A stretch of DNA of 64,000 nt from contig CBDHCN010000002.1 of the NCBI GenBank assembly GCA_965261185.1, positions 2,346,506 to 2,410,505 of the forward strand. Direction: 5' to 3'. The translations under genes and the position numbers were made by a program. The notes below the pieces were generated by a model. It searched no databases and was not told the DNA's origin. It worked only from the letters and a program-made list of their open reading frames with translations. The stretch comes from Candidatus Aldehydirespiratoraceae bacterium (lineage in GTDB: Bacteria > Actinomycetota > Acidimicrobiia > Acidimicrobiales > Aldehydirespiratoraceae). Below, in pieces: positions 1 through 64,000 of this stretch (the first letter of the stretch is position 1; each line of letters begins with the position of its first letter).

Positions 1-196
1 CTCTGGGTTTCGCTAGGTCACGCCTTAGGTAGCCGGCATCTCGGAGGTTGTCGAGATGGCACTTGACGGTGGCGGGGGAGCGCAACCCGACCGCTTCGCC
101 GATTTCGCGCACGGACGGGGGATACCCGCGATCGTGAACGTGAGAGACAATCACATCAAGGATCTCTCGCTGACGGGTTGTGAGCGTGTCGGACAT
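1..196 (-). CDS. lexA: LexA repressor, N-terminal part (gene continues beyond the left edge)
   Basis: Minus-strand translation from the ATG at 196 gives [60 protein letters not shown]..., a typical LexA winged-HTH domain. GGAGG lies 5 nt upstream and SOS boxes lie 140-210 bp upstream. It is absent from the ORF track because the window edge cuts it. Confidence 0.85.
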
Positions 197-200
197 TTTT

Positions 201-305
201 GCCTCCGTGGGTGAGGTTGCCTCCGTGGGTGAGGTTGCCTCCGTGGGTGAGGTTGCCTCCGTGGGTGAGGTCGCCTCCGTGGGTGAGGTCGCCTCGGTGG
301 GTGAC
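201..305. repeat. 18-bp tandem repeat GCCTCCGTGGGTGAGGT(T/C), about 5.8 copies, abutting the lexA start codon
   Basis: Read directly: units at 201-218, 219-236, 237-254, 255-272, 273-290 and a partial unit at 291-305. On the lexA strand each unit contains GGAGG. Confidence 0.95.
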
Positions 306-336
306 TTCCGCGAAATTACAAGCTTGTTGGTTGACA

Positions 337-352
337 ACGAACAAATGTTCGT
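337..352. promoter_or_regulatory. SOS (LexA) box ACGAAC-AAAT-GTTCGT
   Basis: Near-perfect match to the actinobacterial LexA operator TCGAAC-N4-GTTCGA. It sits in the lexA / LysM-gene divergent intergenic region. Confidence 0.65.
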
Positions 353-363
353 GTTCAATGGTA

Positions 364-379
364 TCGAACGGATGTTCGA
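364..379. promoter_or_regulatory. SOS (LexA) box TCGAAC-GGAT-GTTCGA (perfect palindrome arms)
   Basis: Exact match to the actinobacterial/mycobacterial LexA operator consensus, located between lexA and the divergently transcribed LysM gene. Confidence 0.8.
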
Positions 380-393
380 CAGACATATGTTCG

Positions 394-409
394 CCAAACA
401 TTCGTTCGA
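394..409. promoter_or_regulatory. Weaker SOS-like box CCAAAC-ATTC-GTTCGA
   Basis: The right half-site is perfect and the left half-site is degenerate. Confidence 0.35.
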
Positions 410-460
410 TGTCAAGCATCTTTTCGAGATTCTCACCGAAACCACTTATACGCCGGTGAG

Positions 461-498
461 TGTCACACCCCAGGAGCAATGTCACACCCCAGGAGCAG
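461..498. repeat. 19-bp tandem duplication TGTCACACCCCAGGAGCA(A/G) x2 just upstream of the LysM gene start
   Basis: Read directly (461-479 and 480-498). Each unit carries AGGAG. Confidence 0.9.
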
Positions 499-507
499 AG
501 TGGAGTC

Positions 508-984
508 ATGACTGCAATTCTTGCCTACCCAGCAAATCCCCCTTCTGTTCGCCAGCGTGTCACAGTTCCGTCCAGGGTTGGGCCGGTCCGTGCTCATGAC
601 CCCCGTGCTCATGACCCCCGTGCTCATGGCCCCCGTGCTCATGACCCCCGTGCTCATGGCCCCCGTGCTCATGACCGAGGCGTCGTTCAACCCGTTGAGG
701 TGTATCGGCGCCGCCGTCTGCTTGTGCTAGCCGTCGTCTTGTCGTTGCTTGTTGGTCTTTGGTCGCTCGCCCGTTCGGCGCAGTCGGCTACTACTCATGA
801 GACCCGGTCTCCTGATGCGATTGTCGTGGTTGTGCAACCGGGCGACACACTCTGGGCTATCGCCTCATGGCTTGATCCAGGCGCCGACCCTCGCTCGCTA
901 GTCGAAGCGCTAAGCGGCATCGCCGGTTCCGACACGCTGAAGCCAGGTCAGCATTTGGTAATCCCCAGTCACCTGCTCGAGTGA
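508..984 (+). CDS. SOS-regulated LysM-domain membrane protein (ChiZ/Rv2719c-like architecture)
   Basis: Part of ORF 460..984. The ATG at 508 is preceded by GGAG. The protein has a disordered N-tail with HDPRA repeats, a TM helix (LLVLAVVLSLLVGLWSL) and a C-terminal LysM (VVVVQPGDTLWAIASWL...LKPGQHLVIP). It is divergent from lexA with SOS boxes, as in the M. tuberculosis lexA/Rv2719c pair. Confidence 0.7.
   Translation: MTAILAYPANPPSVRQRVTVPSRVGPVRAHDPRAHDPRAHGPRAHDPRAHGPRAHDRGVVQPVEVYRRRRLLVLAVVLSLLVGLWSLARSAQSATTHETRSPDAIVVVVQPGDTLWAIASWLDPGADPRSLVEALSGIAGSDTLKPGQHLVIPSHLLE
589..676. repeat. 15-bp in-frame tandem repeat CGTGCTCATG(A/G)CCCC, about 5.9 copies
   Basis: Read directly. It encodes the (H[D/G]PRA)n stretch in the N-terminal tail of the LysM protein. 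Confidence 0.95.
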
Positions 985-1009
985 GGCGGCGGGGATGATG
1001 ATTGGCCAG

Positions 1010-1756
1010 TCATGCCCGCGTGTAGCGAGCAAAGAGCAGATCGTCTTCGGCAAGCAATCGGCTCAGGCGCATTTGCGTGGGGATGGCTTTCTCGGCGCCA
1101 GTAACGATGCGCGACGAAGTGCCGCCGGCGAGGATTGGCGAGATGCTGACACACATTTCGTCAACGAGTCCTGCCTGCACCATCTGGCCGTTCCAGGTTG
1201 GTCCGCCTTCACAAAGCACTACCTCCGCGCCCCGTTCATAAAGTTCGTTGAGCACTGCGTCGGGTTGCGGTCTGGGCATGGGGAGGCGAACAATTTCGGC
1301 GTTGAGAGCGGCGAGCTTCTGCGGATCTGCTTGTTCACCGGTGATGACGAGCGGGCGCTGCTGGTCGTCCTCGATGGCGTCGGCAAACGCCGGAATCGTC
1401 GGGTCGATAGCTCCGCTGGCAGTCAAGACAGCCAAGCGAGGGACGGCGGAACGACCAGTTCTCAGTCGGCGCTCAACTACAGCCTCGTTTCGTTTCGGAG
1501 TTCCGTAGCTCTCAGCGCCGGCGGTGCCAGATGCGACCAGAATCCAATCACAGCTAGCTCGTACCGCGCGAAACACGGCGCTGTCTGCGGGTCCTCCGAG
1601 GTCACCGCTCAGGCCCTTGATGGCAGTGGCGCCGTCAAGGCTGGCGATCATATTGACCATGACCCACGGGCGGTTCAACGGTGCTGGCCGAGGATCGTCC
1701 AGATAGATGTCAAGCGGGTCAACGCCTTCGATCCAGGTGGGAAGAATCTGCTGCAC
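1010..1756 (-). CDS. RibD C-terminal domain / dihydrofolate-reductase-family (pyrimidine reductase-like) protein
   Basis: Part of ORF 1010..1876. Motifs RPWVMVNMIASLDGA and VLCEGGPTWNGQMVQAGLVDEMCVSISP are typical of the RibD_C fold. The start was moved to the GTG at 1756 (VQQILPTW...) by analogy with family N-termini; the ATG at 1876 remains possible. Confidence 0.7.
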   Translation of the reverse strand: MQQILPTWIEGVDPLDIYLDDPRPAPLNRPWVMVNMIASLDGATAIKGLSGDLGGPADSAVFRAVRASCDWILVASGTAGAESYGTPKRNEAVVERRLRTGRSAVPRLAVLTASGAIDPTIPAFADAIEDDQQRPLVITGEQADPQKLAALNAEIVRLPMPRPQPDAVLNELYERGAEVVLCEGGPTWNGQMVQAGLVDEMCVSISPILAGGTSSRIVTGAEKAIPTQMRLSRLLAEDDLLFARYTRA

Positions 1757-2178
1757 TGCCGCCGACCTTACCGTTGCGAGTCCCGTTTTTGCAGGGTCCC
1801 GCCTACGACAACCACAGACGCCTTGCGTTGTCCACCGCAGGAGGCGAACTTGTGGATATAACCCGTAGAAATCCACAACTAAATCAGATTGTCATCCACT
1901 TCTCATCCACAAGCAAGTGGCCGTAGAGTTGTCTCCGCTGTGTGGTTCGGATCGCCAGGATGGTGGTGCGAAACGTCTCAGACGAGAGTCGAATCAGTTC
2001 CTTGGGGGTACCAAGTAGGGAATGTGGGATCCGCCGCAAACTCGTCTTCCCCCTAACCCGGGAAGATCCGACCACACGGCAAACCTAAGTACGTAATCCT
2101 CATCTTGAAAAATTTTTTACTCGCAAAAAATGATCGAGCTACTCTGTTTATGACGGCGCTCGAAAGGAGCCCCGCCAT

Positions 2179-5037
2179 ATGACGCTTGTATCTGAGCGAG
2201 CCAACCTCGGCATCCGTCGCCGCTTCACGGTCCAAGGCGCCGATCCGTTCACGGACATGGAATGGGAACATCGCGAAGCGCGGCTGATCGACCATCGTGA
2301 TGGTTCTGTGACCTTTGAGCAGCTCGCAGTGGAAGTACCCAGTTCCTGGAGCCAGAACGCAACCAACATCCTGGCCCAGAAGTATTTCCGCGGGACGCTG
2401 GGCATGCCAGAGCGCGAGTCGTCGCTGCGCCAGGTCGTTTCTCGGGTGGTCAACACGATTACAGCCTGGGGCGAGCGTGATGGTTACTTCGTTGATGCCG
2501 AGGAGGCAGACAGCTTCCGAGCCGAACTCGCCCACCTGTTGGTTAACCAGAAGGCGGCGTTCAACTCGCCGGTCTGGTTCAACATCGGTGTAGAGGGCGT
2601 TCCTCAACAGGCGTCGGCTTGCTTCATTTTGTCGGTCGACGACAACATGGAGTCGATCCTCAACTGGTATGCCGAGGAGGGCCGGATCTTCAAGGGAGGA
2701 AGCGGAGCCGGAGCGAACCTCTCACGCATCCGCGCTTCAACGGAAGGCCTTGCTGGTGGTGGCACTGCTAGTGGCCCGGTGAGCTTTATGCGCGGCGCCG
2801 ATGCCTCCGCGGGCACGATCAAATCTGGAGGCAAGACCCGCCGTGCCGCCAAGATGGTGATTCTTGATGTCGATCACCCCGATGTCGAAGAGTTCATCTG
2901 GTGCAAGGCGCGTGAAGAACGAAAGGCACATGCGCTGGAGGCAGCTGGTTTCGACATGAGCCTGGACGGAATGGATATTCACTCGGTCCAGTACCAGAAC
3001 GCCAACAACTCCGTGCGTGTAACCAATGAGTTCATGCAAGCCGTCCTCGACGACTCCGACTGGGCTTTCACTGCTCGCGGCGATGGTTCGGTGACTCGCA
3101 CGGTGAAGGCCCGCAGCTTGTTGCGTCAAGTTGCTGAAGCGTCCTGGGAGTGTGCGGATCCCGGGATCCAATTCGACAGCACCATCAACCATTGGCATAC
3201 AGCGGCTAACACTGGTCGTATCAACGCCAGCAATCCCTGCTCGGAGTACCTGCACTTAGACGACTCGGCCTGCAATTTGGCATCGCTCAACCTGCTTGCC
3301 TTCCACAGCGGTGACGGCACCGACGGTTTTGATATCGAAGGGCTCGCTCATGCGGTGCGGATTGTTTTCACCGCCCAAGAGATCTTGGTTGGCAACGCCG
3401 ATTACCCCACCGACAAGATTGCCCAAAATGCCCGAGATTTCCGTCAACTAGGCCTCGGCTACGCCAATCTTGGTGCGTTGTTGATGACTCTGGGGCTGCC
3501 CTACGACTCGGACGCAGGGCGTGCGGTAGCCGCTTCGATAACCGCGCTGATGACCGGAGAGGCTTATTGCCAGTCGACGAAACTGGCGGCACGCATGGGT
3601 TCTTTCAGCGGATTCAACGAAAATCGTGAACACATGTTGCGAGTTCTCGACCAGCACCGCGCAGCGGTAGCCGACATCGACGAAAACCTTGCGCCGACCC
3701 CCATTCTTGAGGCCGCGCAACAGGCCTGGGATCAAACCTGTGAGTTCGCTGCGAGCCGTGGCGTCCGCAATGCGCAGGCCACCGTCTTGGCGCCCACCGG
3801 AACCATCGGCCTGCTTATGGACTGCGATACAACGGGCGTGGAACCCGACCTTGGGCTGGTGAAGTTTAAGCGTCTGGTTGGCGGCGGGACGATGAGCTTC
3901 GTGAACCAATCGGTGCCTCACGCTTTGCGCAACCTCGGTTACAGCCCCGATGCGGTTGAAGCCATCGTCGCCTACATCAACACCCATCACGGCGCGGTCG
4001 GAGCCCCCGGACTTGATCCCAGTGATCTTGCGGTATTCGCCTGCTCATTGGGCAGCGACCCGATCCACTACCTCGGTCATCTAAAGATGATGGGTGCGGT
4101 GCAGCCGTTCATTTCTGGAGCGATCTCCAAGACGGTCAACCTGCCAGAAGAGGCCACGATCACCGATATCGAATTGCTGCTTATTGAGTCCTGGCAGATG
4201 GGGCTCAAAGCCGTTGCGCTCTACCGCGACAACTGCAAGGTCGCACAACCGCTCTCCACTGGAGTCGCCACACCCAGCGGCGCTGAGAACGGCTCAACTA
4301 AAAGCGCGGCGGACGGTTCGGGAACCCTCACTCTTGACGGTTGGAACAACGCCACTAAAGAAGTTGGCTCGACCAGCCCCGGCACTACGAAGCGACCCGA
4401 GAGCACCGTGGAAACGCCCGCAAATCAGCCGGTGCGGGAGCGTTTGCCCCGGACCCGCACCAGCGAAACGTTCGAGTTTCGAGTGGCAGATTGCAAGGGC
4501 TTCGTCACGGTCGGCCTGTACGCAGACGGACGACCAGGCGAAATCTTCGTGCGGGTCTCGAAGCAAGGTTCCACCTTGGCAGGGATTATGGACGCGTTCG
4601 CCATTTCGCTCAGCCACGGTCTCCAATACGGAGTGCCGCTGAGCGCTTTCGTGCAGGCTTTCGTGGGTATGCGGTTCGAACCCGCGGGGATGACCGACGA
4701 TCCAGAGATTCGCATCGCCAACAGTCTGATGGACTATCTGTTCCGCAGGCTCGCAGTCATGTATTTGAGCGATGATGAACGCTCCCGTCTTGGAATATTC
4801 ACCACCGACGAACGAGTCCAACCGACTCTGCCCGGGGTTGAAGAGCAGGTCACCAAGACTGTGCAGGGATCCGATATTCCGCCTCACCGAGCAACCTCAG
4901 CTTCGGCGGCTCAACTCGCGTTCGAGGTTGACGGCGGTTCAGGTGCGCCATTCTGCATGTCGTGTGGGGTTCGGATGCGAAGAACTGGCGCCTGCTACGT
5001 CTGCGGTGACTGCGGCACCACCAGCGGTTGTAGTTAG
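2179..5037 (+). CDS. nrdJ: Vitamin B12-dependent (class II) ribonucleotide reductase
   Basis: 952-aa ORF. The N-terminus RRFTVQGADPFTDMEWEHREARL...WSQNATNILAQKYFRG, the catalytic core and the C-terminal Cys-rich tail (CMSCGVRMRRTGACYVCGDCG) are typical of actinobacterial NrdJ. AGGAG lies upstream of the ATG. Confidence 0.95.
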   Translation: MTLVSERANLGIRRRFTVQGADPFTDMEWEHREARLIDHRDGSVTFEQLAVEVPSSWSQNATNILAQKYFRGTLGMPERESSLRQVVSRVVNTITAWGERDGYFVDAEEADSFRAELAHLLVNQKAAFNSPVWFNIGVEGVPQQASACFILSVDDNMESILNWYAEEGRIFKGGSGAGANLSRIRASTEGLAGGGTASGPVSFMRGADASAGTIKSGGKTRRAAKMVILDVDHPDVEEFIWCKAREERKAHALEAAGFDMSLDGMDIHSVQYQNANNSVRVTNEFMQAVLDDSDWAFTARGDGSVTRTVKARSLLRQVAEASWECADPGIQFDSTINHWHTAANTGRINASNPCSEYLHLDDSACNLASLNLLAFHSGDGTDGFDIEGLAHAVRIVFTAQEILVGNADYPTDKIAQNARDFRQLGLGYANLGALLMTLGLPYDSDAGRAVAASITALMTGEAYCQSTKLAARMGSFSGFNENREHMLRVLDQHRAAVADIDENLAPTPILEAAQQAWDQTCEFAASRGVRNAQATVLAPTGTIGLLMDCDTTGVEPDLGLVKFKRLVGGGTMSFVNQSVPHALRNLGYSPDAVEAIVAYINTHHGAVGAPGLDPSDLAVFACSLGSDPIHYLGHLKMMGAVQPFISGAISKTVNLPEEATITDIELLLIESWQMGLKAVALYRDNCKVAQPLSTGVATPSGAENGSTKSAADGSGTLTLDGWNNATKEVGSTSPGTTKRPESTVETPANQPVRERLPRTRTSETFEFRVADCKGFVTVGLYADGRPGEIFVRVSKQGSTLAGIMDAFAISLSHGLQYGVPLSAFVQAFVGMRFEPAGMTDDPEIRIANSLMDYLFRRLAVMYLSDDERSRLGIFTTDERVQPTLPGVEEQVTKTVQGSDIPPHRATSASAAQLAFEVDGGSGAPFCMSCGVRMRRTGACYVCGDCGTTSGCS

Positions 5038-5076
5038 AGGCGAGCGAACCGCCTGAGATCACGGTTACCAACAGAT

Positions 5077-6996
5077 GTGGGCCATACTGCGCCTATGACC
5101 GACAGCGACCGGCAACCCAAGGCGGCCACCTCTCATACTTCACGGCGCAACGCGGCTGTTGCCGCAGTGCTGTCCCTTGATGACCCCGGCGATTTCGCGC
5201 GTGCCAGTCGAGGGCTGATCGCCACCCACCCGACCGGAGTCATTGAGGCTCCGCACGGCATTGCCTGGGATGTTTCTCGCCATGATTTCAACCGGGGAGA
5301 CACGCCTGCTCCGCCCCCGGTAAATCCGAGCCTCTGGCGTCAAGGTCAACTCAACGCCATTCATGGTCTGTTCGAAGTGGCCGACGGCGTTTGGCAAGTC
5401 CGCGGCTACGACATCTCGAATATGACGCTGATAGCGAGCGACCACGGTTGGCTGATCGTTGATGTTCTGACAACTACTGCAACTGCGGCGGCTTGCCTTG
5501 AATTGGCCAACAATGTGCTTGGCCATCGGGAGGTTCAGGCTGTGATCTATACACACAGCCACGCCGATCACTTCGGCGGGATCCATGGTGTCACCACTCA
5601 AGAGGCGGCGGACGCCGGCGATGTTCGCATCATCGCGCCAGATGGGTTCCTGCGCGAGGCGGTCAGCGAAAACGTGATCGCAGGCCCGGCGATGGGTCGC
5701 CGGGCGGGTTATATGTTCGGGCCTTTGCTGACACCGGGTCCGTTGGGCCATGTCGATTCTGGCCTCGGCAAGATTATTCCTCGGGCCGCTTCGGGTTTGA
5801 TCGCTCCGACCGAAGAGATTTCGGTTACCGGAACTGAGCTTGATGTCGATGGGATTCGGGTGGTCTTCCAAAACACTCCGGGTGGAGAGGCACCAGCGGA
5901 GATGAACTTTCTGTTTCCCGACATGCGGGTCTTGTGCATGGCCGAGAACTGCACCCACACGATGCACAATATTTTGACGCCCCGAGGTGCTCAGGTCCGT
6001 GATGCTCTGGGCTGGAGCAAGTACATCAACGAGGCGTTGGAACTCTATATCGATCGCACCGACACGTTGTTCGCGACGCACCACTGGCCGAGGTGGGGTC
6101 AAGACGATGCCCGAGAGTTCTTGGTCAAACAGCGTGATGTGTATCGCTGGCTTCATGACCAGACGATGCGCTTGGCGAACCACGGTTTCACCGCTCCCGA
6201 GATCGCCGAGCAGCTGCAGCTACCGGAGTGCTTCGCGGCGCAGGGGCACACGCGGGAGTACTACGGAACGGTCAACCACAACTCCAAAGCTGTTTATCAG
6301 CGCTATCTCGGAGCTTTCGACGGCAACCCTGCGACACTCAATCCGCATCCCCCGTCGGCAGCGGGTGTCCGCTATGTCGAGGCAATGGGCGGCCGAGATG
6401 AGGTGTTGCACAAGGCCCGAACAGCTTTCGATGAAGGTGATTATCGCTGGGCCGCGCAGATGCTCAACCATCTAGTGTTCGCCGAACCCGATTATCAGCC
6501 TGGCCGCTTGCTGGCGGCGGACGCACTTGAACAACTCGGTTATCAGGCCGAATCGGGGCCGTGGCGCAACATTTATCTGACCGGAGCGCTTGAACTCCGT
6601 GAAGGGGTGCGGGGTGTGGGTGGACGGGGTCGAGCGTTGACCACCGCGCTGACGGTCGAGCAAATTTTCGACGCGCTTGGTGTGCATCTGATGGCCGAAC
6701 GTGTCGTCGATCAGCGGGTGCTCATCAACTGGGAATTCACCGACGTTGGCGAGAAGCATGCGCTCGGTCTGCAAAATTGTGCTTTGCACCACATTGCGGG
6801 CCGCCATGAAGCTGGTGCAGATGCCACTTTGACGCTCACCAAGGACCTACTGGGTGAGCTTTTGACAGGTCGTACGACAGCGATAGACGCTATAGGCGAT
6901 GGTCGCCTTCAGATCGACGGCGACGTCGATGCACTGCTCGTTTTGTTTGGCGCCCTTGATCAGTTCGATGGTGCCTTCAACATCGTAGAACCCTAA
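5077..6996 (+). CDS. Alkyl/aryl-sulfatase (MBL-fold, SdsA1/YjcS type)
   Basis: 639-aa ORF with the metallo-beta-lactamase motif YTHSHADHFGG, a dimerisation domain and an SCP2-like C-terminus. The size and layout fit type III sulfatases. Confidence 0.85.
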   Translation: MGHTAPMTDSDRQPKAATSHTSRRNAAVAAVLSLDDPGDFARASRGLIATHPTGVIEAPHGIAWDVSRHDFNRGDTPAPPPVNPSLWRQGQLNAIHGLFEVADGVWQVRGYDISNMTLIASDHGWLIVDVLTTTATAAACLELANNVLGHREVQAVIYTHSHADHFGGIHGVTTQEAADAGDVRIIAPDGFLREAVSENVIAGPAMGRRAGYMFGPLLTPGPLGHVDSGLGKIIPRAASGLIAPTEEISVTGTELDVDGIRVVFQNTPGGEAPAEMNFLFPDMRVLCMAENCTHTMHNILTPRGAQVRDALGWSKYINEALELYIDRTDTLFATHHWPRWGQDDAREFLVKQRDVYRWLHDQTMRLANHGFTAPEIAEQLQLPECFAAQGHTREYYGTVNHNSKAVYQRYLGAFDGNPATLNPHPPSAAGVRYVEAMGGRDEVLHKARTAFDEGDYRWAAQMLNHLVFAEPDYQPGRLLAADALEQLGYQAESGPWRNIYLTGALELREGVRGVGGRGRALTTALTVEQIFDALGVHLMAERVVDQRVLINWEFTDVGEKHALGLQNCALHHIAGRHEAGADATLTLTKDLLGELLTGRTTAIDAIGDGRLQIDGDVDALLVLFGALDQFDGAFNIVEP

Positions 6997-7016
6997 GGAA
7001 CGAGCGAACAGGGCGG

Positions 7017-7496
7017 TTAGCTGTCGTCGCTTGCGAGCGACTTCTTGTGGCGGAGGTACGTCTTGACCATTTCTGCGAACTTGGCCGGGTTGTAGACGTC
7101 CTCTTCGTATTTCCACTTTCCGTTGCCGGCGTACTTGAGGAGCGTGAAGTTGCCCTCCTCGTGAACCGAACCGTCACCCGGATCTGCCATTCGATTCAAG
7201 ACACGGCAGACGATCCAGCCCTTCTCTTCATCAATGACATACCAGTCGATGGGGTAGTAGATCATCTCATTGTTGGGCCAGGTGTCCATCGTCTCCTGGA
7301 TCCAGTTGTAGATGGCTTCGCGGCCACCCAGCGTCCCGAAGTGATGTTCGATATAGGTGGCGTCCTCGGTGAATTGGTCAGCCCACTCCCGCCAGTCGTG
7401 CGTCATTCCGGCCTTGAGTGCCCGCGCTTGGTACTTTTCGAACTCTTCTTCCAACTCGTCCCTGCTCCAACGGCCCATTTGTGTCTCCTGTCTCAC
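7017..7496 (-). CDS. Nuclear transport factor 2 / SnoaL-like family protein
   Basis: 159-aa ORF. Its W/Y-rich alpha+beta barrel pattern (YIEHHFGTLGGREAIYNWI...WIVCRVLNRM) is typical of the SnoaL-like fold. Confidence 0.65.
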   Translation of the reverse strand: MRQETQMGRWSRDELEEEFEKYQARALKAGMTHDWREWADQFTEDATYIEHHFGTLGGREAIYNWIQETMDTWPNNEMIYYPIDWYVIDEEKGWIVCRVLNRMADPGDGSVHEEGNFTLLKYAGNGKWKYEEDVYNPAKFAEMVKTYLRHKKSLASDDS

Positions 7497-7529
7497 TAGC
7501 GGCGTTGCTCGTCTTGGTTGGCCATTCTG

Positions 7530-8435
7530 TCAGCTTGCTGCTCGTTGATCTACATAGGCCGGCACACAGTTGAGCGGAGGTCGTTCGTCGACTTGCGCTT
7601 CGACCGGCTCAAGGTCTGGTCGAAGCAAGTGATGAGTCCAGTTCGATCGCCACTCGATGCCGGCGCGGTGAAGCGCTGCGTGAAGGATCTCCATGGCTTG
7701 CACAGACAGTTCGTCAAGCAAGCGATTTCGGTGTACCCGCACCCCGAGGTCGACCTGGGCGAGCCGGGCAAGACCCACCAGATCGGCGATGTCTATGAGC
7801 AGCCCGGTTTCGACGCCGTAGCCGGTGTTGAACGGCACCTGTTCGAGAATCGTGCGCCGTGCAGCGTATTCACCGCCGAGCGGTTGGCGCACAGAGTTGA
7901 GATGAGGGAAAAGAGTGCCTAGTAAAGGGCGGGCCATGAGTTCTGTGGTGCGGCCTCCGCCTGTGCCACCAATCTCGGGTCGTTCGAAGTAGCCCTTCAC
8001 CATCGCCACTTCGGGGTCTGCTAGTAGAGGTCCGAGAAGACCGGTGACGCAACTGGGAGTGAACGAGGTGAGATCCGCGTCGATCCACACGATCAGATCT
8101 CCGTAGCAAGCTGCCACGCTCTTCCATAAGACGTTGCCTTTGCCGCGGCTAGGCCCGGCTTCCGGCAGCACATCGTCGACTGCCACGACCCTGGCGCCCT
8201 GCAGGCGGGCGGTCTTGGCGGTCGCGTCGGCGCTCCGGTCGTCCATCACCACGATCTCGTCGACCAAGCGCACTTCGGTATTGGCGAGATGATTGCGGAT
8301 GGAAGCAACAATGGTGCCCACAGTGGCCTCTTCGTTGCGTGCCGGAATGCAAACCGAGATGAGCTGGTCGCCCTTTTTTGCGAGCAGTAGGTCCAGTGGA
8401 AAACTACTGGCGCAATAGCTTCTGACATCATTCAT
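7530..8435 (-). CDS. gpgS: Glucosyl-3-phosphoglycerate synthase (GT81)
   Basis: This is the C-terminal 301 codons of the 706-aa track ORF, starting at the ATG at 8435 (MNDVRSY...). It contains ISVCIPARNEEATVG, VMDDRSADAT, GKGNVLWKS and WIDADL, typical of actinobacterial GpgS. The upstream 400 codons of the track ORF are antisense to yihY. Confidence 0.85.
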   Translation of the reverse strand: MNDVRSYCASSFPLDLLLAKKGDQLISVCIPARNEEATVGTIVASIRNHLANTEVRLVDEIVVMDDRSADATAKTARLQGARVVAVDDVLPEAGPSRGKGNVLWKSVAACYGDLIVWIDADLTSFTPSCVTGLLGPLLADPEVAMVKGYFERPEIGGTGGGRTTELMARPLLGTLFPHLNSVRQPLGGEYAARRTILEQVPFNTGYGVETGLLIDIADLVGLARLAQVDLGVRVHRNRLLDELSVQAMEILHAALHRAGIEWRSNWTHHLLRPDLEPVEAQVDERPPLNCVPAYVDQRAAS

Positions 8436-8468
8436 GCGAGTTCCATCACAGCACGTAGCCTCGAAGCA

Positions 8469-9434
8469 ATGTACTTCGGGGTAAGGCAGTATGCACGGCA
8501 GGCGCTCAGCTCTTCTATTGAAGTGGCCAAGGCGCTTGCCGACCAGATTTCCCGCGATCGTGTTGGCGGACTGTCTGCTGAGATCGCTTTCTTTGCTTTG
8601 TTGAGCTTTTTCCCGACGATGATTGTGTTGACGGCGCTGCTCGGATCGGTTGACGCGATCATTGGCCAAAGCGCCGCGCAGGAAGCTGAAGACTGGCTCG
8701 TTGAGCAGATAGTCAGAATCTTTGGTGGTGACAACACACTTGAGGCGACTGTCAACGACCTCTTTGACGGTAGCAGCGCCGGCGCGCTGACTATTGGTGC
8801 GCTTCTCGCTGTCTATGCGGCGACCCGTGGCTTTATTGCGGTGGTACGCGCGCTCGACATTGCTTACGATCATCAACAAACGCGAAGTTGGTTTTCTACT
8901 CGCCTCGTTGGCTTTGGGATCACTCTGATGTCGGTCGTCGTTGCTGCGGTGGTGATGGTGGCGCTGGTGGTCGGACCGCTTTTTGGAGAGGGCGAGCGAC
9001 TCAGCGAGACTCTCGGCGTCAGCGCGCACTACGTGACTTTGTGGAACTGGCTTAGATGGCCCGTCGTGTTCTTGGTGATGATGGGGTGGGCCGCAATCGT
9101 GTATCACATCGCGCCCTACCACCGCGCCCCTTGGAAAATTGAGTTTCCTGGAGCACTGCTGGCTGCGGTTTGGTGGTCGGTCGTTTCGCTCGGGTTCAGC
9201 ACCTACCTCAGCATCGTTGCTGCGGGAGCGAATGCTGTGTTCGGGTTTCTTGGCGGTGCCTTGAGTTTGCTGTTCTGGTTGTATCTGATGGCGATGGGGC
9301 TCTTGGTGGGAGCCGAGGTCAATTCGTTGTTCGCTACTCGGCTCGGGATTCCTCTTGAACGCGGGGACGACAACAAGTCTCGATGGTGGCGCAAGGTACG
9401 CTCGACTGATGACGGAATACAAAGCGCCTCTTGA
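8469..9434 (+). CDS. YihY/BrkB family membrane protein
   Basis: 321-aa ORF with LSAEIAFFALLSFFPTMIVL and multiple TM segments, typical of YihY. Confidence 0.85.
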   Translation: MYFGVRQYARQALSSSIEVAKALADQISRDRVGGLSAEIAFFALLSFFPTMIVLTALLGSVDAIIGQSAAQEAEDWLVEQIVRIFGGDNTLEATVNDLFDGSSAGALTIGALLAVYAATRGFIAVVRALDIAYDHQQTRSWFSTRLVGFGITLMSVVVAAVVMVALVVGPLFGEGERLSETLGVSAHYVTLWNWLRWPVVFLVMMGWAAIVYHIAPYHRAPWKIEFPGALLAAVWWSVVSLGFSTYLSIVAAGANAVFGFLGGALSLLFWLYLMAMGLLVGAEVNSLFATRLGIPLERGDDNKSRWWRKVRSTDDGIQSAS

Positions 9435-11205
9435 CGAAATCCGTTTCACACTTCGCCACGTCGCCGATCTAGACGCGCTCGGGCGCCTTGAGGGCTTTGA
9501 GCACACGGACCCCGACTTGGTGGATGGCCTCCTTGATGAGGCAGCTCGTTTCTTTGAGCAAGTGGTAGCGCCCACCAACCGCGACGGTGACCTGGTTGGA
9601 TCCCAGCGCAACGACGACGGTTCGGTAACTGCTGCTCCCGGCCTGGCCAAGGCTTACCGGCAACATGTGGCTGCCGGTTGGAACGGGGTCGCCATGCCCG
9701 CAGAACATGGCGGTGGAGGGTTTCCATGGCTGCTGGGGATCGCCGTTCAAGAGATGCTCGCGTCGGCCAATATGGGTTACTCATTGTGTCCGCTGCTGTC
9801 TCAGGCAGCGATCGACGCTCTGCTTCATCATGGTTCAGAATCTCAGCGTGAGACGTACCTACCGAAGATGGTGACAGGGGAGTGGTCCGGCACCATGAAC
9901 CTCACCGAGCCACAGGCGGGCTCCGACGTGGGGGCGTTGACTTCCAAGGCGCAACCCAATAGCGACGGCACTTGGCGGATTACAGGGCAAAAAATCTTCA
10001 TTACCTGGGGCGAACATGACATGGCGGACAACATCATCCATATGGTGCTCGCTCGTACCCCGGGTGCGCCTGTGGGCACCAGCGGTATCAGCTTGTTCAT
10101 CGTCCCGAAATTATTAGTCAACGACGACGGTTCGCTCGGCGAGCGCAACGATGTCTACTGCGTGTCTATTGAGCACAAGTTGGGAATTCACGCGAGTCCG
10201 ACGTGTGTGATGGCCTATGGCGACAATGGCGGAGCGGTCGGCTACATGGTAGGCGGGGAGAATGCTGGCATGGCGGCCATGTTCACGATGATGAACAACG
10301 CCCGATTGTCGGTCGGTCTGGAAGGTGTGGCCCTTGCCGAACGCGCTTACCAGCAGGCTTTGGATCATGCGTTGCTGCGCCGACAGGGTCGAGCTCAAGG
10401 TGCTGGCCCGGGAGAGTCTTCACCAATTATTGAGCACCCGGACGTTCAGCGAATGCTGCTTGACATGCGCTCGGCGATCGCGGCGATGCGAGGCCTCTGC
10501 TATCGCAACGCCGAGGCCCTCGATTGGGCCGCAAGAGGCCCCGATGAAGCGACCTGTACGAAGAACTCGGAGCGCGCCGCGTTGCTGACTCCGTTGTCTA
10601 AGGCGTGGTGTACCGATCTCGGTTGCGAACTCACCAGCATCGGGATTCAGGTGCACGGCGGCATGGGCTACATCGAAGAAACCGGTGCGGCGCAGCATTT
10701 TCGTGATGCCCGTATCGCCCCGATCTATGAGGGCACGAATGGTATTCAGGCGCTTGATCTGGTTGCTCGCAAGCTGCCGATGCGTGGCGGCCGAGTCGTG
10801 ACGGATCTGCTGAAGTCGATCGCAGACACAGTTGAATCGGCGGCCGAATTCTCAAGTTTGAAGATGGTGGCTGAGCATCTCGAAGCAGCGCATTCCGCGA
10901 CCTTTGCCGCGACCGAGTGGCTGCTTGAGCGGCGGAGTTCTGTTCCGGCCGATGCCCTGGCTGGGGCAACTGCCTACCTGGAGATGCTCGCGGTCACGAC
11001 TGCAGGTCAGGCTCTCGCCGACGGTGCAGTCGCGGCCGCTCGGAGTTCCGATTCCGATGCTGGAGCCGATGTGGCAGCGGACCGCGGCGTTCTGGCCCGG
11101 GTTTTCTCGGCGAACAGATTGGCAAGGGTTCCTGGAATGCTGGCTGCGGTCACGGTTGGGGCCGCTGACCTGCAGTCGGCTAGAACACGGTTGCTGACGC
11201 AATAG
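9409..11205 (+). CDS. Long acyl-CoA dehydrogenase (FadE5-like, with C-terminal extension)
   Basis: Part of ORF 9355..11205. The start is set at the ATG at 9409 ([15 protein letters not shown]...), the typical N-terminus of about 600-aa ACADs. ACAD middle and C-terminal motifs are present ([20 protein letters not shown]). Confidence 0.9.
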
Positions 11206-11226
11206 CGGCAATAGGCTACGCCCAAC

Positions 11227-12078
11227 ATGTTTGTGGCTTCGATCCCCAGTCCGTCCCAGAGCTATCTGGAAATTGGTCCGTTAACGATTCGCGCCTACGG
11301 GCTGATGATTGCTCTTGGCGTGATCGCCGCGGTTTGGCTTTCGCAGAAGCGCTGGGAAGCCCGCGGCGGCGATCGTGACGACATCACTTCGCTGGCTATG
11401 TGGTGCGTGCCGGCAGGACTCATCGGTTCGCGGGTCTACCACGTGTTCACCGACTGGCGGTTTGATGAGGGTTGGGCGGAGCCGTTCAAGTTGTGGGAGG
11501 GAGGTCTTGGCATCCCGGGTGGTATGGCCGCTGGCGTGCTCGTCGGGGTCTGGATCATCCATCGCAGATCCTGGGACAGGCCCAATATGGTCGACGCCAT
11601 CGTCCCGGGCCTGCCGTTGGCCCAAGCGATAGGCCGATGGGGCAACTGGTTCAATCAGGAGCTCTTCGGCGGCCCCTCCGATCTGCCATGGGCGCTGGAG
11701 ATAGACGAAAAATATGCCGCCGCCCGTGGCTACACCGATGTGGAGACATTTCATCCAACATTTCTGTATGAGTCATTGTGGAACTTCGGCTTGGTTCTGT
11801 TCTTGATCCGGGTTGACAAGACCAAGAAACTCCGCGCTGGCGGGTTGTTGGCTGTATACGCACTCGGTTACCTGACTGTTCGTCTCTGGCTTGAGACGGT
11901 GCGGGTCGATCACGCCACCGAGATTGCCGGGGTTCGCGTCAATATCTGGATGAGCATCATCGGCATGGTCATTGCCGCGGGGTGGTTGCTGCTGCGTGGC
12001 CGCCGCCCCGAAACCGACGCCGAGGCGAGCGATGAAGGCGAATCTTATGACGCTGACGAGCAACAGGTTGAGCGCTGA
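11227..12078 (+). CDS. lgt: Prolipoprotein diacylglyceryl transferase
   Basis: 283-aa ORF with IRAYGLMIALG, GSRVYHV and GRWGNWFNQELFG, the signature motifs of Lgt. Confidence 0.9.
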   Translation: MFVASIPSPSQSYLEIGPLTIRAYGLMIALGVIAAVWLSQKRWEARGGDRDDITSLAMWCVPAGLIGSRVYHVFTDWRFDEGWAEPFKLWEGGLGIPGGMAAGVLVGVWIIHRRSWDRPNMVDAIVPGLPLAQAIGRWGNWFNQELFGGPSDLPWALEIDEKYAAARGYTDVETFHPTFLYESLWNFGLVLFLIRVDKTKKLRAGGLLAVYALGYLTVRLWLETVRVDHATEIAGVRVNIWMSIIGMVIAAGWLLLRGRRPETDAEASDEGESYDADEQQVER

Positions 12079-12088
12079 GAGATCGAAT

Positions 12089-12391
12089 GTGAGCGATCGC
12101 TCGGGTTGGACCAGTTTCGAGGCTGATGTGGCAGCAGTGCTGGATCGACTCTCCGAAGGTTACGTGGTTACCTACGGCGAGGTTGCCGCCGAAGCGGGTT
12201 ATCCGGGTGCCGCCCGCGCGGTTGGGTCGCTGCTGAGTCGCCTGCCCGACGCGGGACTCTGTTGGTGGCGGGTTGTGACAACTACCGGTCGCCTAGCGCC
12301 GAACTGCGAGCAGGAACAAGCGAAGCGCTTGCGGGAAGAGGGTGTCGAAGTTGTCGACGGGCGGGTCCGAGGCTTATCCCGCTACGCTTGA
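12089..12391 (+). CDS. Alkyltransferase-like (ATL) protein: MGMT DNA-binding domain lacking the acceptor cysteine
   Basis: Part of ORF 11972..12391; the GTG at 12089 avoids overlap with lgt. YGEVAAEAGYPGAARAVGSLLSRLPDAGLCWWRVV aligns with the E. coli YbaZ/Atl ...PWHRVV motif, with Trp in place of the catalytic Cys of the PCHRV motif. Confidence 0.6.
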   Translation: MSDRSGWTSFEADVAAVLDRLSEGYVVTYGEVAAEAGYPGAARAVGSLLSRLPDAGLCWWRVVTTTGRLAPNCEQEQAKRLREEGVEVVDGRVRGLSRYA

Positions 12392-12398
12392 GCGCGCA

Positions 12399-13571
12399 AT
12401 GCTGAAAGCCGGTACTTCTTCGTTCACGGAACTGGGCTTGCGCCACGAATTTGTTGAAGTCCTTGCCGCGCGAGGAATTCACTCCCCGTTCCCGGTGCAA
12501 GAACTGACGATCCCCGACGCGCTTGAAGGACGCGATGTCTGCGGGAAGGCCAAGACAGGCTCAGGTAAGACTCTCGCCTTCGGTCTCCCGGTGCTCCAAC
12601 GCATGAGCCGAGCGCGCCCCAAGTTCCCCACCGGACTGGTGCTGGTACCGACTCGGGAACTCGCCAGTCAGGTCAGAGAGGAACTCGCAGCCCCGGCCCA
12701 AGCCGTGAACCGAAAGGTGCTGGCTGTCTATGGGGGTGCGCCGATCGAAAAGCAGATTGAGAAGCTGCGATCGGGGGTTGACTTGGTGGTTGCCACACCT
12801 GGGCGCATGATTGATCTGATTGAACGCCAGGCAATTTCTGTGAGAGATGTGGCCCATGTCGTGGTTGATGAGGCGGATCGGATGGCCGACATGGGGTTCC
12901 TTCCTCAGGTCGAGTGGGTCCTGCGCAACGTGCGTTCCGACCGTCAGACGCTGCTGTTCTCGGCCACGCTCGACGGGGTGGTCAACTCACTGATCCGTCG
13001 TTATCAACACGATCCGGTGATGCATGAGGTGGTCGAACAAGAGTTCACCGCGAAAGAGATGACCCATCGCTTCATTGCAGTCCACAAGATGGACAAAGTG
13101 AAAGTTGCCGCCGCTATTGCTCGTTCAACGGACCGCACGCTCATGTTCACCAGCACCAAGGTGATGGCAGATCGTCTCGCCCGTGATCTCGCACAGATTG
13201 GTGTCAAGGCGGCAGCGATTCACGGAGACCTTCGTCAGAGCAACAGGGAGAAGTCGCTGCGTGATTTCACCAACGGGAAACTCCAGGCGCTGGTAGCCAC
13301 CGATGTGGCGGCCCGGGGTATCCATGTTGACGATATTGACATTGTTGTTCACTACGACCCTCCCGGGGACCACAAGACTTACCTGCATCGGGCTGGCCGC
13401 ACCGCCCGGGCCGGTGAGACAGGCCTCGTCGTCACCTTGTCTGTTTGGGACGAAGAATTGGAGATCAAGCGGCTCCAGAAACGAATTGATGTCATCGCGC
13501 CCCTGACCGCGATGTTCTCCAACGACGGGCGGCTTGCTGATCTAGCCGGCTGGGATCCCAACGCCGCCTAA
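12399..13571 (+). CDS. DEAD-box ATP-dependent RNA helicase
   Basis: Part of ORF 12342..13571, starting at the ATG at 12399. It has a Q-motif region, AKTGSGKT, DEAD (VVDEADRM), SAT and HRAGRTARAG. Confidence 0.9.
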   Translation: MLKAGTSSFTELGLRHEFVEVLAARGIHSPFPVQELTIPDALEGRDVCGKAKTGSGKTLAFGLPVLQRMSRARPKFPTGLVLVPTRELASQVREELAAPAQAVNRKVLAVYGGAPIEKQIEKLRSGVDLVVATPGRMIDLIERQAISVRDVAHVVVDEADRMADMGFLPQVEWVLRNVRSDRQTLLFSATLDGVVNSLIRRYQHDPVMHEVVEQEFTAKEMTHRFIAVHKMDKVKVAAAIARSTDRTLMFTSTKVMADRLARDLAQIGVKAAAIHGDLRQSNREKSLRDFTNGKLQALVATDVAARGIHVDDIDIVVHYDPPGDHKTYLHRAGRTARAGETGLVVTLSVWDEELEIKRLQKRIDVIAPLTAMFSNDGRLADLAGWDPNAA

Positions 13572-13616
13572 TTAATCTGGTTGACGCTCCGCTGGTCGGC
13601 AGCGGTAGAGTGGACG

Positions 13617-13722
13617 CCAACATTAAGAGCGATTCGAGCAGTGCAATCCCGGTTGTGCGGTTCGATTCCGGCAACCTGGGATCGGATGCCCAAGGTGCCC
13701 CACCCGCTCCGGCGGGAATGTG
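13617..13722 (+). ncRNA. Candidate SAM-IV (SAM-I/IV-like) riboswitch aptamer upstream of metX
   Basis: The core is CCGGCAACC, a hairpin (UGGG-AUCGGAUG-CCCA), then AGGUGCCCC. This matches the conserved SAM-I/SAM-IV binding core as I recall it. A closing helix pairs CCA(A)CAUU (13617-13624) with AAUGUGG (13716-13722). Extra hairpins are GUGCAA-UCCCGG-UUGUGC and CCCGC-UCCG-GCGGG. The position upstream of a methionine gene is the classical context in Actinobacteria. This is a by-eye match only. Confidence 0.45.
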
Positions 13723-13810
13723 GCCTCGGCTTTTTGAGCCGTCGCAACAAAGTGTCCGGCACAACCGGTCGCCGAGGGGCAGCGGAAAGTACCGGCCCCC
13801 GAGATCAACT

Positions 13811-15025
13811 GTGCACGACCCCGACTACCGCCCACTTCGCTATGACCCCGCCGAACGCTTCGCGTCAGGTCTTCCGGCGTCCGGTGCTTGGCGTCCTGGA
13901 GATCCTGTGGGAGAGCGGCGTTTCATGACCGTCACGGACGGTCGCCCGTTCGCCCTGGAGGGGGGAGGTCGGCTTGAGGAGATCACGTTGGCCTATGAGT
14001 CGTGGGGTGAACTCAATGCAGATGGTTCCAATGCTGTTCTTGTCTGTCACGCATTGACTGGCGATTCCCATGCGGCTGGACCGATTTCGGCCGGTCACTC
14101 CGGCGACGGTTGGTGGGACGAGTTCATCGGGCCGAACAAAGCGCTCGACACGAATCGCTGGTATGTGGTTTGCGCCAATGTGCTGGGAGGATGTCAGGGC
14201 AGTACTGGTCCCTCAAGCGACATACCGGGTGAGGACCGGCCCTACGCTGCGCGGTTTCCGCAGGTTACGATCCGTGACATCGTTCGAACCCAGCGTCGTC
14301 TCGCTGACCGGTTGGGTATTGGCAAGTGGCTTGCCGTAGTCGGTGGGTCGCTGGGGGGCATGCAGGTTCTTGAGTGGGGCATGATGTTCGGTGATCGGGT
14401 TCGTTTGCTGATGCCGGTTGCTACTTGCGCGGCCGCTAGCCCCCAACAAATTGCGCTGAGCGCGGTTGAACGTTTGGCGATTGTCAACGATCCCTTGTTC
14501 AACAACGGTGACTACTACGATGCTCCTCCCGGAAAGGGACCGTGGGCGGGTTTGGCTCTTGCCCGTGAGATTTCACAGATCACCTACAGGACCAGCGAGG
14601 TTTTTGACCAGCGCTTCGGTCGTCAACACGTTGATCAACGACGTGAGTATGACCAGTGGGGTCGATATCAGGTGGAGTCCTACCTCGATCATCACGGTCA
14701 GAAATTGGTGCGTCGCTTCGACGCCAATTCGTTCTTGGTTTTGAGCAAGGCGATGGATCTTCACGACATTGGCCGGGGCCGAGGGGGTATCGGAGCGGCT
14801 TTTTCGCGTCTGTCGAGTCCGGTGTTCACCGCTTCGATCACTTCGGACATTCTCTACCCCCCGTATCAGCAGGCTGCGATTCACGATCGCGTGATAGCTG
14901 CTGGTGGACGTTGCGACTACCACATTCTTGAGAGTCCGCAGGGACACGACGGTTTCTTGCTCGAGTCTTCGCTTCTGGGGCCTTTGATCCACGATGCCGT
15001 CGCCGAAACCGAAGCAGCCTTGTGA
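13811..15025 (+). CDS. metX: Homoserine O-acetyltransferase
   Basis: Part of ORF 13610..15025. It contains LAYESWGELNADGSNAVLVCHALTGDSHAAG, the GGSLGGMQ nucleophile elbow and a C-terminal HDGFL. The start was set at the GTG at 13811 so that the conserved LPASGAWRPGDP N-motif is kept and the riboswitch candidate is excluded. The start is uncertain. Confidence 0.85.
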   Translation: MHDPDYRPLRYDPAERFASGLPASGAWRPGDPVGERRFMTVTDGRPFALEGGGRLEEITLAYESWGELNADGSNAVLVCHALTGDSHAAGPISAGHSGDGWWDEFIGPNKALDTNRWYVVCANVLGGCQGSTGPSSDIPGEDRPYAARFPQVTIRDIVRTQRRLADRLGIGKWLAVVGGSLGGMQVLEWGMMFGDRVRLLMPVATCAAASPQQIALSAVERLAIVNDPLFNNGDYYDAPPGKGPWAGLALAREISQITYRTSEVFDQRFGRQHVDQRREYDQWGRYQVESYLDHHGQKLVRRFDANSFLVLSKAMDLHDIGRGRGGIGAAFSRLSSPVFTASITSDILYPPYQQAAIHDRVIAAGGRCDYHILESPQGHDGFLLESSLLGPLIHDAVAETEAAL

Positions 15026-16260
15026 CTCAGCAACCAACCGTTGAATCCGATCCGTCAGACTGCGGGAGCGTTTCGCTTGCTGGTAGTCCGCTGAGTGAAA
15101 CCTACGACGCTCGCACTGTTGCGGTCAGGGCTGGCCGGGTATACAACGACACTGCGCTCGCCCCGGTGCTGTGGGCCAGCAGCGCGTTTGTGGCCGACAG
15201 CCTCGGCCAAGCTCGACAATTCGCTGGAGACATCACCGAGCCGAAGTTCTATGGTCGTAATTCCAACCCGACGGTCTCGGATTTTGAGCACGCCATGACG
15301 GAACTTGAGGGTGCCGAGGCATCGAGAGCATTCGCCTCGGGTATGGGAGCAGTGAGCGCGGTTGTGCTGGGTTTGTGCTCTTCAGGCGATCACATCGTCG
15401 CCCAGTCACAGCTCTATTCGCACACACAGTTGTTGTTACAGGCGGTGTGTCCGCGTTTCGGTATCGATGTCACCTTTGTTGACGGCTCGGTTCCCGGTGC
15501 GTTCTGCGCGGCGGTAATCCCGGGCAAGACCACACTGGTGCTGGCAGAATCGCCGGCCAACCCGAAGCTGGCCCTCGTTGATCTTGAGTCGCTCGGTGCC
15601 ATCAAAGGCCCGGTCACCGTTGTCGATTCGACGCTTGCGACGCCGATAATACAGCGGCCCTTGGAATACGGGGTGGACCTGGTCGTTCACTCAGCTACCA
15701 AGGCCATCGCCGGTCACAATGATGCGATCCTCGGGGTGGTTTCGGGAAGCGATGAGCTGATCGCCTGGATCCGAGGTTTCGCTGTCCTTCATGGCGCAGT
15801 GGCGTCGCCGTTTGATGCGCTCAATGGTTTGCGGGGAATCCGGACCCTGCCTATTCGTGTTCAACAGCAGACTGAGACCGCGACTGTCTTGGCGACGATG
15901 CTCGAACAGCACCCGGCGGTTTCAGCAGTGTTCTATCCAGGTTTGGAGTCGCATCCGCAATATGAGCTAGCTCAGCGACAGCTTGATTTACCTGGTGGTC
16001 TCATTACTTTCGACCTTGCTGGGGGTCTTGAAGCGGGAGCTAGCTTTCTTGATCGCTTGCAACTACTGCAACGCGCTACCTCTCTTGGCGGTCCCGAAAC
16101 GCTGGTGACTCACCCGGCGTCGACCACTCATGTCGGTTTGCTGCCTGATGAACTCGCTGCAGCTGGTATCGAGGATGGAACTATTCGCATCTCGTGTGGG
16201 TTGGAACACGCTGATGATCTCATCGCAGACCTGACCCAAGCCCTCGCTCCGCTCGCCTAA
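15022..16260 (+). CDS. Cys/Met-metabolism PLP-dependent enzyme (O-acetylhomoserine sulfhydrylase / cystathionine gamma-synthase family)
   Basis: 412-aa ORF with a 4-nt start/stop overlap with metX. It contains YGRNSNPTV, SGMGAV and the PLP-lysine region HSATKAIAGH. Confidence 0.85.
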   Translation: MTQQPTVESDPSDCGSVSLAGSPLSETYDARTVAVRAGRVYNDTALAPVLWASSAFVADSLGQARQFAGDITEPKFYGRNSNPTVSDFEHAMTELEGAEASRAFASGMGAVSAVVLGLCSSGDHIVAQSQLYSHTQLLLQAVCPRFGIDVTFVDGSVPGAFCAAVIPGKTTLVLAESPANPKLALVDLESLGAIKGPVTVVDSTLATPIIQRPLEYGVDLVVHSATKAIAGHNDAILGVVSGSDELIAWIRGFAVLHGAVASPFDALNGLRGIRTLPIRVQQQTETATVLATMLEQHPAVSAVFYPGLESHPQYELAQRQLDLPGGLITFDLAGGLEAGASFLDRLQLLQRATSLGGPETLVTHPASTTHVGLLPDELAAAGIEDGTIRISCGLEHADDLIADLTQALAPLA

Positions 16261-16273
16261 GGCTGGACCTGCG

Positions 16274-16702
16274 GTGTCAGCAGGGCTGGCGAAAACCGAT
16301 ACCGTCGGGCCAATGAAATGGGTCCGGGCAGGCGCTGTGACACTGGTGATGGTCGGGGCGTTGATGTCTGGCGGTGTTGCCGCCGCTCAAGGCCAAGACG
16401 ACAACGGGCCGACGATCAACCCTGTTGCCCAAGCCGAAAGCGACGTTGACACCGCAAACGATGTTGACTTCGACAAGAATCAGGCCGGGATCGACCGGGC
16501 ACGCCGAACCCTGATCGTAATTGCCGCGTTGATGACGGTTTTGCTCATTGCCTACTGGTGGCACACGATTCCTTCGCGAAGGCTACGGGTCGCCACAAAA
16601 CGGCTCGCTGATCAGCGGGCGACAATCCGGCATGTTGACGCTGACGCCGCGCCGATTGATCCGAACACAGGGTCAGCTGATCCAACCCAAGACGTCTATT
16701 GA
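16274..16702 (+). CDS. Hypothetical secreted/membrane protein
   Basis: 142-aa ORF with an N-terminal signal-like segment (VTLVMVGALMSGGVAAAQG) and a second TM segment (LIVIAALMTVLLIAYWW). No recognisable family. Confidence 0.45.
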   Translation: MSAGLAKTDTVGPMKWVRAGAVTLVMVGALMSGGVAAAQGQDDNGPTINPVAQAESDVDTANDVDFDKNQAGIDRARRTLIVIAALMTVLLIAYWWHTIPSRRLRVATKRLADQRATIRHVDADAAPIDPNTGSADPTQDVY

Positions 16703-16744
16703 TTGTGGCTAGTGTCGCCACTGCGCTGGGGCTACGGTTGCAAC

Positions 16745-16975
16745 ATGGCAGAAGGACTTGATCTCGACGCAATGTTGGAGCGTTTCCGCGACCGGGCCGA
16801 AGCTGTAAAGAAGCGCAACCTTCCCCCTGTCGGCGGTGAGGAGCGGCAACTCTTTATTGCCCAGGCAAACGCCGACTATCAGGATTTTGCGATGATCGGC
16901 GACGCCGAGGTTTCCCTGGACGACGGAATCCTTACCCTCACCATCGACCTCCGCCCCCCGGCCGGTCATGAATGA
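16745..16975 (+). CDS. Small hypothetical protein
   Basis: Part of ORF 16703..16975, from the ATG at 16745 (MAEGLDLDAMLERFRDRAEAVKKR...). The composition looks coding. No family recognised. Confidence 0.4.
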   Translation: MAEGLDLDAMLERFRDRAEAVKKRNLPPVGGEERQLFIAQANADYQDFAMIGDAEVSLDDGILTLTIDLRPPAGHE

Positions 16976-17056
16976 CAACGCAGGAGTTGCAAGCACCCTC
17001 AGATTTGTTCGTTTTCTATTTGAGATGTGATATCCGTGCACAAGGGAAGGACTGTT

Positions 17057-18133
17057 ATGTCGCAAATGAATGAGCTTGGGTTCTTTACGTTGGCGGGAGC
17101 GCCCGAATCGCCTCGTGAGCTCGTTGCTGAGGTCCGCCAAGCCGAAGGGATGGGTTTCGGTTCGGTATTCGTCAGCGAGCGGTTGAACATCAAGGAGGCG
17201 GCGACGCTCTCGGGGGCGGTCGGCGTGATATCGGAGCGCATGGGTGTGGCGACTGCTGCCACGAATCACCACACCAGGCATCCGGCGGTGACCGCGGCAT
17301 TCGCGATGACTATGCACAAGCTGACCGACGGTCGTTTCTGTCTCGGTCTCGGCAGGGGTGTGTCGCTGTTGTCCAAAGCGTTCGGTCTCGAACCGATCAC
17401 GACAGCTCAGACGGAGGATTTTGTGGGGCTGATGCGTCGACTCTGGCGAGGTGAGTCGATTCTCGGTCACGACGGCCCGGCCGGAAGCTATCCCTACCTG
17501 TCGCTTCGTGGCGCAACCAGCGAGCACATTCCGATGGCTTGGACCGCCTTCGGGCCGAACTCTCTGGCCCTCGGTGGGCGCTGCTTCGACGCGGTGGTGC
17601 TCCACACGTTCTTCACCGATGAAACGACTGCGCGGGTTGTGTCTGCGGTGAAGCGTTCGGCCGAGCAGGCAGGCCGCGACCCGAGCGCCGTGCGTGTCTG
17701 GTCCTGTTTCGCGACCCTCGGAGATCACCTTCCAGAAGACCTGCGGTTGAAGAAGTCGGTGGGTCGTATGGCCACATATCTTCAGGGCTACGGCGATTTG
17801 ATGGTGCGTACCAACAATTGGGATCCAGCAGTGCTCGAACGGTACCGGGCAGACCCCTTGATCGCTGGGTTCCAGGGAGCAATCGACCAGGTAGCCACCA
17901 CCCAACAGCTTGAACATATTGCCGAGTTGGTTCCCGAAGAGTGGCTCGCGCCAGCCGCCAGCGGCAGCCCCAGTCAATGTGTGGAGAAGATTCGCGGCCA
18001 GTTCGATCTCGGCTGTGACGGGGTGATTCTGCACGGCGCCAGCCCCGACCAGCTGAGTCCCATCGTCGACGAGTACGCCCGTACCCGGCCTGTAGGTACT
18101 TTCGATCACTTGGCCGCCAACCCTGGAGCCTGA
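17057..18133 (+). CDS. LLM-class (luciferase-like) F420/flavin-dependent oxidoreductase
   Basis: Part of ORF 17027..18133. The ATG at 17057 is preceded by GGGAAGG. FGSVFVSERLN and RFCLGLGRG are typical of LLM enzymes. Confidence 0.8.
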   Translation: MSQMNELGFFTLAGAPESPRELVAEVRQAEGMGFGSVFVSERLNIKEAATLSGAVGVISERMGVATAATNHHTRHPAVTAAFAMTMHKLTDGRFCLGLGRGVSLLSKAFGLEPITTAQTEDFVGLMRRLWRGESILGHDGPAGSYPYLSLRGATSEHIPMAWTAFGPNSLALGGRCFDAVVLHTFFTDETTARVVSAVKRSAEQAGRDPSAVRVWSCFATLGDHLPEDLRLKKSVGRMATYLQGYGDLMVRTNNWDPAVLERYRADPLIAGFQGAIDQVATTQQLEHIAELVPEEWLAPAASGSPSQCVEKIRGQFDLGCDGVILHGASPDQLSPIVDEYARTRPVGTFDHLAANPGA

Positions 18134-18149
18134 CCGTCATCGGATCCCG

Positions 18150-18262
18150 AGGTGCCGGACTGGAGTGCCGGTCTGGAGCGTCAGTCCGAGTGCCGAGCAT
18201 GGGGCGCCCGTCCAGAGTGTCAGCCTGGAGTGCCGACGGGAGTTGCCGGACTGGAGTGCCAG
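18150..18262. repeat. Degenerate 12-13-bp repeats (CTGGAGTGCCGGN-like), about 7 copies, in a convergent intergenic region
   Basis: Read directly: GGTGCCGGAC TGGAGTGCCGGTC TGGAGCGTCAGTC CGAGTGCCGAGC ... CTGGAGTGCCGACG GGAGTTGCCGGAC TGGAGTGCCAGAC. Confidence 0.6.
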
Positions 18263-18281
18263 ACCCGGGCCACCCGAAGAT

Positions 18282-19154
18282 TCAAGCGAGTTCGGGGATC
18301 AAGTCTGCGTAGCGGTCGATGAATGTCATCGTCGTCGAAGGGTCGTCCCAGTTGGCGCGGGCAGTCCCGAGCACCACGCGGTCTATGCCGAGATCGCGGT
18401 AGTGATCCAGCGTTGCCGCTGTCGGGTCGCCGAAAACCACCATGGTGATTGGCAGATGTGGGCGGTTTGCTTGCTCCGCGGCTTCGCGAAACAAACGCAC
18501 CTTCTTGTCGAGTGTGCCCCCCTCGATGGGTCCTAAACCGACATCGGTCGGCATCCATCCGTCTGCCCAACGTGCCGCGTGTTGACTGCCGAGCCGTCCC
18601 GCGGTCCCCATTAGCACCGGTGGATGGGGGGTCTGGTGCGGTTTCGGGAAGCTCCAAGAGCAATCGAAGTCGAAGTACTTGCCGTGGTGTTCGGACTGCG
18701 TGTCGATCCACAAGCGGCGGAGTGCTTCCACACATTCCTCCAAAGCCCGATAGCGCATAGACCATGAAATGTCGGGTCGATGGTTGGCGAGTTCTTCGGC
18801 GTTCCAGCCGACTCCCACACCGAACTCCAAGCGGCCCGAAGACAGCACGTCGAGCGTGGCAACCGTCTTTGCCAAAGCAAGCAGGTCACGCTCAAGAGGC
18901 AGGGCTACTCCGGTACCGATGGTCAAGGTGGTAGTAGCGCTCGCGGCCAGGGTGAGGCTGACGAATGGATCCATCATGTGTCGGTAGCTGTCGGGGAGCT
19001 CGCCACCCGCGGGGTAGGGGGTGAGCCGAGATGTCGGGATGTGGCTGTGTTCGCCCACGAACAGCGAGTCATATCCACGGTCCTCAAGGGCTCGGGCGAG
19101 CCGGTCCGGCCGAACGTCTGAGGGTGTGTTCATCGATACGTACCCAAGCCTCAT
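18282..19154 (-). CDS. LLM-class F420-dependent oxidoreductase (Rv2161c-like)
   Basis: Part of ORF 18282..19256, starting at the ATG at 19154 (MRLGYVSMNTP...). GEHSHIP and SGRLEFGVGVGWN are typical. Confidence 0.85.
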   Translation of the reverse strand: MRLGYVSMNTPSDVRPDRLARALEDRGYDSLFVGEHSHIPTSRLTPYPAGGELPDSYRHMMDPFVSLTLAASATTTLTIGTGVALPLERDLLALAKTVATLDVLSSGRLEFGVGVGWNAEELANHRPDISWSMRYRALEECVEALRRLWIDTQSEHHGKYFDFDCSWSFPKPHQTPHPPVLMGTAGRLGSQHAARWADGWMPTDVGLGPIEGGTLDKKVRLFREAAEQANRPHLPITMVVFGDPTAATLDHYRDLGIDRVVLGTARANWDDPSTTMTFIDRYADLIPELA

Positions 19155-19215
19155 CGCTACCTCCAGCCCGGACACTACCCCCGACCCCTCCCGCCGATCC
19201 CCAGCCGAAAGCCGG

Positions 19216-19301
19216 ATAAGCCTCACACATACGCCCCAAAATTGCTTATTCCGCAAATAAGTAATACTTGGTGAGGCTTATTCGGGTACAATAAGCCTCA
19301 C
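19216..19301. promoter_or_regulatory. Operator-like cluster: 11-mer ATAAGCCTCAC x3 (one inverted, forming an 11-bp-arm hairpin at 19271-19301) plus the CTTATT-N5-AATAAG palindrome (19245-19261)
   Basis: Read directly in the divergent region between the LLM gene (start 19154) and the ATPase gene (start 19323). Confidence 0.5.
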
Positions 19302-19322
19302 AGCGACGACAGAGAGTTACTT

Positions 19323-20837
19323 ATGCTCCAATCATCACCCGAAGACCTCCTACGAGTAATTCACGAGCAGAACCCTTGGCGGAGCCAAGGAAAGGTACCA
19401 GATCCGCTGGCCCCACCAGTGGAGCGTCCCTTGGCGCAGCTGTTGTGGCGACGGCTCCTTGAAGACGATCCACGCCGGTATCAACTCATCCTCGGTCCGC
19501 GTCGAGTGGGAAAAACAACGGTGCTGTATCAGACCGTGGCACATCTCTTGGACAATGGAGTGGACTCTTCGCGTATCTGGTGGTTCCGTCTGGACCATCC
19601 GATCCTGTTGCGGGAGGAACTCGGCGATTTGCTTCTCTTCGCGGTCGAATCCAGTGGCGCCACCCCTGATCGGCCGGTCTATTTGATGCTCGACGAGTTG
19701 GTCTACGCAGACTCCTGGGACACCTGGTTGAAATCCTTCTACGACGACCAGTGGCCCGTGAAGATTGCGGCGACGTCGAGTGCGGCGGCAGCACTCCACA
19801 AGGGCAGGGTGGAGAGCGGAGTCGGACGATGGGAAGAACAACACCTGACTCCGTATTCGTTGACCGAGTATCTGGATCTGGCAGCTGTGCAGCGCCAGAT
19901 CGTCGATGCCGGCGACTACATCGGTTGGGAAAGCTTGGCCCGAGAGACGCTTGCCTCCTGTATTCGGGCGATGCCTGCTGGACTATCGAGGTTCTCGGTG
20001 TTCTCGGACGACCGCCGTCGGCTCATGTTGATCGGTGGGTTCCCGGAGTTGCTCGGCTTCGCCACTGAAGGATCAGACGAAGGCCATGCGTACTCCGAAG
20101 GGGACCTATCGCTCATTTCCCAGCAAGTGCTCCGCCCGGACGCGGTGGAGCGGGCTGTATACAAAGACATCCCGCAGTCTTTCGGGGTGGGCAACCCGAT
20201 GATGTTGGAGCGGCTGCTGTATGTCCTAGCCGATCAGGTTACGGGACTTCTGTCGCCGACGAACATCTGTACCAACCTGGGCATGACGGTGCCGACCTTT
20301 GATCGTTATCTGTCGTATTTGGAACAGGCGTTCATGGTGTTCACGTTGCCCAACTACTCGGCTAGCGAGGCGAAGGTGCAGCGTCGGGGTAGGAAGCTGT
20401 ACTTCATCGACGGCGCTGTGCGTAACGCCGCCTTGCAGCGTGGCTTAGCTCTCATGGACGACTCTGCGGAGATGGGAGTGCTCTTGGAGAATCTGGTAGC
20501 GGCATCCCTGCGCACGCTGGCGGTACACAACGGTGTTCGCTTGTATCACTGGCGAGACGGTGATCGAGAAGTTGACTTCATCTATGACGACCCGCAGAAT
20601 CCACTTGCGTTTGAGATCGCCTCGTCTCCCCGTCACCATCGCGGAGGGTTGAGTAGTTTCGCCGCTCGGAACAAGCGCTTCCGCGGCAACTGTTATCTGG
20701 TAGCCCCGAACGCCCAAGTGAAACACCCGAGACCCAGCGGACCGGGCGTCGGCACGCTTCCGTTGGATGCCTTGTTGGTAGCTATTGGTGCGCAGGCGCA
20801 TCAGGCTATGACGCGGCGGTTGGGGGTGAGGGACTGA
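19323..20837 (+). CDS. AAA-type ATPase with a DUF4143-like C-terminal domain
   Basis: 504-aa ORF with a Walker A (LGPRRVGKTT) and Walker B (YLMLDEL). The layout is typical of the AAA_14 + DUF4143 'ATP-binding protein' family. Confidence 0.8.
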   Translation: MLQSSPEDLLRVIHEQNPWRSQGKVPDPLAPPVERPLAQLLWRRLLEDDPRRYQLILGPRRVGKTTVLYQTVAHLLDNGVDSSRIWWFRLDHPILLREELGDLLLFAVESSGATPDRPVYLMLDELVYADSWDTWLKSFYDDQWPVKIAATSSAAAALHKGRVESGVGRWEEQHLTPYSLTEYLDLAAVQRQIVDAGDYIGWESLARETLASCIRAMPAGLSRFSVFSDDRRRLMLIGGFPELLGFATEGSDEGHAYSEGDLSLISQQVLRPDAVERAVYKDIPQSFGVGNPMMLERLLYVLADQVTGLLSPTNICTNLGMTVPTFDRYLSYLEQAFMVFTLPNYSASEAKVQRRGRKLYFIDGAVRNAALQRGLALMDDSAEMGVLLENLVAASLRTLAVHNGVRLYHWRDGDREVDFIYDDPQNPLAFEIASSPRHHRGGLSSFAARNKRFRGNCYLVAPNAQVKHPRPSGPGVGTLPLDALLVAIGAQAHQAMTRRLGVRD

Positions 20838-20928
20838 CAAGAATCCGTCGGAGTTAGTGTCGTGGGCCTCAGAGAACAACAATGGGGCGGTGATCGTTAT
20901 GGCGAGGTTCCAGGTTCGGGGGGTCTGA

Positions 20929-21975
20929 GTGGCGCTCGACTTCTCGCTCTCGGCTGATCAGGAAGCGATCGCGGATTCCTTCGGGGCGTTCTTTGCGAAG
21001 GAAAGCCCGGTTGATGTTGTGCGGGGCGCGGAACCTCTCGGCTATTCGCTGCAGCTCTGGCAGAAGCTGGGGAGCTTGGAGGCGCCGGGAATGGCGGTAC
21101 CGGACCACGCGGGCGGTGGAGGAGCGACTCTGAGCGACCTCGTGGTTGTGGCGGAGGCATTGGGGGAGGCGATAGCGCCAGTGCCGTTGATCGAACACTG
21201 GGTTGCGTCGCGTGCCTACCCAACCCCACAAGTCGTTAGCGGTGAGCAGATAGCAGCAATAGCGCTTCGGCCTGCGGATGCAGATGGCACATGGCGACTC
21301 GTACCAGCTGGTGCGGTCGCCGACGTTGTAGTTGGAGCGGACGGCGACGAACTAGTTGCGGTCCACTCGCCGGCGCCGATGGCGTCGCCGCGCAATCACG
21401 CCTCGGCCCCGTTGGCCGACCGTTCAGCTCGCGATGGTCAACGTGTTGTGCTAGGAGAGGCGTCGGACCTTACCCGGCACCTCGACCAATGGCGGGTCCT
21501 CACCGCTGCCGCGCTGGTTGGGATCGCCGAGCGAGCCATGCGCATGGGTGTCGATTACGTGCTCGAACGGCACCAGTTCGGTCGGCCCATCGGGTCGTTT
21601 CAGTCGATTCAGCACGGGTTGGCCGACCTGCCGGCCCTGGTCGACGGCGGTCGTTTTCTGGCTCACAAGGCGGCGTGGGCCTTCGACGAGGGATTGGTGG
21701 ACGGAGCCGGTGTGATCGACATGGACGAAGGGAACATCACCGAGTTTGCGCCGCTGGCAGCGATGGCGCTGGTCCACGCGGCCGACGCTGCCGCGGTCAG
21801 CACGGATCGCAGCCTCCACTACCACGGGGGTTACGGATTCTCGTTGGAATACGACATCCAACTGTATTTCCGACGAGCTAGAGGCTGGGCCAACATCGTT
21901 GGCGACCCGTCAGGCGAACGGCGGCGACTCGCCGATCTCTTGTGGGGTCCGGCTGAGGCGCTGGTAGGTCGCTGA
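20929..21975 (+). CDS. Acyl-CoA dehydrogenase family protein (short, probable partner subunit)
   Basis: 348-aa ORF with an ACAD C-terminal helical domain (RHQFGRPIGSFQSIQH). It is followed 1 nt later by a second ACAD. Confidence 0.8.
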   Translation: MALDFSLSADQEAIADSFGAFFAKESPVDVVRGAEPLGYSLQLWQKLGSLEAPGMAVPDHAGGGGATLSDLVVVAEALGEAIAPVPLIEHWVASRAYPTPQVVSGEQIAAIALRPADADGTWRLVPAGAVADVVVGADGDELVAVHSPAPMASPRNHASAPLADRSARDGQRVVLGEASDLTRHLDQWRVLTAAALVGIAERAMRMGVDYVLERHQFGRPIGSFQSIQHGLADLPALVDGGRFLAHKAAWAFDEGLVDGAGVIDMDEGNITEFAPLAAMALVHAADAAAVSTDRSLHYHGGYGFSLEYDIQLYFRRARGWANIVGDPSGERRRLADLLWGPAEALVGR

Positions 21976-21976
21976 C

Positions 21977-23113
21977 ATGGACTTTCGATTGACTGACCAA
22001 CACGAGGCACTCAGAACCGAGGTCCGCGCCTGTATCGATGACCATATCGACGACGAAGTGATTGCAAGGGCTCATCGCACGGGTGCCAACCATTGCGCCG
22101 AGTTAGCCAAGGCGCTCGGCGATGCCGGCCTTCTTGCTCAGGCAATGCCGGGGGAGGGGCAGGATCCAATGGCGATGTGGATGCTGTCGAGCGAAGCCGA
22201 GAAGGCGGGAGCACCTTTCGATTCGGTAGGCATGGCGCTTGTGATTGCGGGCGTTCTCAACGCGGCAGGAACTGCGGCTCAGTACCAGAGGGTCACCGCG
22301 GCGCTGTTGGCGGGGGAGGAGTTCGTCTGCTTCGGTTTGACTGAACCTGACGGCGGTAGCGACTTGCCCGCAATCAAGACCCGAGCGGTTCGTGACGGCA
22401 ACGAGTGGGTGATCAACGGTTCCAAGATGTGGACCACGCTGGCGCAGGTATCCGACTGGGTGTTCCTGTTGACTCGCACCGATCCCGACGCGGGCCGGTA
22501 CGGCGGGTTCACCGTCTTCATCATCCCGATGGACACTCCCGGTATCACCGTCGATCCGATTCACACGATGAGCACTGAGCGTTCCAACGTCACGTTCTAC
22601 GACGATGTCCGCGTGGGCGACGAATGGGTGGTCGGCGAGGTGAACGAGGGTTGGCGGGTTGTGTCGATCATGTTCGGCTTCGAGCGCGGCTTAGCCAATA
22701 CCGGGGCTCTGACACCCCTGCTGCGCCGCTTCCACAAATGGGCAGCGGGCAGAGGCGTGATCGCCGATCTGGTGCACCGTGAACGAATGGCCCAAGTCGC
22801 GATCGACGCACAGGTTGCGGAGTTACTGACCCAACGCACCGGGTGGACCGCGGCGATCGGCGAACCGAGTGGCACGGAGGGCTCGATTGCCAAAGTCTTC
22901 GCCACTGAGGCGTATCAACGGCACGCACGTTGGGCCCAAGCCGCGGCCGGACCCGAAGGACTTGTTGGCCTGAACGAGCCGGGCGCGGCAGCCGACGGAT
23001 GGATCGATCACGATGTCCGCCACTCCGTCCCGCAAACATTCCAAGGCGGCACCACCGAGATCAACCGCAACAACATCGCCGAACGCCACCTCAACCTCCC
23101 CCGCGCCCGCTAG
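21977..23113 (+). CDS. Acyl-CoA dehydrogenase family protein
   Basis: 378-aa ORF containing GLTEPDGGSDL, WVINGSKMWTT and FQGGTTEINRNNIA. Confidence 0.9.
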   Translation: MDFRLTDQHEALRTEVRACIDDHIDDEVIARAHRTGANHCAELAKALGDAGLLAQAMPGEGQDPMAMWMLSSEAEKAGAPFDSVGMALVIAGVLNAAGTAAQYQRVTAALLAGEEFVCFGLTEPDGGSDLPAIKTRAVRDGNEWVINGSKMWTTLAQVSDWVFLLTRTDPDAGRYGGFTVFIIPMDTPGITVDPIHTMSTERSNVTFYDDVRVGDEWVVGEVNEGWRVVSIMFGFERGLANTGALTPLLRRFHKWAAGRGVIADLVHRERMAQVAIDAQVAELLTQRTGWTAAIGEPSGTEGSIAKVFATEAYQRHARWAQAAAGPEGLVGLNEPGAAADGWIDHDVRHSVPQTFQGGTTEINRNNIAERHLNLPRAR

Positions 23114-23220
23114 AGCGCCCCGCCATAGTTGCAGTACATCAATATTTGTGACATAATGATTACAGTCTACAAATAGCGGTAGGTGCTATTCAACGCACCA
23201 CTCAAAGGGGAAAGGCAAAC

Positions 23221-23436
23221 ATGAACACCACACACACAACCACCATCCGCCAAGACGCTCAGCAAGCTGCCGAACTCGGCGCTGTAGCAAGAGTTGATGG
23301 CGTATCCACCTCGGAGGCGATCCGCTCCGCTATCGCCGAGCACATCGAAAAGAGGCGAAGCGATCCTGCTTTCCAGGCCCGACTCCAGCGTATCCTTGAG
23401 CAGGAGCGTGTCGTGCTTGAAAAGCTCGCCGAGTGA
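23221..23436 (+). CDS. Ribbon-helix-helix antitoxin (partner of Doc)
   Basis: 71-aa ORF with the RHH signature ...GVSTSEAIRSAIAEHIEKRR.... Its stop lies 1 nt before the doc ATG, and AAAGGGGAAAGG lies upstream of its own ATG. Confidence 0.75.
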   Translation: MNTTHTTTIRQDAQQAAELGAVARVDGVSTSEAIRSAIAEHIEKRRSDPAFQARLQRILEQERVVLEKLAE

Positions 23437-23437
23437 C

Positions 23438-23866
23438 ATGAGCGTTCAGTGCCTCGACCTCCCGGACTTCCTGCTGATCGCAGAGCGGGTAACCGGAATG
23501 GAGGTCGAGGTACTGGCGCGCCAACCGGGGTTGCACATGGCTAAGCATGCTCTCTCGGCGCCGAACGGTGGTTTCGGGGATATCGATTACTACCCCTCGT
23601 TCGCGCAAAAGGCTGCTGCTATGGCCTACCAACTCATTAAGGGGCATCCCCTTGAGGACGGAAACAAGCGCGTGGGATACTTCTGTCTTCTTGAGTTCGT
23701 CTATCGGAATGACTACGAATGGGTGCCGCCTCAGAACGACGGTCCCGAAAGAACGGAGACCGTTGCAACAATCGAGCGCGTTGCAGCAGGATCGGTCAGT
23801 CAGCTTGACTTCGCGGATTGGATTCAAAACAGGCTAGTAGAACCATCGGATAGTCATGAAGGGTGA
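23438..23866 (+). CDS. doc: Doc (death-on-curing) / Fic-family toxin
   Basis: Part of ORF 23294..23866, from the ATG at 23438. It carries the Fic/Doc motif HPLEDGNKR, and its 142-aa size is typical of Doc. Confidence 0.85.
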   Translation: MSVQCLDLPDFLLIAERVTGMEVEVLARQPGLHMAKHALSAPNGGFGDIDYYPSFAQKAAAMAYQLIKGHPLEDGNKRVGYFCLLEFVYRNDYEWVPPQNDGPERTETVATIERVAAGSVSQLDFADWIQNRLVEPSDSHEG

Positions 23867-24653
23867 ATTGACACTCCCCTTTCCGAGCGGTGACCCCTCT
23901 CTCCAAGGAGAACTCGCTGACTTGCCTTTGGTTTATATCGCTTCCCCCCTCACGCGGGTTAACACTTCAAGCGCACTACGTCGGGGTGTTACGTTTGAGG
24001 TTGACAAGATCGTCTCTACTATTCAAGATCCTCGCTTTGACGGTGCGGAACCTGAGTTTCGTACGCATGCACCAGCGGTGCAGAGTGCTCCATGGTCGAA
24101 CGATGCCACTGACTGGGACATCTACCGACAAAACACCCTCCTAGTCTTGGCTGAAGCCGATGCCATCATTATCTTGGCTCATCAGGGGGGCAGTAGCGGA
24201 ACGGGGCAGGAACTCGAACTCGCTACACGGCGGCAGATACCTATTCTCCATCTATCACCGACTGATGAAGCAGTAAGTCGGCAAGTGACAGGAAATCCGT
24301 TGGTATCGGCGAGCACGTATCAGCTGCCAGATGAATTAGCAGAGGAAGTTCGCAGCTTTATTCGCGATAATCGAACTGCGATAGAGGCAGGTCCGGCGCG
24401 CCGACGCGACACATCGATGATATACGGTCCCCTACAATCTGATTTGATGAACAAATGGCGAGATCTTGAGGTTAGGAGACAAGGCGATGTGGCTAAACGA
24501 GCTGGTACGACTCCTGAACTTGTTGATCACTTTCTGAGTCATCCGCTGATGCTTGCTACATTAGCTCACCATCAGATTCTGCAAATCGGGAATGGGCTGG
24601 GCGTGAACGTCACCAGTTACTTCACTAGGTACACGGGTGCTCTAGTGTTCTAG
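23856..24653 (+). CDS. Nucleoside 2-deoxyribosyltransferase/DNPH1-like domain fused to an XRE-type HTH; truncated by an 8-bp repeat-borne stop
   Basis: 265-aa ORF overlapping doc by 11 nt. The N-half reads PLVYIASPL...EADAIIILAHQGGSSGTGQELELATRRQIPILHL, the Rossmannoid NDT/Rcl pattern with a conserved Glu. The C-half reads VAKRAGTTPELVDHFLSHP...LQIGNGLGVNVTSYF, an HTH_XRE pattern. The fold assignment is by eye only. Confidence 0.6.
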   Translation: MKGELTLPFPSGDPSLQGELADLPLVYIASPLTRVNTSSALRRGVTFEVDKIVSTIQDPRFDGAEPEFRTHAPAVQSAPWSNDATDWDIYRQNTLLVLAEADAIIILAHQGGSSGTGQELELATRRQIPILHLSPTDEAVSRQVTGNPLVSASTYQLPDELAEEVRSFIRDNRTAIEAGPARRRDTSMIYGPLQSDLMNKWRDLEVRRQGDVAKRAGTTPELVDHFLSHPLMLATLAHHQILQIGNGLGVNVTSYFTRYTGALVF

Positions 24654-24666
24654 TGTTCTAGTGTTC
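24642..24666. repeat. 8-bp tandem triplication CTAGTGTT x3
   Basis: Read directly: 24642-24649, 24650-24657 and 24658-24665. The second unit supplies the TAG stop at 24651-24653. Confidence 0.95.
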
Positions 24667-24837
24667 AAAGACATTAGAGCGCTTGTGTCAGCTCAGGAGG
24701 AATACGGCTGGAATGATCGCCTTACCGAACAGTTGCTTCAGCACGCTGAACAGGTCCAAATGTCGGAAGGCGTGCGACGTCTGAAGCTCAGTAGTCCCGC
24801 CGATTGGCTGAGACTACGTGAGGATATCGAACTGTGA
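24661..24837 (+). pseudogene. Detached 3' portion of the preceding gene (58 codons from the GTG at 24661)
   Basis: Open frame VFKDIRALVSAQEEYGWNDRLTEQLLQHAEQVQMSEGVRRLKLSSPADWLRLREDIEL ending in a TGA that overlaps the immA GTG (GTGA). It becomes in-frame with 23856..24653 if two of the three 8-bp units are removed. Confidence 0.55.
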
Positions 24838-25547
24838 ATTTGGATCCTGATCGTTTGGCGCTAAGAGTCACCCGTAGTTTCGAATTGGGCCCACCTCCGA
24901 TCGACGTTGAGACTTTAGCTGCTTCACTTGGCGTAATCGAGATCTCAGAAGAGTCCCTAATTGAGGATGGACGCTTGGAACTATCGGACGGCTCAGCCCG
25001 AATTCTGGTGCGAAGCGCGATCTCGACTGAAAGAAAGCGCTTCACTATCGCTCACGAAATATGCCACCTTCTGTTGACAGGATCTCAAACAGATCTAGTA
25101 GCAGTTCGTCATATCATTGGACATGATGACGAGGAGCGCTTCTGCGAGGACTTTGCGGCAGCGCTCCTCTTGCCCGCCGGTTGGGTAAGAGACGTGGCGT
25201 CCAATCGTCCTCACACACTTCACACACTGCGTGTTGTCGCAGGACGCTCGAATACATCACTAGCAGCGTCGTGTGTTCGGCTTGGCAAGATTGCCGGTTG
25301 GCGCAGCACCCTATTGCATTGGACGCGCTATCCGAGTGGTTGGCGGTTTCGTTGGGCAGCAGGTCTCCCTGCGGGATTCAAAGGGACGATTCGTTCTGCA
25401 GATCGGACAGCGGCCGTTCTTGACACAGTCAACGAAAGCGGCGATAAATCGACACTGGTCCCGATTCGGGTTGGTGGAGCAGAGCGTGAAGTTCTAGCTC
25501 AGGTCTCGGTTCGTCGCGGTTCGGCGCTCGTGTTAGCCGAACTCTGA
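24834..25547 (+). CDS. ImmA/IrrE family Zn-metallopeptidase (COG2856/DUF955)
   Basis: 237-aa ORF with the HEXXH motif in FTIAHEICHLLL and the downstream EERFCEDFAAALLLPAGW motif characteristic of ImmA/IrrE. Confidence 0.85.
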   Translation: MNLDPDRLALRVTRSFELGPPPIDVETLAASLGVIEISEESLIEDGRLELSDGSARILVRSAISTERKRFTIAHEICHLLLTGSQTDLVAVRHIIGHDDEERFCEDFAAALLLPAGWVRDVASNRPHTLHTLRVVAGRSNTSLAASCVRLGKIAGWRSTLLHWTRYPSGWRFRWAAGLPAGFKGTIRSADRTAAVLDTVNESGDKSTLVPIRVGGAEREVLAQVSVRRGSALVLAEL

Positions 25548-25798
25548 GTGTTCAATCGCTAACCCTCAGGCAAACCCTGTGACTCCGCCCATAGAACGAC
25601 ACTCGAATGACTGCGCGACGATAATACCCGCCGCCTCTGGCAAACACGTGAGTACCCCAATCCTGCTGATGTCGGGTCCATTAGTCGGCGGTGTCTTGGC
25701 CGATTTTTTGGGTAGAGACCAGTGTGGGGGGATCCAGGCCAAGAAGAATCGGGACTCCGGCCATGTCCGCTTGGAAGGTGGGACACGGCATTGAGCCG

Positions 25799-26092
25799 TT
25801 ATGGATCGGGGGTGAAACCCCAGCGAGCGGCGAACTCTGTTGGGGAGAAGGCTTCAAGCTCGGAAGCGAGTTGGGCGCCGGTGTCGGATTCGTCGCCGTA
25901 GGTGTCTTTGATTGTGGTCAACACCCGCCCGGTCCCGGTTTCGATGATGTGCCATATCCGGTTTGAAGGTGATGCCGCTCCGCCCAATGTTAACAATCCC
26001 CAAACGAGAGTCGCAAAGGTCCGCAACATGCGGATCGGCAGCGGGCGCTTGCCGACCTCGATATGCCAGACGTTCGACGCAGTATCGGTCAT
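25799..26092 (-). CDS. Small hypothetical membrane protein
   Basis: Part of ORF 25799..26119. The ATG at 26092 is preceded by GGAGAGGG. One TM segment (FATLVWGLLTLGGAA). No family recognised. Confidence 0.4.
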   Translation of the reverse strand: MTDTASNVWHIEVGKRPLPIRMLRTFATLVWGLLTLGGAASPSNRIWHIIETGTGRVLTTIKDTYGDESDTGAQLASELEAFSPTEFAARWGFTPDP

Positions 26093-26167
26093 TTCCCTCT
26101 CCGGATCATGCTCGTTCATATCTCGTTCATTCTATCCGTCAGTCCAGTGGGCCTCTAGGCTGAAAGT

Positions 26168-26830
26168 GTGAGCGGATCTGAGGACCCAAAGCTTGAGCGA
26201 CTGCGCTCGCTTGTTGATCCCTCGACAACCGCGGTCGTCACGATGGAACTCCAACAGGGCGTGGTCGGTCCCGATGCGTTGCTCCCGGAGTTGGTGCAAC
26301 GGGTAGCCGAAGCCAAAACTGTTGAGGCTGCGGCGAAAGTGTGCCAAGCAGCCCGCACTGTCGGCGTCCGTGTTGTGCATTGCACCGCCGAGCATCGTGC
26401 AGACGGGGCTGGAGCCACTGAGAACGCCAAGATCATGGCGCTCATCGGCAAACTCCGCCGCGAACAGGGTGTCCTGCCTACAGAGATCGGTACCCCCGGC
26501 GCTGCTCTGGTTAGTGAACTCGGCCCTGAACCAGTCGATATCGTGATCCCCCGCATGCACGGGATGACACCGTTCATGTCCACCTCGCTGGACCAGGTGT
26601 TGCGCAATCTCGGCACCAGAACGGTTGTGGCGACAGGCGTCTCGGTGAACATTGGGATCCTGGGGCTCTGTCTGAACGCACTTGATCTCGGCTATCAGGT
26701 GGTCCTTGTGCGAGATGCGGTCGCCGGCGTGCCTGCCGAATACGCAGACGCTGTGATTGACAACACTCTTTCGCTGATCGCTACCATCACCACATCCACC
26801 GAACTCTGCTCGCTGTGGGAATCGCCCTAG
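26168..26830 (+). CDS. Isochorismatase-family cysteine hydrolase
   Basis: 220-aa ORF with the fold pattern TAVVTMELQ...VVATGVSVNIGILGLCLNALDLGYQVVLVRDA. Confidence 0.8.
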   Translation: MSGSEDPKLERLRSLVDPSTTAVVTMELQQGVVGPDALLPELVQRVAEAKTVEAAAKVCQAARTVGVRVVHCTAEHRADGAGATENAKIMALIGKLRREQGVLPTEIGTPGAALVSELGPEPVDIVIPRMHGMTPFMSTSLDQVLRNLGTRTVVATGVSVNIGILGLCLNALDLGYQVVLVRDAVAGVPAEYADAVIDNTLSLIATITTSTELCSLWESP

Positions 26831-26843
26831 AGGAGTCCCGACC

Positions 26844-27665
26844 ATGAACGAATTCAAATACGTCGACTACGAAGTGGCCGACGCAGTGGCGACCATCACT
26901 TTGGCCCGTCCCGAAAAGGCCAATGCTCAAAACGAGCGAATGCTTGATGAGGTCGACCATCGTTTCCGCACTGCTGAATACGACGACGAAGTCAAAGTCA
27001 TCGTTTTACGCGGTGAAGGCAAGCATTTCTCCGCCGGTCATGATCTGGGAGGTTCGCGCGATCCTGAAGGGGCGGGACTCGAAGAAGAAGACGGCAGTTG
27101 GCAGTTACACAAGATCTATCGCTGGGAGGCCCGCAAGTATTTGGGCTACTCGTGGCATTGGCGCAACATCCCTAAACCCACCATCGGTGCCATCCAAGGA
27201 AAAGCCATCGCGGGCGCTTTCAACCTTATTTTCCCGCTTGATTTGCTGATAGTCGCCGACGATGTCGAGTTTTCAGATCCAGTGGTGTTGATGGCTATCG
27301 GCGGAGTCGAGTACCACGGCCATACCTGGGAGTTCGGCGCTCGGCGAGCCAAAGACATCCTTTTCACTCAGCGGACTATGGGTGCTGCGGAAGCACATCA
27401 GATTGGTCTGGCTCGTGAGGTAGTGCCGCGCGATCAGCTTTGGGAGCGCACGCACGAGCTAGCGGCTCAAATAGCCACGAACAACGCCTTCGGATTGGCC
27501 CAAGCGAAACGGGCTGTGAATCAGACGCTTGACACGCAGGGCTACTACGCGGCGCTTCAATCGGTGTTCGACGTGCACAGCACGGGACACGGCAATGCCA
27601 TCAGCGTCGGCGGCTATCCGATTCTGATGCGGCTCGACGAGATGAAGAAGAACATCAACCGCTAG
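26844..27665 (+). CDS. Enoyl-CoA hydratase/isomerase (crotonase) family protein
   Basis: 273-aa ORF containing VATITLARPEKANAQN, FSAGHDLG and IGAIQGKAIAGA. Confidence 0.9.
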   Translation: MNEFKYVDYEVADAVATITLARPEKANAQNERMLDEVDHRFRTAEYDDEVKVIVLRGEGKHFSAGHDLGGSRDPEGAGLEEEDGSWQLHKIYRWEARKYLGYSWHWRNIPKPTIGAIQGKAIAGAFNLIFPLDLLIVADDVEFSDPVVLMAIGGVEYHGHTWEFGARRAKDILFTQRTMGAAEAHQIGLAREVVPRDQLWERTHELAAQIATNNAFGLAQAKRAVNQTLDTQGYYAALQSVFDVHSTGHGNAISVGGYPILMRLDEMKKNINR

Positions 27666-27820
27666 CAGAGTTGCAATCCGGCTTCTACCGAGGGGATCTA
27701 CTGCTGGGGTTCCGGTTGGGGAGGTTCGGGGGCGCGTAAGAGTATTGTCTCGATGCCGAAGTCACTAGCGGCGAACATTGCCGCCAAACATGAAGTGAGT
27801 CCGTTGGCAACATCATCGGC
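27531..27820. repeat. Left copy of the 290-bp direct repeat (3' end of ech + 32-bp spacer + 3' end of the SDR gene)
   Basis: Base-by-base comparison with 51839-52128 (offset 24308) found only two mismatches, at 27684/51992 and 27809/52117. Confidence 0.95.
27698..27820 (-). pseudogene. Duplicated 3' fragment (last about 40 codons + stop) of the SDR gene at 52006..52785
   Basis: It encodes ...ADDVANGLTSCLAAMFAASDFGIETILLRAPEPPQPEPQQ*, identical to the C-terminus of the intact SDR. No upstream coding continuation. Confidence 0.9.
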
Positions 27821-27841
27821 GTTGATCCGCTCGGCTGTAGC

Positions 27842-28546
27842 TCAGTTCTGATCGCCCAAGTAGGCGGCCTCAAGGAGCGAGCGATCCTTAGCGAATTCGA
27901 GCGCTGACCCTCGCATGGCGACCCTCCCCCGCACGAGAATGATGGCCTCGTCGGCGAAGTCCAGGGCGAGGCCGACGTGCTGCTCGACGAGCACAACGGC
28001 GGCCGGGGTGTCCTCGGCGATCTTTCGAACCACCGGCAGGAGCCTCTGCACCACGATTGGCGCCAGGCCCATGCTCATCTCGTCGATGAGCAGCACGCGA
28101 GGTCTCTGCACAAGGCCCCGCGCGACGGCCAGCATCTGCTGCTCGCCACCCGAGAGACTGCCTGCGAGGACGGTCCACCGGCGTTCCAGATCTGGGAACA
28201 GCTCCAACATGGCCTCCGGGTTCACTCCGCTCCTTCGGGCCGCGACCGCAAGGTTCTCTTGCACAGTCAGGCTCTTGAACAAGGCCCGGTCATCGGCCAC
28301 CAGCACGATCCCCGCAGACGATGCCTGCGCGGGGCGGCCTGAGGGAACCGGTTCGTCCCCGACTCGGACCTCGCCCTCGAGCGCGGGGAGGAATCCGGCC
28401 AGCGTGTTCATCAAAGTCGTCTTTCCGGCTCCGTTGGGGCCGAGCAGCGCCACGACTGATCCGGGCGAAACGTCGAGGTTCATGGGCTCGACCACTTGCA
28501 CACGGCCGTAGCCGGCAGCGAGTTCTCGGCAGCGAAGCCCTGTCAT
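27842..28546 (-). CDS. Branched-chain-amino-acid-type ABC transporter ATP-binding protein (LivF-like)
   Basis: 234-aa ORF with Walker A GPNGAGKTT, the signature LSGGEQQML and Walker B LLIDE. Confidence 0.9.
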   Translation of the reverse strand: MTGLRCRELAAGYGRVQVVEPMNLDVSPGSVVALLGPNGAGKTTLMNTLAGFLPALEGEVRVGDEPVPSGRPAQASSAGIVLVADDRALFKSLTVQENLAVAARRSGVNPEAMLELFPDLERRWTVLAGSLSGGEQQMLAVARGLVQRPRVLLIDEMSMGLAPIVVQRLLPVVRKIAEDTPAAVVLVEQHVGLALDFADEAIILVRGRVAMRGSALEFAKDRSLLEAAYLGDQN

Positions 28547-31293
28547 GTCTCGCCCTGGTTCGCTGCTTGAGCCTCGTGAGGCTCGCCGAGATAGGCACTC
28601 GCCACAGCGGGGTCGCGGCGGATCTCTTCAGGCGTGCCCGACGCGATCTGATTGCCGAAGTCGAGCACTTGAATCTGGTCGCACAGACCGAGAACGAGCT
28701 GCATGTCGTGGTCGATGAGCAGCACCCCGACTCCCGTATTCGCGATCTCGCGGATGCGATCGCCCAGCCACGCGCTCTCGTTGGAGTCGAGGCCGCCGGC
28801 GGGTTCGTCGAGCAGGAGAATCTCCGGGTCGCCGACCATCGCCCGAGCGATGGAGACCAGCTGTCGCTGACCCTGCGAGAGCTCGCCAGCCTGCTCGTGT
28901 TGTACGTCTTGCAACCCGAGCTGGTCGAGAACCATTCGAGTGGTCGGGGGGTCGAGCCCTCGACTGCGGGCACTAGCCTCGCCGACCACGACGTTTTCTT
29001 CTACGGATAGATCGTCGTACAGTTCTATCGCCTGGAACGTTCGGCCCAGGCCCTCTCGCATCCTGCGATGTGGAGGCAAGCCGCTGAGCTTGCGCTCCCC
29101 CAACGCAACGGATCCCTCACTATCGGTGAATCCGGTGACGGCGTCGACAAGTGTGGTCTTCCCAGCTCCATTCGGCCCGATGAGCCCGACGATCGTTCCC
29201 GGATCCACCGTGAACGACACGTCGCGAACTGCAACAACCCCGCCGTAGCGGACCGTTACCTCGTGGATCTCCAGCGGCCGCGCCGAGCGAGATCGTGGGG
29301 TCTCGTCGTGACTAGTCGGTACGGAGATGAGCGCGGTTCCTGCGGATAACGGTCTCTCGCCACGCTGCCGACCGGGGGCGCGTCGACGCTCGAGTATCAG
29401 TCCTACGAACCCCTCGGGATAGCGGATGATTGCTACCACGAGCAGCGCTCCCACGATGGTCTCGAAGTAGTCGGCTGACCCGAACCGCGATTCGAGGATC
29501 TCTGGAAAGAGACCACCGATCGCTCCTATTCCTGTCAGGAGGCCACCGGTGACCGACGTGACTCCGGCGATGTACGTGGTGGCCAGCAGGGTCAACCCGA
29601 GGAGCACCGTGAACGAGGCGAAGGTCACGCTACCGAGTCGGTAGCCGAGCATCGCTCCACCCAGCCCAGCAATGAAGCTGGCGATCGCGAACGCGAGGAT
29701 CTTGACGCGAACAACGCTGACGCCTGCAGCGGCTGCGGAGCGTTCGTTCGCTCGCACCGCCAACATCTCAGACCCGAGCCGGCTCGTGCGCAGCGCTGAC
29801 ACCCCCCACGCGACGAACGCAACCACGGTGAGTACCATCAGCCCGAACTCGACGCGAGGAAACTCGAGGGCGCTCCCGGCACTCAGGTCGAGACCGAACA
29901 GGCTTGGGTCCTCGATCTCGACGCCGGACGAACCCACGAAGTCGCTGTTGCGAAACCACATCGTCTCGATGGCGACTGCAAGGGCCAACGTGACTACGGC
30001 GAGCGATAGACCACGAACGCGCAACGCCGGCAATCCAACCAGTACGCCAATGGCAGCCGCGCCGAGCGCGGCGAGCACCGGCGCAAGAGGGAACGGGACG
30101 TTCCAGTTCGTCGTGATCGGTCCAAGAAGAAATCCGGCACATCCCGCCAAGGTGAGCTGGGCTAGAGAAATCTGTCCCGCGTAGCCCGTAATTACTACAT
30201 ACGAAAGCGCCAGGATCGAGAAGATGAATGTCATCACCACCGCGGTCCGCCAAGAACCCTCGAGGAGCACCACAGAAGCAATCGCGGCTATCGCTCCGAC
30301 GACGGTCAAGGGTGTGACTCGCCGCTGCGGGCGTGGCGCGCTCCCGAGGTTTCGCTGGACGACTGCACCGCGTGCGGGCAGCGGCGCGGCGCGCACCACG
30401 AGCACCAACATGATGAGGAGCAGCGGGATCAGTTCTGGCACACCTGACGACGGAAGCCAGTCGTTCGTCGCGACGAGGTATTGCGTCCACGACTGGAACA
30501 TGCCGATCGCGAGCCCGGCAACGACTGCGGGCAACATGAACTGGAATCGCCCCAGGATCGCGGCCGCGAGCGCGGGGATGATGAAGAGAGTGTATGCCAC
30601 TGGGACAAGGGGAACGATCGGGGCGATGAGGACCCCTGCGCCGCCGGCCACGGCGGCGCTTAGCATCCAGTTGAGCGCCGCCAGACGGTCCGGCGACAGA
30701 CCAGACAAGTAGGCGCCCCGCTCGGTCTCTGCTGCCGCCCGTGTTGAGAGGCCAAACGGGGTGAAACGAAAGAGCGTCCAGAGCAGGCCAGCGACCACCA
30801 GCACCGCGATGGCAACCCAGACACGATCCGAGGAGATGCGCACATCGCCGATCATCCAGATATCGGAGGGAAACACGTCATCAACAGCGACCGGCCGTGT
30901 TCCGAGCCGGACGGCTATCAGTCCTGTGAGGACGACGAGCACCCCGATAGATGCCACGGCTTTCGCCATCGCCGGCGCTCGGCGGAGCGGTCGGAATACC
31001 ACCAAATACAGCAGTAGGCCGAGCAGCGAGGACAACGCCAACGAGGCGACAATCGCAAGCCCTGTAGGGAAGGACCACCCGAGGTCCATCTTCGCCGGTA
31101 GCCCCGGAACGAGGATCAACAATTCGCCCTTGCGAAGCAGTGCGAACGTGTAGGCGCCGTAGAGAGCGATGGCGCTTGTCGCAAAATTGAGCACGCCGGA
31201 GCTGCGGTATGTCACGACCAAGGCCAAGGCCAACGAGGCGAAGACTGCCCCGTTGGCCAGACCGAGAATCAGAAAGATGACGTGGACGCTCAT
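28543..31293 (-). CDS. Fused LivH-like permease / LivM-like permease / LivG-like ATPase (single 916-aa ORF)
   Basis: The N-terminal about 290 aa is LivH-like (LGLANGAVFASLALALVVTYR). The middle about 330 aa is LivM-like (LALSYVVITGYAGQISLAQL). The C-terminal about 250 aa is an ABC ATPase (GPNGAGKTT, LSQGQRQLV, LLLDEP). All three sit in one frame without a stop. Confidence 0.85.
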   Translation of the reverse strand: MSVHVIFLILGLANGAVFASLALALVVTYRSSGVLNFATSAIALYGAYTFALLRKGELLILVPGLPAKMDLGWSFPTGLAIVASLALSSLLGLLLYLVVFRPLRRAPAMAKAVASIGVLVVLTGLIAVRLGTRPVAVDDVFPSDIWMIGDVRISSDRVWVAIAVLVVAGLLWTLFRFTPFGLSTRAAAETERGAYLSGLSPDRLAALNWMLSAAVAGGAGVLIAPIVPLVPVAYTLFIIPALAAAILGRFQFMLPAVVAGLAIGMFQSWTQYLVATNDWLPSSGVPELIPLLLIMLVLVVRAAPLPARGAVVQRNLGSAPRPQRRVTPLTVVGAIAAIASVVLLEGSWRTAVVMTFIFSILALSYVVITGYAGQISLAQLTLAGCAGFLLGPITTNWNVPFPLAPVLAALGAAAIGVLVGLPALRVRGLSLAVVTLALAVAIETMWFRNSDFVGSSGVEIEDPSLFGLDLSAGSALEFPRVEFGLMVLTVVAFVAWGVSALRTSRLGSEMLAVRANERSAAAAGVSVVRVKILAFAIASFIAGLGGAMLGYRLGSVTFASFTVLLGLTLLATTYIAGVTSVTGGLLTGIGAIGGLFPEILESRFGSADYFETIVGALLVVAIIRYPEGFVGLILERRRAPGRQRGERPLSAGTALISVPTSHDETPRSRSARPLEIHEVTVRYGGVVAVRDVSFTVDPGTIVGLIGPNGAGKTTLVDAVTGFTDSEGSVALGERKLSGLPPHRRMREGLGRTFQAIELYDDLSVEENVVVGEASARSRGLDPPTTRMVLDQLGLQDVQHEQAGELSQGQRQLVSIARAMVGDPEILLLDEPAGGLDSNESAWLGDRIREIANTGVGVLLIDHDMQLVLGLCDQIQVLDFGNQIASGTPEEIRRDPAVASAYLGEPHEAQAANQGET

Positions 31294-31334
31294 GTCAGCG
31301 AGCCTCTAGCAATGACGCACCTCGGCCGGCATCG

Positions 31335-32684
31335 TCAGCCGCCAAGCGTTATTACCTCGGTCAGATCAACCGCTTCGTAGCCAGTCGAGTTTCCGTCAGC
31401 GTCGAGGGTCGTGATCGCCGCGCTGCTCGAGCAGATCGCTGGAGCGATCGCAACGATCATCCGGTTGCATTGGAAGGTCGAATCGCCAGCGCCGAGTGGC
31501 AGTGGGGCCGGATCCATCGCCACAAGTGCAGCCACGACGGACTCAGCAGACATCTCACCGTCTGGGTGCGCAGCCACGCCCCTAGCAAATGAGAGGACGG
31601 CTGCGTAGCCGCTCTGCGCGATGCTGTCAGTTACCGCATCTGGAGCAAACTCCGCCATCACGTTGGCGAAGAGAGCAACCTCGGGGTCCGACGGGTCGTC
31701 TGAGGATGGCCCCATGAGGAGGATGCCCTCCATGTCGACCGCAGCGATCGATGCCTCCCCTACGCATGGACCGATCACGATCGTGTCGCCCTCAAATCCA
31801 AGCGTCTGGATGGCCTGTATGGCGCTGGTGCAAAAAGCTTCATCGCCGATAATCCCGAACTGCTCGACTCCATTGCTGATCGCAGCCTGCACCTGAGGTG
31901 ACATCTCTGGTGTGCCCGGAGCGATCGGGACAACTTCCACCTCGACACCAACGTTTCCGTAGAAGAGCGGCGCAGCGCCGTTGATGGGATCCACCGCGGC
32001 CGGGACGTCAATCACGATGACTCCAGCCTTCGAGACACCATTTTCAACCGCGATAGCAGCCGGCCCGACCAACGTGGCCAGACCATTCGTGATCACGAAT
32101 GACAACGGAGCAGCGAACACGTCAGCAGAGATACCGCCGGTCTGAATGAACGGGATGCCAACCTCGTTCAGCCCACTCGAAAGTGTGTCGCCCTGGCCGG
32201 ACACGCCGTTCAGAACCACAACGACGCCTTCCGATACGAGCTCAGCGACACAGTCCTGCGCGCCAGCGGGAGTCTGCCCGGTGTCACAGGTGACAAGCTC
32301 AATCGAACGGCCGCCCGCGCCTGCGAGGTATTCATTCGCGTACGCCGCCGCAGCTTCGGCGGCGGGCGTCTCTGACGAGTTGTCGATCGCATCCGAGCGT
32401 CCATCGCTGACGAAGCCGACCTTCACGGAGTCACCGCTTGCCGGGTTTGGCTCCCCTAGCGGGCCGATGGTTGGGCCCTCCTCCACGGGGTCATCGCCGT
32501 CAACGGGGTCGTCGCCGTCAACGGGGTCGTCGCCGTCAACGGGGTCGTCGCCGTCAACGGGGTCGTCGGCGACGTCGCTGGGGGCGACATCCTCGTTGTC
32601 AGCCGACGAATCGTCGTCGCCGCACGCGGCGGCCACAAGGCTGAGCACTGCCAACGCAACAATGAGTCTCTTCCAGATGGACAA
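31335..32684 (-). CDS. ABC transporter substrate-binding lipoprotein (LivK/Peripla_BP_6-like)
   Basis: Part of ORF 31335..32801. The TTG at 32684 is preceded by GAGGAGGGGA. It has a lipobox LSLVAAAC-G, an acidic DDPVDG-repeat linker and then a periplasmic-binding fold. Confidence 0.8.
   Translation of the reverse strand: MSIWKRLIVALAVLSLVAAACGDDDSSADNEDVAPSDVADDPVDGDDPVDGDDPVDGDDPVDGDDPVEEGPTIGPLGEPNPASGDSVKVGFVSDGRSDAIDNSSETPAAEAAAAYANEYLAGAGGRSIELVTCDTGQTPAGAQDCVAELVSEGVVVVLNGVSGQGDTLSSGLNEVGIPFIQTGGISADVFAAPLSFVITNGLATLVGPAAIAVENGVSKAGVIVIDVPAAVDPINGAAPLFYGNVGVEVEVVPIAPGTPEMSPQVQAAISNGVEQFGIIGDEAFCTSAIQAIQTLGFEGDTIVIGPCVGEASIAAVDMEGILLMGPSSDDPSDPEVALFANVMAEFAPDAVTDSIAQSGYAAVLSFARGVAAHPDGEMSAESVVAALVAMDPAPLPLGAGDSTFQCNRMIVAIAPAICSSSAAITTLDADGNSTGYEAVDLTEVITLGG
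32487..32576. repeat. 18-bp in-frame tandem repeat GGGGTC(A/G)TCGCCGTCAAC, 4 copies plus 1 degenerate copy
   Basis: Read directly. It encodes (DDPVDG)n just after the lipoprotein cysteine of the SBP. Confidence 0.95.
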
Positions 32685-33009
32685 GAGCGGTCCCCTCCTC
32701 AGGTCCGCGGCTCCGGTCGGCCGCGCTTCCCGAACCCAGCGATGAGCTCCAGAATTCAAATAGGTTAGTATATATTCTCTGAGAGGGTCAATCGCCTCCA
32801 CGCGACCGCCTCGTCAGGCACGCGGCCACCACTCCCTCGGTGCTCTGACGACTACCCGTGCAGGACTACTGCCTGACGCGCAGACGAGCTCCGCTCCGCT
32901 CACGGTGCCGGCCTGCACCGTCGCATCGATCAGGCAGACGCACCGCACGCGGTCAGTCTGGGAAGCCAGCGGTAGCCTCGGAAGAGATCGCTCGCCGCGT
33001 AGGAACGCC

Positions 33010-33741
33010 ATGACTGACCTAGCCATCGCCGAAGACAACTCGAAGAAGACCCACGAGCTCGTTGCCGACGAACTCCGACGGCGCATCGTGAGCGGCGACC
33101 TCCAGGTCGGCGAACGGCTACCTCCAGAAGATGAACTCAATCAGTTGTTCGGCATCGCCCGCACAACTCTGCGCGAGGCGCTTCGCGTTCTGGAATCACA
33201 GGGGTTGATCGAGATCCGTCGTGGCCGGGGCGGCGGTCCGGTCGTCACCAAGCCGGATCTCGAACCGGCAGCAACAGCCCTCGCGGTGGCCCTCCAGCTC
33301 GAGAACACGACGGTCGGCGACCTCTACGAGGTCCGGCAGATGATTGAGCCCCACGCGGCCGGGACTTTGGCCGAACGACACACTACGGCCGACATTCGCA
33401 CGCTCACCCTGGCCATCGACCATGCAGAAGCGGCGGCCGAGGCCAACGACTCACTCGCGTTCGGACAGGCGGCCGCCCGAGTGCACGAGACGCTTCTTGA
33501 GATCAATGCCAACCCCGCCCTTTCCATCATCTCACAGCTGATTCACGGCCTCGTGTGGCGCTACTACGTCGAGAAGGCGGCCGGCACCCCACAACGCCTG
33601 ATGCGGCGAGCGATTCGCTCCTACCGAAACCTCGTCGACCTGATCGAAGACGGCGATGTCGCGGGGGCTGTCGAGCATTGGCGAGCCCAAATGGCATACA
33701 CCCAAGGGGCCTCTGGCAAAGAGCGACTCGACCTCTTCTAG
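33010..33741 (+). CDS. GntR-family (FadR subfamily, FCD domain) transcriptional regulator
   Basis: Part of ORF 32905..33741, from the ATG at 33010. The wHTH reads LVADELRRRIVSGDLQVGERLPPEDELNQLFGIARTTLREALRVLESQGLIEIRRGRGGG, followed by a helical FCD-like domain. Confidence 0.85.
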   Translation: MTDLAIAEDNSKKTHELVADELRRRIVSGDLQVGERLPPEDELNQLFGIARTTLREALRVLESQGLIEIRRGRGGGPVVTKPDLEPAATALAVALQLENTTVGDLYEVRQMIEPHAAGTLAERHTTADIRTLTLAIDHAEAAAEANDSLAFGQAAARVHETLLEINANPALSIISQLIHGLVWRYYVEKAAGTPQRLMRRAIRSYRNLVDLIEDGDVAGAVEHWRAQMAYTQGASGKERLDLF

Positions 33742-34934
33742 GCCAGCGGCTCCCGCGGTAGCCCGAGGACCCGCTCCCCCAAGAGATTGCGCTGGATCTG
33801 GTGCGTGCCGCCGGCGATGCGGGCCTGCCGCGTGGCATTGAGGGCGTGGGAAGCGACGTCTCCGTCACGATTCAGCCGGTCCCACGCCTGAGCGGACGCA
33901 CCGGCAAGGTCGGCCACCAACTCCGCGCTGCGCTGCTCGAGAGTCCCTGCGGCGAGTTTCAACATGGAACCAGCTGCTCGATTCCCTTCGCACAGTGTGG
34001 CCGCCACGAACCGGTCCCGCAGGAGTTCGAGGATGCGTTCCTCCGAGATCACCGCCGCCATGCGCTGGCGCATTGGTGCGTCAGTGAGACGATTCGCCGC
34101 GCGAGCAGCCTCGACGACCTGACGCCGCCGTCGGCCGTTGCCAGACCCACCCATGTAGCCCGACCGCTCGCCGCTGAGAGTGCCCGACGATACGCGCCAT
34201 CCGTTATTCAACTCGCCGAGGACCGAATCAGCGGCCGGGATCCGCACAGCTTCGAGGAAGACTTCGTTGAAATGCTGGCCGCCGGCAACGTCGACCAGTG
34301 TGCGGACCTGCACGCCGCTGGCCGCCATCGGGAGGATGAACATCGTGATCCCGGCATGGGGGCGTGCTGCCTCAGGGTCCGTGCGTGCGAGGAGCAGGCC
34401 GTAGTCTGCCTCACTCGCGTACGACGACCAGACCTTCTGACCATCCATCACCCACTCATCGCCGTCGAGCACTGCCCGTGTTCGCAACGAAACGAGGTCG
34501 GAGCCGGCGTCGGGTTCAGAGAACAGCTGGCACCACTGCTCCTCGGCAGCCGCTATTCGGGGGAGGTAGCGACGCTTCTGCGCGTCAGTCCCGACGGCCA
34601 AGAGGGTCGCTTTGGCGAGCGACGGCCCAATGCCGAGGGGGACACGCGACGGGGTGTCATAGCGGACCAACTCGGCACCAAGAGCCGCCGCGTGTGCGCG
34701 AGTAAGACCCCGACCGCCATAGTCCTCAGGGAGGTCGACACTGGCGAACCCAGCGTCGAGAAGCTCGCGCTGGAATTCCTTCGCGCGCTCAACGAGGGCG
34801 GCGTGGCCGTCCGGGGCACGACAGATGACGTCGAGCCGCTCGTCGTCGACATCGGCTGGGAGTAGGGCGTAGTGCGCATCCAGCCAGCTCTGGACCTCAA
34901 GCCGGAACTCCTCAACCTCAATCATCGCACCCAT
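33738..34934 (-). CDS. Acyl-CoA dehydrogenase
   Basis: 398-aa ORF with an ACAD pattern (SEPDAGSDL, WVMDGQKVWSS, IAGGTHQIQRN). The start could instead be the ATG at 34925. Confidence 0.9.
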   Translation of the reverse strand: MGAMIEVEEFRLEVQSWLDAHYALLPADVDDERLDVICRAPDGHAALVERAKEFQRELLDAGFASVDLPEDYGGRGLTRAHAAALGAELVRYDTPSRVPLGIGPSLAKATLLAVGTDAQKRRYLPRIAAAEEQWCQLFSEPDAGSDLVSLRTRAVLDGDEWVMDGQKVWSSYASEADYGLLLARTDPEAARPHAGITMFILPMAASGVQVRTLVDVAGGQHFNEVFLEAVRIPAADSVLGELNNGWRVSSGTLSGERSGYMGGSGNGRRRRQVVEAARAANRLTDAPMRQRMAAVISEERILELLRDRFVAATLCEGNRAAGSMLKLAAGTLEQRSAELVADLAGASAQAWDRLNRDGDVASHALNATRQARIAGGTHQIQRNLLGERVLGLPREPLA

Positions 34935-35032
34935 CTCCAGACCGCGGAGGAACTCGAAACCAGCAAATAGGATAGTATTTATTCAATCCGGCGCCTAGGT
35001 CGTTGCGGAGCGCGAGCGGGAGCAACGGCCTT

Positions 35033-36268
35033 TCACCCGAGGTGGAGCGGCAAGGACCTGAGACCGCGTAGAGATTGCGTCGGCTTGTAAAGCAGCTCAT
35101 CTGTAGGGACCGCAAGCCTCATGCGTGGGAAGCGCTGGACCAGCGCCTGGACGGCGGCCCGGCCCTCGATCCGTGCGAGTTGATTCCCCAGGCAATAGTG
35201 CGAGCCGAAGGCGAACGCGATGTGGCGGTTCGGGTCGCGCCCCAGATCCAAATCGTCCGCATTCGCGAAAACGGATTCGTCCCGGTTGGCGGAGATGATC
35301 ATCCCGAGAACTGTGGACCCTGCAGGGATCGTGGTCTGCCCAACCTCGATGTCCTCCAGCGCGAATCGTGCAGCCCCGCAAGGCACCGGCGACGTGAACC
35401 GCAACAGTTCTTCGACCGCGGTGTCAATCAATGCGGGCTCGGCGCGAAGCCGTTCCATCTGGTCGGGATGCTCCAGGAGCGTGAGGATCGAGTTTCCGAT
35501 GAGGTTCGAAGTGGTGTCGTGGCCGGCGAGCAGCAATAGGAAGATCATCGCGACGACCTCATTGTCGTCGAGCCGATCGTCGCCCTCTTGGGCGCGGACA
35601 AGCGCGGTGATCAATCCGTCGTCGGGAGTGACGCGCCGTTCGGCGGCGAACCGGTCGAACATCTTCAGCATCCGGCGTGCTGTTGGCATTGCGCGGAGCA
35701 TCGCGATCGGACTCGCCTCACCGGCGCTGTCGAGGATCTCCTTGGTCCAAGTATAGAACTGATCTCGGTCCGTGTCGGTCACCCCAAGCATCGCCGAGAT
35801 CACGCGCAGCGGCAGAGGAACGGCGAAAGCGCCGACGAGGTCAACTGTGCCGCTTCTCTCGAGATTCTCGATGAGTTCATCGACGACTCGCTCGATGTCG
35901 TCGGTCATGGATCGCACTCGCTTTGGCGTGAAGGCCTGGTTGACCAGTCCACGCAAGCGTTTGTGTTCTGGATCGTCCTTGAAAACCATGCTGTCCATCA
36001 GGAGCCGCAACATGCGGGGCGCGAAGCGCACCATGCCAGATCGACCCTGTTTGAGGATGTCGCTCGAGAACCGCGCGTCGGTGTGAAGCTTCATGACGTC
36101 GTCGTATCTCGTCAACATGTAGGCGCTGCCCCGCACGAGCCGCTTCGACTGCACTGTCGAAACTGGTGAGTCGCGCCGCAGATCGGCATACCGCGGGAAC
36201 GGGTCCGAGAACATGATCTCCTCGGCCAAGTCGGTCACGGGCTCGGGCAGGGTTGTAACACGACTCAT
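35033..36268 (-). CDS. Cytochrome P450
   Basis: Part of ORF 35033..36367. The ATG at 36268 is preceded by GGAGGAG. It has the I-helix LLLAGHDTT, an ExxR (EELLR) and the heme loop FAFGSHYCLGNQLA. Confidence 0.9.
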   Translation of the reverse strand: MSRVTTLPEPVTDLAEEIMFSDPFPRYADLRRDSPVSTVQSKRLVRGSAYMLTRYDDVMKLHTDARFSSDILKQGRSGMVRFAPRMLRLLMDSMVFKDDPEHKRLRGLVNQAFTPKRVRSMTDDIERVVDELIENLERSGTVDLVGAFAVPLPLRVISAMLGVTDTDRDQFYTWTKEILDSAGEASPIAMLRAMPTARRMLKMFDRFAAERRVTPDDGLITALVRAQEGDDRLDDNEVVAMIFLLLLAGHDTTSNLIGNSILTLLEHPDQMERLRAEPALIDTAVEELLRFTSPVPCGAARFALEDIEVGQTTIPAGSTVLGMIISANRDESVFANADDLDLGRDPNRHIAFAFGSHYCLGNQLARIEGRAAVQALVQRFPRMRLAVPTDELLYKPTQSLRGLRSLPLHLG

Positions 36269-36305
36269 TGGTCGTCTCCTCCTTCGGTCGGTGCTGGACG
36301 CTTCG

Positions 36306-37088
36306 TCATCGGTAGGTGGGCTCGTCGTTGTGATCGGCAGAGGGGGTCCAATCGCCCCGCGGGGCATTCCCGATGGTGGTGTAGGCCATGCCGTTTTGAA
36401 GAGCCATCGAGCGAGTCATATCGAGCGATTCCCAGATGGCCCGCACCGTCCCTTGGATCGCTGTCGGGTTTCGAGTCGCGATCGAGGCAGCGATCTCAGC
36501 CGCGCGGGGGCGCAGTTGCTCGCGCGAGGTGACCTCTGTGACCAACCCAAGTCGAAGGGCGGTCGCAGCGGAGATCCGCTCCTCGGTACCCATGAGGGCC
36601 CAGCGCAGTACATCTCCCAGCGGCACACCGCGCTTCACCATGCCGATCGGCTCGAGAGCTGACACGATGCCGCCATTGGCGTGCGGGTCAAAGAACGCAG
36701 CGTCGTCGGAGGCGATGACGATGTCTGCCTCGTTCAGGAAGTACTGACCGCCACCCGCGCACATTCCGTGCACTGCCACGACCACTGGTTTCCAGCAGCG
36801 ATGGTGAGACTTCGGCGAGAGTGTCAATCCGGGATCGAAGGTGTTCCAGACGTTCGTGCTGAAGAACCAACTAGTTCCGCTCCGGATGTCGGCTCCGGTG
36901 CAGAACGCTCGGTCGCCGTTGGCCCGAACGACGATGGCGTGGATGCTGTCGTCGTCTCGACAAGTTGTCCACGCCCCCCCAATCTCGCTGGCCATGTCGT
37001 CGTTCCATGAGTTCAGGGCGTCGGGTCTGTTGAGCGTGATGGTGGCGACATTGTTCTGTACCTCGAACTCGATGGTTTCGAGATCCAT
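36306..37088 (-). CDS. Enoyl-CoA hydratase/isomerase family protein
   Basis: 260-aa ORF with VATITLNRPDALNSW, FCTGADI and VVAVHGMCAGGG. Confidence 0.85.
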   Translation of the reverse strand: MDLETIEFEVQNNVATITLNRPDALNSWNDDMASEIGGAWTTCRDDDSIHAIVVRANGDRAFCTGADIRSGTSWFFSTNVWNTFDPGLTLSPKSHHRCWKPVVVAVHGMCAGGGQYFLNEADIVIASDDAAFFDPHANGGIVSALEPIGMVKRGVPLGDVLRWALMGTEERISAATALRLGLVTEVTSREQLRPRAAEIAASIATRNPTAIQGTVRAIWESLDMTRSMALQNGMAYTTIGNAPRGDWTPSADHNDEPTYR

Positions 37089-37131
37089 GTTTCACTCCTC
37101 GGTTCGTTCGATCGTGAGAGTTCTTGCGACT

Positions 37132-38301
37132 TCAGCCAGTGAGCAAGAGGCAGCCGGCGATCGGTCCCCCGCCTGCCGATACAACGGCGACCTCGGGCCC
37201 ACCCGCTACCTGACACTCACCCGCACCGCCCCGCAGCTGGACGCAGGCCTCGTGGAGGACCCAGTACCCATGCATTCGCCCCGCCGATAATTGGCCGCCG
37301 TATGTATTGAGTGGGAGCTCGCCGTCGAGAGCGATCCGGTTCCCTCCTTCCACAAAGGGGCCTCCCTCCCCGTCTCCGCAAATCCCAAGCGCCTCAAGCC
37401 ATGCGATAGTTAGAAACGTGAATCCGTCGTACAACTCTGCGATGTCGATATCGCTCGGCGTCAGATCTGTTCGACGCCACATCTCGGCGGCCGCATCCAC
37501 CGACGCCATCTTCGGATAGTCCTCTCGATGGATCCATCCGCCTCGACCCGAGGCCCATCCCATCGCCGCGATCCGGATCGCTGGGTTGGGGCAGTCGGGA
37601 CGATAGTCCTCGTGGGAAACCACGACTGCAATTGACCCGTCGACCGGCGCGTCACAGTCCAAGAGGCCGAATGGGGAGGAGACCGGACGAGCGTTGAGGT
37701 AGTCATCCATCGTCATCGGGTCGCGATATGTCGCTCGCGGATTGAGGCTGGCATTGACCCGACTGTTGATCGCCAGCGCGCCGAGTTGTTCCTTGGTCGT
37801 CCCGTACAGATGCATATGACGTTGACAGTGCATAGCTAGCCAGTTGGCAGCCGAGTAGGCGTGGTACGCGAGCAGGGAGTCCATGTCACCCATGACGTTC
37901 GCTCGGGCAGTATCGTGCCTCGTTGGCTGCGTGGGCCGAGCGCCATCCGACGAGATAACCGTCCCTCCCATCATCTGGACCGTCCGATACACGAGCACGT
38001 GGCGGGCTCGGTGTTCCGACACTGCGATCGCGGCCGCCACCACCGGCGCGAGTAGGCCACCGCGGTCAACTGTCGCGCCCGGGCAGCTATCGATGATGCC
38101 CAGTGCCGCTCTGACCTCGGCTGTGGGCGTGTCTCCGAGTGACAAGACACAGTCAATATCCGCCGCGACGAGTCCCGCATCAGCAATCGCCTCGAGGCTC
38201 GCATTCGTAGTCAAGTCGAGGCCTGGAACGCCCAGGCGGCGCCCGACCTGCGACATGCCGACGCCGGAGATGACGGCCCGCGTCGCAGCCGGGTCACTCA
38301 T
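37132..38301 (-). CDS. Thiolase-like (SCP-x / lipid-transfer-protein type) enzyme
   Basis: 389-aa ORF with a thiolase-fold pattern (VISGVGMSQVGRR...; C-terminal GGGPIAGCLLL). It is translationally overlapped by the upstream DUF35 gene, the usual pairing. Confidence 0.8.
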   Translation of the reverse strand: MSDPAATRAVISGVGMSQVGRRLGVPGLDLTTNASLEAIADAGLVAADIDCVLSLGDTPTAEVRAALGIIDSCPGATVDRGGLLAPVVAAAIAVSEHRARHVLVYRTVQMMGGTVISSDGARPTQPTRHDTARANVMGDMDSLLAYHAYSAANWLAMHCQRHMHLYGTTKEQLGALAINSRVNASLNPRATYRDPMTMDDYLNARPVSSPFGLLDCDAPVDGSIAVVVSHEDYRPDCPNPAIRIAAMGWASGRGGWIHREDYPKMASVDAAAEMWRRTDLTPSDIDIAELYDGFTFLTIAWLEALGICGDGEGGPFVEGGNRIALDGELPLNTYGGQLSAGRMHGYWVLHEACVQLRGGAGECQVAGGPEVAVVSAGGGPIAGCLLLTG

Positions 38302-38701
38302 GTGCGGCAGGTGCGAACACCGGTACGAAAAGGTCGCCGTGCCGTTCGAACAGCACGTGCACGGGCATCCCGATCCGGACCTCGTCCGGCTCGCAGTTCA
38401 CAATGTTCGTGGCCAGCCGGAGGTCTGACTGTTCGGCGAGCTCGACGATCGCAATCGCGTACGGGGGGTCAACGTCAGGGTGGTACTGAAATTCGTTGAT
38501 CGTGAAGGAGAACACGGTGGCGTCGCCACTCACCGGTTGCGCCTCGACGTCATTGCCGCACTGTCCGCAGCGCTCGGCAGGCGGATGCTGCCACTTCGTG
38601 CACACTCGGCAACGCTGCACCAACAGTCGTTCGTCCTTGCCCGCGGTCCAAAACGGAACGGTCTCCGGCGTCAGTTTGGGCAATATGCGCGGCGCGGCCA
38701 T
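38294..38701 (-). CDS. Zn-ribbon + OB-fold (DUF35) acyl-CoA-associated protein
   Basis: 135-aa ORF with the rubredoxin-like CRVCTKWQHPPAERCGQCG followed by an OB-fold. It overlaps the thiolase-like gene by 8 nt. Confidence 0.85.
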   Translation of the reverse strand: MAAPRILPKLTPETVPFWTAGKDERLLVQRCRVCTKWQHPPAERCGQCGNDVEAQPVSGDATVFSFTINEFQYHPDVDPPYAIAIVELAEQSDLRLATNIVNCEPDEVRIGMPVHVLFERHGDLFVPVFAPAAHE

Positions 38702-38774
38702 GGAGTCATTGAGTATACGGTATTGCTATGAGACCTGCAGGCGACCCGGGCGCCCTTCAGCCTGAAATCGCCCA

Positions 38775-40136
38775 ATGGATCGAGTCTGTCACGGGCTCGA
38801 TCTCGTCGCCGCTCGGCAGATTCCTGCCGGTGGCAGGCTCGGCTGGTTCATCGACGTCTCAGGCCCAGCGGGACCGAACGATCTCTTCCTCCAACTCGGC
38901 CGCGGGTCGAGAGAGGAGCTCACCAGCTTTCGGGGATTCGAGACCGAAGTGGAGGTCTACCGCGCGCTGCGACCGCACGGCATTCCCGTCCCAAAGGTCT
39001 GGGGCTACGACAGTGCCCTCGACGTTCTCTTGGTCGACCGCATCCCGGGCTCCGTGTGGTTCCACCCGCCCGCCGACGAGTCCGAACAGCTCCGCGTGGC
39101 CCAGGATTTCATCCGCCACATCGCTGCCTGGCATCGACTCGGCACGAGGGCGCTCGACATTCCTTCCCTGGGCGCGGTGAAGACCCTCCCAGAGCACCAG
39201 CGCGATCAACTCGCTGGCGTCACCTCAATGTTGACGAGGGCCGGTGGGCCGCGGCTGGATCCGCTCGTCGATCACGCAAACCGGTGGTTGGCCTCGAACA
39301 TACCCGACGAGGAGGGCCCGGTCGTCTTGGTGCAGGGTGACACTGGGCCGGGGAACTTCCTCTACGAGAATGGACTTGTCACCGGTGTTATCGACTGGGA
39401 GTTGGCCCATTTCGGCGACCCGATGGACGACATCGCCTGGATGTCATGGCGCGCGACCCAACACGGCTTCACCGACTTCCCTGCGCGTCTTCGCGAGTAC
39501 GAGAAGCTCAGCGGAATCGACATCGATGCCAAACGCGTCTTCTACTACCGGCTCAACGCGTTCGGCCGGCTCGGTGCCGAGTTCGGCCTGCCGTCAATGG
39601 GTCATCGACGCACGCTCAACGAACAACCTGATGAGCGACCGGAGGTGGACCGCGCTGCTGACGGAAGCGCGCTCATCCTCTCGATGCTGCACCGCCGCAT
39701 GCGACTATCAGCCACCGCAGACGCGATGGGGCTCGACAAGCCGTCCCGCGATCTGACTGAAGCACCCGAACCCCGTCACACAGCGCTCTACGACCGGGTG
39801 CTCGATCAGCTGCGCTCGATGGTCCCGCGAATCGAGGACCGCGCCGCGGCGAACACGGCAAAGGCCGTGGCGCGACAGGTGAAGTACCTCAAGGAGCTCG
39901 ACCGCAACGGAGGGCTGTTTCGAGAGCAGGAACTCGATGACCTCGGGGGGCTCCTGCGTTCGACGCAACCGTCGGCCAGTGAGGGTCGGGCGGCACTGGT
40001 CGACGCTGTGTATGAGGGCGCTGTCTCGTTCGAGGACTACGTTGATTACCACTGGCGACGCCTGTTCCGCGACGATCACCTCATGCGGCTGGCTTCAGGC
40101 GCTCTTTATGACCGGGGTTGGCCTGAGCTTTCCTGA
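38775..40136 (+). CDS. Phosphotransferase (APH/choline-kinase fold) family protein; possible 5' frameshift
   Basis: 453-aa ORF with LVQGDTGPGNFL, VIDWELAHFGDPMDD and the catalytic/Brenner-like region. The alternative-frame ORF 38728.. encodes an N-terminus typical of the family (PGALQPEIAQWIESVTG). Confidence 0.8.
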   Translation: MDRVCHGLDLVAARQIPAGGRLGWFIDVSGPAGPNDLFLQLGRGSREELTSFRGFETEVEVYRALRPHGIPVPKVWGYDSALDVLLVDRIPGSVWFHPPADESEQLRVAQDFIRHIAAWHRLGTRALDIPSLGAVKTLPEHQRDQLAGVTSMLTRAGGPRLDPLVDHANRWLASNIPDEEGPVVLVQGDTGPGNFLYENGLVTGVIDWELAHFGDPMDDIAWMSWRATQHGFTDFPARLREYEKLSGIDIDAKRVFYYRLNAFGRLGAEFGLPSMGHRRTLNEQPDERPEVDRAADGSALILSMLHRRMRLSATADAMGLDKPSRDLTEAPEPRHTALYDRVLDQLRSMVPRIEDRAAANTAKAVARQVKYLKELDRNGGLFREQELDDLGGLLRSTQPSASEGRAALVDAVYEGAVSFEDYVDYHWRRLFRDDHLMRLASGALYDRGWPELS

Positions 40137-40140
40137 AGCG

Positions 40141-41664
40141 TCAGCTCCAGTTCAGGGACTTGACCTCGGTGAACTCTTCAAGCCCGTGGTGTCCCCACTC
40201 GCGACCAAGCCCAGACTGTTTGTAGCCACCGAAGGCGCCCGACTGCCCGATCCCTTTCATGGCCTCGCCCCATCCAGGTCCCTGTCCGCTGCCGGCGCTA
40301 TCTCCCCCGGCCGGCGAGTCGAGCCCTTGGGAAGTCACGTGTCCCGCTCGGACCTGTCGAGCGACATTGAACGCACGCGAACTGCTCGCCGCGACCACGC
40401 CGCCGCCAAGCCCGTAGATCGAATCATTCGCGAGCGCGATCGCGTCGGAGTCGTTGCCGGAGTACGGCACCACGGTGAGCACGGGGCCGAAGATCTCTTC
40501 CTGTGCGATTCGGGTGTCGTTAGTGGCGACGAACACGGTGGGCTCATAGAAGAAGCCCTTGTCCAAGGTGTCTGGCCGCGTCCCCCCACACAGCAGTTCG
40601 GCACCTTCGTCGTGGGCTGACTGGACGTAGCTCTCGACTCGCTCTCGCTGTTGCTCGCGGATGAGCGGTCCAAGAACGGTTTCGGGATCGCGAGGGTCGC
40701 CGATCGTCACCGTCGGAAATGCAGCGGCCACCCCCTCCTTGTATGCGTCGAGCAGGTGTTCGGGGAGCAGGAGTCTGGTTTGGAGCACGCAGCCCTGCCC
40801 GCAGTGAGTGAGTACCGCTCCGAAACCGATCGAGCGCGCGTAAGCCTCGTCAACGTCGTCGAGCACGACCTGCGCGCTCTTGCCTCCCAGCTCGAGCTGG
40901 AGCTTCTTGAGCGTCGGTGCGGCCGACCCCATGATGCGCCGACCTGTTGCTGTCGAGCCGGTGAAGGCGACCATGTCGACCATCGGATTCGACGTGAGCT
41001 CGTCGCCGACCTCACTGTGACCGGTAATGACGTTGAGCACCCCTGGTGGGATCCCGGCTTCATGGGCCGCCTCCGCGATCATCATTGCGTCGAGCGGGGT
41101 CCACGGGTGGGGTTTGAGGACGACCGTGCATCCAACCGCCAGCGCTGGAGCAACCTTCACGACATTGAGCATGAATGGGAAGTTGAACGGGGTGATAGCG
41201 GCGACGACACCGATGGGTTCGCGAACTATGGCGCTTCCTGCAACACCCGAGGGCGTGCCGGTTGGCGCTCCGTTCTCGACCCAGTCGAATGAGTGCTCAG
41301 CGATGGCTGCGTTCGACCGGAACATGCCGATTGACCCGAAGGCCTGCACGTAGTCGGTCAGCATTCCCGCCGAGCCAGTCTCAGCCACAATGAGTTCGCG
41401 AAGGTCGCTGGCTCGGCTCTCGAGGATCTCTGCCATTCGCACCAAGGACGCGGCACGTTCCCCTGGTTTCATCCAAGGCCAGGGCCCGGAGTCGAACGCG
41501 CTCCGAGCGGCCGCAATGGCTCTGACCGCGGATTCTCTGGAGGCTTCGGGTACCGAACCAATCGACTCTTCTGTCGCGGGGTCGATCACATCGATGGAGC
41601 CGACCGACTCCTCGTCCGTCCACGCACCATCTACGTAGAGCTCATAGTCCCATCGCTTCGTCAT
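40141..41664 (-). CDS. Aldehyde dehydrogenase family protein
   Basis: 507-aa ORF with FTGSTATG, LELGGKSA and the catalytic Cys region THCGQGC. Confidence 0.9.
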   Translation of the reverse strand: MTKRWDYELYVDGAWTDEESVGSIDVIDPATEESIGSVPEASRESAVRAIAAARSAFDSGPWPWMKPGERAASLVRMAEILESRASDLRELIVAETGSAGMLTDYVQAFGSIGMFRSNAAIAEHSFDWVENGAPTGTPSGVAGSAIVREPIGVVAAITPFNFPFMLNVVKVAPALAVGCTVVLKPHPWTPLDAMMIAEAAHEAGIPPGVLNVITGHSEVGDELTSNPMVDMVAFTGSTATGRRIMGSAAPTLKKLQLELGGKSAQVVLDDVDEAYARSIGFGAVLTHCGQGCVLQTRLLLPEHLLDAYKEGVAAAFPTVTIGDPRDPETVLGPLIREQQRERVESYVQSAHDEGAELLCGGTRPDTLDKGFFYEPTVFVATNDTRIAQEEIFGPVLTVVPYSGNDSDAIALANDSIYGLGGGVVAASSSRAFNVARQVRAGHVTSQGLDSPAGGDSAGSGQGPGWGEAMKGIGQSGAFGGYKQSGLGREWGHHGLEEFTEVKSLNWS

Positions 41665-41698
41665 GGCCGGTGTCCGTTCCTGTTCGTGGTCTGCTCCA

Positions 41699-42511
41699 TC
41701 ACTGCAGACCGAGAAGCATCTTGACCATCGGGTTCTCGAACGAGCCGGTTATTCCCGAGCTGATGTGTCCGTCATCGACGAGCAGCGACACGCCGTTCAC
41801 GCCGCTCGCCGCATCGCTGCCGAGGAACGCCATCACGTTGCCCATCTGTTCCGATACAAGCGTCTTGGTTCCCGCGGCTTCGCGGAAGTCGGCTCCGAAG
41901 CTGAGCCATGTGTCGGCGTTCGCTCGGGCGAGGGGTGTGTCTGTCGGGCCAGGAAGGATCGCGTTGATTCGAATACCGCGCTGCAACATCGCGAATGATC
42001 TGTCGGCGACGAACGTGTTGATTGCCATCTTGCTGAAGGCGTAGTTGTCCGACCCGGTTGCCTCGACCCACGCCGCGGCGTCGTCCCAGGTCGACTGGTT
42101 GAGGAACTCGAGAACCGTCGGGATGGCTTGTTGCCAACCCAGGCCTGCGACCGACGAGATCATCACGACCGATGCCCCGCGTCCTATGAGGTCGCGCTCG
42201 ACGAGCCTTTCGATGATGTGGCGTTGGGAGATGAAGTTGATGATCATCAACCCTTCCGTGCCATCGGCCACTCCAGCACACGCGAAGACAGTGTGGATCG
42301 GACCTTGGAGCGCAGCGATAGCGGTGTTGACACTTGCTTGATTCCGCAGGTCGATCTGGATGGCCTCGCCAACTGGGTAGTCGACCTCGGCAACGTCCAT
42401 GACGAGTACTTCTGCGCCGAGCCCGGCCACGGTCTTGGCCGCGGCCGCTCCCATGCCCGTCGCTCCACCAATGACGAGCACTCGCCTGTCGTTGTATTCG
42501 AATGCGTCCAC
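41699..42511 (-). CDS. SDR-family oxidoreductase
   Basis: 270-aa ORF with the Rossmann motif VIGGATGMGAA and YAFSKMA (YxxxK). Confidence 0.85.
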   Translation of the reverse strand: MDAFEYNDRRVLVIGGATGMGAAAAKTVAGLGAEVLVMDVAEVDYPVGEAIQIDLRNQASVNTAIAALQGPIHTVFACAGVADGTEGLMIINFISQRHIIERLVERDLIGRGASVVMISSVAGLGWQQAIPTVLEFLNQSTWDDAAAWVEATGSDNYAFSKMAINTFVADRSFAMLQRGIRINAILPGPTDTPLARANADTWLSFGADFREAAGTKTLVSEQMGNVMAFLGSDAASGVNGVSLLVDDGHISSGITGSFENPMVKMLLGLQ

Positions 42512-42652
42512 GGTTGGATTCCTCTCATCGGCGGCATCCCGTAATTAGGATACTGTATTCTGCGGATCATATCTGAGGCTAGACGCCCTATGTCGGCGGC
42601 CCGGTCCGAAATGAGGGTACTCTTCACGCGTCGTCGAGTCTTGGAGGCACAG

Positions 42653-43879
42653 GTGTACGACGTCCTGGAAGGCGTCAAGGTTCTAGAGGTTTCGGCATGG
42701 GCGTTCGTGCCATCAGGTGGGGCAGTCCTGTCTGACTGGGGCGCTGATGTGATCAAGGTTGAACCTCCTACGGGAGATCCCATGCGGGGGCTGATCAATG
42801 CGGGGATCCAGACCGACGGGCCAACGTTCGTTTGGGAGATCTGGAATCGCGGCAAGCGCAGCGTCGCGCTGGATCTTCGACAAGAGCAGGCCAGGTCGAT
42901 CGTGCTGGAACTTGCCGCCGAGGCTGACGTTTTCCTCACGAGCTACCTTCCCGACACGCGAGCGAAACTCGGCCTGGACATCCTGGACGTCCAGGCCCAC
43001 AATCCCTCGATCGTCTACGCGTGCGGTTCCGGGTTTGGCCCTAAGGGGGACGAAGCGGGCAAGGGTGGCTACGACGCCATCAGTTTCTGGTCTCGAGGTG
43101 GTATCTCGAATGCCGTAACGCCACCGGGGTACGCGCGACCACTCGGCATGCCGTCAGGAGCGTTCGGCGACTCGCTGAGCGGCATGGCGTTGGCGGGTGG
43201 AATCGCCGCAGCACTTCTTCGACGTGAGCGAACCGGGAAGGGCGCCGTAGTTGACGTTGCGCTCCTGGGTACTGCGATGTGGGCGATGCAGATGGGCATC
43301 GTCGGAGCAGCAGCGTCACGCGCGACGTTGCCCGAGTTCGATGCCGAAAGCGAGCCGCCACCTCCGGCGATGATCCTCAATCCCCTAGTGAACAACTACC
43401 GAACATCCGATGGGCGCTGGCTCGCACTGTGCATGCTGCAGTACGACCTCTACTGGCGAGGTGTCCTCGAGGTCATCGGCCGAGCAGACCTGATCAGCGA
43501 CCCTCAATTTGCGGACGATGGCGATAGCCAGATGCACCATGCCGACATGGTGCAGATCCTCGTGGAGGCCTTCTCGAAGAGGACGCTCGATCATTGGCGG
43601 GCGGCTCTAGCGACTCAAGACGGACAGTGGGACGTGGTCCAGCACGTCGTAGAGCTGCCTCAGGACCCACAGGCCGTGGAGAACGGGTTCGTCCAGACTG
43701 TGGAATATCCGACCGGCCACCAGCTTCGGCTCATCGCCTCACCGGTGCAGTTCGACCGCGATGCTGCCGAACTCAATCCTGCGCCGGAATTCGGCGCCGA
43801 CACCGATGAGGTCTTGCGGTACCTCGGGATGGATGATGAGCAGATCATCGAGGCAAAAATCTCGGGCGGCGTCGTCTAG
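42653..43879 (+). CDS. Family III CoA-transferase (CaiB/BaiF; the family also includes alpha-methylacyl-CoA racemases)
   Basis: Part of ORF 42590..43879. The GTG at 42653 is preceded by GGAGG. It contains VLEGVKVLEVSAWAFVPSGGAVLSDWGADVIKVEPPTGDP. Confidence 0.85.
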   Translation: MYDVLEGVKVLEVSAWAFVPSGGAVLSDWGADVIKVEPPTGDPMRGLINAGIQTDGPTFVWEIWNRGKRSVALDLRQEQARSIVLELAAEADVFLTSYLPDTRAKLGLDILDVQAHNPSIVYACGSGFGPKGDEAGKGGYDAISFWSRGGISNAVTPPGYARPLGMPSGAFGDSLSGMALAGGIAAALLRRERTGKGAVVDVALLGTAMWAMQMGIVGAAASRATLPEFDAESEPPPPAMILNPLVNNYRTSDGRWLALCMLQYDLYWRGVLEVIGRADLISDPQFADDGDSQMHHADMVQILVEAFSKRTLDHWRAALATQDGQWDVVQHVVELPQDPQAVENGFVQTVEYPTGHQLRLIASPVQFDRDAAELNPAPEFGADTDEVLRYLGMDDEQIIEAKISGGVV

Positions 43880-43903
43880 CCGCAGGCTCCCTAGCCGGCG
43901 CTG

Positions 43904-44920
43904 CTACCGATCGGAGAGATCGAGTGCAGCCAGGATGTCTGGTGGAGCGTAGGTCTGATCTTCGCCCCAGCCGTTGAGCCCGTTCCACGTCCAGTGGAAC
44001 AACCCGCTGCCCGATGCACTGCCCGGCTCGCCATGGCGCGAAACCAACTCCCCGGTGGCTTCGAGGGTCCGACCGTGCTCGTCCGTCGCCTCGATCTCAA
44101 TCCGAGAGATCCACTTTGTCTGGGCGTCGAGCCAAACACGACGATGGCCGCTCACAAGGTGGCCATATTCGCCCCCCTTCAAGAGGTAGCCAGTACTGAG
44201 CACATCAGACGCCACGCCTTCGACGACGGTGGGTCGGCTGTACATGAGCCACGCATCATCATGCGATGCAGAGCCAAACGGGTACCCGACGCCCTCGCGC
44301 GCGCGTCGAGGGCGCGAGGCGCGCTTGGTTGTTGTCTTCTTCCGCGGATCGGGGCCCATCGGTCGCGGCCCCCAAGATCGATCGCGCACAGAGATGCAGT
44401 CAATCTCGATCATCTCGCCATGGAGCACGATCTCGCCAGTGACGTGCATCGGTTGATCGAAGTGCCGCCCTCGCCAAAACGGTGCCGTGCGCAGCGGGTG
44501 AGAGTTCGGAGCCATGATCCCTCGGAACAACAGGTCGGCTTCGAACGCACCAGGATCGGCGTAGCGCACTCGGTACTCTGACAGCGGCTCGATCATCTTG
44601 ATGTGATTCCCGTTCGGGAGCTCAACGTCACGGAGATCAAGGTCATCGATCGATGGCAGTTCAAGCTGCTGTTCCCGCCGCTCGTATAACGCCGGTGCGG
44701 CGGAGTCATCCCACACCCATGCGCCGCCGTTGCAAACCTGCTGCGTAGGAAGAATCTGGTTGTAGAACCAGCCACCGATCCGCCGCTCGGCGACGCTGAA
44801 AGAGAACCAAGCTGTCTCTGTTTCCCACCAGTCGTCGGTCGACGGATGAAGTCGGTCATCTGCTTCCGTCAATTCCGGAATCACCACATCAGCTGTTCCC
44901 TGGTGCTCATTCTCAGCCAT
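43904..44920 (-). CDS. Conserved-looking hypothetical protein (Trp-rich beta protein; possibly AttH/CrtC-like, low confidence)
   Basis: Part of ORF 43904..44956, from the ATG at 44920. It contains DDWWETETAWFSFSV...GGWFYNQI. I could not identify a diagnostic motif. Confidence 0.45.
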   Translation of the reverse strand: MAENEHQGTADVVIPELTEADDRLHPSTDDWWETETAWFSFSVAERRIGGWFYNQILPTQQVCNGGAWVWDDSAAPALYERREQQLELPSIDDLDLRDVELPNGNHIKMIEPLSEYRVRYADPGAFEADLLFRGIMAPNSHPLRTAPFWRGRHFDQPMHVTGEIVLHGEMIEIDCISVRDRSWGPRPMGPDPRKKTTTKRASRPRRAREGVGYPFGSASHDDAWLMYSRPTVVEGVASDVLSTGYLLKGGEYGHLVSGHRRVWLDAQTKWISRIEIEATDEHGRTLEATGELVSRHGEPGSASGSGLFHWTWNGLNGWGEDQTYAPPDILAALDLSDR

Positions 44921-45040
44921 CCCAGCTCCCTCCGTGCGCCAGCGCCGGTGCCACATGGCACTCGATTGGTTCTGTCTCTCGATCCGTGTCGATCGACGTC
45001 ACGGGCGGGGACGGTCGTCGAGCCGTCAAAGAGTTATGTC

Positions 45041-46606
45041 TCACTCCTGACGAGCGTCCCGCTCGGCGGCCTCGTCGCGCAGCAGCCGCTTGAACAGCTT
45101 GCCCGCCTCAGTTCGGGGAAGAGTGTCCCGGAACTCCACTGATCTTGGACACTTGAAGCTCGCAAGGTGCTCGCGGGCGTAAGCGATCAGTTCGTCCGCA
45201 AGTGTGGTCGATGGCTCGACGTCCTCGACAAGTTCGACCACGGCCTTGACGGACTCTCCCCATTCGTCGTCGGGCATCCCGATCACGGCAACGTCCGCCA
45301 CGGCAGGAAATCCTGTCAACACTGCTTCGATCTCAGCGGGGTAGATGTTGACCCCGCCGCTGATGATCATGTCTTTCGCTCGATCAAGGAGGAACAGGTA
45401 GCCGTCCTCATCGAGGAAGCCGATATCGCCAATCGTGAAGGCCCGTCCTCGGTGAGCGGATTCCGTCAATCCAGGCTCGCCGCTGTACTCGAATGTCGGC
45501 CCGGAGTCGGGCTGCATGTAGACGTGTCCAGGCTCGCCGTTCGGGAGATGGTTGCCGTCATCGTCGAGAATGTCGACGCTCATTCCGCGCACCGCCCGGC
45601 CTACGGTGCCCGGCTTCTCGACCCAGCGGTGAGGCTTCGCGATCGTCGCCGCGCCCTCCATCCCTCCGTAGGTCTCCCAGATCACAGGCCCCCACCACTC
45701 GATCATCTGCCATTTCACGTCGACGGGGCAGGGCGCGGCTGAATGAACGACGACTTCGAGGCTTGAGACATCGGACGCGGCCTTGATGAGATCCGGCAGT
45801 CGAAGGAGTCGAACGAACTGAGTGGGAACCATGTATGCAGTCGTCACGCCGTGGCGTTGTATGCGTTGGAGCGCGGACTCGGCATCGAACCTCCCCATGA
45901 TGACAAGGGGTTGGCCGACGTGAAGGGCGGAGGTGTAGAAGCCCTGGCATCCGCCATGGTGCATGCCTGCCGACACGAGGTGTGGGCCTCCGAACGGTCG
46001 AAACTGGAACGCGCGGGCGAAAATCTTCTGAGCGTCGGCCGCGTCAGACGGATCTACCTCTGGTAGCGGCCGCCAGATTCCATTCGGTTTGCCGGTGGTG
46101 CCAGACGAGTAGGACACGGGACCACCGAGGGTTCGGTCCGCGGGACTGGTGATCGGATGCCCGTTGACCAGATCAGATTGAGCAACGAAGCCGGCGATCT
46201 CCCCTCCCACCGACACTTTGAGCCGAACAGACTCCGAACGCGAGACGACCTCGGCCCTCTCAGCTGTTTGTGTGTGGGCGACAATCACCGACGCGCCAGA
46301 GTGATCCACGATCTCAGTTATCTCCGAAGCCGACAACGCCGGATTCAACGCGAGCGAACGCATTCCGCTCTCGCTCGCCGCGAGTTGCCACAGAACGATG
46401 TCCACGTCGTTCGGAAGGGCAAGAGCGACAATGTCCCGCGGGCCAAGACTGTGGGATCGCAGGGCGTGAACGAGTTGGTGCGCCGAGCCGGCTAGTTCAC
46501 GGTAGTTGAGAACCCGTCCGCTGGGACTATCAATGATTGCTGGCAGATCAGGTTTGTCTTCTGCGATCGACCAGACGCCGAGTCTCTGATCCCAGGGGTG
46601 GCGCAC
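45041..46606 (-). CDS. Acyl-CoA synthetase (AMP-dependent ligase, FadD-like)
   Basis: 521-aa ORF with the AMP-binding motif YSSGTTGKPNG, the C-terminal GKLFKRLLR and a GTG start at 46606. Confidence 0.9.
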   Translation of the reverse strand: MRHPWDQRLGVWSIAEDKPDLPAIIDSPSGRVLNYRELAGSAHQLVHALRSHSLGPRDIVALALPNDVDIVLWQLAASESGMRSLALNPALSASEITEIVDHSGASVIVAHTQTAERAEVVSRSESVRLKVSVGGEIAGFVAQSDLVNGHPITSPADRTLGGPVSYSSGTTGKPNGIWRPLPEVDPSDAADAQKIFARAFQFRPFGGPHLVSAGMHHGGCQGFYTSALHVGQPLVIMGRFDAESALQRIQRHGVTTAYMVPTQFVRLLRLPDLIKAASDVSSLEVVVHSAAPCPVDVKWQMIEWWGPVIWETYGGMEGAATIAKPHRWVEKPGTVGRAVRGMSVDILDDDGNHLPNGEPGHVYMQPDSGPTFEYSGEPGLTESAHRGRAFTIGDIGFLDEDGYLFLLDRAKDMIISGGVNIYPAEIEAVLTGFPAVADVAVIGMPDDEWGESVKAVVELVEDVEPSTTLADELIAYAREHLASFKCPRSVEFRDTLPRTEAGKLFKRLLRDEAAERDARQE

Positions 46607-46638
46607 GCAAATAGAGTATCCCCATTGGCGCGTTGGTG

Positions 46639-48045
46639 CTACTGGAGCGTTCCTGACACAGCGGCGAGGTGCCTCCGCATCCGGTGGTGCGCGAGGTCGC
46701 GCTCACCAGCGATTAGCGCGTCGCAGATCTTCGAATGCGTTTCGAGAACCTCAGCGCGAATCCCACTGCACATCTGGACCGTCCGCTGCGCGTCTTGCAG
46801 TCGGGTAAGCCGAAGGAGGATCCGCGCGACCAATTCGAGGACGCGGTTTCCGCCCAGCGAAGCGATAACTGCGTGGACATCATGGACCGCTTCGGCCACC
46901 TCGTCGTCACTCGCCTCAGCCTCGTCAACAAGGGCACGACTGAGCCGCTCCTCCACTAGTGCCGAAGGCTGCTTGATCACCAGATCGATGAGGGTGAGCT
47001 CGACAGTGGTTCGTACCTCGGCGAGGTCGTCGGTTTGAACGCCGTGCCAGTTGAGGTACACCGCGGCAACGTCGCAGACAGCGGATGCATCGGCCGGCAC
47101 CACGAACAAGCCGCCGCCAGGGCCGCGGCGCATCGCTGCGATTCGGTGATGCTCGAGAAGCCGTACCGCCTCGCGAAGTACGGCGCGGCTCACGCCATAC
47201 TCCTCGATCAGATCGCCCTCTGATCCCAGGAGAACTCCTGGTGAGAGACCTTCGTTGATCACCCGACTGAAGATCTCCTGCGCAATACTCTCCGCCCGCT
47301 TGCCACCCTGCCGGCCGCGGAGTGCCGTTACAGCGTTGAGTTCCTGTCGAGTACCTCGTCGGGCACGGATGAAGTCGGCTTCAGCCTGCAGATGGGCCGT
47401 CATTCGCTGCCGCGCCAGCGCGTCATCGCCGGCCATTACTGCGTCGGCGATCTTGCGATGGGCGTGTCTGACCGCGCCGATTGTGGGCTTTGAAATCTCG
47501 TTGACGTCGCTGAAGTAGAAGATGGCAAGGCGGCTGAGCATCTCTACGAACAGCTCAAGAGCCGGGTTGCCGGTTACCCGAGCCAGCAGACTGTGGAGCG
47601 CCCGATGGTCTCGCACGCGACCCGCATCCTCATCGTCGACAAGCTCCTGCAGCTCCACCAGGGCGGCCTCATCGACCCGAGTTGGCGCGACTGCCGTCAC
47701 GAGTTCTTCGATGATGCGTCGAGCTTCGAACAGTTCATCGAGCTGCGCTTCTGTGCGCAACAGATAGATGACGGCCGCGTCGATCACCGCGTCGACGACA
47801 GGCTCAGCGACCACCAGCCCGCCGCCAGGGCCGCGGCGCATGCGAGCGACGTGCTGATGCTCGACGATGCGAACGCCTTCCCGAAAGACCGCCCTGCTCA
47901 CGCCGTACTGCTTGATCAGCTCATCCTCGGAGCCGATCACCTCACCAACGGGCCAGTCGCGCTGCGCGATCTCGTCGATGATCTGCGTCGCAAGCCGCGA
48001 CGCCAACTTGTCGGTGCTTCCGGCCAGCCCTAAGTCGCGAGTCAT
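46639..48045 (-). CDS. Tandem double GntR/FadR-type regulator (two wHTH+FCD modules in one chain)
   Basis: 468-aa ORF. Module 1 is ...EDELIKQYGVSRAVFREGVRIVEHQHVARMRRGPGGGLVV.... Module 2 is ...EGDLIEEYGVSRAVLREAVRLLEHHRIAAMRRGPGGGLFV.... Each is followed by a helical ligand-domain-like region. Confidence 0.8.
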   Translation of the reverse strand: MTRDLGLAGSTDKLASRLATQIIDEIAQRDWPVGEVIGSEDELIKQYGVSRAVFREGVRIVEHQHVARMRRGPGGGLVVAEPVVDAVIDAAVIYLLRTEAQLDELFEARRIIEELVTAVAPTRVDEAALVELQELVDDEDAGRVRDHRALHSLLARVTGNPALELFVEMLSRLAIFYFSDVNEISKPTIGAVRHAHRKIADAVMAGDDALARQRMTAHLQAEADFIRARRGTRQELNAVTALRGRQGGKRAESIAQEIFSRVINEGLSPGVLLGSEGDLIEEYGVSRAVLREAVRLLEHHRIAAMRRGPGGGLFVVPADASAVCDVAAVYLNWHGVQTDDLAEVRTTVELTLIDLVIKQPSALVEERLSRALVDEAEASDDEVAEAVHDVHAVIASLGGNRVLELVARILLRLTRLQDAQRTVQMCSGIRAEVLETHSKICDALIAGERDLAHHRMRRHLAAVSGTLQ

Positions 48046-48240
48046 TGACTATCCGTCGCTCGCAGCTCGCTCGTACCCAGGTTGCGCATGTCCTCGCACA
48101 CTCCCAGGCTACACATGTCAAAGATTCGCGACGCCGACCAGAACCGCCATAGACAGCCACATAGGCGACCGCTTGTCGGCGTCGCTCTCGCCGGCGAGGC
48201 GCCAATGTCCCTTCGGTGTCGGCCTCATTCCCGGACCTCG

Positions 48241-49368
48241 TCACTGCCGGGGGAAGTTGAAGACTCGTCGAGCGTTGCCCTCAGCGATCTTGCTTGCCTC
48301 ATCATCGGGCACGTCGCGCAGCGCGACCTCAAGGTCTTCTCGTGAAGTCGGGAAGTGGCTGTCGCTATGGGGGTAGTCACTCTCGAACATGATGTTGTCG
48401 AGGCCAATGAGATGGCGTTCCTCGATGCCTGCCTGGTCGGAGATGAAGCAACCAAAGATGTGCTCCCGAAAGAGGTCCGATGGACGCACGTCAGGGTTCA
48501 CGCCCGTGTACCAGCGATGCCGCTCCCAGGTGTCGGCTGCGCGTTCGAGGACATAGGGGATCCATCCGATGCCACCTTCGGAGAGCGCGACGCGCAAGCG
48601 GGGGAACTCGTGAAACGTCCGAGAGAGGATCATGTCGATTGCGGTGAACTGCGAGTTCATGCCGAATAGCGCGATCGCGACCGCGAAGTTCGCATCTGGC
48701 GCCACCTCTGGTGCGCCACCGGTGCCGAAATGCAAGCAAAGCGGCATGTCGGCATCCTGCGCCGCCGCGAGGAACGGGTCCCAGTGATCGGTGTGAAACG
48801 AGGGAAGCCCTAAGCGATGCGGTGCCTCACTGAAGGTGATGGACTTCGCGCCCTTCTTGGCGGTTCGTTGTACCTCAGCGACCGATGCCTCGACATCCCA
48901 GAACGGAACCATCACCATCGGGATGAAACGACCTGGAGCGGCCGCGCACCACTCGTCAAGAATGAAATCGTTCCACGCGACCACGCACCGGCCCGCTAGC
49001 TCCTTGTCCTTGGCCCCAAAGAAGGTCGAGCCGGCGAATCCCGGGAACGACGGAAAACACATCTGCGCGTGCACACCATCGAGGTCCATGTCTGCCACGC
49101 GAGCCTTGACGTCGTAGCAGCCGGATCGCATGTCATCGAAGCTGACGGGGTCCAGCCCGAAGTCCTTGGGATCTTTGCCGGCCACCGCGTTCAGCCCGAT
49201 CGTCGGCATGGTTTGACCCTCGAATCGCCATGCCTGCCCCCCTCCGTCGACCTCAACCACGTGGGGCCCCGCTTCTTGATCCTTCTTCGGTAGCCGGTCG
49301 GTCCAGACGGCCGCGTGCTCGATCACATGGTCATCGACCGAGATCACTTGTGTGTCGTCAGGCAACAT
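48241..49368 (-). CDS. Amidohydrolase-2 family (ACMSD/LigW-like metal-dependent hydrolase/decarboxylase)
   Basis: 375-aa ORF with VISVDDHVIEH, FPSFPGF and a C-terminal ESDYPHSD, typical of PF04909-type proteins. Confidence 0.8.
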   Translation of the reverse strand: MLPDDTQVISVDDHVIEHAAVWTDRLPKKDQEAGPHVVEVDGGGQAWRFEGQTMPTIGLNAVAGKDPKDFGLDPVSFDDMRSGCYDVKARVADMDLDGVHAQMCFPSFPGFAGSTFFGAKDKELAGRCVVAWNDFILDEWCAAAPGRFIPMVMVPFWDVEASVAEVQRTAKKGAKSITFSEAPHRLGLPSFHTDHWDPFLAAAQDADMPLCLHFGTGGAPEVAPDANFAVAIALFGMNSQFTAIDMILSRTFHEFPRLRVALSEGGIGWIPYVLERAADTWERHRWYTGVNPDVRPSDLFREHIFGCFISDQAGIEERHLIGLDNIMFESDYPHSDSHFPTSREDLEVALRDVPDDEASKIAEGNARRVFNFPRQ

Positions 49369-49423
49369 CTGGGAGTCCTCTCTCGACGGGACGCTAAAGA
49401 GTATCCCGTTTTATGTTGAGCCG

Positions 49424-49543
49424 TCACAGCAGTCGACGAAGCTCCTGCTTGCGCACCTTCCCCGCCGGGGTACGCGGAAGCGCATCAACAATCACCAATC
49501 GTGTCGGCAGCTTGTGTCGTGCCAGCCCCGCCTGTTCACCGTG
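49424..49543 (-). pseudogene. 3' remnant of an acyl-CoA synthetase gene
   Basis: Minus-strand translation gives HGEQAGLARHKLPTRLVIVDALPRTPAGKVRKQELRRLL*, the canonical C-terminus of AMP-dependent ligases. There is no upstream continuation of the family sequence. Confidence 0.6.
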
Positions 49544-49600
49544 CCGTCCAGAATAAAGTATCCTCTATCAACCGTCGAAAGTCCGCAGGAGTTTCATCGC

Positions 49601-50443
49601 ATGGCCAGTTCGGAACCACACACGGAACCCGTTCTCTTCGTCGACATCGTCGAGAAGGTCGCGACCATCACATTGAACCGGCCCAAGCTCCGCAACGCGC
49701 TCAATGGTGAGCTCATCGCAGCGCTCGACGCTGCGGTCAAGGCTGTCGCCGACGACGATGCCGTCAAGGTGGTGGTGATCACGGGCGCTGCCGCCGATGG
49801 CCAGCTAGGCGGCTTCTGCTCCGGCGGAGACAGGTCGTCGAGTCGTGGATCGGAGGGCATGGAGCTTGGCGTCCCGCGCGATGCCCTCAAGGGTGAGCTG
49901 GCCCGACACGACACTCACGCCGCCATGCTGCTGCACCAGATGCCGAAGCCGACCATCGCGATGGTCGGCGGTCCAGCCGTCGGAGCAGGGTGCAGCCTGG
50001 CCGCCGCCTGCGACCTGCGATTCGCATCGCCCGACGCCGTGTTCGCTGCCAACTTCACACCGATCGGCCTATCCGGCGACTACGGCGGCACGTTTTGGTG
50101 GACTCGCATCGCTGGGACCGGGGTTACGCGCCAGCTCTACCTCCTCAACGAGAAGATCGACGCGGAGCGGGCCCTTCAGTTGGGGATGGTCCACGCGGTC
50201 GTCCCTTCGACGGAACTCAGCAAGTACACCGCCGAGGTAGCGGCTCGTCTAGCCAAAACGCCTCGCAAGGTCCTAGCGCTCGTGAAAGACAACCTCAATC
50301 AGGCCGAGGACGAGATCGAGCGGCGTCGATTCTTGTTCGCCAACGAGGCTGACAATCAGGCCAGTGCGGCGAAGGCGACGATGGCCCGCGTGAAGAATGT
50401 CAAAAAGGCAGCTTCACCTACCGAGCAGAACCCGACGAGCTAA
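49601..50443 (+). CDS. Enoyl-CoA hydratase/isomerase family protein
   Basis: Part of ORF 49352..50443. The ATG at 49601 is preceded by GCAGGAG. It contains VATITLNRPKLRNAL and VGGPAVGAGCSLA. Confidence 0.85.
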   Translation: MASSEPHTEPVLFVDIVEKVATITLNRPKLRNALNGELIAALDAAVKAVADDDAVKVVVITGAAADGQLGGFCSGGDRSSSRGSEGMELGVPRDALKGELARHDTHAAMLLHQMPKPTIAMVGGPAVGAGCSLAAACDLRFASPDAVFAANFTPIGLSGDYGGTFWWTRIAGTGVTRQLYLLNEKIDAERALQLGMVHAVVPSTELSKYTAEVAARLAKTPRKVLALVKDNLNQAEDEIERRRFLFANEADNQASAAKATMARVKNVKKAASPTEQNPTS

Positions 50444-50472
50444 CGGGCCATCGGCGGGCGGATTGACCCGGC

Positions 50473-51759
50473 CTACGCCGATTGCTCTGCCAAGCGGCGC
50501 TCCGCTGCAAGGTCGCGGTGGCGGTCCATTCGAGCCGATGCGTCGTCGGCCAGGTCACCTGGAGCCTCAGGCAACACAACGGCACCATGCTCTCGGCTCG
50601 GTAGCGCCACCGTGGCCTTGCCCGGGCAGGTCACAACATCTCGTTGATTCACGCCACGCATCTCGACTTCAACGAGACATCTTCCATCCTCGACCCGCTT
50701 ACCGACCACCTCGCCAGTGATGATGTGAGTGTCGCCAACGTAGTTGAACTTGCGAATCTCGCTGCTCTGTCGCACCAGCCATCCCTCGTCGCCCATCCAG
50801 TCCGTCACGAAGTGCGACAGGTGGCAGTCACGCATCACTCCGTAGTCGTATGCCATCGGGTTCCCAATTGCCTGCGCCCACGCCGAGTCCCAGTGGACGC
50901 GCTGAGCCACATCGGGGACGCCGTACTCGTTGGCCACATAGAACGGCTTGATCCGCTGTCGGTTCTCGTACGCGATCCGGTTCGAACATGGGGCATAGGG
51001 AACGAAGCCGTATCCTCCCGCATGGAACACGATCATGTCGGTGGTTGTGAGCGGACCTTTCGCCATCGGCGTGAGGGTCTCGCCGACCGTGACGTCTTCC
51101 CAACACCGCGCCTCTCGCCCTCGAGCGCTCTCCTGGGCATAAATCGCGTCGATCTCCGCAAGGTCGGCCTCGGTGTAGGTAGCGGGCTCGATCTTGGCGT
51201 ACTTGCCCTTCTTGCGGGCCGTCTTTCGCTCCGTGTGAATCGCCAGCGTGCGAGAGATGGCTACGAGCTCACCGTTCTGGTTCATCTTGAGACTGGCGTA
51301 GGTGATCAGCACTGACCGCTGGGCGAATTCTGACTCCTTCTCCTCAACTGACTCGATCCCCCCGTAGCTGAACAGCTGATCGCCTGCGACCAGCGGCCGA
51401 AACCACTCCCAAGAACTTCCCGATACGAATACATGAATCCCCCTAAACGAGGGACGCTTGACTCGAACCTCCGGCTTGTCCTCGTACAGCGGCTTGTTGA
51501 GACCAATCGGAATCATCGGCGGCGCGATCTGCGCCCCCCATCTCGTGGACTCCCCGTATTCCACAGAGCCGTACAGAGGATTGTCGTCGCCGTAGCTGCG
51601 AGCAAAGTTCCGCATCGCATCATGCGTGACCTCGGTGAGATGTTCTTGAGCGCGCGACGCCCGGTAGATGCCGACCGCCCTCCTCGCCTGCTCGATATCC
51701 TCCTCCCTGAACGTGTGATCGGTGGCCTTCTGGAACTCAGCGGATGTCTCTGCAGCCAT
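50473..51759 (-). CDS. Fused double hot-dog (N-terminal dehydratase-like + MaoC-like) acyl dehydratase
   Basis: 428-aa ORF. The N-half resembles the FAS1-like/MaoC-N hot-dog (NFARSYGDDNPLY). The C-half is MaoC-like (MIVFHAGGYG..., DTHIITGEVVGKRVEDGRCLVEVEMRGVNQ). Confidence 0.7.
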   Translation of the reverse strand: MAAETSAEFQKATDHTFREEDIEQARRAVGIYRASRAQEHLTEVTHDAMRNFARSYGDDNPLYGSVEYGESTRWGAQIAPPMIPIGLNKPLYEDKPEVRVKRPSFRGIHVFVSGSSWEWFRPLVAGDQLFSYGGIESVEEKESEFAQRSVLITYASLKMNQNGELVAISRTLAIHTERKTARKKGKYAKIEPATYTEADLAEIDAIYAQESARGREARCWEDVTVGETLTPMAKGPLTTTDMIVFHAGGYGFVPYAPCSNRIAYENRQRIKPFYVANEYGVPDVAQRVHWDSAWAQAIGNPMAYDYGVMRDCHLSHFVTDWMGDEGWLVRQSSEIRKFNYVGDTHIITGEVVGKRVEDGRCLVEVEMRGVNQRDVVTCPGKATVALPSREHGAVVLPEAPGDLADDASARMDRHRDLAAERRLAEQSA

Positions 51760-51838
51760 GGTTGCCTCTCAGGCGTCTCAGCCTAAAGAGTATACTCTTA
51801 ATGTCGGAGGCATCACGAAAACTGCTCCCCGGGACATC

Positions 51839-51973
51839 GACACGCAGGGCTACTACGCGGCGCTTCAATCGGTGTTCGACGTGCACAGCACGGGACACGG
51901 CAATGCCATCAGCGTCGGCGGCTATCCGATTCTGATGCGGCTCGACGAGATGAAGAAGAACATCAACCGCTAG
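51839..51973 (+). pseudogene. Duplicated 3' fragment (last 44 codons + stop) of the ech gene at 26844..27665
   Basis: It encodes DTQGYYAALQSVFDVHSTGHGNAISVGGYPILMRLDEMKKNINR*, identical to the C-terminus of the intact ech. The upstream sequence is unrelated. Confidence 0.9.
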
Positions 51974-52128
51974 CAGAGTTGCAATCCGGCTCCTACCGAG
52001 GGGATCTACTGCTGGGGTTCCGGTTGGGGAGGTTCGGGGGCGCGTAAGAGTATTGTCTCGATGCCGAAGTCACTAGCGGCGAACATTGCCGCCAAACATG
52101 AAGTGAGTCCGTTGGCGACATCATCGGC
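51839..52128. repeat. Right copy of the 290-bp direct repeat
   Basis: See the left copy (27531-27820); 288/290 identical by direct comparison. Confidence 0.95.
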
Positions 52129-52785
52129 ATTCATGAGGCCGGTACGAAATCCTTGGCGTTGCCAATGCACGAAGGTGGCGCCCATGGTTTCTGCGTCGAA
52201 GGTGTCTCCGAACTCGGTCGGCATGGTGGGTCCTAGCAGCACAGCGACGAATCGCCGACCGCCGAGCAGCTCCGTCCTCCAACCTTCAAGCGTCGCCTCT
52301 AGAGCTCGTTTGGCTGCCGCGTAGGCAACCAGCGAGTGGCGGGGCTGCAGCGAAGAGTCCGAGGAGAAGACTGTCACAACGGCGTCGTCGCTGAGATACG
52401 GGAGTGCGGCGGTTATTACCAGGTTCGGGCCGATGGTGTTGACACCGAACACCTGCTGCCAGTCGGCCACACTCAGGTCTGCCAAAGGGCGCAATGGTGA
52501 CATCCCCGAGGTGTAGACGATGCCGTCGATCGTCCCGCCGAGGAGCTCGGCCGCCTCGTTCACACCACGGCTGACGCTGTCGCCGTCGAGGACATCCATG
52601 GTGACCACATGTCCTGCGCCTGCTTCTTCCACGGCTGCTTGCAGCTTGTCGGTTCGGCGCGCCGCGAAAACCACATCGGCGCCTGAGCGCACCAAGGCGA
52701 TGGCAGTGGCACGTCCGCTGCCCGATGAGGCCCCGACGACCAGAAATCGTCGGCCAGCGAGTGCGTCGAAGGTTCTGTGGTCCAT
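52006..52785 (-). CDS. SDR-family oxidoreductase
   Basis: 259-aa ORF with VVGASSGSGRA, and YAAAKRA (YxxxK). Confidence 0.85.
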   Translation of the reverse strand: MDHRTFDALAGRRFLVVGASSGSGRATAIALVRSGADVVFAARRTDKLQAAVEEAGAGHVVTMDVLDGDSVSRGVNEAAELLGGTIDGIVYTSGMSPLRPLADLSVADWQQVFGVNTIGPNLVITAALPYLSDDAVVTVFSSDSSLQPRHSLVAYAAAKRALEATLEGWRTELLGGRRFVAVLLGPTMPTEFGDTFDAETMGATFVHWQRQGFRTGLMNADDVANGLTSCLAAMFAASDFGIETILLRAPEPPQPEPQQ

Positions 52786-52812
52786 TCTGGATTCCTGTCT
52801 AGCTCATGGACG

Positions 52813-53919
52813 CTAGGGAGTTTTAGCAGCCAGGCCGGCGGCTTTGCTGATCAGGTCCAGCACGATCGGGCCGAATGCCTCGACCTTCGGGTTCACTCCC
52901 GCGCCGGCAAGGAAACGGCTGTAGCCCTGCTCGAGCACGATCCCAAGCTTGAAGCGGGCGAGGATGATGTAGTAGTCGATGTCTTCGGTCGAACGGCCGC
53001 TGATCGTCTCGTAATGGTCGAGCATTTCGTCGCGGCTCGGCATCCCCTCCATGCTCAAGGAACTGCTAACGGAGTTGCCGTCGATGTCGCCGTCCGCTGT
53101 CGGCCACGACATCATCACCCAGCCGAGGTCCAATAGAGGGTCGCCGACGGTGGTCATCTCCCAATCGATGATGGCGGCAAGTTCTGCTGGGGCGCCATGG
53201 CTGAACATCACGTTGGCGAATTGATAGTCGCCATGCATGATCCCGGGTGACCAGTGGCGGGGGCGATGGTTACGAAGCCATTCGGCTGCGATGTCGAGTC
53301 CGGGGAGTTCGCGGCATTTGATCCGTTCGAGGAACGCCAGCCAGCGGTCGACTTGGCGTTCGTGGAAGTTGTCGGGGCGCCCGAAGCCTTCAAGCCCACG
53401 CGATTGCCAGTCGACTTTCGACAACAACGCCGCGCCGCGGGCGAGTTCAAGTCCCAGGCCTTGACAGGCACCGAGATCAGTGTCGAAAGGCGGGGCCCAT
53501 CCTCCGACATCCATAGGCGACCAACCGTCGACGGCCTCCATGAGATAAAACGGCATGCCCAATAGCTCGGTGTCGTCTGAACCGGCGATGTACTCAGCGT
53601 GGGGGACGTCAGCTCCTTTCAGCGCTTTCACAAGACGGTGTTCGCGGCGGATGCCGTCGAGCCGGTCGTCGACGGCGGTAGCGGGTGGTCGACGGATAAC
53701 CATCTTGTGTCCGCCCCGTTCAATCATCGTGAGCTCGTTTTGGGAGCCTCCCGCCAAGTCCTGCAACTCCGGAATCTCACCGGCACCGGGCACGCCGTTG
53801 GCGTCCATCCAGCGAGTCAGCGCCTCAACGTCGATTGTGCTGGTGTGAGTGCCTGTGTTGGTGTGAGTACCTGTGTTGGTGTGAGTGCCTGTGTTGGTGT
53901 GAGTGCCTGTGTCAGTCAT
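52813..53919 (-). CDS. Phosphotransferase (APH-fold) family protein with an N-terminal GTHTNT repeat
   Basis: Part of ORF 52813..53997, from the ATG at 53919; the rest of the track ORF runs through the tRNA-Gly gene. It contains IMHGDYQFANVMF and IIDWEMTTVGDPLLD. Confidence 0.85.
   Translation of the reverse strand: MTDTGTHTNTGTHTNTGTHTNTGTHTSTIDVEALTRWMDANGVPGAGEIPELQDLAGGSQNELTMIERGGHKMVIRRPPATAVDDRLDGIRREHRLVKALKGADVPHAEYIAGSDDTELLGMPFYLMEAVDGWSPMDVGGWAPPFDTDLGACQGLGLELARGAALLSKVDWQSRGLEGFGRPDNFHERQVDRWLAFLERIKCRELPGLDIAAEWLRNHRPRHWSPGIMHGDYQFANVMFSHGAPAELAAIIDWEMTTVGDPLLDLGWVMMSWPTADGDIDGNSVSSSLSMEGMPSRDEMLDHYETISGRSTEDIDYYIILARFKLGIVLEQGYSRFLAGAGVNPKVEAFGPIVLDLISKAAGLAAKTP
53842..53913. 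repeat. 18-bp in-frame tandem repeat GGTGTGAGT(G/A)CCTGTGT(T/C) x4
   Basis: Read directly. It encodes (TGTHTN)-type hexapeptides at codons 3-26 of the kinase-like gene. Confidence 0.95.
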
Positions 53920-53936
53920 CGGTGGCGGCCATTGAT

Positions 53937-54012
53937 TGGAGCGGACGACCGGGTTCGAACCGGCGACCTCAACCTTGGCAAGGTTGCGCTCTACCAACTG
54001 AGCTACGTCCGC
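53937..54012 (-). tRNA. tRNA-Gly (anticodon GCC), CCA encoded
   Basis: The minus strand reads GCGGACG-TA-GCTC-AGTTGGTA-GAGC-G-CAACC-TTGCCAA-GGTTG-AGGTC-GCCGG-TTCGAAC-CCGGT-CGTCCGC-T-CCA. All cloverleaf stems pair and it is 76 nt long. Confidence 0.9.
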
Positions 54013-54105
54013 AATCGGCTGTTTATGTTACCGCGCCGATCCCGATTCACGAACTCGAAGTCGTTCAGCTTCGGACACGGTATCGATCAGCAGTAGGGTC
54101 AGGCG

Positions 54106-55023
54106 ATGGCACCAATGTGGACGGGGGAGAGCCGAGTTCTCACCGATGCGGTAACGGTATTGGTGGGGGCAGACCAGGGCAAGTACCCGTCGGGCAACTC
54201 GCTGGTTGTCCGCGGCGCAGGGGAGTCGGTCATAATCGACCCGTCGGTCTCAGTGGTTGCACAAGGTGGCTTGTCTGTTCCTGTCGATGCGGTGCTCAAC
54301 AGTCATGGGCACGAGGATCACATCGCCGGGAACAAGATGTTTCCCGACGCTCGGATTCACGTACATCACGAGGACTTGCTGGCCTTGAAGAGTCTTGAGG
54401 GCATGCTCGAAGTACAAGGTCCAATACCACAGGAGCGAGACGAACTGGCACGTCTGTTTGTCGATGAGTTCTTCTATACACCGCGTCCTGATGCCCACGG
54501 TTTCAGCGACGGCGATGTGTTCGACCTTGGCGGTGTGACAGTTGAGGCCGTTCATCTACCGGGCCATACCCGTGGCCACAGCGGCTTTCGGATTTCCGGT
54601 GGCGTGTTTTTTCTGTCCGACATCGATCTCAGTGGGTTCGGTCCCTACTACGGGGACACCTGGAGTGACCTTGACCAATTCGAGGCGAGTATCGGCCAGG
54701 TTCGGGACGAGGAGGCCGATTTCTATGTGACCTTCCACCACAAGGGCGTCATCGAAGGCCGCGAGGAGTTCCTGAAACTGCTTGATGCGTTCGAAGCGGC
54801 GATCCCTCGGCGCCACGCGGCAATGCTTGAGTTCTTGTCTGAGCCCCGCACGATTGCCGACATGGTGCGCCACCGGTTCATATATCGCCCTGGTGCACAG
54901 TCTGTTTTTGCTGACCGTGTCGAGGCGCGTAGCGCGGAGTTGCACCTTGACCGGATGCGCAAGCGCGGCGAGATCGAGGATCTCCCCGCCCGCAGGGTCA
55001 GAGCAACTACAGCCCAACCGTAA
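54106..55023 (+). CDS. MBL-fold metallo-hydrolase
   Basis: 305-aa ORF with the HxHxDH motif (NSHGHEDHIAG) and a downstream HLPGHTRGH. Confidence 0.8.
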   Translation: MAPMWTGESRVLTDAVTVLVGADQGKYPSGNSLVVRGAGESVIIDPSVSVVAQGGLSVPVDAVLNSHGHEDHIAGNKMFPDARIHVHHEDLLALKSLEGMLEVQGPIPQERDELARLFVDEFFYTPRPDAHGFSDGDVFDLGGVTVEAVHLPGHTRGHSGFRISGGVFFLSDIDLSGFGPYYGDTWSDLDQFEASIGQVRDEEADFYVTFHHKGVIEGREEFLKLLDAFEAAIPRRHAAMLEFLSEPRTIADMVRHRFIYRPGAQSVFADRVEARSAELHLDRMRKRGEIEDLPARRVRATTAQP

Positions 55024-55032
55024 AGTTGAACC

Positions 55033-55689
55033 TTAGGGTTGGGATACGTAACGGAGATAAGGAAGGCGGCGCTCAAAACCGTCCGGGTACTTCTCCGCGG
55101 CCGCTTCGTCGGACACGCCGGGCACGATGATCACGTCTTCACCTTGTTGCCAGTTTGCGGGGGTGGCTACCGCCTCGTTGGCGGTGAGCTGACATGAATC
55201 AAGGATGCGCAGGATTTCGTCGAAGTTGCGTCCCGTTGTCATCGGGTAAGTGAGGGTGACCTTGATCTTCTTGTCAGGGCCGATGATGAACACCGACCGG
55301 GCGGTGGCGTTGTCAGCGGCGGTTCGGCCCTCCGACGTGTCGCCTGCATCGCCGGGCAACATGTCATACAGCTTGACGATGTTGAGCTCGGGGTCGCCGA
55401 TCAGCGGATAGTTGACGGCGTTTCCGGTGGCTGATTCGATGTCGCCGCTCCAGGCTCGATGGTCGCTGACCCCGTCAACGCTGATACCGATGATCTTGCA
55501 GTTGCGAGCCGCAAAGTCGTCCTTGAGCCCTGCTACGGCACCGAGTTCGGTGGTACAGACCGGCGTGAAGTCTTTGGGATGTGAGAACAACAGCGCCCAG
55601 CCGTCGCCGATCCAATCATGAAAGGAGATGGTTCCTTCGGTGGTGTCGGCTGAAAAGTCGGGTGCTTCGTCGTTGATTCGAAGTGACAT
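55033..55689 (-). CDS. Peroxiredoxin, 1-Cys (Prx6-type)
   Basis: Part of ORF 55033..55827, from the ATG at 55689 (MSLRINDEAPDF...). It has the peroxidatic Cys motif HPKDFTPVCTTE. I saw no resolving Cys in the usual position. Confidence 0.9.
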   Translation of the reverse strand: MSLRINDEAPDFSADTTEGTISFHDWIGDGWALLFSHPKDFTPVCTTELGAVAGLKDDFAARNCKIIGISVDGVSDHRAWSGDIESATGNAVNYPLIGDPELNIVKLYDMLPGDAGDTSEGRTAADNATARSVFIIGPDKKIKVTLTYPMTTGRNFDEILRILDSCQLTANEAVATPANWQQGEDVIIVPGVSDEAAAEKYPDGFERRLPYLRYVSQP

Positions 55690-55837
55690 GGTTTGACCGC
55701 CTTCGGTCGTTGATACGGGTTGGAAGTCTAATCCTAACCTACTAGGTCGGGAATTAACAGATTTGGGTCCACAAAAGTGGCCGGAGTCTTGGCTAGCGTT
55801 AGCCCGTTCGCAGTTCGTACCTCGCATTGGAGTTGAT

Positions 55838-58237
55838 ATGCGTCTCAGTTACCTGACCGGGGGTGCGCGGCACGGAACCCGAGTCGGGTTTGCTTTGAGT
55901 TTGGTTTTTGCCGTGCTTGCCGGGTCGATTACGCCTTCGGTAGCCCAGGATTCAAAGCCTTCCAATTCCGAGCCGGTGTTCGTCGACGGCAACACGACGA
56001 TGCGCAGAATGCACGACGAGACCGGCGCACGCGCAGGGGTCGGTGACCCGGTTTCGGCGACCGACTCCGACGGCGACACGCTGACGTACTCGCTCATCGG
56101 CCAGGACGCGTCTTCTTTCTCTGTTGATGCTGACGGTCAGATCTCGCTGGGAGTCGCGGTGGCGGGCAGCGGTCGGATCAGCTACCGGTTCTGGGTGACG
56201 GTCTATGACGGGAAAGACTCACAGGGAAACGTGGAGGCCACGCCCGTGATCGACGACATCATTTTCGTGACGATCACTGTCACCACAACACAGGGTGAGC
56301 GCCTCCCGGCCAGAGACATCGGCCTGTCCAGAGAAGTCAACAGCAATCCTTTCGGTGTGTGGTCAGACGGCGAAACCATGTGGGTGGCCGACTGGGTTGA
56401 CGATGCGGTGTACGCCCACGACCTGTCGACTGGATCCCGCAACCCGGACAAGGAATTCGTCCTGGTCTCCGCCAACGACAGCCCGTTCGGGATTTGGTCT
56501 GATGGCACGACCATGTGGGTCGCAGATGACAATGACCTGCAGATCTATGCCTACACGTTGTCCAGTGGCCTCAGGGACTCCAGCAAAGAGTTCATTGTGG
56601 ATGGAGCCAACGACTGGCCGTGGAGTCTCTGGTCCGATGGCGTGACCATGTGGGTCGGCGACAGAGCTGACCTCAAACTGTATGCCTACACACTGTTGAG
56701 CGGAGTCCGCGACTCGAGCCGCGATATAGAGCTTGACCCGGAGAATGCCAGATTTTATGACCTCTGGTCGGATGGAACCACAATATGGGTTCCCGACCGG
56801 GACGAAGACAAGGTGTTCGCCTATTCCCTGTCGACGGGCGACCGGGGTCTCGACAGCGAATTTCCGCTGACCGAGGAGAACTCTGATCCCGCTGGGATCT
56901 GGTCTGATGGCGAGACTGTCTGGGTTGCGGATTCAATCGATGGGCACGCTTACGCTTACGCGCTGACTAGCGGCGCGAGTGGGACATCCGAAGAGTTTGG
57001 ATTGGGATCAGCCAATGAGGGCCATATTGAGTTGTTCGGGTTGGCCGAAGACAACGATTGTCCCGCCGGTATGTGGGCCACGGACCAAACAGCATGGGTA
57101 GTTGACTGGTGTCATGGCCGCCTCTTCGCGTACGACAGTTCCTCGGGATTACGCCAACCCGGAAACGACATTGAACTCGGCCCGGACAGCGGGGACCCGG
57201 CTGGAGTTTGGTCCGATGGCGAGACTGCGTGGATTGCGGATCCAACCGAACACAAGTTGTTCGCCTACACGATGTCGACAGGTGCTCGCGCAACCGACAA
57301 GGACCTGACTCTCGATCCCGAGAATACGGACGCGACTGGTTTGTGGTCTGACGGCGAAACGGTGTGGGTAGCGGACCATTCGGTGGACAAGCTATTTGCA
57401 TACAGCCTGTCGACAGGTGCCCGCGAAACTGATTTCGACATCGTGTTGGATACCGAGAACACCATTCCGGTTGGTTTGTGGTCTGACGGTGAGACGATGT
57501 GGGTGGCCGATATTCCCGAAGGCCACATATATGCATACGGTTTGTCGACCGGTGCCAGAGATGTAGCCAAAGACATCAAGTTGGCTTCGGACAACAGCGG
57601 CGTTTGGGGAATCTGGTCAGATGGCACGAGCATGTGGGCGCTGGACCGCTTCGATGCCAAGCTGTATGCCTACTCGGTATCGGTGCCTGAACCGGGCTTC
57701 GCAGATGTCAACCCCATCAGCTATTCCTTTGACTACATGGAATTGCTGTACAGCAAAGGGATCGCCACCGGCACTTCTGACACCACGTATTCGCCGACCG
57801 ATTTCGCTACTCGTGAGCAGGTGGCTGCGATGCTTGCCCGGACCTATCACGAGCTGACGGGTAGCCCTGCGGATGTGGTGGAGACAGGGTTCGTCGACAT
57901 CTCCTCGTCGTTCGCGGCTGACGACATCGCCCGGCTCTACGGGCTCGGCATCACCACCGGCACCTCCGACACCACATATTCGCCGACCGATTTCGTTACC
58001 CGCGAGCAGGTGGCTGCAATGCTGGCCCGAATGTATGCGGCGGTCTCGGGAAGTGCCGTTGATGCGGTTCTCACGGGGTTCGTCGACGTCTCTTCGTCGT
58101 TCGCGGCTGACGACATCGCTCGTATCTACGGGCTCGGCATCACCACCGGTACCACCGAAACCACATTCTCGCCTGACGAGTTCGCTACGCGCGAGCAGAT
58201 GGCAGCGTTTATAGGGCGCCTCATACGGGTGCTGTAG
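55838..58237 (+). CDS. Secreted SLH-anchored surface protein: cadherin-like domain + 10 tandem ~45-aa WSDG-T-WVAD repeats + 3 SLH domains
   Basis: Part of ORF 55763..58237, from the ATG at 55838. It has a signal peptide (...ITPSVAQD) and a cadherin-like region (ATDSDGDTLTYSLIGQDASSFSVDADG). It has ten repeats of (P)xG(I/L)WSDG(E/T)T(M/V)WVAD...K(L/I)(F/Y)AY.LSTG.R. Three C-terminal SLH-like modules follow (...YSPTDF(A/V)TREQVAAMLAR). Confidence 0.8.
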   Translation: MRLSYLTGGARHGTRVGFALSLVFAVLAGSITPSVAQDSKPSNSEPVFVDGNTTMRRMHDETGARAGVGDPVSATDSDGDTLTYSLIGQDASSFSVDADGQISLGVAVAGSGRISYRFWVTVYDGKDSQGNVEATPVIDDIIFVTITVTTTQGERLPARDIGLSREVNSNPFGVWSDGETMWVADWVDDAVYAHDLSTGSRNPDKEFVLVSANDSPFGIWSDGTTMWVADDNDLQIYAYTLSSGLRDSSKEFIVDGANDWPWSLWSDGVTMWVGDRADLKLYAYTLLSGVRDSSRDIELDPENARFYDLWSDGTTIWVPDRDEDKVFAYSLSTGDRGLDSEFPLTEENSDPAGIWSDGETVWVADSIDGHAYAYALTSGASGTSEEFGLGSANEGHIELFGLAEDNDCPAGMWATDQTAWVVDWCHGRLFAYDSSSGLRQPGNDIELGPDSGDPAGVWSDGETAWIADPTEHKLFAYTMSTGARATDKDLTLDPENTDATGLWSDGETVWVADHSVDKLFAYSLSTGARETDFDIVLDTENTIPVGLWSDGETMWVADIPEGHIYAYGLSTGARDVAKDIKLASDNSGVWGIWSDGTSMWALDRFDAKLYAYSVSVPEPGFADVNPISYSFDYMELLYSKGIATGTSDTTYSPTDFATREQVAAMLARTYHELTGSPADVVETGFVDISSSFAADDIARLYGLGITTGTSDTTYSPTDFVTREQVAAMLARMYAAVSGSAVDAVLTGFVDVSSSFAADDIARIYGLGITTGTTETTFSPDEFATREQMAAFIGRLIRVL

Positions 58238-58250
58238 ACACCCCAGAACC

Positions 58251-59081
58251 CTATTGCTCGAACCTGGCGCGGATCGCGGGGTTGGTGACGGCTCTGGGGA
58301 GATCGTGTTGGTCGATGCCCGCACGACTCGGACCTCCGTCAACGGCAATGGTCTGACCGGTCACATAACCGGCTAGGTCGCTTAGCAGAAAGAGGGCGAC
58401 ATCGGCGATGTCGTCAGGGTGCCCGCGGCGTTGCAGAGTGATGGACGCAGCCATGGGGTCAACCTCATCTGGATCGCGCCCTGACCGCGGCGTGTTGATG
58501 GTGCCGGGTGCCAAACCGTTGACCCGTATGCCATGGCGTCCCCATTCCATCGCCATGGTGCGAGTGAGCGAATCCAAGCCTGCTTTGGCTGCGCCATAGG
58601 CTCCCAGGAGGGGCTGTCCACTGCTGGCGATTGAGGAGATGTTGACGATCGCGCCAGGGCGACCGTCGTTGATCAGCCTTCGGGCCACATGCTGCGCGCT
58701 GACGAAGGCGTAGCGCAGGTTGGTGGTGAGCAGGTGGTCGAATGTTTCGATCGGGTAGTCCGACAGGCGGTGCCAATATTGCGGTGTCACGCCCCCGACG
58801 ACGTTGACCAGAAGGTCCGGCACCCCAACCGCTTGGGCGCCGTCGTCTATAGCGGCTCTGAGAGCATCGAAGTCGCTCACATCGGCCACTTGGGCCGATG
58901 CCTGCACTCCGATGGCGTTTGCACGGTCAACGGTGTCGTCAACGTGTTCTTGCACTGCACTAATGGCGATGATGTTGGCCCCCGCCTCGGCTATCCGTTC
59001 ACACACCGAGGTGCCGATGCCTCCGCCGCCACCTCCCACAACAACTGCGGTACGTCCGACGAAAGAGATCTCAACTGCCAT
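58251..59081 (-). CDS. SDR-family oxidoreductase (FabG-like)
   Basis: Part of ORF 58251..59105, from the ATG at 59081. It contains VVGGGGGGIG, YGAAKAG (YxxxK) and PGTINTP. Confidence 0.85.
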   Translation of the reverse strand: MAVEISFVGRTAVVVGGGGGGIGTSVCERIAEAGANIIAISAVQEHVDDTVDRANAIGVQASAQVADVSDFDALRAAIDDGAQAVGVPDLLVNVVGGVTPQYWHRLSDYPIETFDHLLTTNLRYAFVSAQHVARRLINDGRPGAIVNISSIASSGQPLLGAYGAAKAGLDSLTRTMAMEWGRHGIRVNGLAPGTINTPRSGRDPDEVDPMAASITLQRRGHPDDIADVALFLLSDLAGYVTGQTIAVDGGPSRAGIDQHDLPRAVTNPAIRARFEQ

Positions 59082-59129
59082 CACCCCATAGTCGCACGGC
59101 GACACACCGGCGCTAGCATTTTGGGTCTA

Positions 59130-59204
59130 GCGTCGGTGCCCGAGTGGACCAAGGGAACGGCCTGCAAAGCCGTAAAGCCGCGGGTTCAAATCCCGCCCGA
59201 CGCT
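59130..59204 (+). tRNA. tRNA-Cys (anticodon GCA), CCA not encoded
   Basis: The acceptor stem GCGTCGG/CCGACGC is fully paired. The anticodon arm is ACGGC-CTGCAAA-GCCGT and the T-arm is GCGGG-TTCAAAT-CCCGC. The discriminator is U, the tRNA-Cys identity base. The D-stem has a 13:22 mismatch, as is common in tRNA-Cys. The variable loop is 1 nt longer than standard by my fold. Confidence 0.75.
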
Positions 59205-59428
59205 CCTCAAATTCTCTTATGCCTGCATTTGGTGTTCGGGTCTCCTATTGCCCTTGATCGGCACAACATCAAGAAGTTGAAAAGCGGGCGTCCGCTATGG
59301 ACAGAGATAGCTCGTGACGGTGTAGTTGTCCATGGTGCGCCCCTACCCACGTTCAGCGGTGGGCGCATGCTGGTCGACATTGCCGACAAGGACGCCGTGT
59401 GGGATGCACTTGACGCCGACGGACTCCG

Positions 59429-59485
59429 CTGATCATTCCTGACGTCAACATCCCGGTGCCCACGAGATCGTGCTTGAGTTGTTGA
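59429..59485 (+). pseudogene. Remnant of a PIN/VapC N-terminus (LIIPDVNIPVP...) with no start codon, preceded by an antitoxin-like tail
   Basis: The reading frame gives L-I-I-P-D-V-N-I-P-V-P-T-R-S-C-L-S-C-*; xIIPDVNxL is the typical VapC start. The upstream frame ends ...MLVDIADKDAVWDALDADGLR* with a TGA overlapping it. Confidence 0.3.
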
Positions 59486-59498
59486 CGCGACGGTTTCT

Positions 59499-59879
59499 TC
59501 AGTGCCACCGTTGGACCCGTGGCTTTGCCTCGCCAAGGTGTGCTGCTAGACGTGTGAAATCGTTGAGGTCGGCAGTGATGATGGTGTCGTCGAGGTGGAT
59601 AGCGCATGCGAGCAGATGAGCATCGACGACATCGGAAGCCCCGGAGTGGCGAAGCAGCGTTCCGACCAGCGAGATGTGCTCTGCAGTGAACGGGCGGACG
59701 TCTAGCGCTGGGAGGAACCTAGACAAACGAGCCTGCCGCGAGCCGTCCCGCCATACTTGCGCGACTACTGGTGCGGTTGTGCGGAACGGCTCGCCTGCCA
59801 GCCGAGCGGCCTCGATGAAGTCCTTGGCCCCTGGTTCGTTACGATCCACGGCGATCAGCACAACTGCGTCGAGGATCAC
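59499..59879 (-). CDS. vapC: PIN-domain toxin (VapC)
   Basis: 126-aa ORF starting MILDAVVLIAVDR... with acidic PIN residues. It has a 4-nt ATGA overlap with the upstream RHH gene. Confidence 0.8.
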   Translation of the reverse strand: MILDAVVLIAVDRNEPGAKDFIEAARLAGEPFRTTAPVVAQVWRDGSRQARLSRFLPALDVRPFTAEHISLVGTLLRHSGASDVVDAHLLACAIHLDDTIITADLNDFTRLAAHLGEAKPRVQRWH

Positions 59880-60112
59880 CGCCGTGCGAAGAAGCGCTCG
59901 CGCATTGCAGCCACGCCGTCTGGGTCGGCGGGTCCTGTCTCTGAGACCCAGTCGTCCATGAATCTGTCCAGGGCGCGACGACGGCGATGCTCTTGGGCGA
60001 GCATTTGGATGCCCTGCTTGATCGCGCCTGATCGACCGCCGAACTCAGAGGCGAGTTCGTCGAGCAGCGCTCGTTCCTCGTCGTTGAGGCGCACGGTGGT
60101 GGTCTCAGTCAC
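59876..60112 (-). CDS. vapB: Ribbon-helix-helix antitoxin (VapB)
   Basis: 78-aa ORF with a GTG start. TTVRLNDEERALLDELA is an RHH strand-helix. A CACATGTG palindrome lies in its promoter region (60127-60134). Confidence 0.8.
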   Translation of the reverse strand: MTETTTVRLNDEERALLDELASEFGGRSGAIKQGIQMLAQEHRRRRALDRFMDDWVSETGPADPDGVAAMRERFFARR

Positions 60113-60132
60113 GCCAGCAACATATCACACAT

Positions 60133-60489
60133 GTGCTACAAAACGGTGCGACGGTGCGACAATGGAGCTTCTCGTTGCCGACAACAAGGCCGGTCGATCA
60201 GCGAGGCGGAAGCAGGCGTTCAACGGTCGAGAAGCTGATAGAGACTCGAGGACTGGAGCGAGTCCCCGTCTCATCTGAGATGGCTCATCGCCTAATGACA
60301 GATGCAACGGCCCACCTAAAGAGCGCCGAGTTATGCATCGGACACGACGCTGCCGGTGCCAGGTCCGGTTTGGCGAGAGCTTGCCGCGCGTCAACGAAGC
60401 CGACCTCAGGAGTCTTGAGACTGAAGTCGCACAACTCTTCGCCGAGGTCACTGGTTAGCGGTGTTGTATGCCAGCGCGCTACACTGTAG
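60133..60489 (+). pseudogene. Probable decayed HEPN-like gene
   Basis: The frame-1 segment VEKLIETRGLERVPVSSEMAHRLMTDATAHLKSAELCIGHD resembles actinobacterial HEPN-type proteins. The sequence then degenerates, and a protein-like C-terminus (FGESLPRVNEADLRSLETEVAQLFAEVTG*) continues in another frame. Confidence 0.3.
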
Positions 60490-60513
60490 CGTGAGGCGTT
60501 CAAAGGAGGAGCG

Positions 60514-60936
60514 ATGAGCCGTCCGACATCGTTGCGTTTACCAGATGATGTGCGCGCGCGGCTCGATGATGAGTGCCAGCGGATCTCTGCAGCGCCGTCG
60601 ACGCTTGCCGTCGTGCTGATTGACGAAGGACTCAGGATGCGGCGCTTTCCCGGCATCGTGTTCCGCGACGGCCCGACCGGTCGTCGCGCTGGACTGGCGA
60701 AAGGACCCGATGTGTGGGAGATCGTTCGGGACCTCAAGCGCGCTCAGGGCACCGGTAGGCAGCCCATCGGTTTCGTCGCCGAGGAAACGGGCCTTGCGCC
60801 CCAGATGATCGAACTCGCCGCTGACTATTACGTGGTATACCCCGAAGAGATCGACGATCGCATCGCCACCGATGCCAGAGTCGCGGAGGAACTGCGGGAG
60901 CTCGCCGATCGCCGTAAGCGCATACTCTCGACGTGA
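60514..60936 (+). CDS. Putative antitoxin (RHH-like N-terminus + DUF433-like core)
   Basis: 140-aa ORF with SLRLPDDVRARLDDE and GIVFRDGPTGRRAGLAKGPDVWEIV. It overlaps the downstream PIN-like gene by 4 nt. Confidence 0.55.
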   Translation: MSRPTSLRLPDDVRARLDDECQRISAAPSTLAVVLIDEGLRMRRFPGIVFRDGPTGRRAGLAKGPDVWEIVRDLKRAQGTGRQPIGFVAEETGLAPQMIELAADYYVVYPEEIDDRIATDARVAEELRELADRRKRILST

Positions 60937-61280
60937 AGTGGTTGCTCGACGAGATGTTTCCGCCGGCCGCTGCTGCCGAATTGCGGCGACTGGGCCACGA
61001 CGCCCGTAGCGTCGCGGGTTCAGCGTTGGCGGGCACCGACGACGAGCATCTCTACGAGTTGGCCACGGGCGAGGGCCGCGTCGTGGTGACGGAGAACTTC
61101 GCCGACTACGCATCCCTGGTGGCCCAGGACTTGGAGCGCGGCGCTCCCCATGGACTTGTCGCCTTCGTTCGAAAGAGTGACTTGCCCTCAGGCAGCGCGT
61201 TGGGGCCAGCGCTCGCGCGTCGCCTCGATGCATGGGCCGACACCAATCCGTCTCCCTCGCCCGGGACTTACTGGCCGTAA
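60933..61280 (+). CDS. DUF5615-type PIN-like (Mut7-C-like) putative toxin
   Basis: 115-aa ORF. MKWLLDEMFPPAAAAELRRLGHDARSV...DDEHLYELATGEGRVVVTENFADY matches the family N-terminal pattern. Confidence 0.65.
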   Translation: MKWLLDEMFPPAAAAELRRLGHDARSVAGSALAGTDDEHLYELATGEGRVVVTENFADYASLVAQDLERGAPHGLVAFVRKSDLPSGSALGPALARRLDAWADTNPSPSPGTYWP

Positions 61281-61298
61281 CGACACGATTCAACTCGC

Positions 61299-61409
61299 CT
61301 AGCGCCACCGCTGGACCCGTGGCTTTGCTTTGGCAAGGTGTGCTGCATTCCGCACTCGAAGCAGCGCTCGTTCCGCATCGTTGAGGCGCACGGTGGTGGT
61401 CCCAGGCAC
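61299..61409 (-). pseudogene. Internally deleted vapBC copy: in-frame chimera of the VapB N-terminus and the VapC C-terminus (36 codons)
   Basis: From a GTG it encodes PGTTTVRLNDAERALLRVRNAAHLAKAKPRVQRWR*. 61301-61346 aligns with the vapC 3' end (59501-59546). 61358-61485 aligns with the vapB 5' end plus promoter (60061-60188). Confidence 0.65.
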
Positions 61410-61498
61410 GGCAGCAGCATTACACATATGTGCTACAACGGCATGAAGAAAGCGCCAATGGCGCTTCTCGTTGCCGACGACAACTCCAGAGTCCGGAT

Positions 61499-62398
61499 CT
61501 AGCTTCCGGGCAGGAACGTCTCGGTCGCAGCCCAAAGCGCTTCGAGGCGGTCGACGCGCTTCTTGGCCTCTGCCTGGACGAGTACCGCGACATCGGCGAC
61601 GACCAATTCGGCGACAACCACCGCGGGGACAGAACTGTCGAACGGGCCGACAGCCGGAACCGACACTTGGCAAAGCACCTCCGCTGAAGCTGCCAGCGGA
61701 GAGAGCGGGCTGTCAGTCACAGCCGCAAGGGGAACTCCCTGGTCTAACAAGGCGCCAGCCGCAGCCAGAGAGGAGTTGCGATAACGGTAGAAGGCGATGA
61801 CGATTGCCAAATCTCCCGGTCCGGCGTCGACCAGATCCCGGCCGGCGGAGTGCTCCTCGATCAGGTAAACTCGGGGTCGGATCATGGAAAGGCCACTGCG
61901 AAGCGCATGAGCGCCGGCCAAAGAGGTCTCCCCCGAAACGATCCAAACCGACTCGGCGGCCGCAGCCCTCTCGGCAATGGCCCGAACCTCACCCCGCGCC
62001 ACCGTAGCTGCAGCCGACTCGAACCCGCCAACGAGCTCGTCCAGCGCCGTGGGCCGCTCGGACGGGTCCCGCCTGATGCGATCACGGGGGCGGGAGAGAT
62101 CGTCCTCGACCCTCCGCCGGGCCACGGTCTGCAGCGATGCGTAGCCGTCGAACCCCAGTTTGTTGGCGAACCGGACGATGGACGGTCGGCTCGTGCCGAT
62201 CCGGTTGGCAAGATCGGACACAGTCCCGAACGCGAGCAGAGTCGGCTCGGAGACCACAACCTCAGCAATGCGACGCTCCGTGGGGGTCAACTCCCCGCCC
62301 GCCCTGGCGATCAGTTCCGTGACCGTCATCACCGCAGGCGAACCGAGCAGCGCTTCAGCTGCCGTAGCTGAGGGGATCTGATGTTCATGCTTGTGCAT
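61499..62398 (-). CDS. MurR/RpiR-family transcriptional regulator (HTH_6 + SIS)
   Basis: 299-aa ORF with VSDLANRIGTSRPSIVRFANKLGFDGYASLQ and a SIS domain (VWIVSGETSLAGAHAL). Confidence 0.85.
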   Translation of the reverse strand: MHKHEHQIPSATAAEALLGSPAVMTVTELIARAGGELTPTERRIAEVVVSEPTLLAFGTVSDLANRIGTSRPSIVRFANKLGFDGYASLQTVARRRVEDDLSRPRDRIRRDPSERPTALDELVGGFESAAATVARGEVRAIAERAAAAESVWIVSGETSLAGAHALRSGLSMIRPRVYLIEEHSAGRDLVDAGPGDLAIVIAFYRYRNSSLAAAGALLDQGVPLAAVTDSPLSPLAASAEVLCQVSVPAVGPFDSSVPAVVVAELVVADVAVLVQAEAKKRVDRLEALWAATETFLPGS

Positions 62399-62437
62399 TA
62401 TAGTACAATCACTATAGTATGCTGTTCATTGTTGAAC
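62399..62437. promoter_or_regulatory. Two palindromes in the rpiR/kamA-like divergent region: TATAGT-N6-ACTATA (62399-62416) and GTTCA-N4-TGAAC (62424-62437)
   Basis: Read directly. They form an AT-rich block in a GC-rich context immediately upstream of the RpiR start. Confidence 0.45.
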
Positions 62438-62492
62438 ATCGTGGGTGGATGGTGCTTGAACAAAGCGGAGCGAGCGGAGGCAAGAACCAACC

Positions 62493-63932
62493 ATGAGCAA
62501 GCCAAAATACGAACCGGCTGATAGGGAGCGGCTCGTGCTCGACGCCGTTGAGAACCCCAAATACGACCGGCAGATCCTCAACGGCCTCGGCCCCTTTGTC
62601 AACGGCACCGCCCCCCAGGACATGATCGGATTCTACACCCCCTCCGAACTCGATCAACTTGTCCAGATCCGAGGCACAGAGTTCGACATCGAATCGCGCA
62701 TGCCGGTGAAGATGACCCGCCACTACTTCGAGATCGCCAGGAACAGCCCCGCCCTGCAGAAGCTCGTCAAAGCATCCCCCGACGAGACCCTCAACCTCGA
62801 CGGTGTCGAGGACCCCGGTAAGCAGATGGACTACAGCCCCGTCGAAGGCCTCATCCACAAATACGAGATGGGCCTTCTCTACGTGATCTCGACCTGCTCG
62901 GCGCACTGCCGGTTCTGCTATCGGGAGGAGTTGATCGCTCGCAAACCTGTCGAGCACCGCGACGGCACCGTCAAGAAGAAGGGCCTTGCCCAGATCCTCG
63001 AGGTCACCGACTACATCCGTGTGCACAACGCCGCGGTGGCCGCCAACGGCGGTCGCCACCCGGAAACCGGCAGGGAGAAGCTCCGCGAGATACTCCTGTC
63101 CGGCGGCGACCCCATGGTGCTGCCCAACAGCAAGCTCGCCGCCTGGTTCACCGCCCTCGCCGAAGCCGGCGTTGAGGCGATCCGGCTCGGCACCAAGGAA
63201 CTGGCCTTCCACCCCGACCGCTTCGACCACGCCTTCCTGGACATGATGGACCGGTTCCACGACACCTACCCAGACGTCGGGTTCCGGCTGATGACCCACT
63301 TCAACCACCCCGACGAACTGCTCGCCAAAACTCCCGACGGCGACTACACCGAGGACAGTAACGGTTTCTACAAGTGGCACACCGCCACACGGAGAGCTAT
63401 CGAAGCCGTGGTCTCCCGAGGGTGGATCAGCGTCGAGAACCAGTCGCCGATCATCCGAGGCATCAACAGCGACCCCGACGCGCTCAGGATCCTGCAGCGC
63501 ACCCTGAAACGGGTCGGCGTCGAGAACCACTACTTCTTCTGCGGGCGCGACATCGTCGCCTACCGGGCGTTCAACGTGCCCATCGAGGAAGCCTGGCGGA
63601 TCGTCAACGAGTCGCAGAAGGGGCTGTCCGGCGTGGAGGCCCACGCCCGCCTGGCGATCGCCCACTACCAGGGCAAGACCGAGGTGTGCGCCGTCACCGA
63701 TGACCCGGTCCCGGGCCTTGCGGGAGCTGCGAACGGGGTCGTCATACTCAAGCTCCTGCGCAGCGTCGCCGACGCCCCCGACCGGGGCAAGGTGTGCATC
63801 GTGGGCCGAAACCCCGAAGCCCTCTGGTTCGACGACTACGAGGACCGGGTCCTGTTCGACGAGGCCGGCCTTTTCGACGACCACCGCGTCGAATCCGCAG
63901 ATTCCCGCGAATTGGCCACGATCTCAGCCTGA
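62493..63932 (+). CDS. KamA-family (lysine 2,3-aminomutase-like) radical SAM protein
   Basis: 479-aa ORF. The radical-SAM cluster motif CSAHCRFCYRE follows ...GLIHKYEMGLLYVISTC, with LSGGDPMVL downstream. AGCGGAGG lies upstream. Confidence 0.85.
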   Translation: MSKPKYEPADRERLVLDAVENPKYDRQILNGLGPFVNGTAPQDMIGFYTPSELDQLVQIRGTEFDIESRMPVKMTRHYFEIARNSPALQKLVKASPDETLNLDGVEDPGKQMDYSPVEGLIHKYEMGLLYVISTCSAHCRFCYREELIARKPVEHRDGTVKKKGLAQILEVTDYIRVHNAAVAANGGRHPETGREKLREILLSGGDPMVLPNSKLAAWFTALAEAGVEAIRLGTKELAFHPDRFDHAFLDMMDRFHDTYPDVGFRLMTHFNHPDELLAKTPDGDYTEDSNGFYKWHTATRRAIEAVVSRGWISVENQSPIIRGINSDPDALRILQRTLKRVGVENHYFFCGRDIVAYRAFNVPIEEAWRIVNESQKGLSGVEAHARLAIAHYQGKTEVCAVTDDPVPGLAGAANGVVILKLLRSVADAPDRGKVCIVGRNPEALWFDDYEDRVLFDEAGLFDDHRVESADSRELATISA

Positions 63933-64000
63933 ACGAGACGGCCCGCTGATCGACAAGCGAGTATCGGTCCCAGCGCCAACTCACGGACCAAGAATCTTTG

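Follow-up and report, generated by a model that had tools for sequence, protein, structure and literature searches.

The cassette described here lies within a 64,000-nucleotide stretch of DNA from a Candidatus Aldehydirespiratoraceae bacterium (the window), where four translationally coupled genes on the + strand encode, in order, an RHH protein, a Doc protein, a fusion of a DNPH1/Rcl-like domain to an HTH and a C-terminal domain, and an ImmA-type protease. The features of the locus are as follows.

23129–23157, + strand: putative promoter, TTGCAG-17-CATAAT, with a TGn-extended -10 (sequence reading; homologue comparison)
23167–23199, + strand: pair of short inverted repeats that overlap, located between the -10 and the RBS (direct reading and alignment)
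23221–23436, + strand: RHH antitoxin gene (CopG/RelB/Phd-type), 71 aa (Pfam RHH_1, DUF6290, NCBIfam RelB-like)
23438–23866, + strand: Doc toxin gene (Fic-fold kinase), 142 aa, HPLEDGNKR intact (Pfam Fic, TIGR01550)
23856–24653, + strand: 5' part of the fusion gene, residues 1–265 plus a premature TAG (AF2, Foldseek, family profile, Pfam matches of homologues)
23925–24323, + strand: DNPH1/Rcl-like domain, about residues 24–156 (Foldseek, family profile)
24423–24605, + strand: divergent XRE-type HTH, about residues 190–250 (AF2 fold, Pfam matches of homologues)
24642–24665, + strand: tandem array of three CTAGTGTT copies, 8-bp unit (TRF)
24661–24837, + strand: 3' remnant of the fusion gene, encoding the C-terminal three-helix domain (residues 266–321 of the intact protein)
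24834–25547, + strand: ImmA/IrrE/CapP-type M78 zinc metallopeptidase gene, 237 aa (HEICH 74–78, E101, C104)

The coordinates of the RHH, Doc, third and ImmA reading frames, and the coupled junctions between them, all match the preliminary description on recheck. The RHH gene ends with a TGA at 23436 and the ATG of doc follows at 23438, leaving a gap of 1 nt; the fusion gene (23856–24837) starts 11 nt within doc, and the ImmA gene starts within a GTGA overlap with the end of the fusion gene. The same description had called the patch AT-richer than its flanks and an insertion among fatty-acid metabolism genes, and both points hold: the GC content is 0.50–0.58 over 23.0–26.2 kb versus 0.60–0.67 outside, and the flanking genes encode two acyl-CoA dehydrogenases, an isochorismatase-family protein and an enoyl-CoA hydratase. 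The best explanation for the patch is a single horizontally acquired four-gene operon that moves as a unit.

The RHH protein scores 21.5 bits against Pfam RHH_1 (cutoff 20.5). The Doc protein matches Pfam Fic (3e-9) and TIGR01550 DOC_P1 (8e-10; 38.9 bits, cutoff 38.65), and its HPLEDGNKR sequence satisfies the Doc-type motif H-x-[FL]-x-[DE]-[AG]-N-K-R. The assignment of the last gene to the ImmA/IrrE zinc peptidases is borne out by matches to Pfam Peptidase_M78 (2.8e-12) and the IrrE structure 3dte (8e-8), by profile matches to IrrE (5e-13) and CapP 7t5t (5.6e-8), and by intact zinc ligands. Among the PADLOC models, capP matches residues 6–156 (1.1e-22) and 13 RmrA models match the peptidase domain only (2e-9). 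The protein carries HEICH and EERFCEDFAAALLLP, and the zinc-site residues H74, E75, H78 and E101, the last being the Glu ligand of the E-x-x-C/A...LLxP motif, are unchanged in 11 partners. C104 is invariant and lies within the ERFC zinc-ligand motif, which also occurs in IrrE, a protein that lacks a cysteine switch. A further domain, of an uncharacterised type, forms the C-terminus of this ImmA.

The copy of the fusion gene in the window is a broken allele. The CTAGTGTT array contributes 16 extra bp, which shift the frame and lead to the TAG at 24651–24653; deletion of two CTAGTGTT units restores a 321-aa ORF ending at 24837, whose product is 100% identical to the intact protein encoded at the same locus of a sister strain (protein P0001, locus L001). 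The sister strain has one copy of the unit, and the expansion is the sole indel between the two across 13 kb. The truncation falls after F265, where the first helix of the C-terminal domain begins, a site that by position would be equivalent to the point at which CapP cuts CapH (F82|R83). Residue 266 is not conserved as basic across the family; within the C-terminal domain, W280, R303 and W312 are conserved throughout or almost throughout the family comparison.

The N-terminal half of the protein had been read as an NDT/Rcl(DNPH1)-like domain, and structure and profile comparisons of the reconstructed 321-aa product concur in a DNPH1/MilB-like assignment rather than an unrelated fold. In the AF2 model (pLDDT 77) this half has a predicted Rossmannoid NDT fold, and its best Foldseek matches are DNPH1, MilB, BcmB and NDTs, with TM scores normalised by target of 0.63–0.83 overall and 0.7–0.83 for DNPH1, MilB and BcmB; NDT-like proteins in BFVD match it likewise. 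A family profile compared with the PDB finds Rcl (1.3e-7) and MilB (1.5e-7). Alignment to Rcl identifies E119, within a G-x-G-x-E motif, as the nucleophile and S113 and S141 as the phosphate-binding Ser residues. These residues and Tyr27 are kept in the window protein, and across the family they are present in 112/124 (E119), 104/124 (S113), 117/124 (S141) and 98/124 (Y27) sequences. The catalytic Asp (human D80, rat D69) is absent from the window protein, which has N93 at the equivalent position. Asn occupies this position in 87 of 124 sequences (78 of the 92 short forms) and Asp in 18 of 124, the latter mostly in the most distant members. Because the complete Y-D-E triad survives in these distant members, an active hydrolase is the probable ancestral state of the domain. 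The triad of DNPH1 is Y24-D80-E104, and its D80N variant was crystallised as the Michaelis (substrate-bound) complex (PMC12751057). As the clade of the window carries this same Asp-to-Asn replacement, a sensor or slow-turnover role would be at least as likely as one as a depletion effector.

The claim of an XRE-type HTH in the C-terminal half draws on homologues and the predicted fold; the window protein itself, like the rest of its clade, gives no Pfam HTH match even at E ≤ 1. A full-length homologue (P0164) matches both Pfam HTH_31 (4e-9) and Nuc_deoxyrib_tr (2e-5), and another (P0168) matches HTH_3 (8e-10), with both HTH matches exceeding the gathering score. The AF2 model places a five-helix bundle at residues 190–250. 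Taken together, the homologues and the model suggest a very divergent XRE-type HTH.

Upstream of the operon, the proposed promoter is likewise upheld in part. The extended -10 element recurs as TGnCATAAT, TACAAT or TATAAT at the equivalent position of cassettes in unrelated neighbourhoods, but the -35 is weak, matching only 3 of 6 positions, and a generic consensus promoter scan makes no call at 23129–23157. Just downstream lie the inverted repeats CTAC-N8-GTAG (23167–23182) and GGTGC-N8-GCACC (23182–23199), whose arms are only 4–5 bp. In the homologous cassette L006 both are exact (CCTAC-N8-GTAGG and GGTGC-N10-GCACC), and the block is retained in L005, L009 and L019 with 1–2 mismatches in the arms. 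Judged from the sequence, these repeats are candidate operators for the RHH protein, the HTH protein or both.

A comparison of homologues confirms, at the level of sequence, that the four genes form a real, conserved and co-inherited module recurring in many uncultured bacteria. Close homologues of the fusion protein number 21, and its family comprises 370 representative clusters; almost all are full length, at about 320 aa. A gene for ImmA lies directly downstream in 14/16 lineages examined, usually with a 4-nt overlap, and its divergence parallels that of the fusion protein; one distant lineage (L021–L023) has a non-ImmA gene at this position. A Doc-fold partner is encoded upstream or fused in 13/15 lineages, which together with the ImmA count rules out chance adjacency, and RHH is directly upstream of Doc in 11 lineages. 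The gene order and the overlapping stop and start codons are kept across 24%–100% identity and in unrelated neighbourhoods. All separately encoded Doc partners have a perfect active-site motif, whereas the majority of the fused Doc domains no longer carry the catalytic His. Fusions of the type Doc-fold::NDT::HTH make up about 26 representative clusters, and in three distant representatives (P0160, P0163 and P0165) a Hanks-type Ser/Thr kinase is fused in place of Doc. The neighbourhoods themselves vary and include integrases, a transposase, CBASS plus DUF1156, methyltransferases and Hen1/Pnkp. The cassette is self-contained and its neighbours are variable, L006 being the only copy beside a CBASS system, and no conserved downstream cargo genes were found in the neighbourhoods examined.

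By analogy with ImmR-ImmA, DdrO-IrrE, CapH-CapP and Rosmer, we tentatively read the cassette as a protease-gated switch of the TA or abortive-infection type, a reading to which we give nearly even chances. The three-part protein, oligomerised through its C-terminal domain, would bind the conserved inverted repeats that follow the promoter and would repress the operon together with RHH. The DNPH1-like domain would bind, or slowly turn over, a ligand of the nucleoside 5'-monophosphate type and in this way adjust the switch. In response to a signal of stress or infection, which by analogy with CapP may be single-stranded DNA, ImmA would cut near the junction of the HTH and the C-terminal domain, a site that we infer from position only. 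Cleavage would abolish oligomerisation and DNA binding, and the Doc-family partner, the freed nucleotide domain or both would be unleashed.

A somewhat unlikely alternative assigns the toxic activity to the DNPH1/NDT-like domain, as an N-glycosidase of nucleotides (dNMP, NMP or NAD-type) whose attachment to the HTH and C-terminal domain keeps it inactive, for instance by blocking formation of an NDT-type active dimer. The ImmA cut would then release the toxin, giving abortive infection by nucleotide depletion, with RHH and the Doc fold acting as sensor or adaptor. The near invariance of the Glu nucleophile (112/124), of both phosphate-binding Ser residues and of the Tyr argues for this explanation, as do the complete Y-D-E triad of more distant members and the precedent of the NDT-like effector of retron Ec86. 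Most fused Doc domains lack the catalytic His and are catalytically dead; therefore Doc is not the effector in those proteins, and the NDT domain is the only candidate there. Against this, the clade of the window has Asn for the catalytic Asp (78/92 short forms), a replacement with which DNPH1 D80N was crystallised around intact substrate, and cassettes with a separately encoded Doc of perfect motif already have a functional toxin at hand. The truncated allele of this genome, which lacks the C-terminal domain, also argues against a lethal release, provided that the allele is real rather than an assembly artefact and is expressed. A different role for the same pocket, which we consider quite unlikely, is that of a receptor: with Glu119 retained and Asn in place of the Asp, the domain would bind, or be covalently 5-phospho(deoxy)ribosylated by, a nucleotide present only during infection, and its occupancy would license cleavage by ImmA and release of the Doc or kinase toxin. 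Hydroxymethyl-pyrimidine monophosphates are one candidate ligand; DNPH1 and MilB prefer them as substrates, and some phages make them in bulk. If true, the module would be an undescribed immune sensor of modified-nucleotide metabolism across hundreds of lineages.

It is very unlikely, in our estimate, that the cassette is mainly a kinase-substrate circuit regulating itself or neighbouring genes, in which a Doc-fold or Ser/Thr kinase phosphorylates the NDT::HTH repressor as CapK does CapS and ImmA serves as a second input or reset protease. Kinase-type domains do recur, as the separate Doc gene or the Hanks kinase fused in P0160, P0163 and P0165, and CapK/CapS, in which a DNA-damage-activated kinase controls an immune repressor and which has been co-opted into a TA system, provides a precedent. 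However, the catalytic His is gone from many Doc-fold partners, no conserved cargo genes lie downstream, and the established target of Doc is EF-Tu. We regard it as highly improbable that a degraded prophage or ICE left its ImmR/ImmA-type immunity module here beside an ordinary Phd/Doc pair, with the two functionally uncoupled. ImmR/ImmA is typical of mobile elements, the patch is low in GC and integrases or a transposase occur close to some relatives, but the cassette contains no phage or ICE genes and has no matches in phage, plasmid and IMG/VR collections. The synteny, with overlapping codons preserved down to 24% identity in unrelated surroundings, and the Doc-fold::NDT::HTH fusions largely refute this explanation.

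The pairing of an ImmA/IrrE-type protease with an XRE repressor is emerging as a general switch that senses damage or infection, from ICE and prophage induction and the Deinococcus radiation response to CBASS control and Rosmer defence. In the present family this pairing is extended by a constant third part, a DNPH1-like pocket for nucleotides inside the presumed protease substrate, and by an almost constant fourth, a partner of the Doc-fold or kinase type. Should that pocket serve to sense or destroy a nucleotide, the status of the nucleotide pool would be tied to proteolytic derepression and toxin release, a logic that to our knowledge is undescribed for TA or defence systems. Because the cassette is compact, with four small genes, and comes with ready-made natural mutants (catalytic Asp or Asn, live or dead Doc, kinase fusions, and an allele truncated at the putative cleavage junction), it is directly testable in laboratory strains.

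No named TA or defence system of this architecture is found in PADLOC, NCBIfam, Pfam or the papers searched, in agreement with the preliminary description. The likeness to CapH/CapP, DdrO/IrrE and ImmR/ImmA is that of an M78/COG2856 metallopeptidase gene adjoining the gene of an XRE-type repressor, in the cassette a putative one, with a C-terminal oligomerisation domain; the cut that CapP makes in CapH lies within helix 1 of the C-terminal dimerisation domain, and a truncation at that point causes derepression. However, CapH-type repressors are stand-alone proteins of about 100 aa, whereas the presumed repressor of the cassette is a 321-aa fusion with a 160-aa DNPH1-like domain, followed by the protease in one operon with a TA pair, and the cassette is neither upstream of a separate immune operon nor accompanied by a conserved cargo operon. 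RosmerTA (RmrT/RmrA), a TA system of the defence type, similarly pairs diverse, highly variable toxins with an ImmA-family protease/HTH component, the ImmA antitoxin. RmrA combines HTH and peptidase in one polypeptide, whereas the window protease (237 aa) has no HTH, this being on the other protein; no cassette protein matches the PADLOC RmrT models, and the cassette, with its complete RHH-Doc pair, comprises four components. In Phd/Doc type II systems the gene of a small DNA-binding antitoxin is also coupled to that of a Doc protein whose HxxxDxNKR motif is intact, but the antitoxin has the Phd/YefM fold rather than RHH, and the RHH-Doc pair of this family never stands alone, the NDT::HTH gene always being next. 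With the nucleoside-5'-monophosphate N-glycosidases DNPH1 (Rcl), MilB, BcmB and BlsM the domain shares the fold, the Glu nucleophile, the Tyr and the two phosphate-binding Ser residues; it differs from them in the Asn for catalytic Asp of its clade and in being fused to a DNA-binding module in a conflict-type operon, whereas those enzymes belong to metabolism or antibiotic biosynthesis. Retron Ec86 (Eco1) offers a possible analogue of an NDT-like domain within a conflict system, its activity being dependent on dimerisation, which is required for defence; its effector depletes adenine derivatives. The cassette has no reverse transcriptase or msDNA, and its other partner domains and regulators differ. 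COG2856-Xre-toxin three-component TA systems were predicted in 2009 by Makarova, Wolf and Koonin and share the logic of combining, within a single operon, a classical toxin with an Xre repressor and a Zn protease, but their toxins are RelE and PIN rather than Doc, COG2856 and Xre are usually fused together, and no nucleotide-binding domain is present (PMC2701414). That concept of protease, repressor and toxin, already realised in RosmerTA and CapH/CapP, is known; what is new here is the architecture.

The preliminary description placed four same-strand, closely coupled ORFs in an AT-rich patch amid fatty-acid metabolism genes, and the sequence bears out each of these points. The RHH antitoxin, Doc toxin, fusion and ImmA genes occupy 23221-25547 on the + strand. 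The RHH stop lies 1 nt before the Doc ATG, the gene for the fusion protein (NDT::HTH, a DNPH1/Rcl-like domain joined to an XRE-type HTH and a C-terminal domain) starts at 23856, 11 nt within doc, and the end of its reading frame shares a GTGA overlap with the ImmA start. The GC content is 0.50-0.58 at 23.0-26.2 kb compared with 0.60-0.67 outside, and genes for two acyl-CoA dehydrogenases, an isochorismatase-family protein and an enoyl-CoA hydratase flank the cassette. Pfam and NCBIfam matches, together with motifs, confirm the RHH, Doc and ImmA/IrrE identities, as listed here with a further ORF of the low-GC island.

23221-23436, + strand: RHH antitoxin gene, RelB-like; Pfam RHH_1 just above threshold, DUF6290
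23438-23866, + strand: Doc gene; Pfam Fic 3e-9, TIGR01550 at cutoff, motif HPLEDGNKR
24834-25547, + strand: ImmA gene; Pfam Peptidase_M78 2.8e-12, motifs HEICH and EERFCEDFAAALLLP
25799-26119, - strand: orf106, 106 aa, convergent with the cassette; no Pfam, PADLOC or NCBIfam match

The small ORF orf106 is ruled out as a fifth cassette gene because it is confined to one chromosomal locus: it is conserved at the window's own locus only (L001, the same locus in a sister strain, and L004/L007) and is absent with cassettes elsewhere. An AAA_14/DUF4143 ATPase gene (window about 19323-20837, + strand, mapped from L001 1468-2982) lies just 5' of the two acyl-CoA dehydrogenase genes, with a GC dip to 0.54-0.58 at 19.0-19.6 kb, and may be another acquired gene. 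The tRNA genes at 53940-54012 (-) and 59130-59204 (+) are the sole Rfam gathering-threshold matches within the 64-kb window.

The four genes keep company well beyond this chromosome. An exhaustive HMM search recovers 370 representative clusters of the fusion protein (129 at E<=1e-10), mostly full-length at 310-335 aa, with a close clade of 21 members of about 321 aa each. Neighbourhoods were read for 16 lineages from these 370 clusters, and the fusion proteins of these lineages are 24-100% identical to that of the window; distant members were surveyed through 12 exact-protein look-ups, and a metagenome scan with the narrow family profile A1 added 3 loci. An M78 peptidase lies directly 3' of the fusion gene in 14 of the 16 lineages, mostly with a 4-nt overlap; its zinc ligands are invariant, and its divergence parallels that of the fusion protein. 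A Doc-fold partner, upstream or fused, is found in 13 of the 15 readable lineages, and an RHH gene lies 5' of Doc in at least 11, the dead-Doc fusion (catalytic His lost) at L016 among them. With this co-occurrence, chance adjacency of the cassette genes is excluded. The single-sequence AlphaFold model of ImmA (pLDDT 39) is too low in confidence to use.

A downstream ImmA is missing at L019, a decayed locus without the protease, and is not recognisable in the overlapping gene of L021-L023. At L022 (1141-1443) the latter holds over the first 101 aa, so a partner swap may have occurred in this lineage. It is the most divergent short-form lineage, and its upstream Doc-like gene (L021 3198-3656) has a degenerate motif.

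Separate Doc genes with a perfect HP[LI]xDGNKR motif occur in the window and at L003, L005, L006, L009, L010, L020 and L024. In about 26 representative clusters (440-500 aa), the Doc fold is instead fused N-terminally to NDT::HTH, and the catalytic His is lost in nearly all of these fused forms as well as in the separate L021 gene. Several loci are low-coverage metagenome contigs, so the frameshifts and fusions in L011, L019 and P0017 may be assembly errors; P0017, a Doc::NDT::HTH homologue whose Doc motif is live, lies on a contig of 2x coverage, where a 1-nt error would yield such a fusion. A Hanks-type Ser/Thr kinase replaces Doc in three distant representatives, and ImmA still follows. These kinase::NDT::HTH relatives (L014 1609-3369; P0160, P0163, P0165) have a full Y-D-E triad and a Pfam-detectable HTH, with the M78 peptidase next and without RHH. 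At L012, only an 84-aa ORF with a sub-threshold NucS_C-like match lies upstream.

The surroundings of the cassette vary and include integrases, a transposase, CBASS plus DUF1156, methyltransferases and Hen1/Pnkp. At L006 the cassette lies directly 3' of a type II CBASS operon (1-4810: SAVED effector, SMODS cyclase, E1/E2 fusion and a 444-aa unknown); a 388-aa unknown gene overlaps the ImmA stop and a DUF1156 protein is encoded 3' of the cassette (9545-12316), a setting that looks like a defence island. At L002 a Hen1-like methyltransferase and Pnkp-like RNA repair pair (8938-12881) lies immediately 3', with an rve transposase 5'. A second RHH homologue at L017 (8223-8438, -; E 3.5e-29), encoded on the opposite strand about 3 kb 3' of the cassette and at the locus edge, may belong to a second cassette copy. 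Acidimicrobiia MAGs and one Geminicoccaceae MAG make up the hosts named to date, and no relatives were found in IMG/VR, INPHARED phages or PLSDB plasmids.

The fusion protein was modelled by AlphaFold with 20 homologues (pLDDT 77; residue numbers refer to the intact 321-aa form), which predicts three parts: a Rossmannoid alpha/beta domain at about 25-155, a helical region at 158-256 and a three-helix C-terminal domain at 265-320. The best Foldseek matches in the PDB are human and rat DNPH1 (Rcl), MilB, BcmB and nucleoside 2-deoxyribosyltransferases (E down to 3e-4; TM 0.63-0.83 normalised by target), and a BFVD search leads to phage NDT-like proteins; MilB and BcmB are CMP/hm-CMP N-glycosidases. 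Against Pfam the window protein gives sub-threshold matches only (DUF4406, cpYpsA), although 16 family members individually match Nuc_deoxyrib_tr. Against PDB sequences, A1 has no significant match, whereas the broad profile A2 (124 family members) reaches rat Rcl (1.3e-7), MilB (1.5e-7) and BlsM (2e-3). Fold and profile thus agree with the earlier reading of the N-half as NDT/DNPH1(Rcl)-like.

The HMMER alignment to Rcl places E119 (GTGQE) at the nucleophile and Y27 at the active-site Tyr, and aligns S113 and S141 (SRQxxG) with the Ser positions that bind the 5'-phosphate in Rcl/DNPH1. Within the family, conservation is 112/124 for E119, 117/124 for S141, 104/124 for S113 and 98/124 for Y27, a pattern that suggests a pocket kept for a nucleoside 5'-monophosphate-type ligand. 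N93 aligns with the Rcl catalytic Asp (Asn in Rcl chain 4fyh, Asp in chain 2khz). The DNPH1 catalytic triad is Y24-D80-E104, and its D80N variant yielded crystals of a Michaelis complex with 5hm-dUMP (PMC12751057). At position 93, 87/124 members have Asn and 18/124 have Asp, the latter concentrated in the most distant members, including 3/3 kinase fusions. In the window's clade, the pocket chemistry is probably slowed or altered.

For the C-half, the HTH was the weakest part of the preliminary description. Even at a cutoff of E<=1, neither the window fusion protein nor any of 24 clade members matches a Pfam HTH model, and the XRE-type assignment stands through homology, because full-length homologues match HTH models. 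P0164, which the family profile covers over query residues 20-315, matches HTH_31 (4e-9) and HTH_3 (2e-6) above gathering scores in the equivalent of about 190-250, where a five-helix bundle is predicted, and its N-half matches Nuc_deoxyrib_tr; P0161, P0168 and P0169 show the same pattern. In the C-terminal domain W280, R303 and W312 are invariant or nearly so, and this domain is without detectable relatives, the C-half profile A5 finding nothing significant among PDB sequences.

The promoter-like TTGCAG-17-CATAAT is present, but its -35 is poor and a generic consensus promoter scan did not call it. In an upstream alignment of ten cassettes, similarity starts at this element, with a conserved TGn-extended -10 (CATAAT/TACAAT/TATAAT/TATTAT). 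The similarity also takes in a block of two short inverted repeats that overlap, reading CTAC-N8-GTAG and GGTGC-N8-GCACC in the window; they are exact at L006 as CCTAC-N8-GTAGG and GGTGC-N10-GCACC and recognisable with mismatches at L005, L009 and L019, with a good RBS 3' of the block. With arms of 4-5 bp, read by eye and by script and missed by a repeat finder, these repeats are candidate operators.

The window allele of the fusion gene is itself broken. A CTAGTGTT x3 tandem array (24642-24665, TRF) produces an in-frame TAG after codon 265, and without two of the copies (16 bp) the frame runs on to 24837 as a 321-aa ORF, whose product is identical over 321/321 residues to P0001, a protein in a public collection encoded at L001. 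An intact cassette occupies the same site in a Ca. Aldehydirespiratoraceae MAG at about 88% nucleotide identity. Between the window and L001, identity is 98.9% across 13 kb, the 16-bp expansion being the sole indel, and 121/121 substitutions fall outside 22625-26224. Within this 3.6-kb segment, which spans the whole low-GC island, 0 differences are observed apart from the insertion versus about 46 expected at the flank rate of ~1.3% (Poisson P about 6e-21), which points to recombinational exchange or a sweep of the island between the strains in the very recent past. On this sequence comparison, the frameshift is younger than the exchange, and the lesion in the window allele is very recent. Elsewhere, two frameshifts disrupt the fusion gene at L019 (884-1877), which lacks ImmA and keeps RHH and Doc intact, and ImmA is frameshifted at L011 (650-1398); the two downstream genes may decay recurrently while the addictive pair is retained, or the lesions may be assembly errors.

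Cleavage of an XRE partner is established for ImmA, IrrE and CapP. The cut that CapP makes in CapH separates F82 from R83, within helix 1 of the C-terminal dimerisation domain; ssDNA stimulates this cleavage, and CapH truncated there gives derepression. The window truncation falls after F265 (K266 follows in the intact allele), at the start of helix 265-278, and so may mimic a CapH-type cleaved state, a likeness of position only; residue 266 is not conserved. We infer mechanism throughout for this cassette. The reading we favour, at somewhat less than even odds, is that the fusion protein acts as a nucleotide-responsive repressor or antitoxin of the cassette and as the protease substrate: on a stress or infection signal, ImmA would cut it at the junction of HTH and C-terminal domain, repression would collapse and the Doc-family partner would be freed. 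In the main rival reading, which we consider less likely, the cut would instead release or activate the DNPH1-like domain as the effector. Dead Doc domains in the fused relatives and complete triads in distant members would suit an effector role, but position 93 is Asn, the Doc motif is perfectly preserved in the window's clade, and a truncated allele exists that, if real and expressed, is tolerated.

Taken singly, the cassette genes are ordinary representatives of their superfamilies (RHH, Doc, M78, NDT/DNPH1-like, XRE). No PADLOC, NCBIfam or PHROG-style name exists for the fusion protein, and one source labels a homologue 'nucleoside 2-deoxyribosyltransferase'. A whole-text literature search, with subscription journals outside its scope, found no paper on a system in which ImmA/IrrE/COG2856 or Doc occurs together with a deoxyribosyltransferase-like domain, in keeping with the earlier failure to match the arrangement to a named toxin-antitoxin (TA) or defence system. 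Makarova et al. 2009 predicted three-component COG2856-Xre-toxin TA systems (PMC2701414), and the retron Ec86 effector shows that an NDT-like domain can serve as a dimerisation-dependent defence effector. RosmerTA combines an ImmA-domain antitoxin with interchangeable toxins in anti-phage defence; in contrast, the HTH of the cassette is not on the protease, and PADLOC finds no RmrT match. Unlike CapH/CapP, the cassette has a repressor that is not a small stand-alone protein and carries no cargo operon, and it is not a member of plain Phd/Doc. ImmA/XRE-gated TA and defence switches are known; what is unusual here is the built-in nucleotide pocket and the near-obligate Doc-fold partner.

Follow-up and report, generated by a model that had tools for sequence, protein, structure and literature searches.

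A 24-kb catabolic gene cluster found in one species-level population of sponge-associated Acidimicrobiia (Ca. Aldehydirespiratoraceae) is bounded by long direct repeats composed of the 3' ends of the two convergent genes that flank it. The arrangement as a whole probably results from a single insertion of foreign DNA with a long target duplication, after which the island has been subject to homologous recombination bounded by the repeats. The evidence comes from the structure of the repeats, from empty sites in related genomes, from the contents of the island and from an abrupt change in strain divergence at the repeat edges.

Structure of the repeats and the flanking genes

In the window, by which we mean the whole 64-kb stretch of DNA analyzed here, positions 27531-27820 (the left repeat, R_L) and 51839-52128 (the right repeat, R_R) are direct copies of a 290-nt sequence, R, with 99.3% identity; exactly the two mismatches listed in the initial annotation of this DNA separate them (27684 T versus 51992 C, and 27809 A versus 52117 G). 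Chance is far from sufficient to account for a match of this length and identity in 64 kb, and R occurs only twice in the window. A weaker likeness extends beyond R to 27826/52134 (296 nt, 4 mismatches), and R measures ~292-294 nt when the alleles of other strains are used, because the window has private changes at 27530 and 52129.

The left flank ends with ech, which encodes an enoyl-CoA hydratase of 273 aa (26844..27665, forward strand; Pfam ECH_1, 2.7e-34) that is present as an identical protein on 12 contigs, and the right flank begins with a convergent SDR gene (52006..52785, reverse strand, 259 aa; Pfam adh_short, 7e-28) that directly adjoins ech in all of the empty-site genomes. R_L (27531..27820) consists of the live ech tail (27531-27665, forward strand, 44 codons and the stop), a spacer of 32 nt (27666-27697) and a dead 3' fragment of SDR on the reverse strand (27698..27820, the stop and 40 codons) without the 5' part of the gene. 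R_R (51839..52128) consists of a dead ech tail (51839-51973), the spacer (51974-52005) and the live SDR tail (52006-52128, reverse strand). These coordinates agree with the content first assigned to R (44 ech codons, a 32-bp spacer and about 40 SDR codons), and with the statement that ech is completed by the left copy, in which the SDR tail is dead, and SDR by the right copy, in which the ech tail is dead.

The ech-side edge of R is sharp, with matches at 7/30 positions, which is chance level. Just past the SDR-side edge there is patchy microhomology (27821..27834), where the start of the island, GTTGATCCGCTCGG, agrees with GTTCATCAGGCCGG, the consensus of live SDR, at 10/14 positions, with a leading GTT at the repeat edge. 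The left junction is common to strains L001, L003, L004, L006 and L011, and the end of the island (..CTCCCCGGGAC) is common to L012 and L094, the latter having an R_R identical to that of the window. At the right junction of L012 the first ~46 nt of R_R have been swapped for ~108 nt of unrelated filler, which has no match among the 94 loci compared or in the window and gives no ech-like peptide on translation; we treat it as a secondary replacement in dead sequence. A scan of JGI metagenomes with a conserved 24-mer from R returned no match.

Empty sites and the derived state of the island

Comparison with related genomes, as proposed in the initial annotation, revealed the uninterrupted ech-SDR junction with a single R in seven sister species (GTDB representatives L014-L017 and L019-L021), in all of which the gene order is isochorismatase>ech>|<SDR<APH and the ech gene is 93-100% identical, as well as in six conspecific contigs (L002, L005 and L007-L010); in both sets R is collinear with both flanks. 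The single-R sites uphold the earlier view that the island was inserted into a once tight convergent ech/SDR junction and, at the level of sequence comparison, they strongly support its status as a derived insertion.

The flank genes have orthologues of 90-98% identity in the sister species, and the MaoC-like dehydratase of the island, the one island protein for which relatives outside the species were sought, has a closest relative there that is 78-79% identical. The GC content of the island, at 63.0%, is higher than that of its flanks (59.3% and 61.2%), a comparison that had also been proposed at the outset. Together, the MaoC-like protein and the modest GC contrast support a foreign origin for the island. 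L013, whose MaoC-like protein is 78% identical, was considered as a donor and ruled out, its cluster being related but non-syntenic, and no other sequence was identified as the donor. It is scarcely credible that the island and its repeats are instead ancestral, with every empty site a deletion produced by R x R recombination. Such recombination would yield precisely the empty site that is observed, and some of the conspecific empties, e.g., L005 (0.44-0.51% from L003/L004), could be revertants, but all seven sister species are empty, the MaoC-like protein has the distant best non-self match just given, the duplication requires a pre-existing intact ech/SDR junction, and the diversity of the island (at most 1.5%) is several-fold below that of the flanks. 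For the species as a whole, an ancestral island is largely refuted.

The same junctions are present in 8 further contigs, which come from 5 samples, and contigs of 3.75 Mb, 4.12 Mb and 257 kb run through the island; real junctions and a single origin of the insertion are supported by these assembled sequences. The initial annotation had raised the prospect of mis-assembly, in which two loci, or an empty site and a separate circle, would have been joined through the 290-bp repeat. We give this next to no credence. The assembly is of the metagenome type and derives from a strain-diverse population, and filled L003 (42x) and empty L007 (15x) coexist in sample ERZ25068966, but these two are different strains, the copies of the repeat differ by SNPs, the repeat is far shorter than long reads, and both junctions are seen in the 8 other contigs, including those of megabase scale.

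Contents of the island

The inserted island (27821..51838) has the length originally given, 24,018 bp, and contains 19 ORFs where 21 intact genes had been counted, two of the 19 being fusions (a permease-permease-ATPase of 916 aa and a tandem GntR/FCD protein of 468 aa). What had been called a fadD remnant survives only as a 27-aa match (E=0.06) at 49445-49525.

Nearest to R_L, on the reverse strand, is a Liv/Urt-type ABC importer (27842..32801; Pfam ABC_tran, BPD_transp_2 and Peripla_BP_6) that comprises an ATPase (27842-28546), the 916-aa fused permease-permease-ATPase (28543-31293) and a substrate-binding protein (31335-32801) with a linker formed by an 18-nt tandem repeat (family D4); matches of the importer to LivF, LivG and UrtE of NCBIfam are below cutoff. 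A GntR/FCD regulator (32905..33741, forward strand) is followed on the reverse strand by an acyl-CoA dehydrogenase (33738-34934), a CYP107-like P450 (35033-36367, probable start 36268), an enoyl-CoA hydratase (36306-37088), an SCP-x/lipid-transfer-type thiolase (37132-38301) and a DUF35/ChsH2-type OB-fold protein (38294-38701). Next come an APH-family kinase on the forward strand (38775-40136) and, on the reverse strand, an aldehyde dehydrogenase (40141-41664) and an internal SDR (41699-42511) that is largely deleted in strain L012. A family III CoA-transferase (42590-43879, forward strand) precedes four reverse-strand genes, namely those for a DUF7065/7064 Rv3169-family protein (43904-44956), a FadD4-like acyl-CoA ligase (45041-46606), the tandem-fused GntR/FCD regulator (46639-48045) and an Amidohydro_2 enzyme (48241-49368). 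The island closes with an enoyl-CoA hydratase (49601-50443, forward strand; 280 aa in gene calls from elsewhere) and the MaoC-like protein, a double-hotdog dehydratase of the MaoC/FAS1 type (50473-51759, reverse strand), for which a PDB sequence search gave no match. The cargo thus combines an ABC importer and two GntR regulators with a predicted CoA-dependent oxidation pathway for a lipophilic acid or alcohol; none of the island ORFs reaches an equivalog cutoff in NCBIfam that would name a substrate.

Lack of mobility genes

Domain searches and the position of the nearest tRNA sustain the earlier statement that no integrase, transposase or tRNA attachment site is involved. No integrase, transposase or other mobile-element gene is found among the 19 ORFs (Pfam, NCBIfam, PHROGs), no recombinase gene lies in the island or within ~10 kb of it in any strain seen, and there is no tRNA at the junctions, the nearest being 1.8 kb beyond R_R. 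The island is also devoid of replication, partition and transfer genes, and its ORFs include no methyltransferase or nuclease domain that would mark restriction-modification (RM) cargo. Terminal repeats are absent as well, end-to-end alignments of the island being no better than those of shuffled controls. Insertion of a transposon or IS is ruled out by the lack of a transposase and of terminal repeats, and by a duplication of 290 bp as compared to the short 2-14 bp expected. The search for the island on plasmids that had been suggested recovered no copy from PLSDB, where megablast with the whole island gave only a 129-bp, 77% match in Rhizobium; the same search against phages gave nothing. 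Exact-protein look-ups returned chromosomal contexts only, with no record for the SDR, the MaoC-like protein, the amidohydrolase or ECH2.

The surroundings of the island constitute a general plasticity zone, with TnpB, TctABC and Fic/ImmA insertions in other strains. In the window, a low-GC Fic/ImmA segment is present at 23.1-26.2 kb; it was considered as a source of mobility functions and ruled out, since it is absent from all other filled strains.

A CIME-like non-autonomous element, with a recombinase encoded elsewhere, a core site within R and R itself a long att region, would be a very unlikely explanation of these observations. Integrative elements that target 3' ends do bring a substitute 3' end with them and leave a dead tail behind, but the island and its ~10-kb surroundings contain no integrase in any of the strains seen, no ICE or prophage occupies the ech/SDR site in any strain, and R restores two gene ends, more than a single core site calls for. 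In addition, alleles of R seem to recombine over its full length, which argues against one core.

Strain divergence and exchange of alleles at the repeat

The near-identity of the repeats had been taken to imply a recent event, a view that the strain comparisons do not support: the insertion is common to at least 4 diverged lineages, and the islands of different strains differ by up to 1.5%. Divergence between strains goes from ~1% in the island to 3-6% in R and the flanks, and the switch falls exactly at the edges of R. Relative to the window, L001, L003, L004 and L006 have identities of 91.9-96.5% across isochorismatase and the 5' part of ech, 96.6-97.6% across R and 98.5-99.9% from the first base of the island onward; the figures for L012 are 98.2-99.1% for the island and 95.9-96.0% for R and SDR. 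Between L001 and L006 the difference is 0.06-0.10% in the island and 2.64% in the flank next to it. In the genealogy of the flank, filled strains do not group apart from empty ones but are interleaved with them; in the left flank, filled L003/L004 differ by 0.44-0.51% from empty L005 and by 3-5% from other filled strains.

The dead SDR tail occurs as four haplotypes among the filled strains, with 5 polymorphic sites in common with live SDR alleles, and L001 and L006 differ at 4/123 of its sites. In the dead ech tail, the 3 sites that differ between L012 and the window all segregate in live ech. These shared alleles show that R exchanges sequence with the live ech and SDR genes. Because alleles found in the dead tails also segregate in the live genes, the identity of the repeats reflects sequence exchange and not age, and identity between repeats of this kind is unusable for dating the insertion. 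The exchange is spread along the whole of R, with crossover points that are not precisely mappable, and its route may be gene conversion, crossovers in R during linear import, or excision and Campbell re-integration. Campbell integration would make the copies of R chimeras of donor and resident alleles; live-gene alleles in dead tails would fit this but are equally expected from gene conversion or flank imports. Both copies of R were read from one lineage, that of the window with the near-clonal L011 and L094, and we infer that R is homogenized within genomes of the other lineages. The divergence step could in principle stem from saturating imports of flanks out of empty-site strains, which would stop at heterology, with no need for transfer of the island.

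Origin and later history of the island

We propose that a foreign 24-kb cluster entered the 32-bp junction of convergent ech and SDR a single time, and that it did so by insertion with long target duplication. In this event ~290 bp of the target would have been copied to both sides, which left the 3' ends of both flanking genes intact and, next to each, a non-functional tail of its neighbour. This would have happened without an island-encoded recombinase and most likely through illegitimate joints, the one on the SDR side having patchy microhomology and the one on the ech side having none. Candidate mechanisms are the fill-in of a long staggered break and a template switch during replication, with a return to a position ~290 bp behind the one that had been left. 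We also considered that R was first duplicated in tandem and the cargo then inserted at the joint so created, but rejected this scenario, which depends on a coincidence of sites that has no explanation.

An origin by Campbell integration, in which a circle with the 24-kb cargo and one 290-bp copy of the junction entered through a single homologous crossover, strikes us as unlikely. An insert between two copies of R with both genes restored is the exact product of a single crossover, no recombinase is needed, R is clearly recombinogenic in the population and, as a later re-integration into empty-site strains, the process fits the divergence step and the mixed alleles of the dead tails. As an account of the origin, however, it adds steps: R is native and the cargo foreign, and the circle would therefore require two earlier illegitimate joints at exactly today's junctions. 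Nor does the island have replication, partition or transfer genes, or a circular or plasmid copy that we could find. Campbell-type integration may thus explain the spread of the island but cannot alone explain the first joining of foreign DNA to native R, a step that a staggered or replicative duplication of the target explains no less parsimoniously.

For the later dynamics of the island, recombination at R has good support: the island has acted as an R-bounded unit driven by host homologous recombination, with recombination tracts that stop exactly at the boundary between R and the island, and it is now present in, or lost from, strain backgrounds that are far more diverged than the island itself. 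Its precise excision via R is plausible; the assembled contigs, which would not reveal such forms, showed no circle, tandem amplification or same-clone excision. More tentatively, and with the odds against it, the island and one R might be a recombinase-free mobile unit, for which R would be a RecA-dependent attachment site derived from the host's convergent junction. Such a unit would loop out between the copies of R, be taken up as DNA and re-enter any ech/SDR junction that is empty by a single crossover that restores both genes, which would explain the divergence step, the near-identical islands of L001 and L006 and the live alleles in the dead tails.

Comparison with known systems

Insertion with long target duplication has been described in bacterial genomes (Nobusato 2000, Gene 259:99; Furuta, Abe & Kobayashi 2010, NAR, PMC2853133) as direct repeats from tens of bp to ~420 bp around a block of genes, which align once to the empty site in a related genome and are associated with no integrase or transposase (PMC2853133). 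A stop or start codon often lies within the repeats, which keep the target gene intact, the inserts differ from the host in GC content, and the long repeats have been proposed to permit later recombination or amplification (PMC2853133). All of the described cases carry RM genes, the survey considered only inserts of <20 kb, and its authors link the process to breaks that the RM system makes in DNA (PMC2853133). The present island resembles these cases in its repeats of >30 bp (290 nt), its single-copy empty sites, its deviating GC content, its lack of a mobility gene and a repeat that is not a tRNA or att site. It differs from them in its 24.0-kb metabolic cargo with no RM gene, in that R restores two convergent gene ends at once, and in the population data that reveal R exchanging alleles with live genes. 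RM cargo and a size of <20 kb are search criteria of the survey rather than part of the architecture of the rearrangement, and we regard the island as a non-RM case of insertion with long target duplication, the closest known category, in which non-RM cargo is new.

Three other kinds of system share some of these features. Campbell insertion-duplication, as seen with suicide plasmids and plasmid integration, reverts by recombination between its repeats. It has the same order of homologous segment, insert and homologous segment with both genes restored, but the island has no vector or replicon functions, and its homologous segment is native and its cargo foreign. The e14 element and phage 21 in icd, like the islands that target tRNA or tmRNA genes, carry a replacement 3' end of the target gene and encode a tyrosine or serine recombinase that acts at a short core. 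The island likewise has a duplicated, non-functional gene tail and functional genes reconstituted by element-borne or duplicated sequence, but it has no recombinase, and no core is evident in R. Flexible genomic islands, the minimal mobile elements (MMEs) of Neisseria and the additive islands of marine bacteria are exchanged by homologous recombination in conserved flanks. In these, as here, strain-variable cargo lies between conserved genes and spreads by host recombination with no dedicated mobility machinery; unlike them, the present island has a long target duplication at its edges, and its tracts stop at the repeat, where theirs reach into the flanks.

Implications

Insertion with long target duplication would accordingly not be confined to RM genes or to small inserts. 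The RM-only cases had suggested that the cargo's own nuclease makes the break; if this, as we think probable, is how an uncultivated sponge symbiont acquired a 24-kb metabolic pathway, then some host-side mechanism must be capable of such insertions. The population data also show the duplicated target turning into a hotspot of homologous exchange, which delimits the mobile unit. Pathway-sized islands could by this simple route spread, or disappear again, with no mobility genes of their own.

Repeat architecture and the two states of the site

The two copies of R, a direct repeat of 290 nt at 27531-27820 and 51839-52128, differ at two positions (27684 T versus 51992 C and 27809 A versus 52117 G) and enclose 24,018 bp; the window holds no second long dispersed repeat pair of this kind. 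As read in the left copy, R consists of the last 44 codons and the stop of ech (27531-27665), a 32-nt spacer (27666-27697), and the stop and last 40 codons of the convergent SDR gene (27698-27820). The left copy completes ech (26844-27665) and terminates in a "dead" SDR tail, i.e., a 3' gene fragment that lacks its 5' part; in the right copy a dead ech tail (51839-51973) precedes the sequence that completes SDR (52006-52785). On re-measurement, the repeat length, the mismatches and the interval, as well as the coordinates of the completed genes and dead tails, agree with those of the initial annotation.

Its relatives mark the host as a sponge-associated member of the Acidimicrobiia, the closest named relative being Ca. 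Aldehydirespiratoraceae, with Ca. Poriferisocius and the Sva0996 group farther off. Conspecific contigs looked up by the exact ech protein fall into two states of the site, filled and empty. Filled contigs (L001, L003, L004 and L006, joined by L011 from a further look-up) carry ech, then the dead SDR tail and then an ABC operon; in the empty contigs (L002, L005 and L007-L010) ech meets SDR via one copy of R, collinear with the window flanks on either side. L012, whose contig spans 3.75 Mb, also has the right junction, as does the 257-kb contig L094, which matches the window at 99.5% identity and carries the right repeat unchanged. With these junctions recurring in contigs of other strains, the structure is not a mis-assembly. 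All eight GTDB species representatives with a 93-100% identical ech lack the island, so it is not an ancient structure common to all relatives either, and the two outcomes that the initial annotation named as refuting its proposal are both contradicted. Seven of the eight keep the order isochorismatase>ech>|<SDR<APH>MBL<Prx; in the eighth, L018, SDR and APH have been lost and ech is directly followed by the MBL gene (L018 9459-9970). The earlier proposal that the island was inserted into a former ech-SDR junction is thus borne out by empty sites in both conspecific strains and sister species, and the comparison strongly supports the empty site as the ancestral state and the island as derived.

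A large-database search for relatives of the island was made with one protein, the MaoC-like dehydratase, whose best relative outside the species is 78-79% identical, as compared to 90-98% for flank-gene orthologues in sister species. The GC comparison proposed in the initial annotation gives 63.0% for the island versus 59.3% and 61.2% for the flanks, with a modestly higher GC3 in the island. This one protein and the modest GC contrast suggest that the island is of foreign origin; searches that included the MaoC-like relatives found no donor.

Cargo of the island

Our recount gives 19 ORFs in the island rather than the 21 intact genes claimed initially, and the reported "fadD remnant" comes down to a borderline match of 27 aa at 49445-49525 (E=0.06). 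Transport is represented by a Liv/Urt-type ABC importer, made up of an ATPase, a fused permease-permease-ATPase of 916 aa and a binding protein, and regulation by two GntR/FCD proteins, of which one is a tandem fusion. The other predicted products are an acyl-CoA dehydrogenase, a CYP107-like P450, two enoyl-CoA hydratases, an SCP-x-type thiolase with its DUF35 partner, an APH-family kinase, an aldehyde dehydrogenase, an internal SDR, a family III CoA-transferase, an Rv3169-family protein, a FadD4-like ligase, an Amidohydro_2 enzyme and a MaoC-type double-hotdog dehydratase. None of the island's proteins reaches an NCBIfam equivalog cutoff, so that no match at this level names a substrate, and the label "catabolic island" is reasonable. 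The substrate-binding protein varies in length among strains (488, 506, 512 or 518 aa), and an 18-nt tandem repeat (32464-32589) lies in its N-terminal linker. The internal SDR (41699-42511) is nearly wholly deleted in L012, where a 65-aa remnant is called (L012 19169-19443), and the gene content of the island is therefore already strain-variable.

Recombinase, transposase, relaxase, replication and restriction-modification (RM) domains are absent from all 19 island proteins, inverted or direct repeats between the island ends do not exceed shuffled controls, and neither of the two tRNA genes of the window (53937-54012 and 59130-59206) touches a junction. On these three counts the earlier statement that no integrase, transposase or tRNA site is involved holds.

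Age of the insertion and exchange between repeats and live alleles

Near-identity of the repeats had been taken to imply a recent event, a reading that the strains do not support: at least four diverged lineages have these junctions in common, their islands differ pairwise by 0.06-1.5%, and the dead tails carry alleles of the live genes. At positions 27737, 27743, 27752, 27766, 27798 and 27809 the dead SDR tail reads TTGTAA in the window and L011, TCGTAG in L006, TCGTGA in L003 and L004, and CCTCAA in L001, and live (intact) SDR alleles segregate at five of these six sites. The dead tail of L006 equals the live allele of L008 and L009, and that of L001 is nearly equal to the live allele of L007. 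Six sites separate the dead ech tails of L012 and the window, three of them also polymorphic in live ech and three private; the polymorphism of dead tails is mostly variation common to the live genes. A single insertion followed by independent decay would give private changes only; the R copies have therefore exchanged sequence with live alleles. The window's dead ech tail matches the live tail of the same genome at all eight population-variable sites, which homogenisation or crossover within R fits better than youth does. Identity between the two copies of R is no clock for the insertion.

Recombination bounded by the repeats

Each strain's identity to the window was profiled across the locus. 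For L001, L003, L004 and L006 it rises from 91.9-94.8% in the isochorismatase gene through 96.1-96.5% in the 5' part of ech and 96.6-97.6% in R to 98.5-99.9% in the island, from its first base; for L012 it is 98.2-99.1% in the island, 95.9% in R and 96.0% in the 5' part of SDR. The islands of L001 and L006 are nearly identical (0.06-0.10% divergence), whereas the adjacent 1.4 kb diverge by 2.64% and the dead SDR tails differ at 4 of 123 sites, which places a breakpoint no more than about 12-30 nt from the boundary between R and the island. By left-flank distances, filled and empty strains interleave, the filled L003 and L004 being 0.44-0.51% from the empty L005 and 3-5% from other filled strains. 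The island thus has a single genealogy, younger than its backgrounds, and is present in, or has been lost from, backgrounds typical of the 4-6% diversity of the species. This pattern is accommodated equally by three processes: the two R copies may undergo gene conversion, linear DNA may be imported in tracts that necessarily end where homology to the empty allele ends, or a circle of island plus R may loop out and re-integrate by the Campbell route.

The founding event

The initial annotation favored Campbell-type integration of a circle, and the observed structure is indeed the formal product of such an event, but signs of a circle or replicon are absent, and we regard it as no more than a possible founding route, and as a plausible one for later spread. 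Purely homologous models need foreign cargo that is already joined to both ends of a native R, which makes two illegitimate joints at the present junctions inescapable; if these formed in the chromosome itself, fewer steps are needed than if a circle was built first and integrated afterwards. Such direct joining could have proceeded by the filling-in of a long staggered break, or by a replicative template switch that re-entered about 290 bp back from the place where it had left. The ech-side edge of R is sharp, and the SDR-side edge has patchy microhomology, with 10 of 14 positions matching between the island (GTTGATCCGCTCGG) and live SDR (GTTCATCAGGCCGG).

In L012 the first ~46 nt of the right repeat (window ~51836-51885) are replaced by about 108 nt of filler (L012 9813-9924), which has no match among the 94 loci compared and through which the dead ech tail is now fused to an ORF of 40 aa. 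Because the window's extra 46 nt are genuine in-register ech sequence, we interpret the L012 arrangement as a secondary alteration of dead sequence.

Variation elsewhere in the neighbourhood

At 23109-26165 the window has a low-GC segment (3,057 bp, 52-55%) in place of a 68-nt ACAD/isochorismatase intergenic region that is present in all other strains, near-clonal L011 included. The products encoded there are a Fic/Doc-like protein (23294-23866), a protein of 265 aa that weakly resembles nucleoside 2-deoxyribosyltransferase (23856-24653) and an M78 peptidase of the ImmA/IrrE type (24834-25547). The segment lacks a long target duplication and has the look of a toxin- or defence-like module of very recent date. 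An IS605-family OrfB/TnpB gene (Cas12f-like TNB domain) lies between SDR and APH in the empty L005 (11633-13516) and the filled L012 (7015-8907) and is missing from the window. In L007 (4610-10923) a two-component system and a TctABC tripartite tricarboxylate transporter are inserted between APH and MBL, adjoining the tRNA-Gly position (window 53937-54012); this and the other variants mark the neighbourhood as a plasticity zone. An 824-aa ORF (55763-58237) consists of about eight repeats of 135 nt (45 aa) that carry a WSDG..MWV motif, together with a 189-nt tandem pair; since homologues in relatives have an SLH domain, it probably encodes a repeat protein of the cell surface. Beside tRNA-Cys (59130-59206), two short direct-repeat pairs (59501-59546/61301-61346 and 60063-60141/61360-61438; 89% identical, 1.3-1.8 kb apart) may be duplicated toxin-antitoxin modules, because relatives have PIN-domain and small-ORF pairs at this site. 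Tandem arrays with units of 18 nt and 15 nt, perfect or nearly so, occur close to the window's start at 181-322 and 573-691, and a related 18-nt array at 53849-53918.

Comparison with known systems

Insertions of this kind have been described for RM systems in Helicobacter, Haemophilus, Neisseria, Burkholderia, Clavibacter and others, with repeats of 30 to about 420 bp that align singly to the empty site and often cover a stop or start codon, which preserves the target gene; the authors suggested a link between the mechanism and DNA breakage caused by RM (PMC2853133; PMC2993543). The window island shares the architecture of these long-target-duplication insertions and does not conform to integrase-driven islands or to transposons. 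Unlike the described cases, it lacks RM genes, measures 24 kb and restores two convergent genes together, and we file it as a non-RM member of the known group. The category itself is recognisable; what is instructive for specialists is the non-RM cargo together with the pattern of recombination bounded by R, and what the island adds is population-level evidence for the role of the long repeats after insertion.
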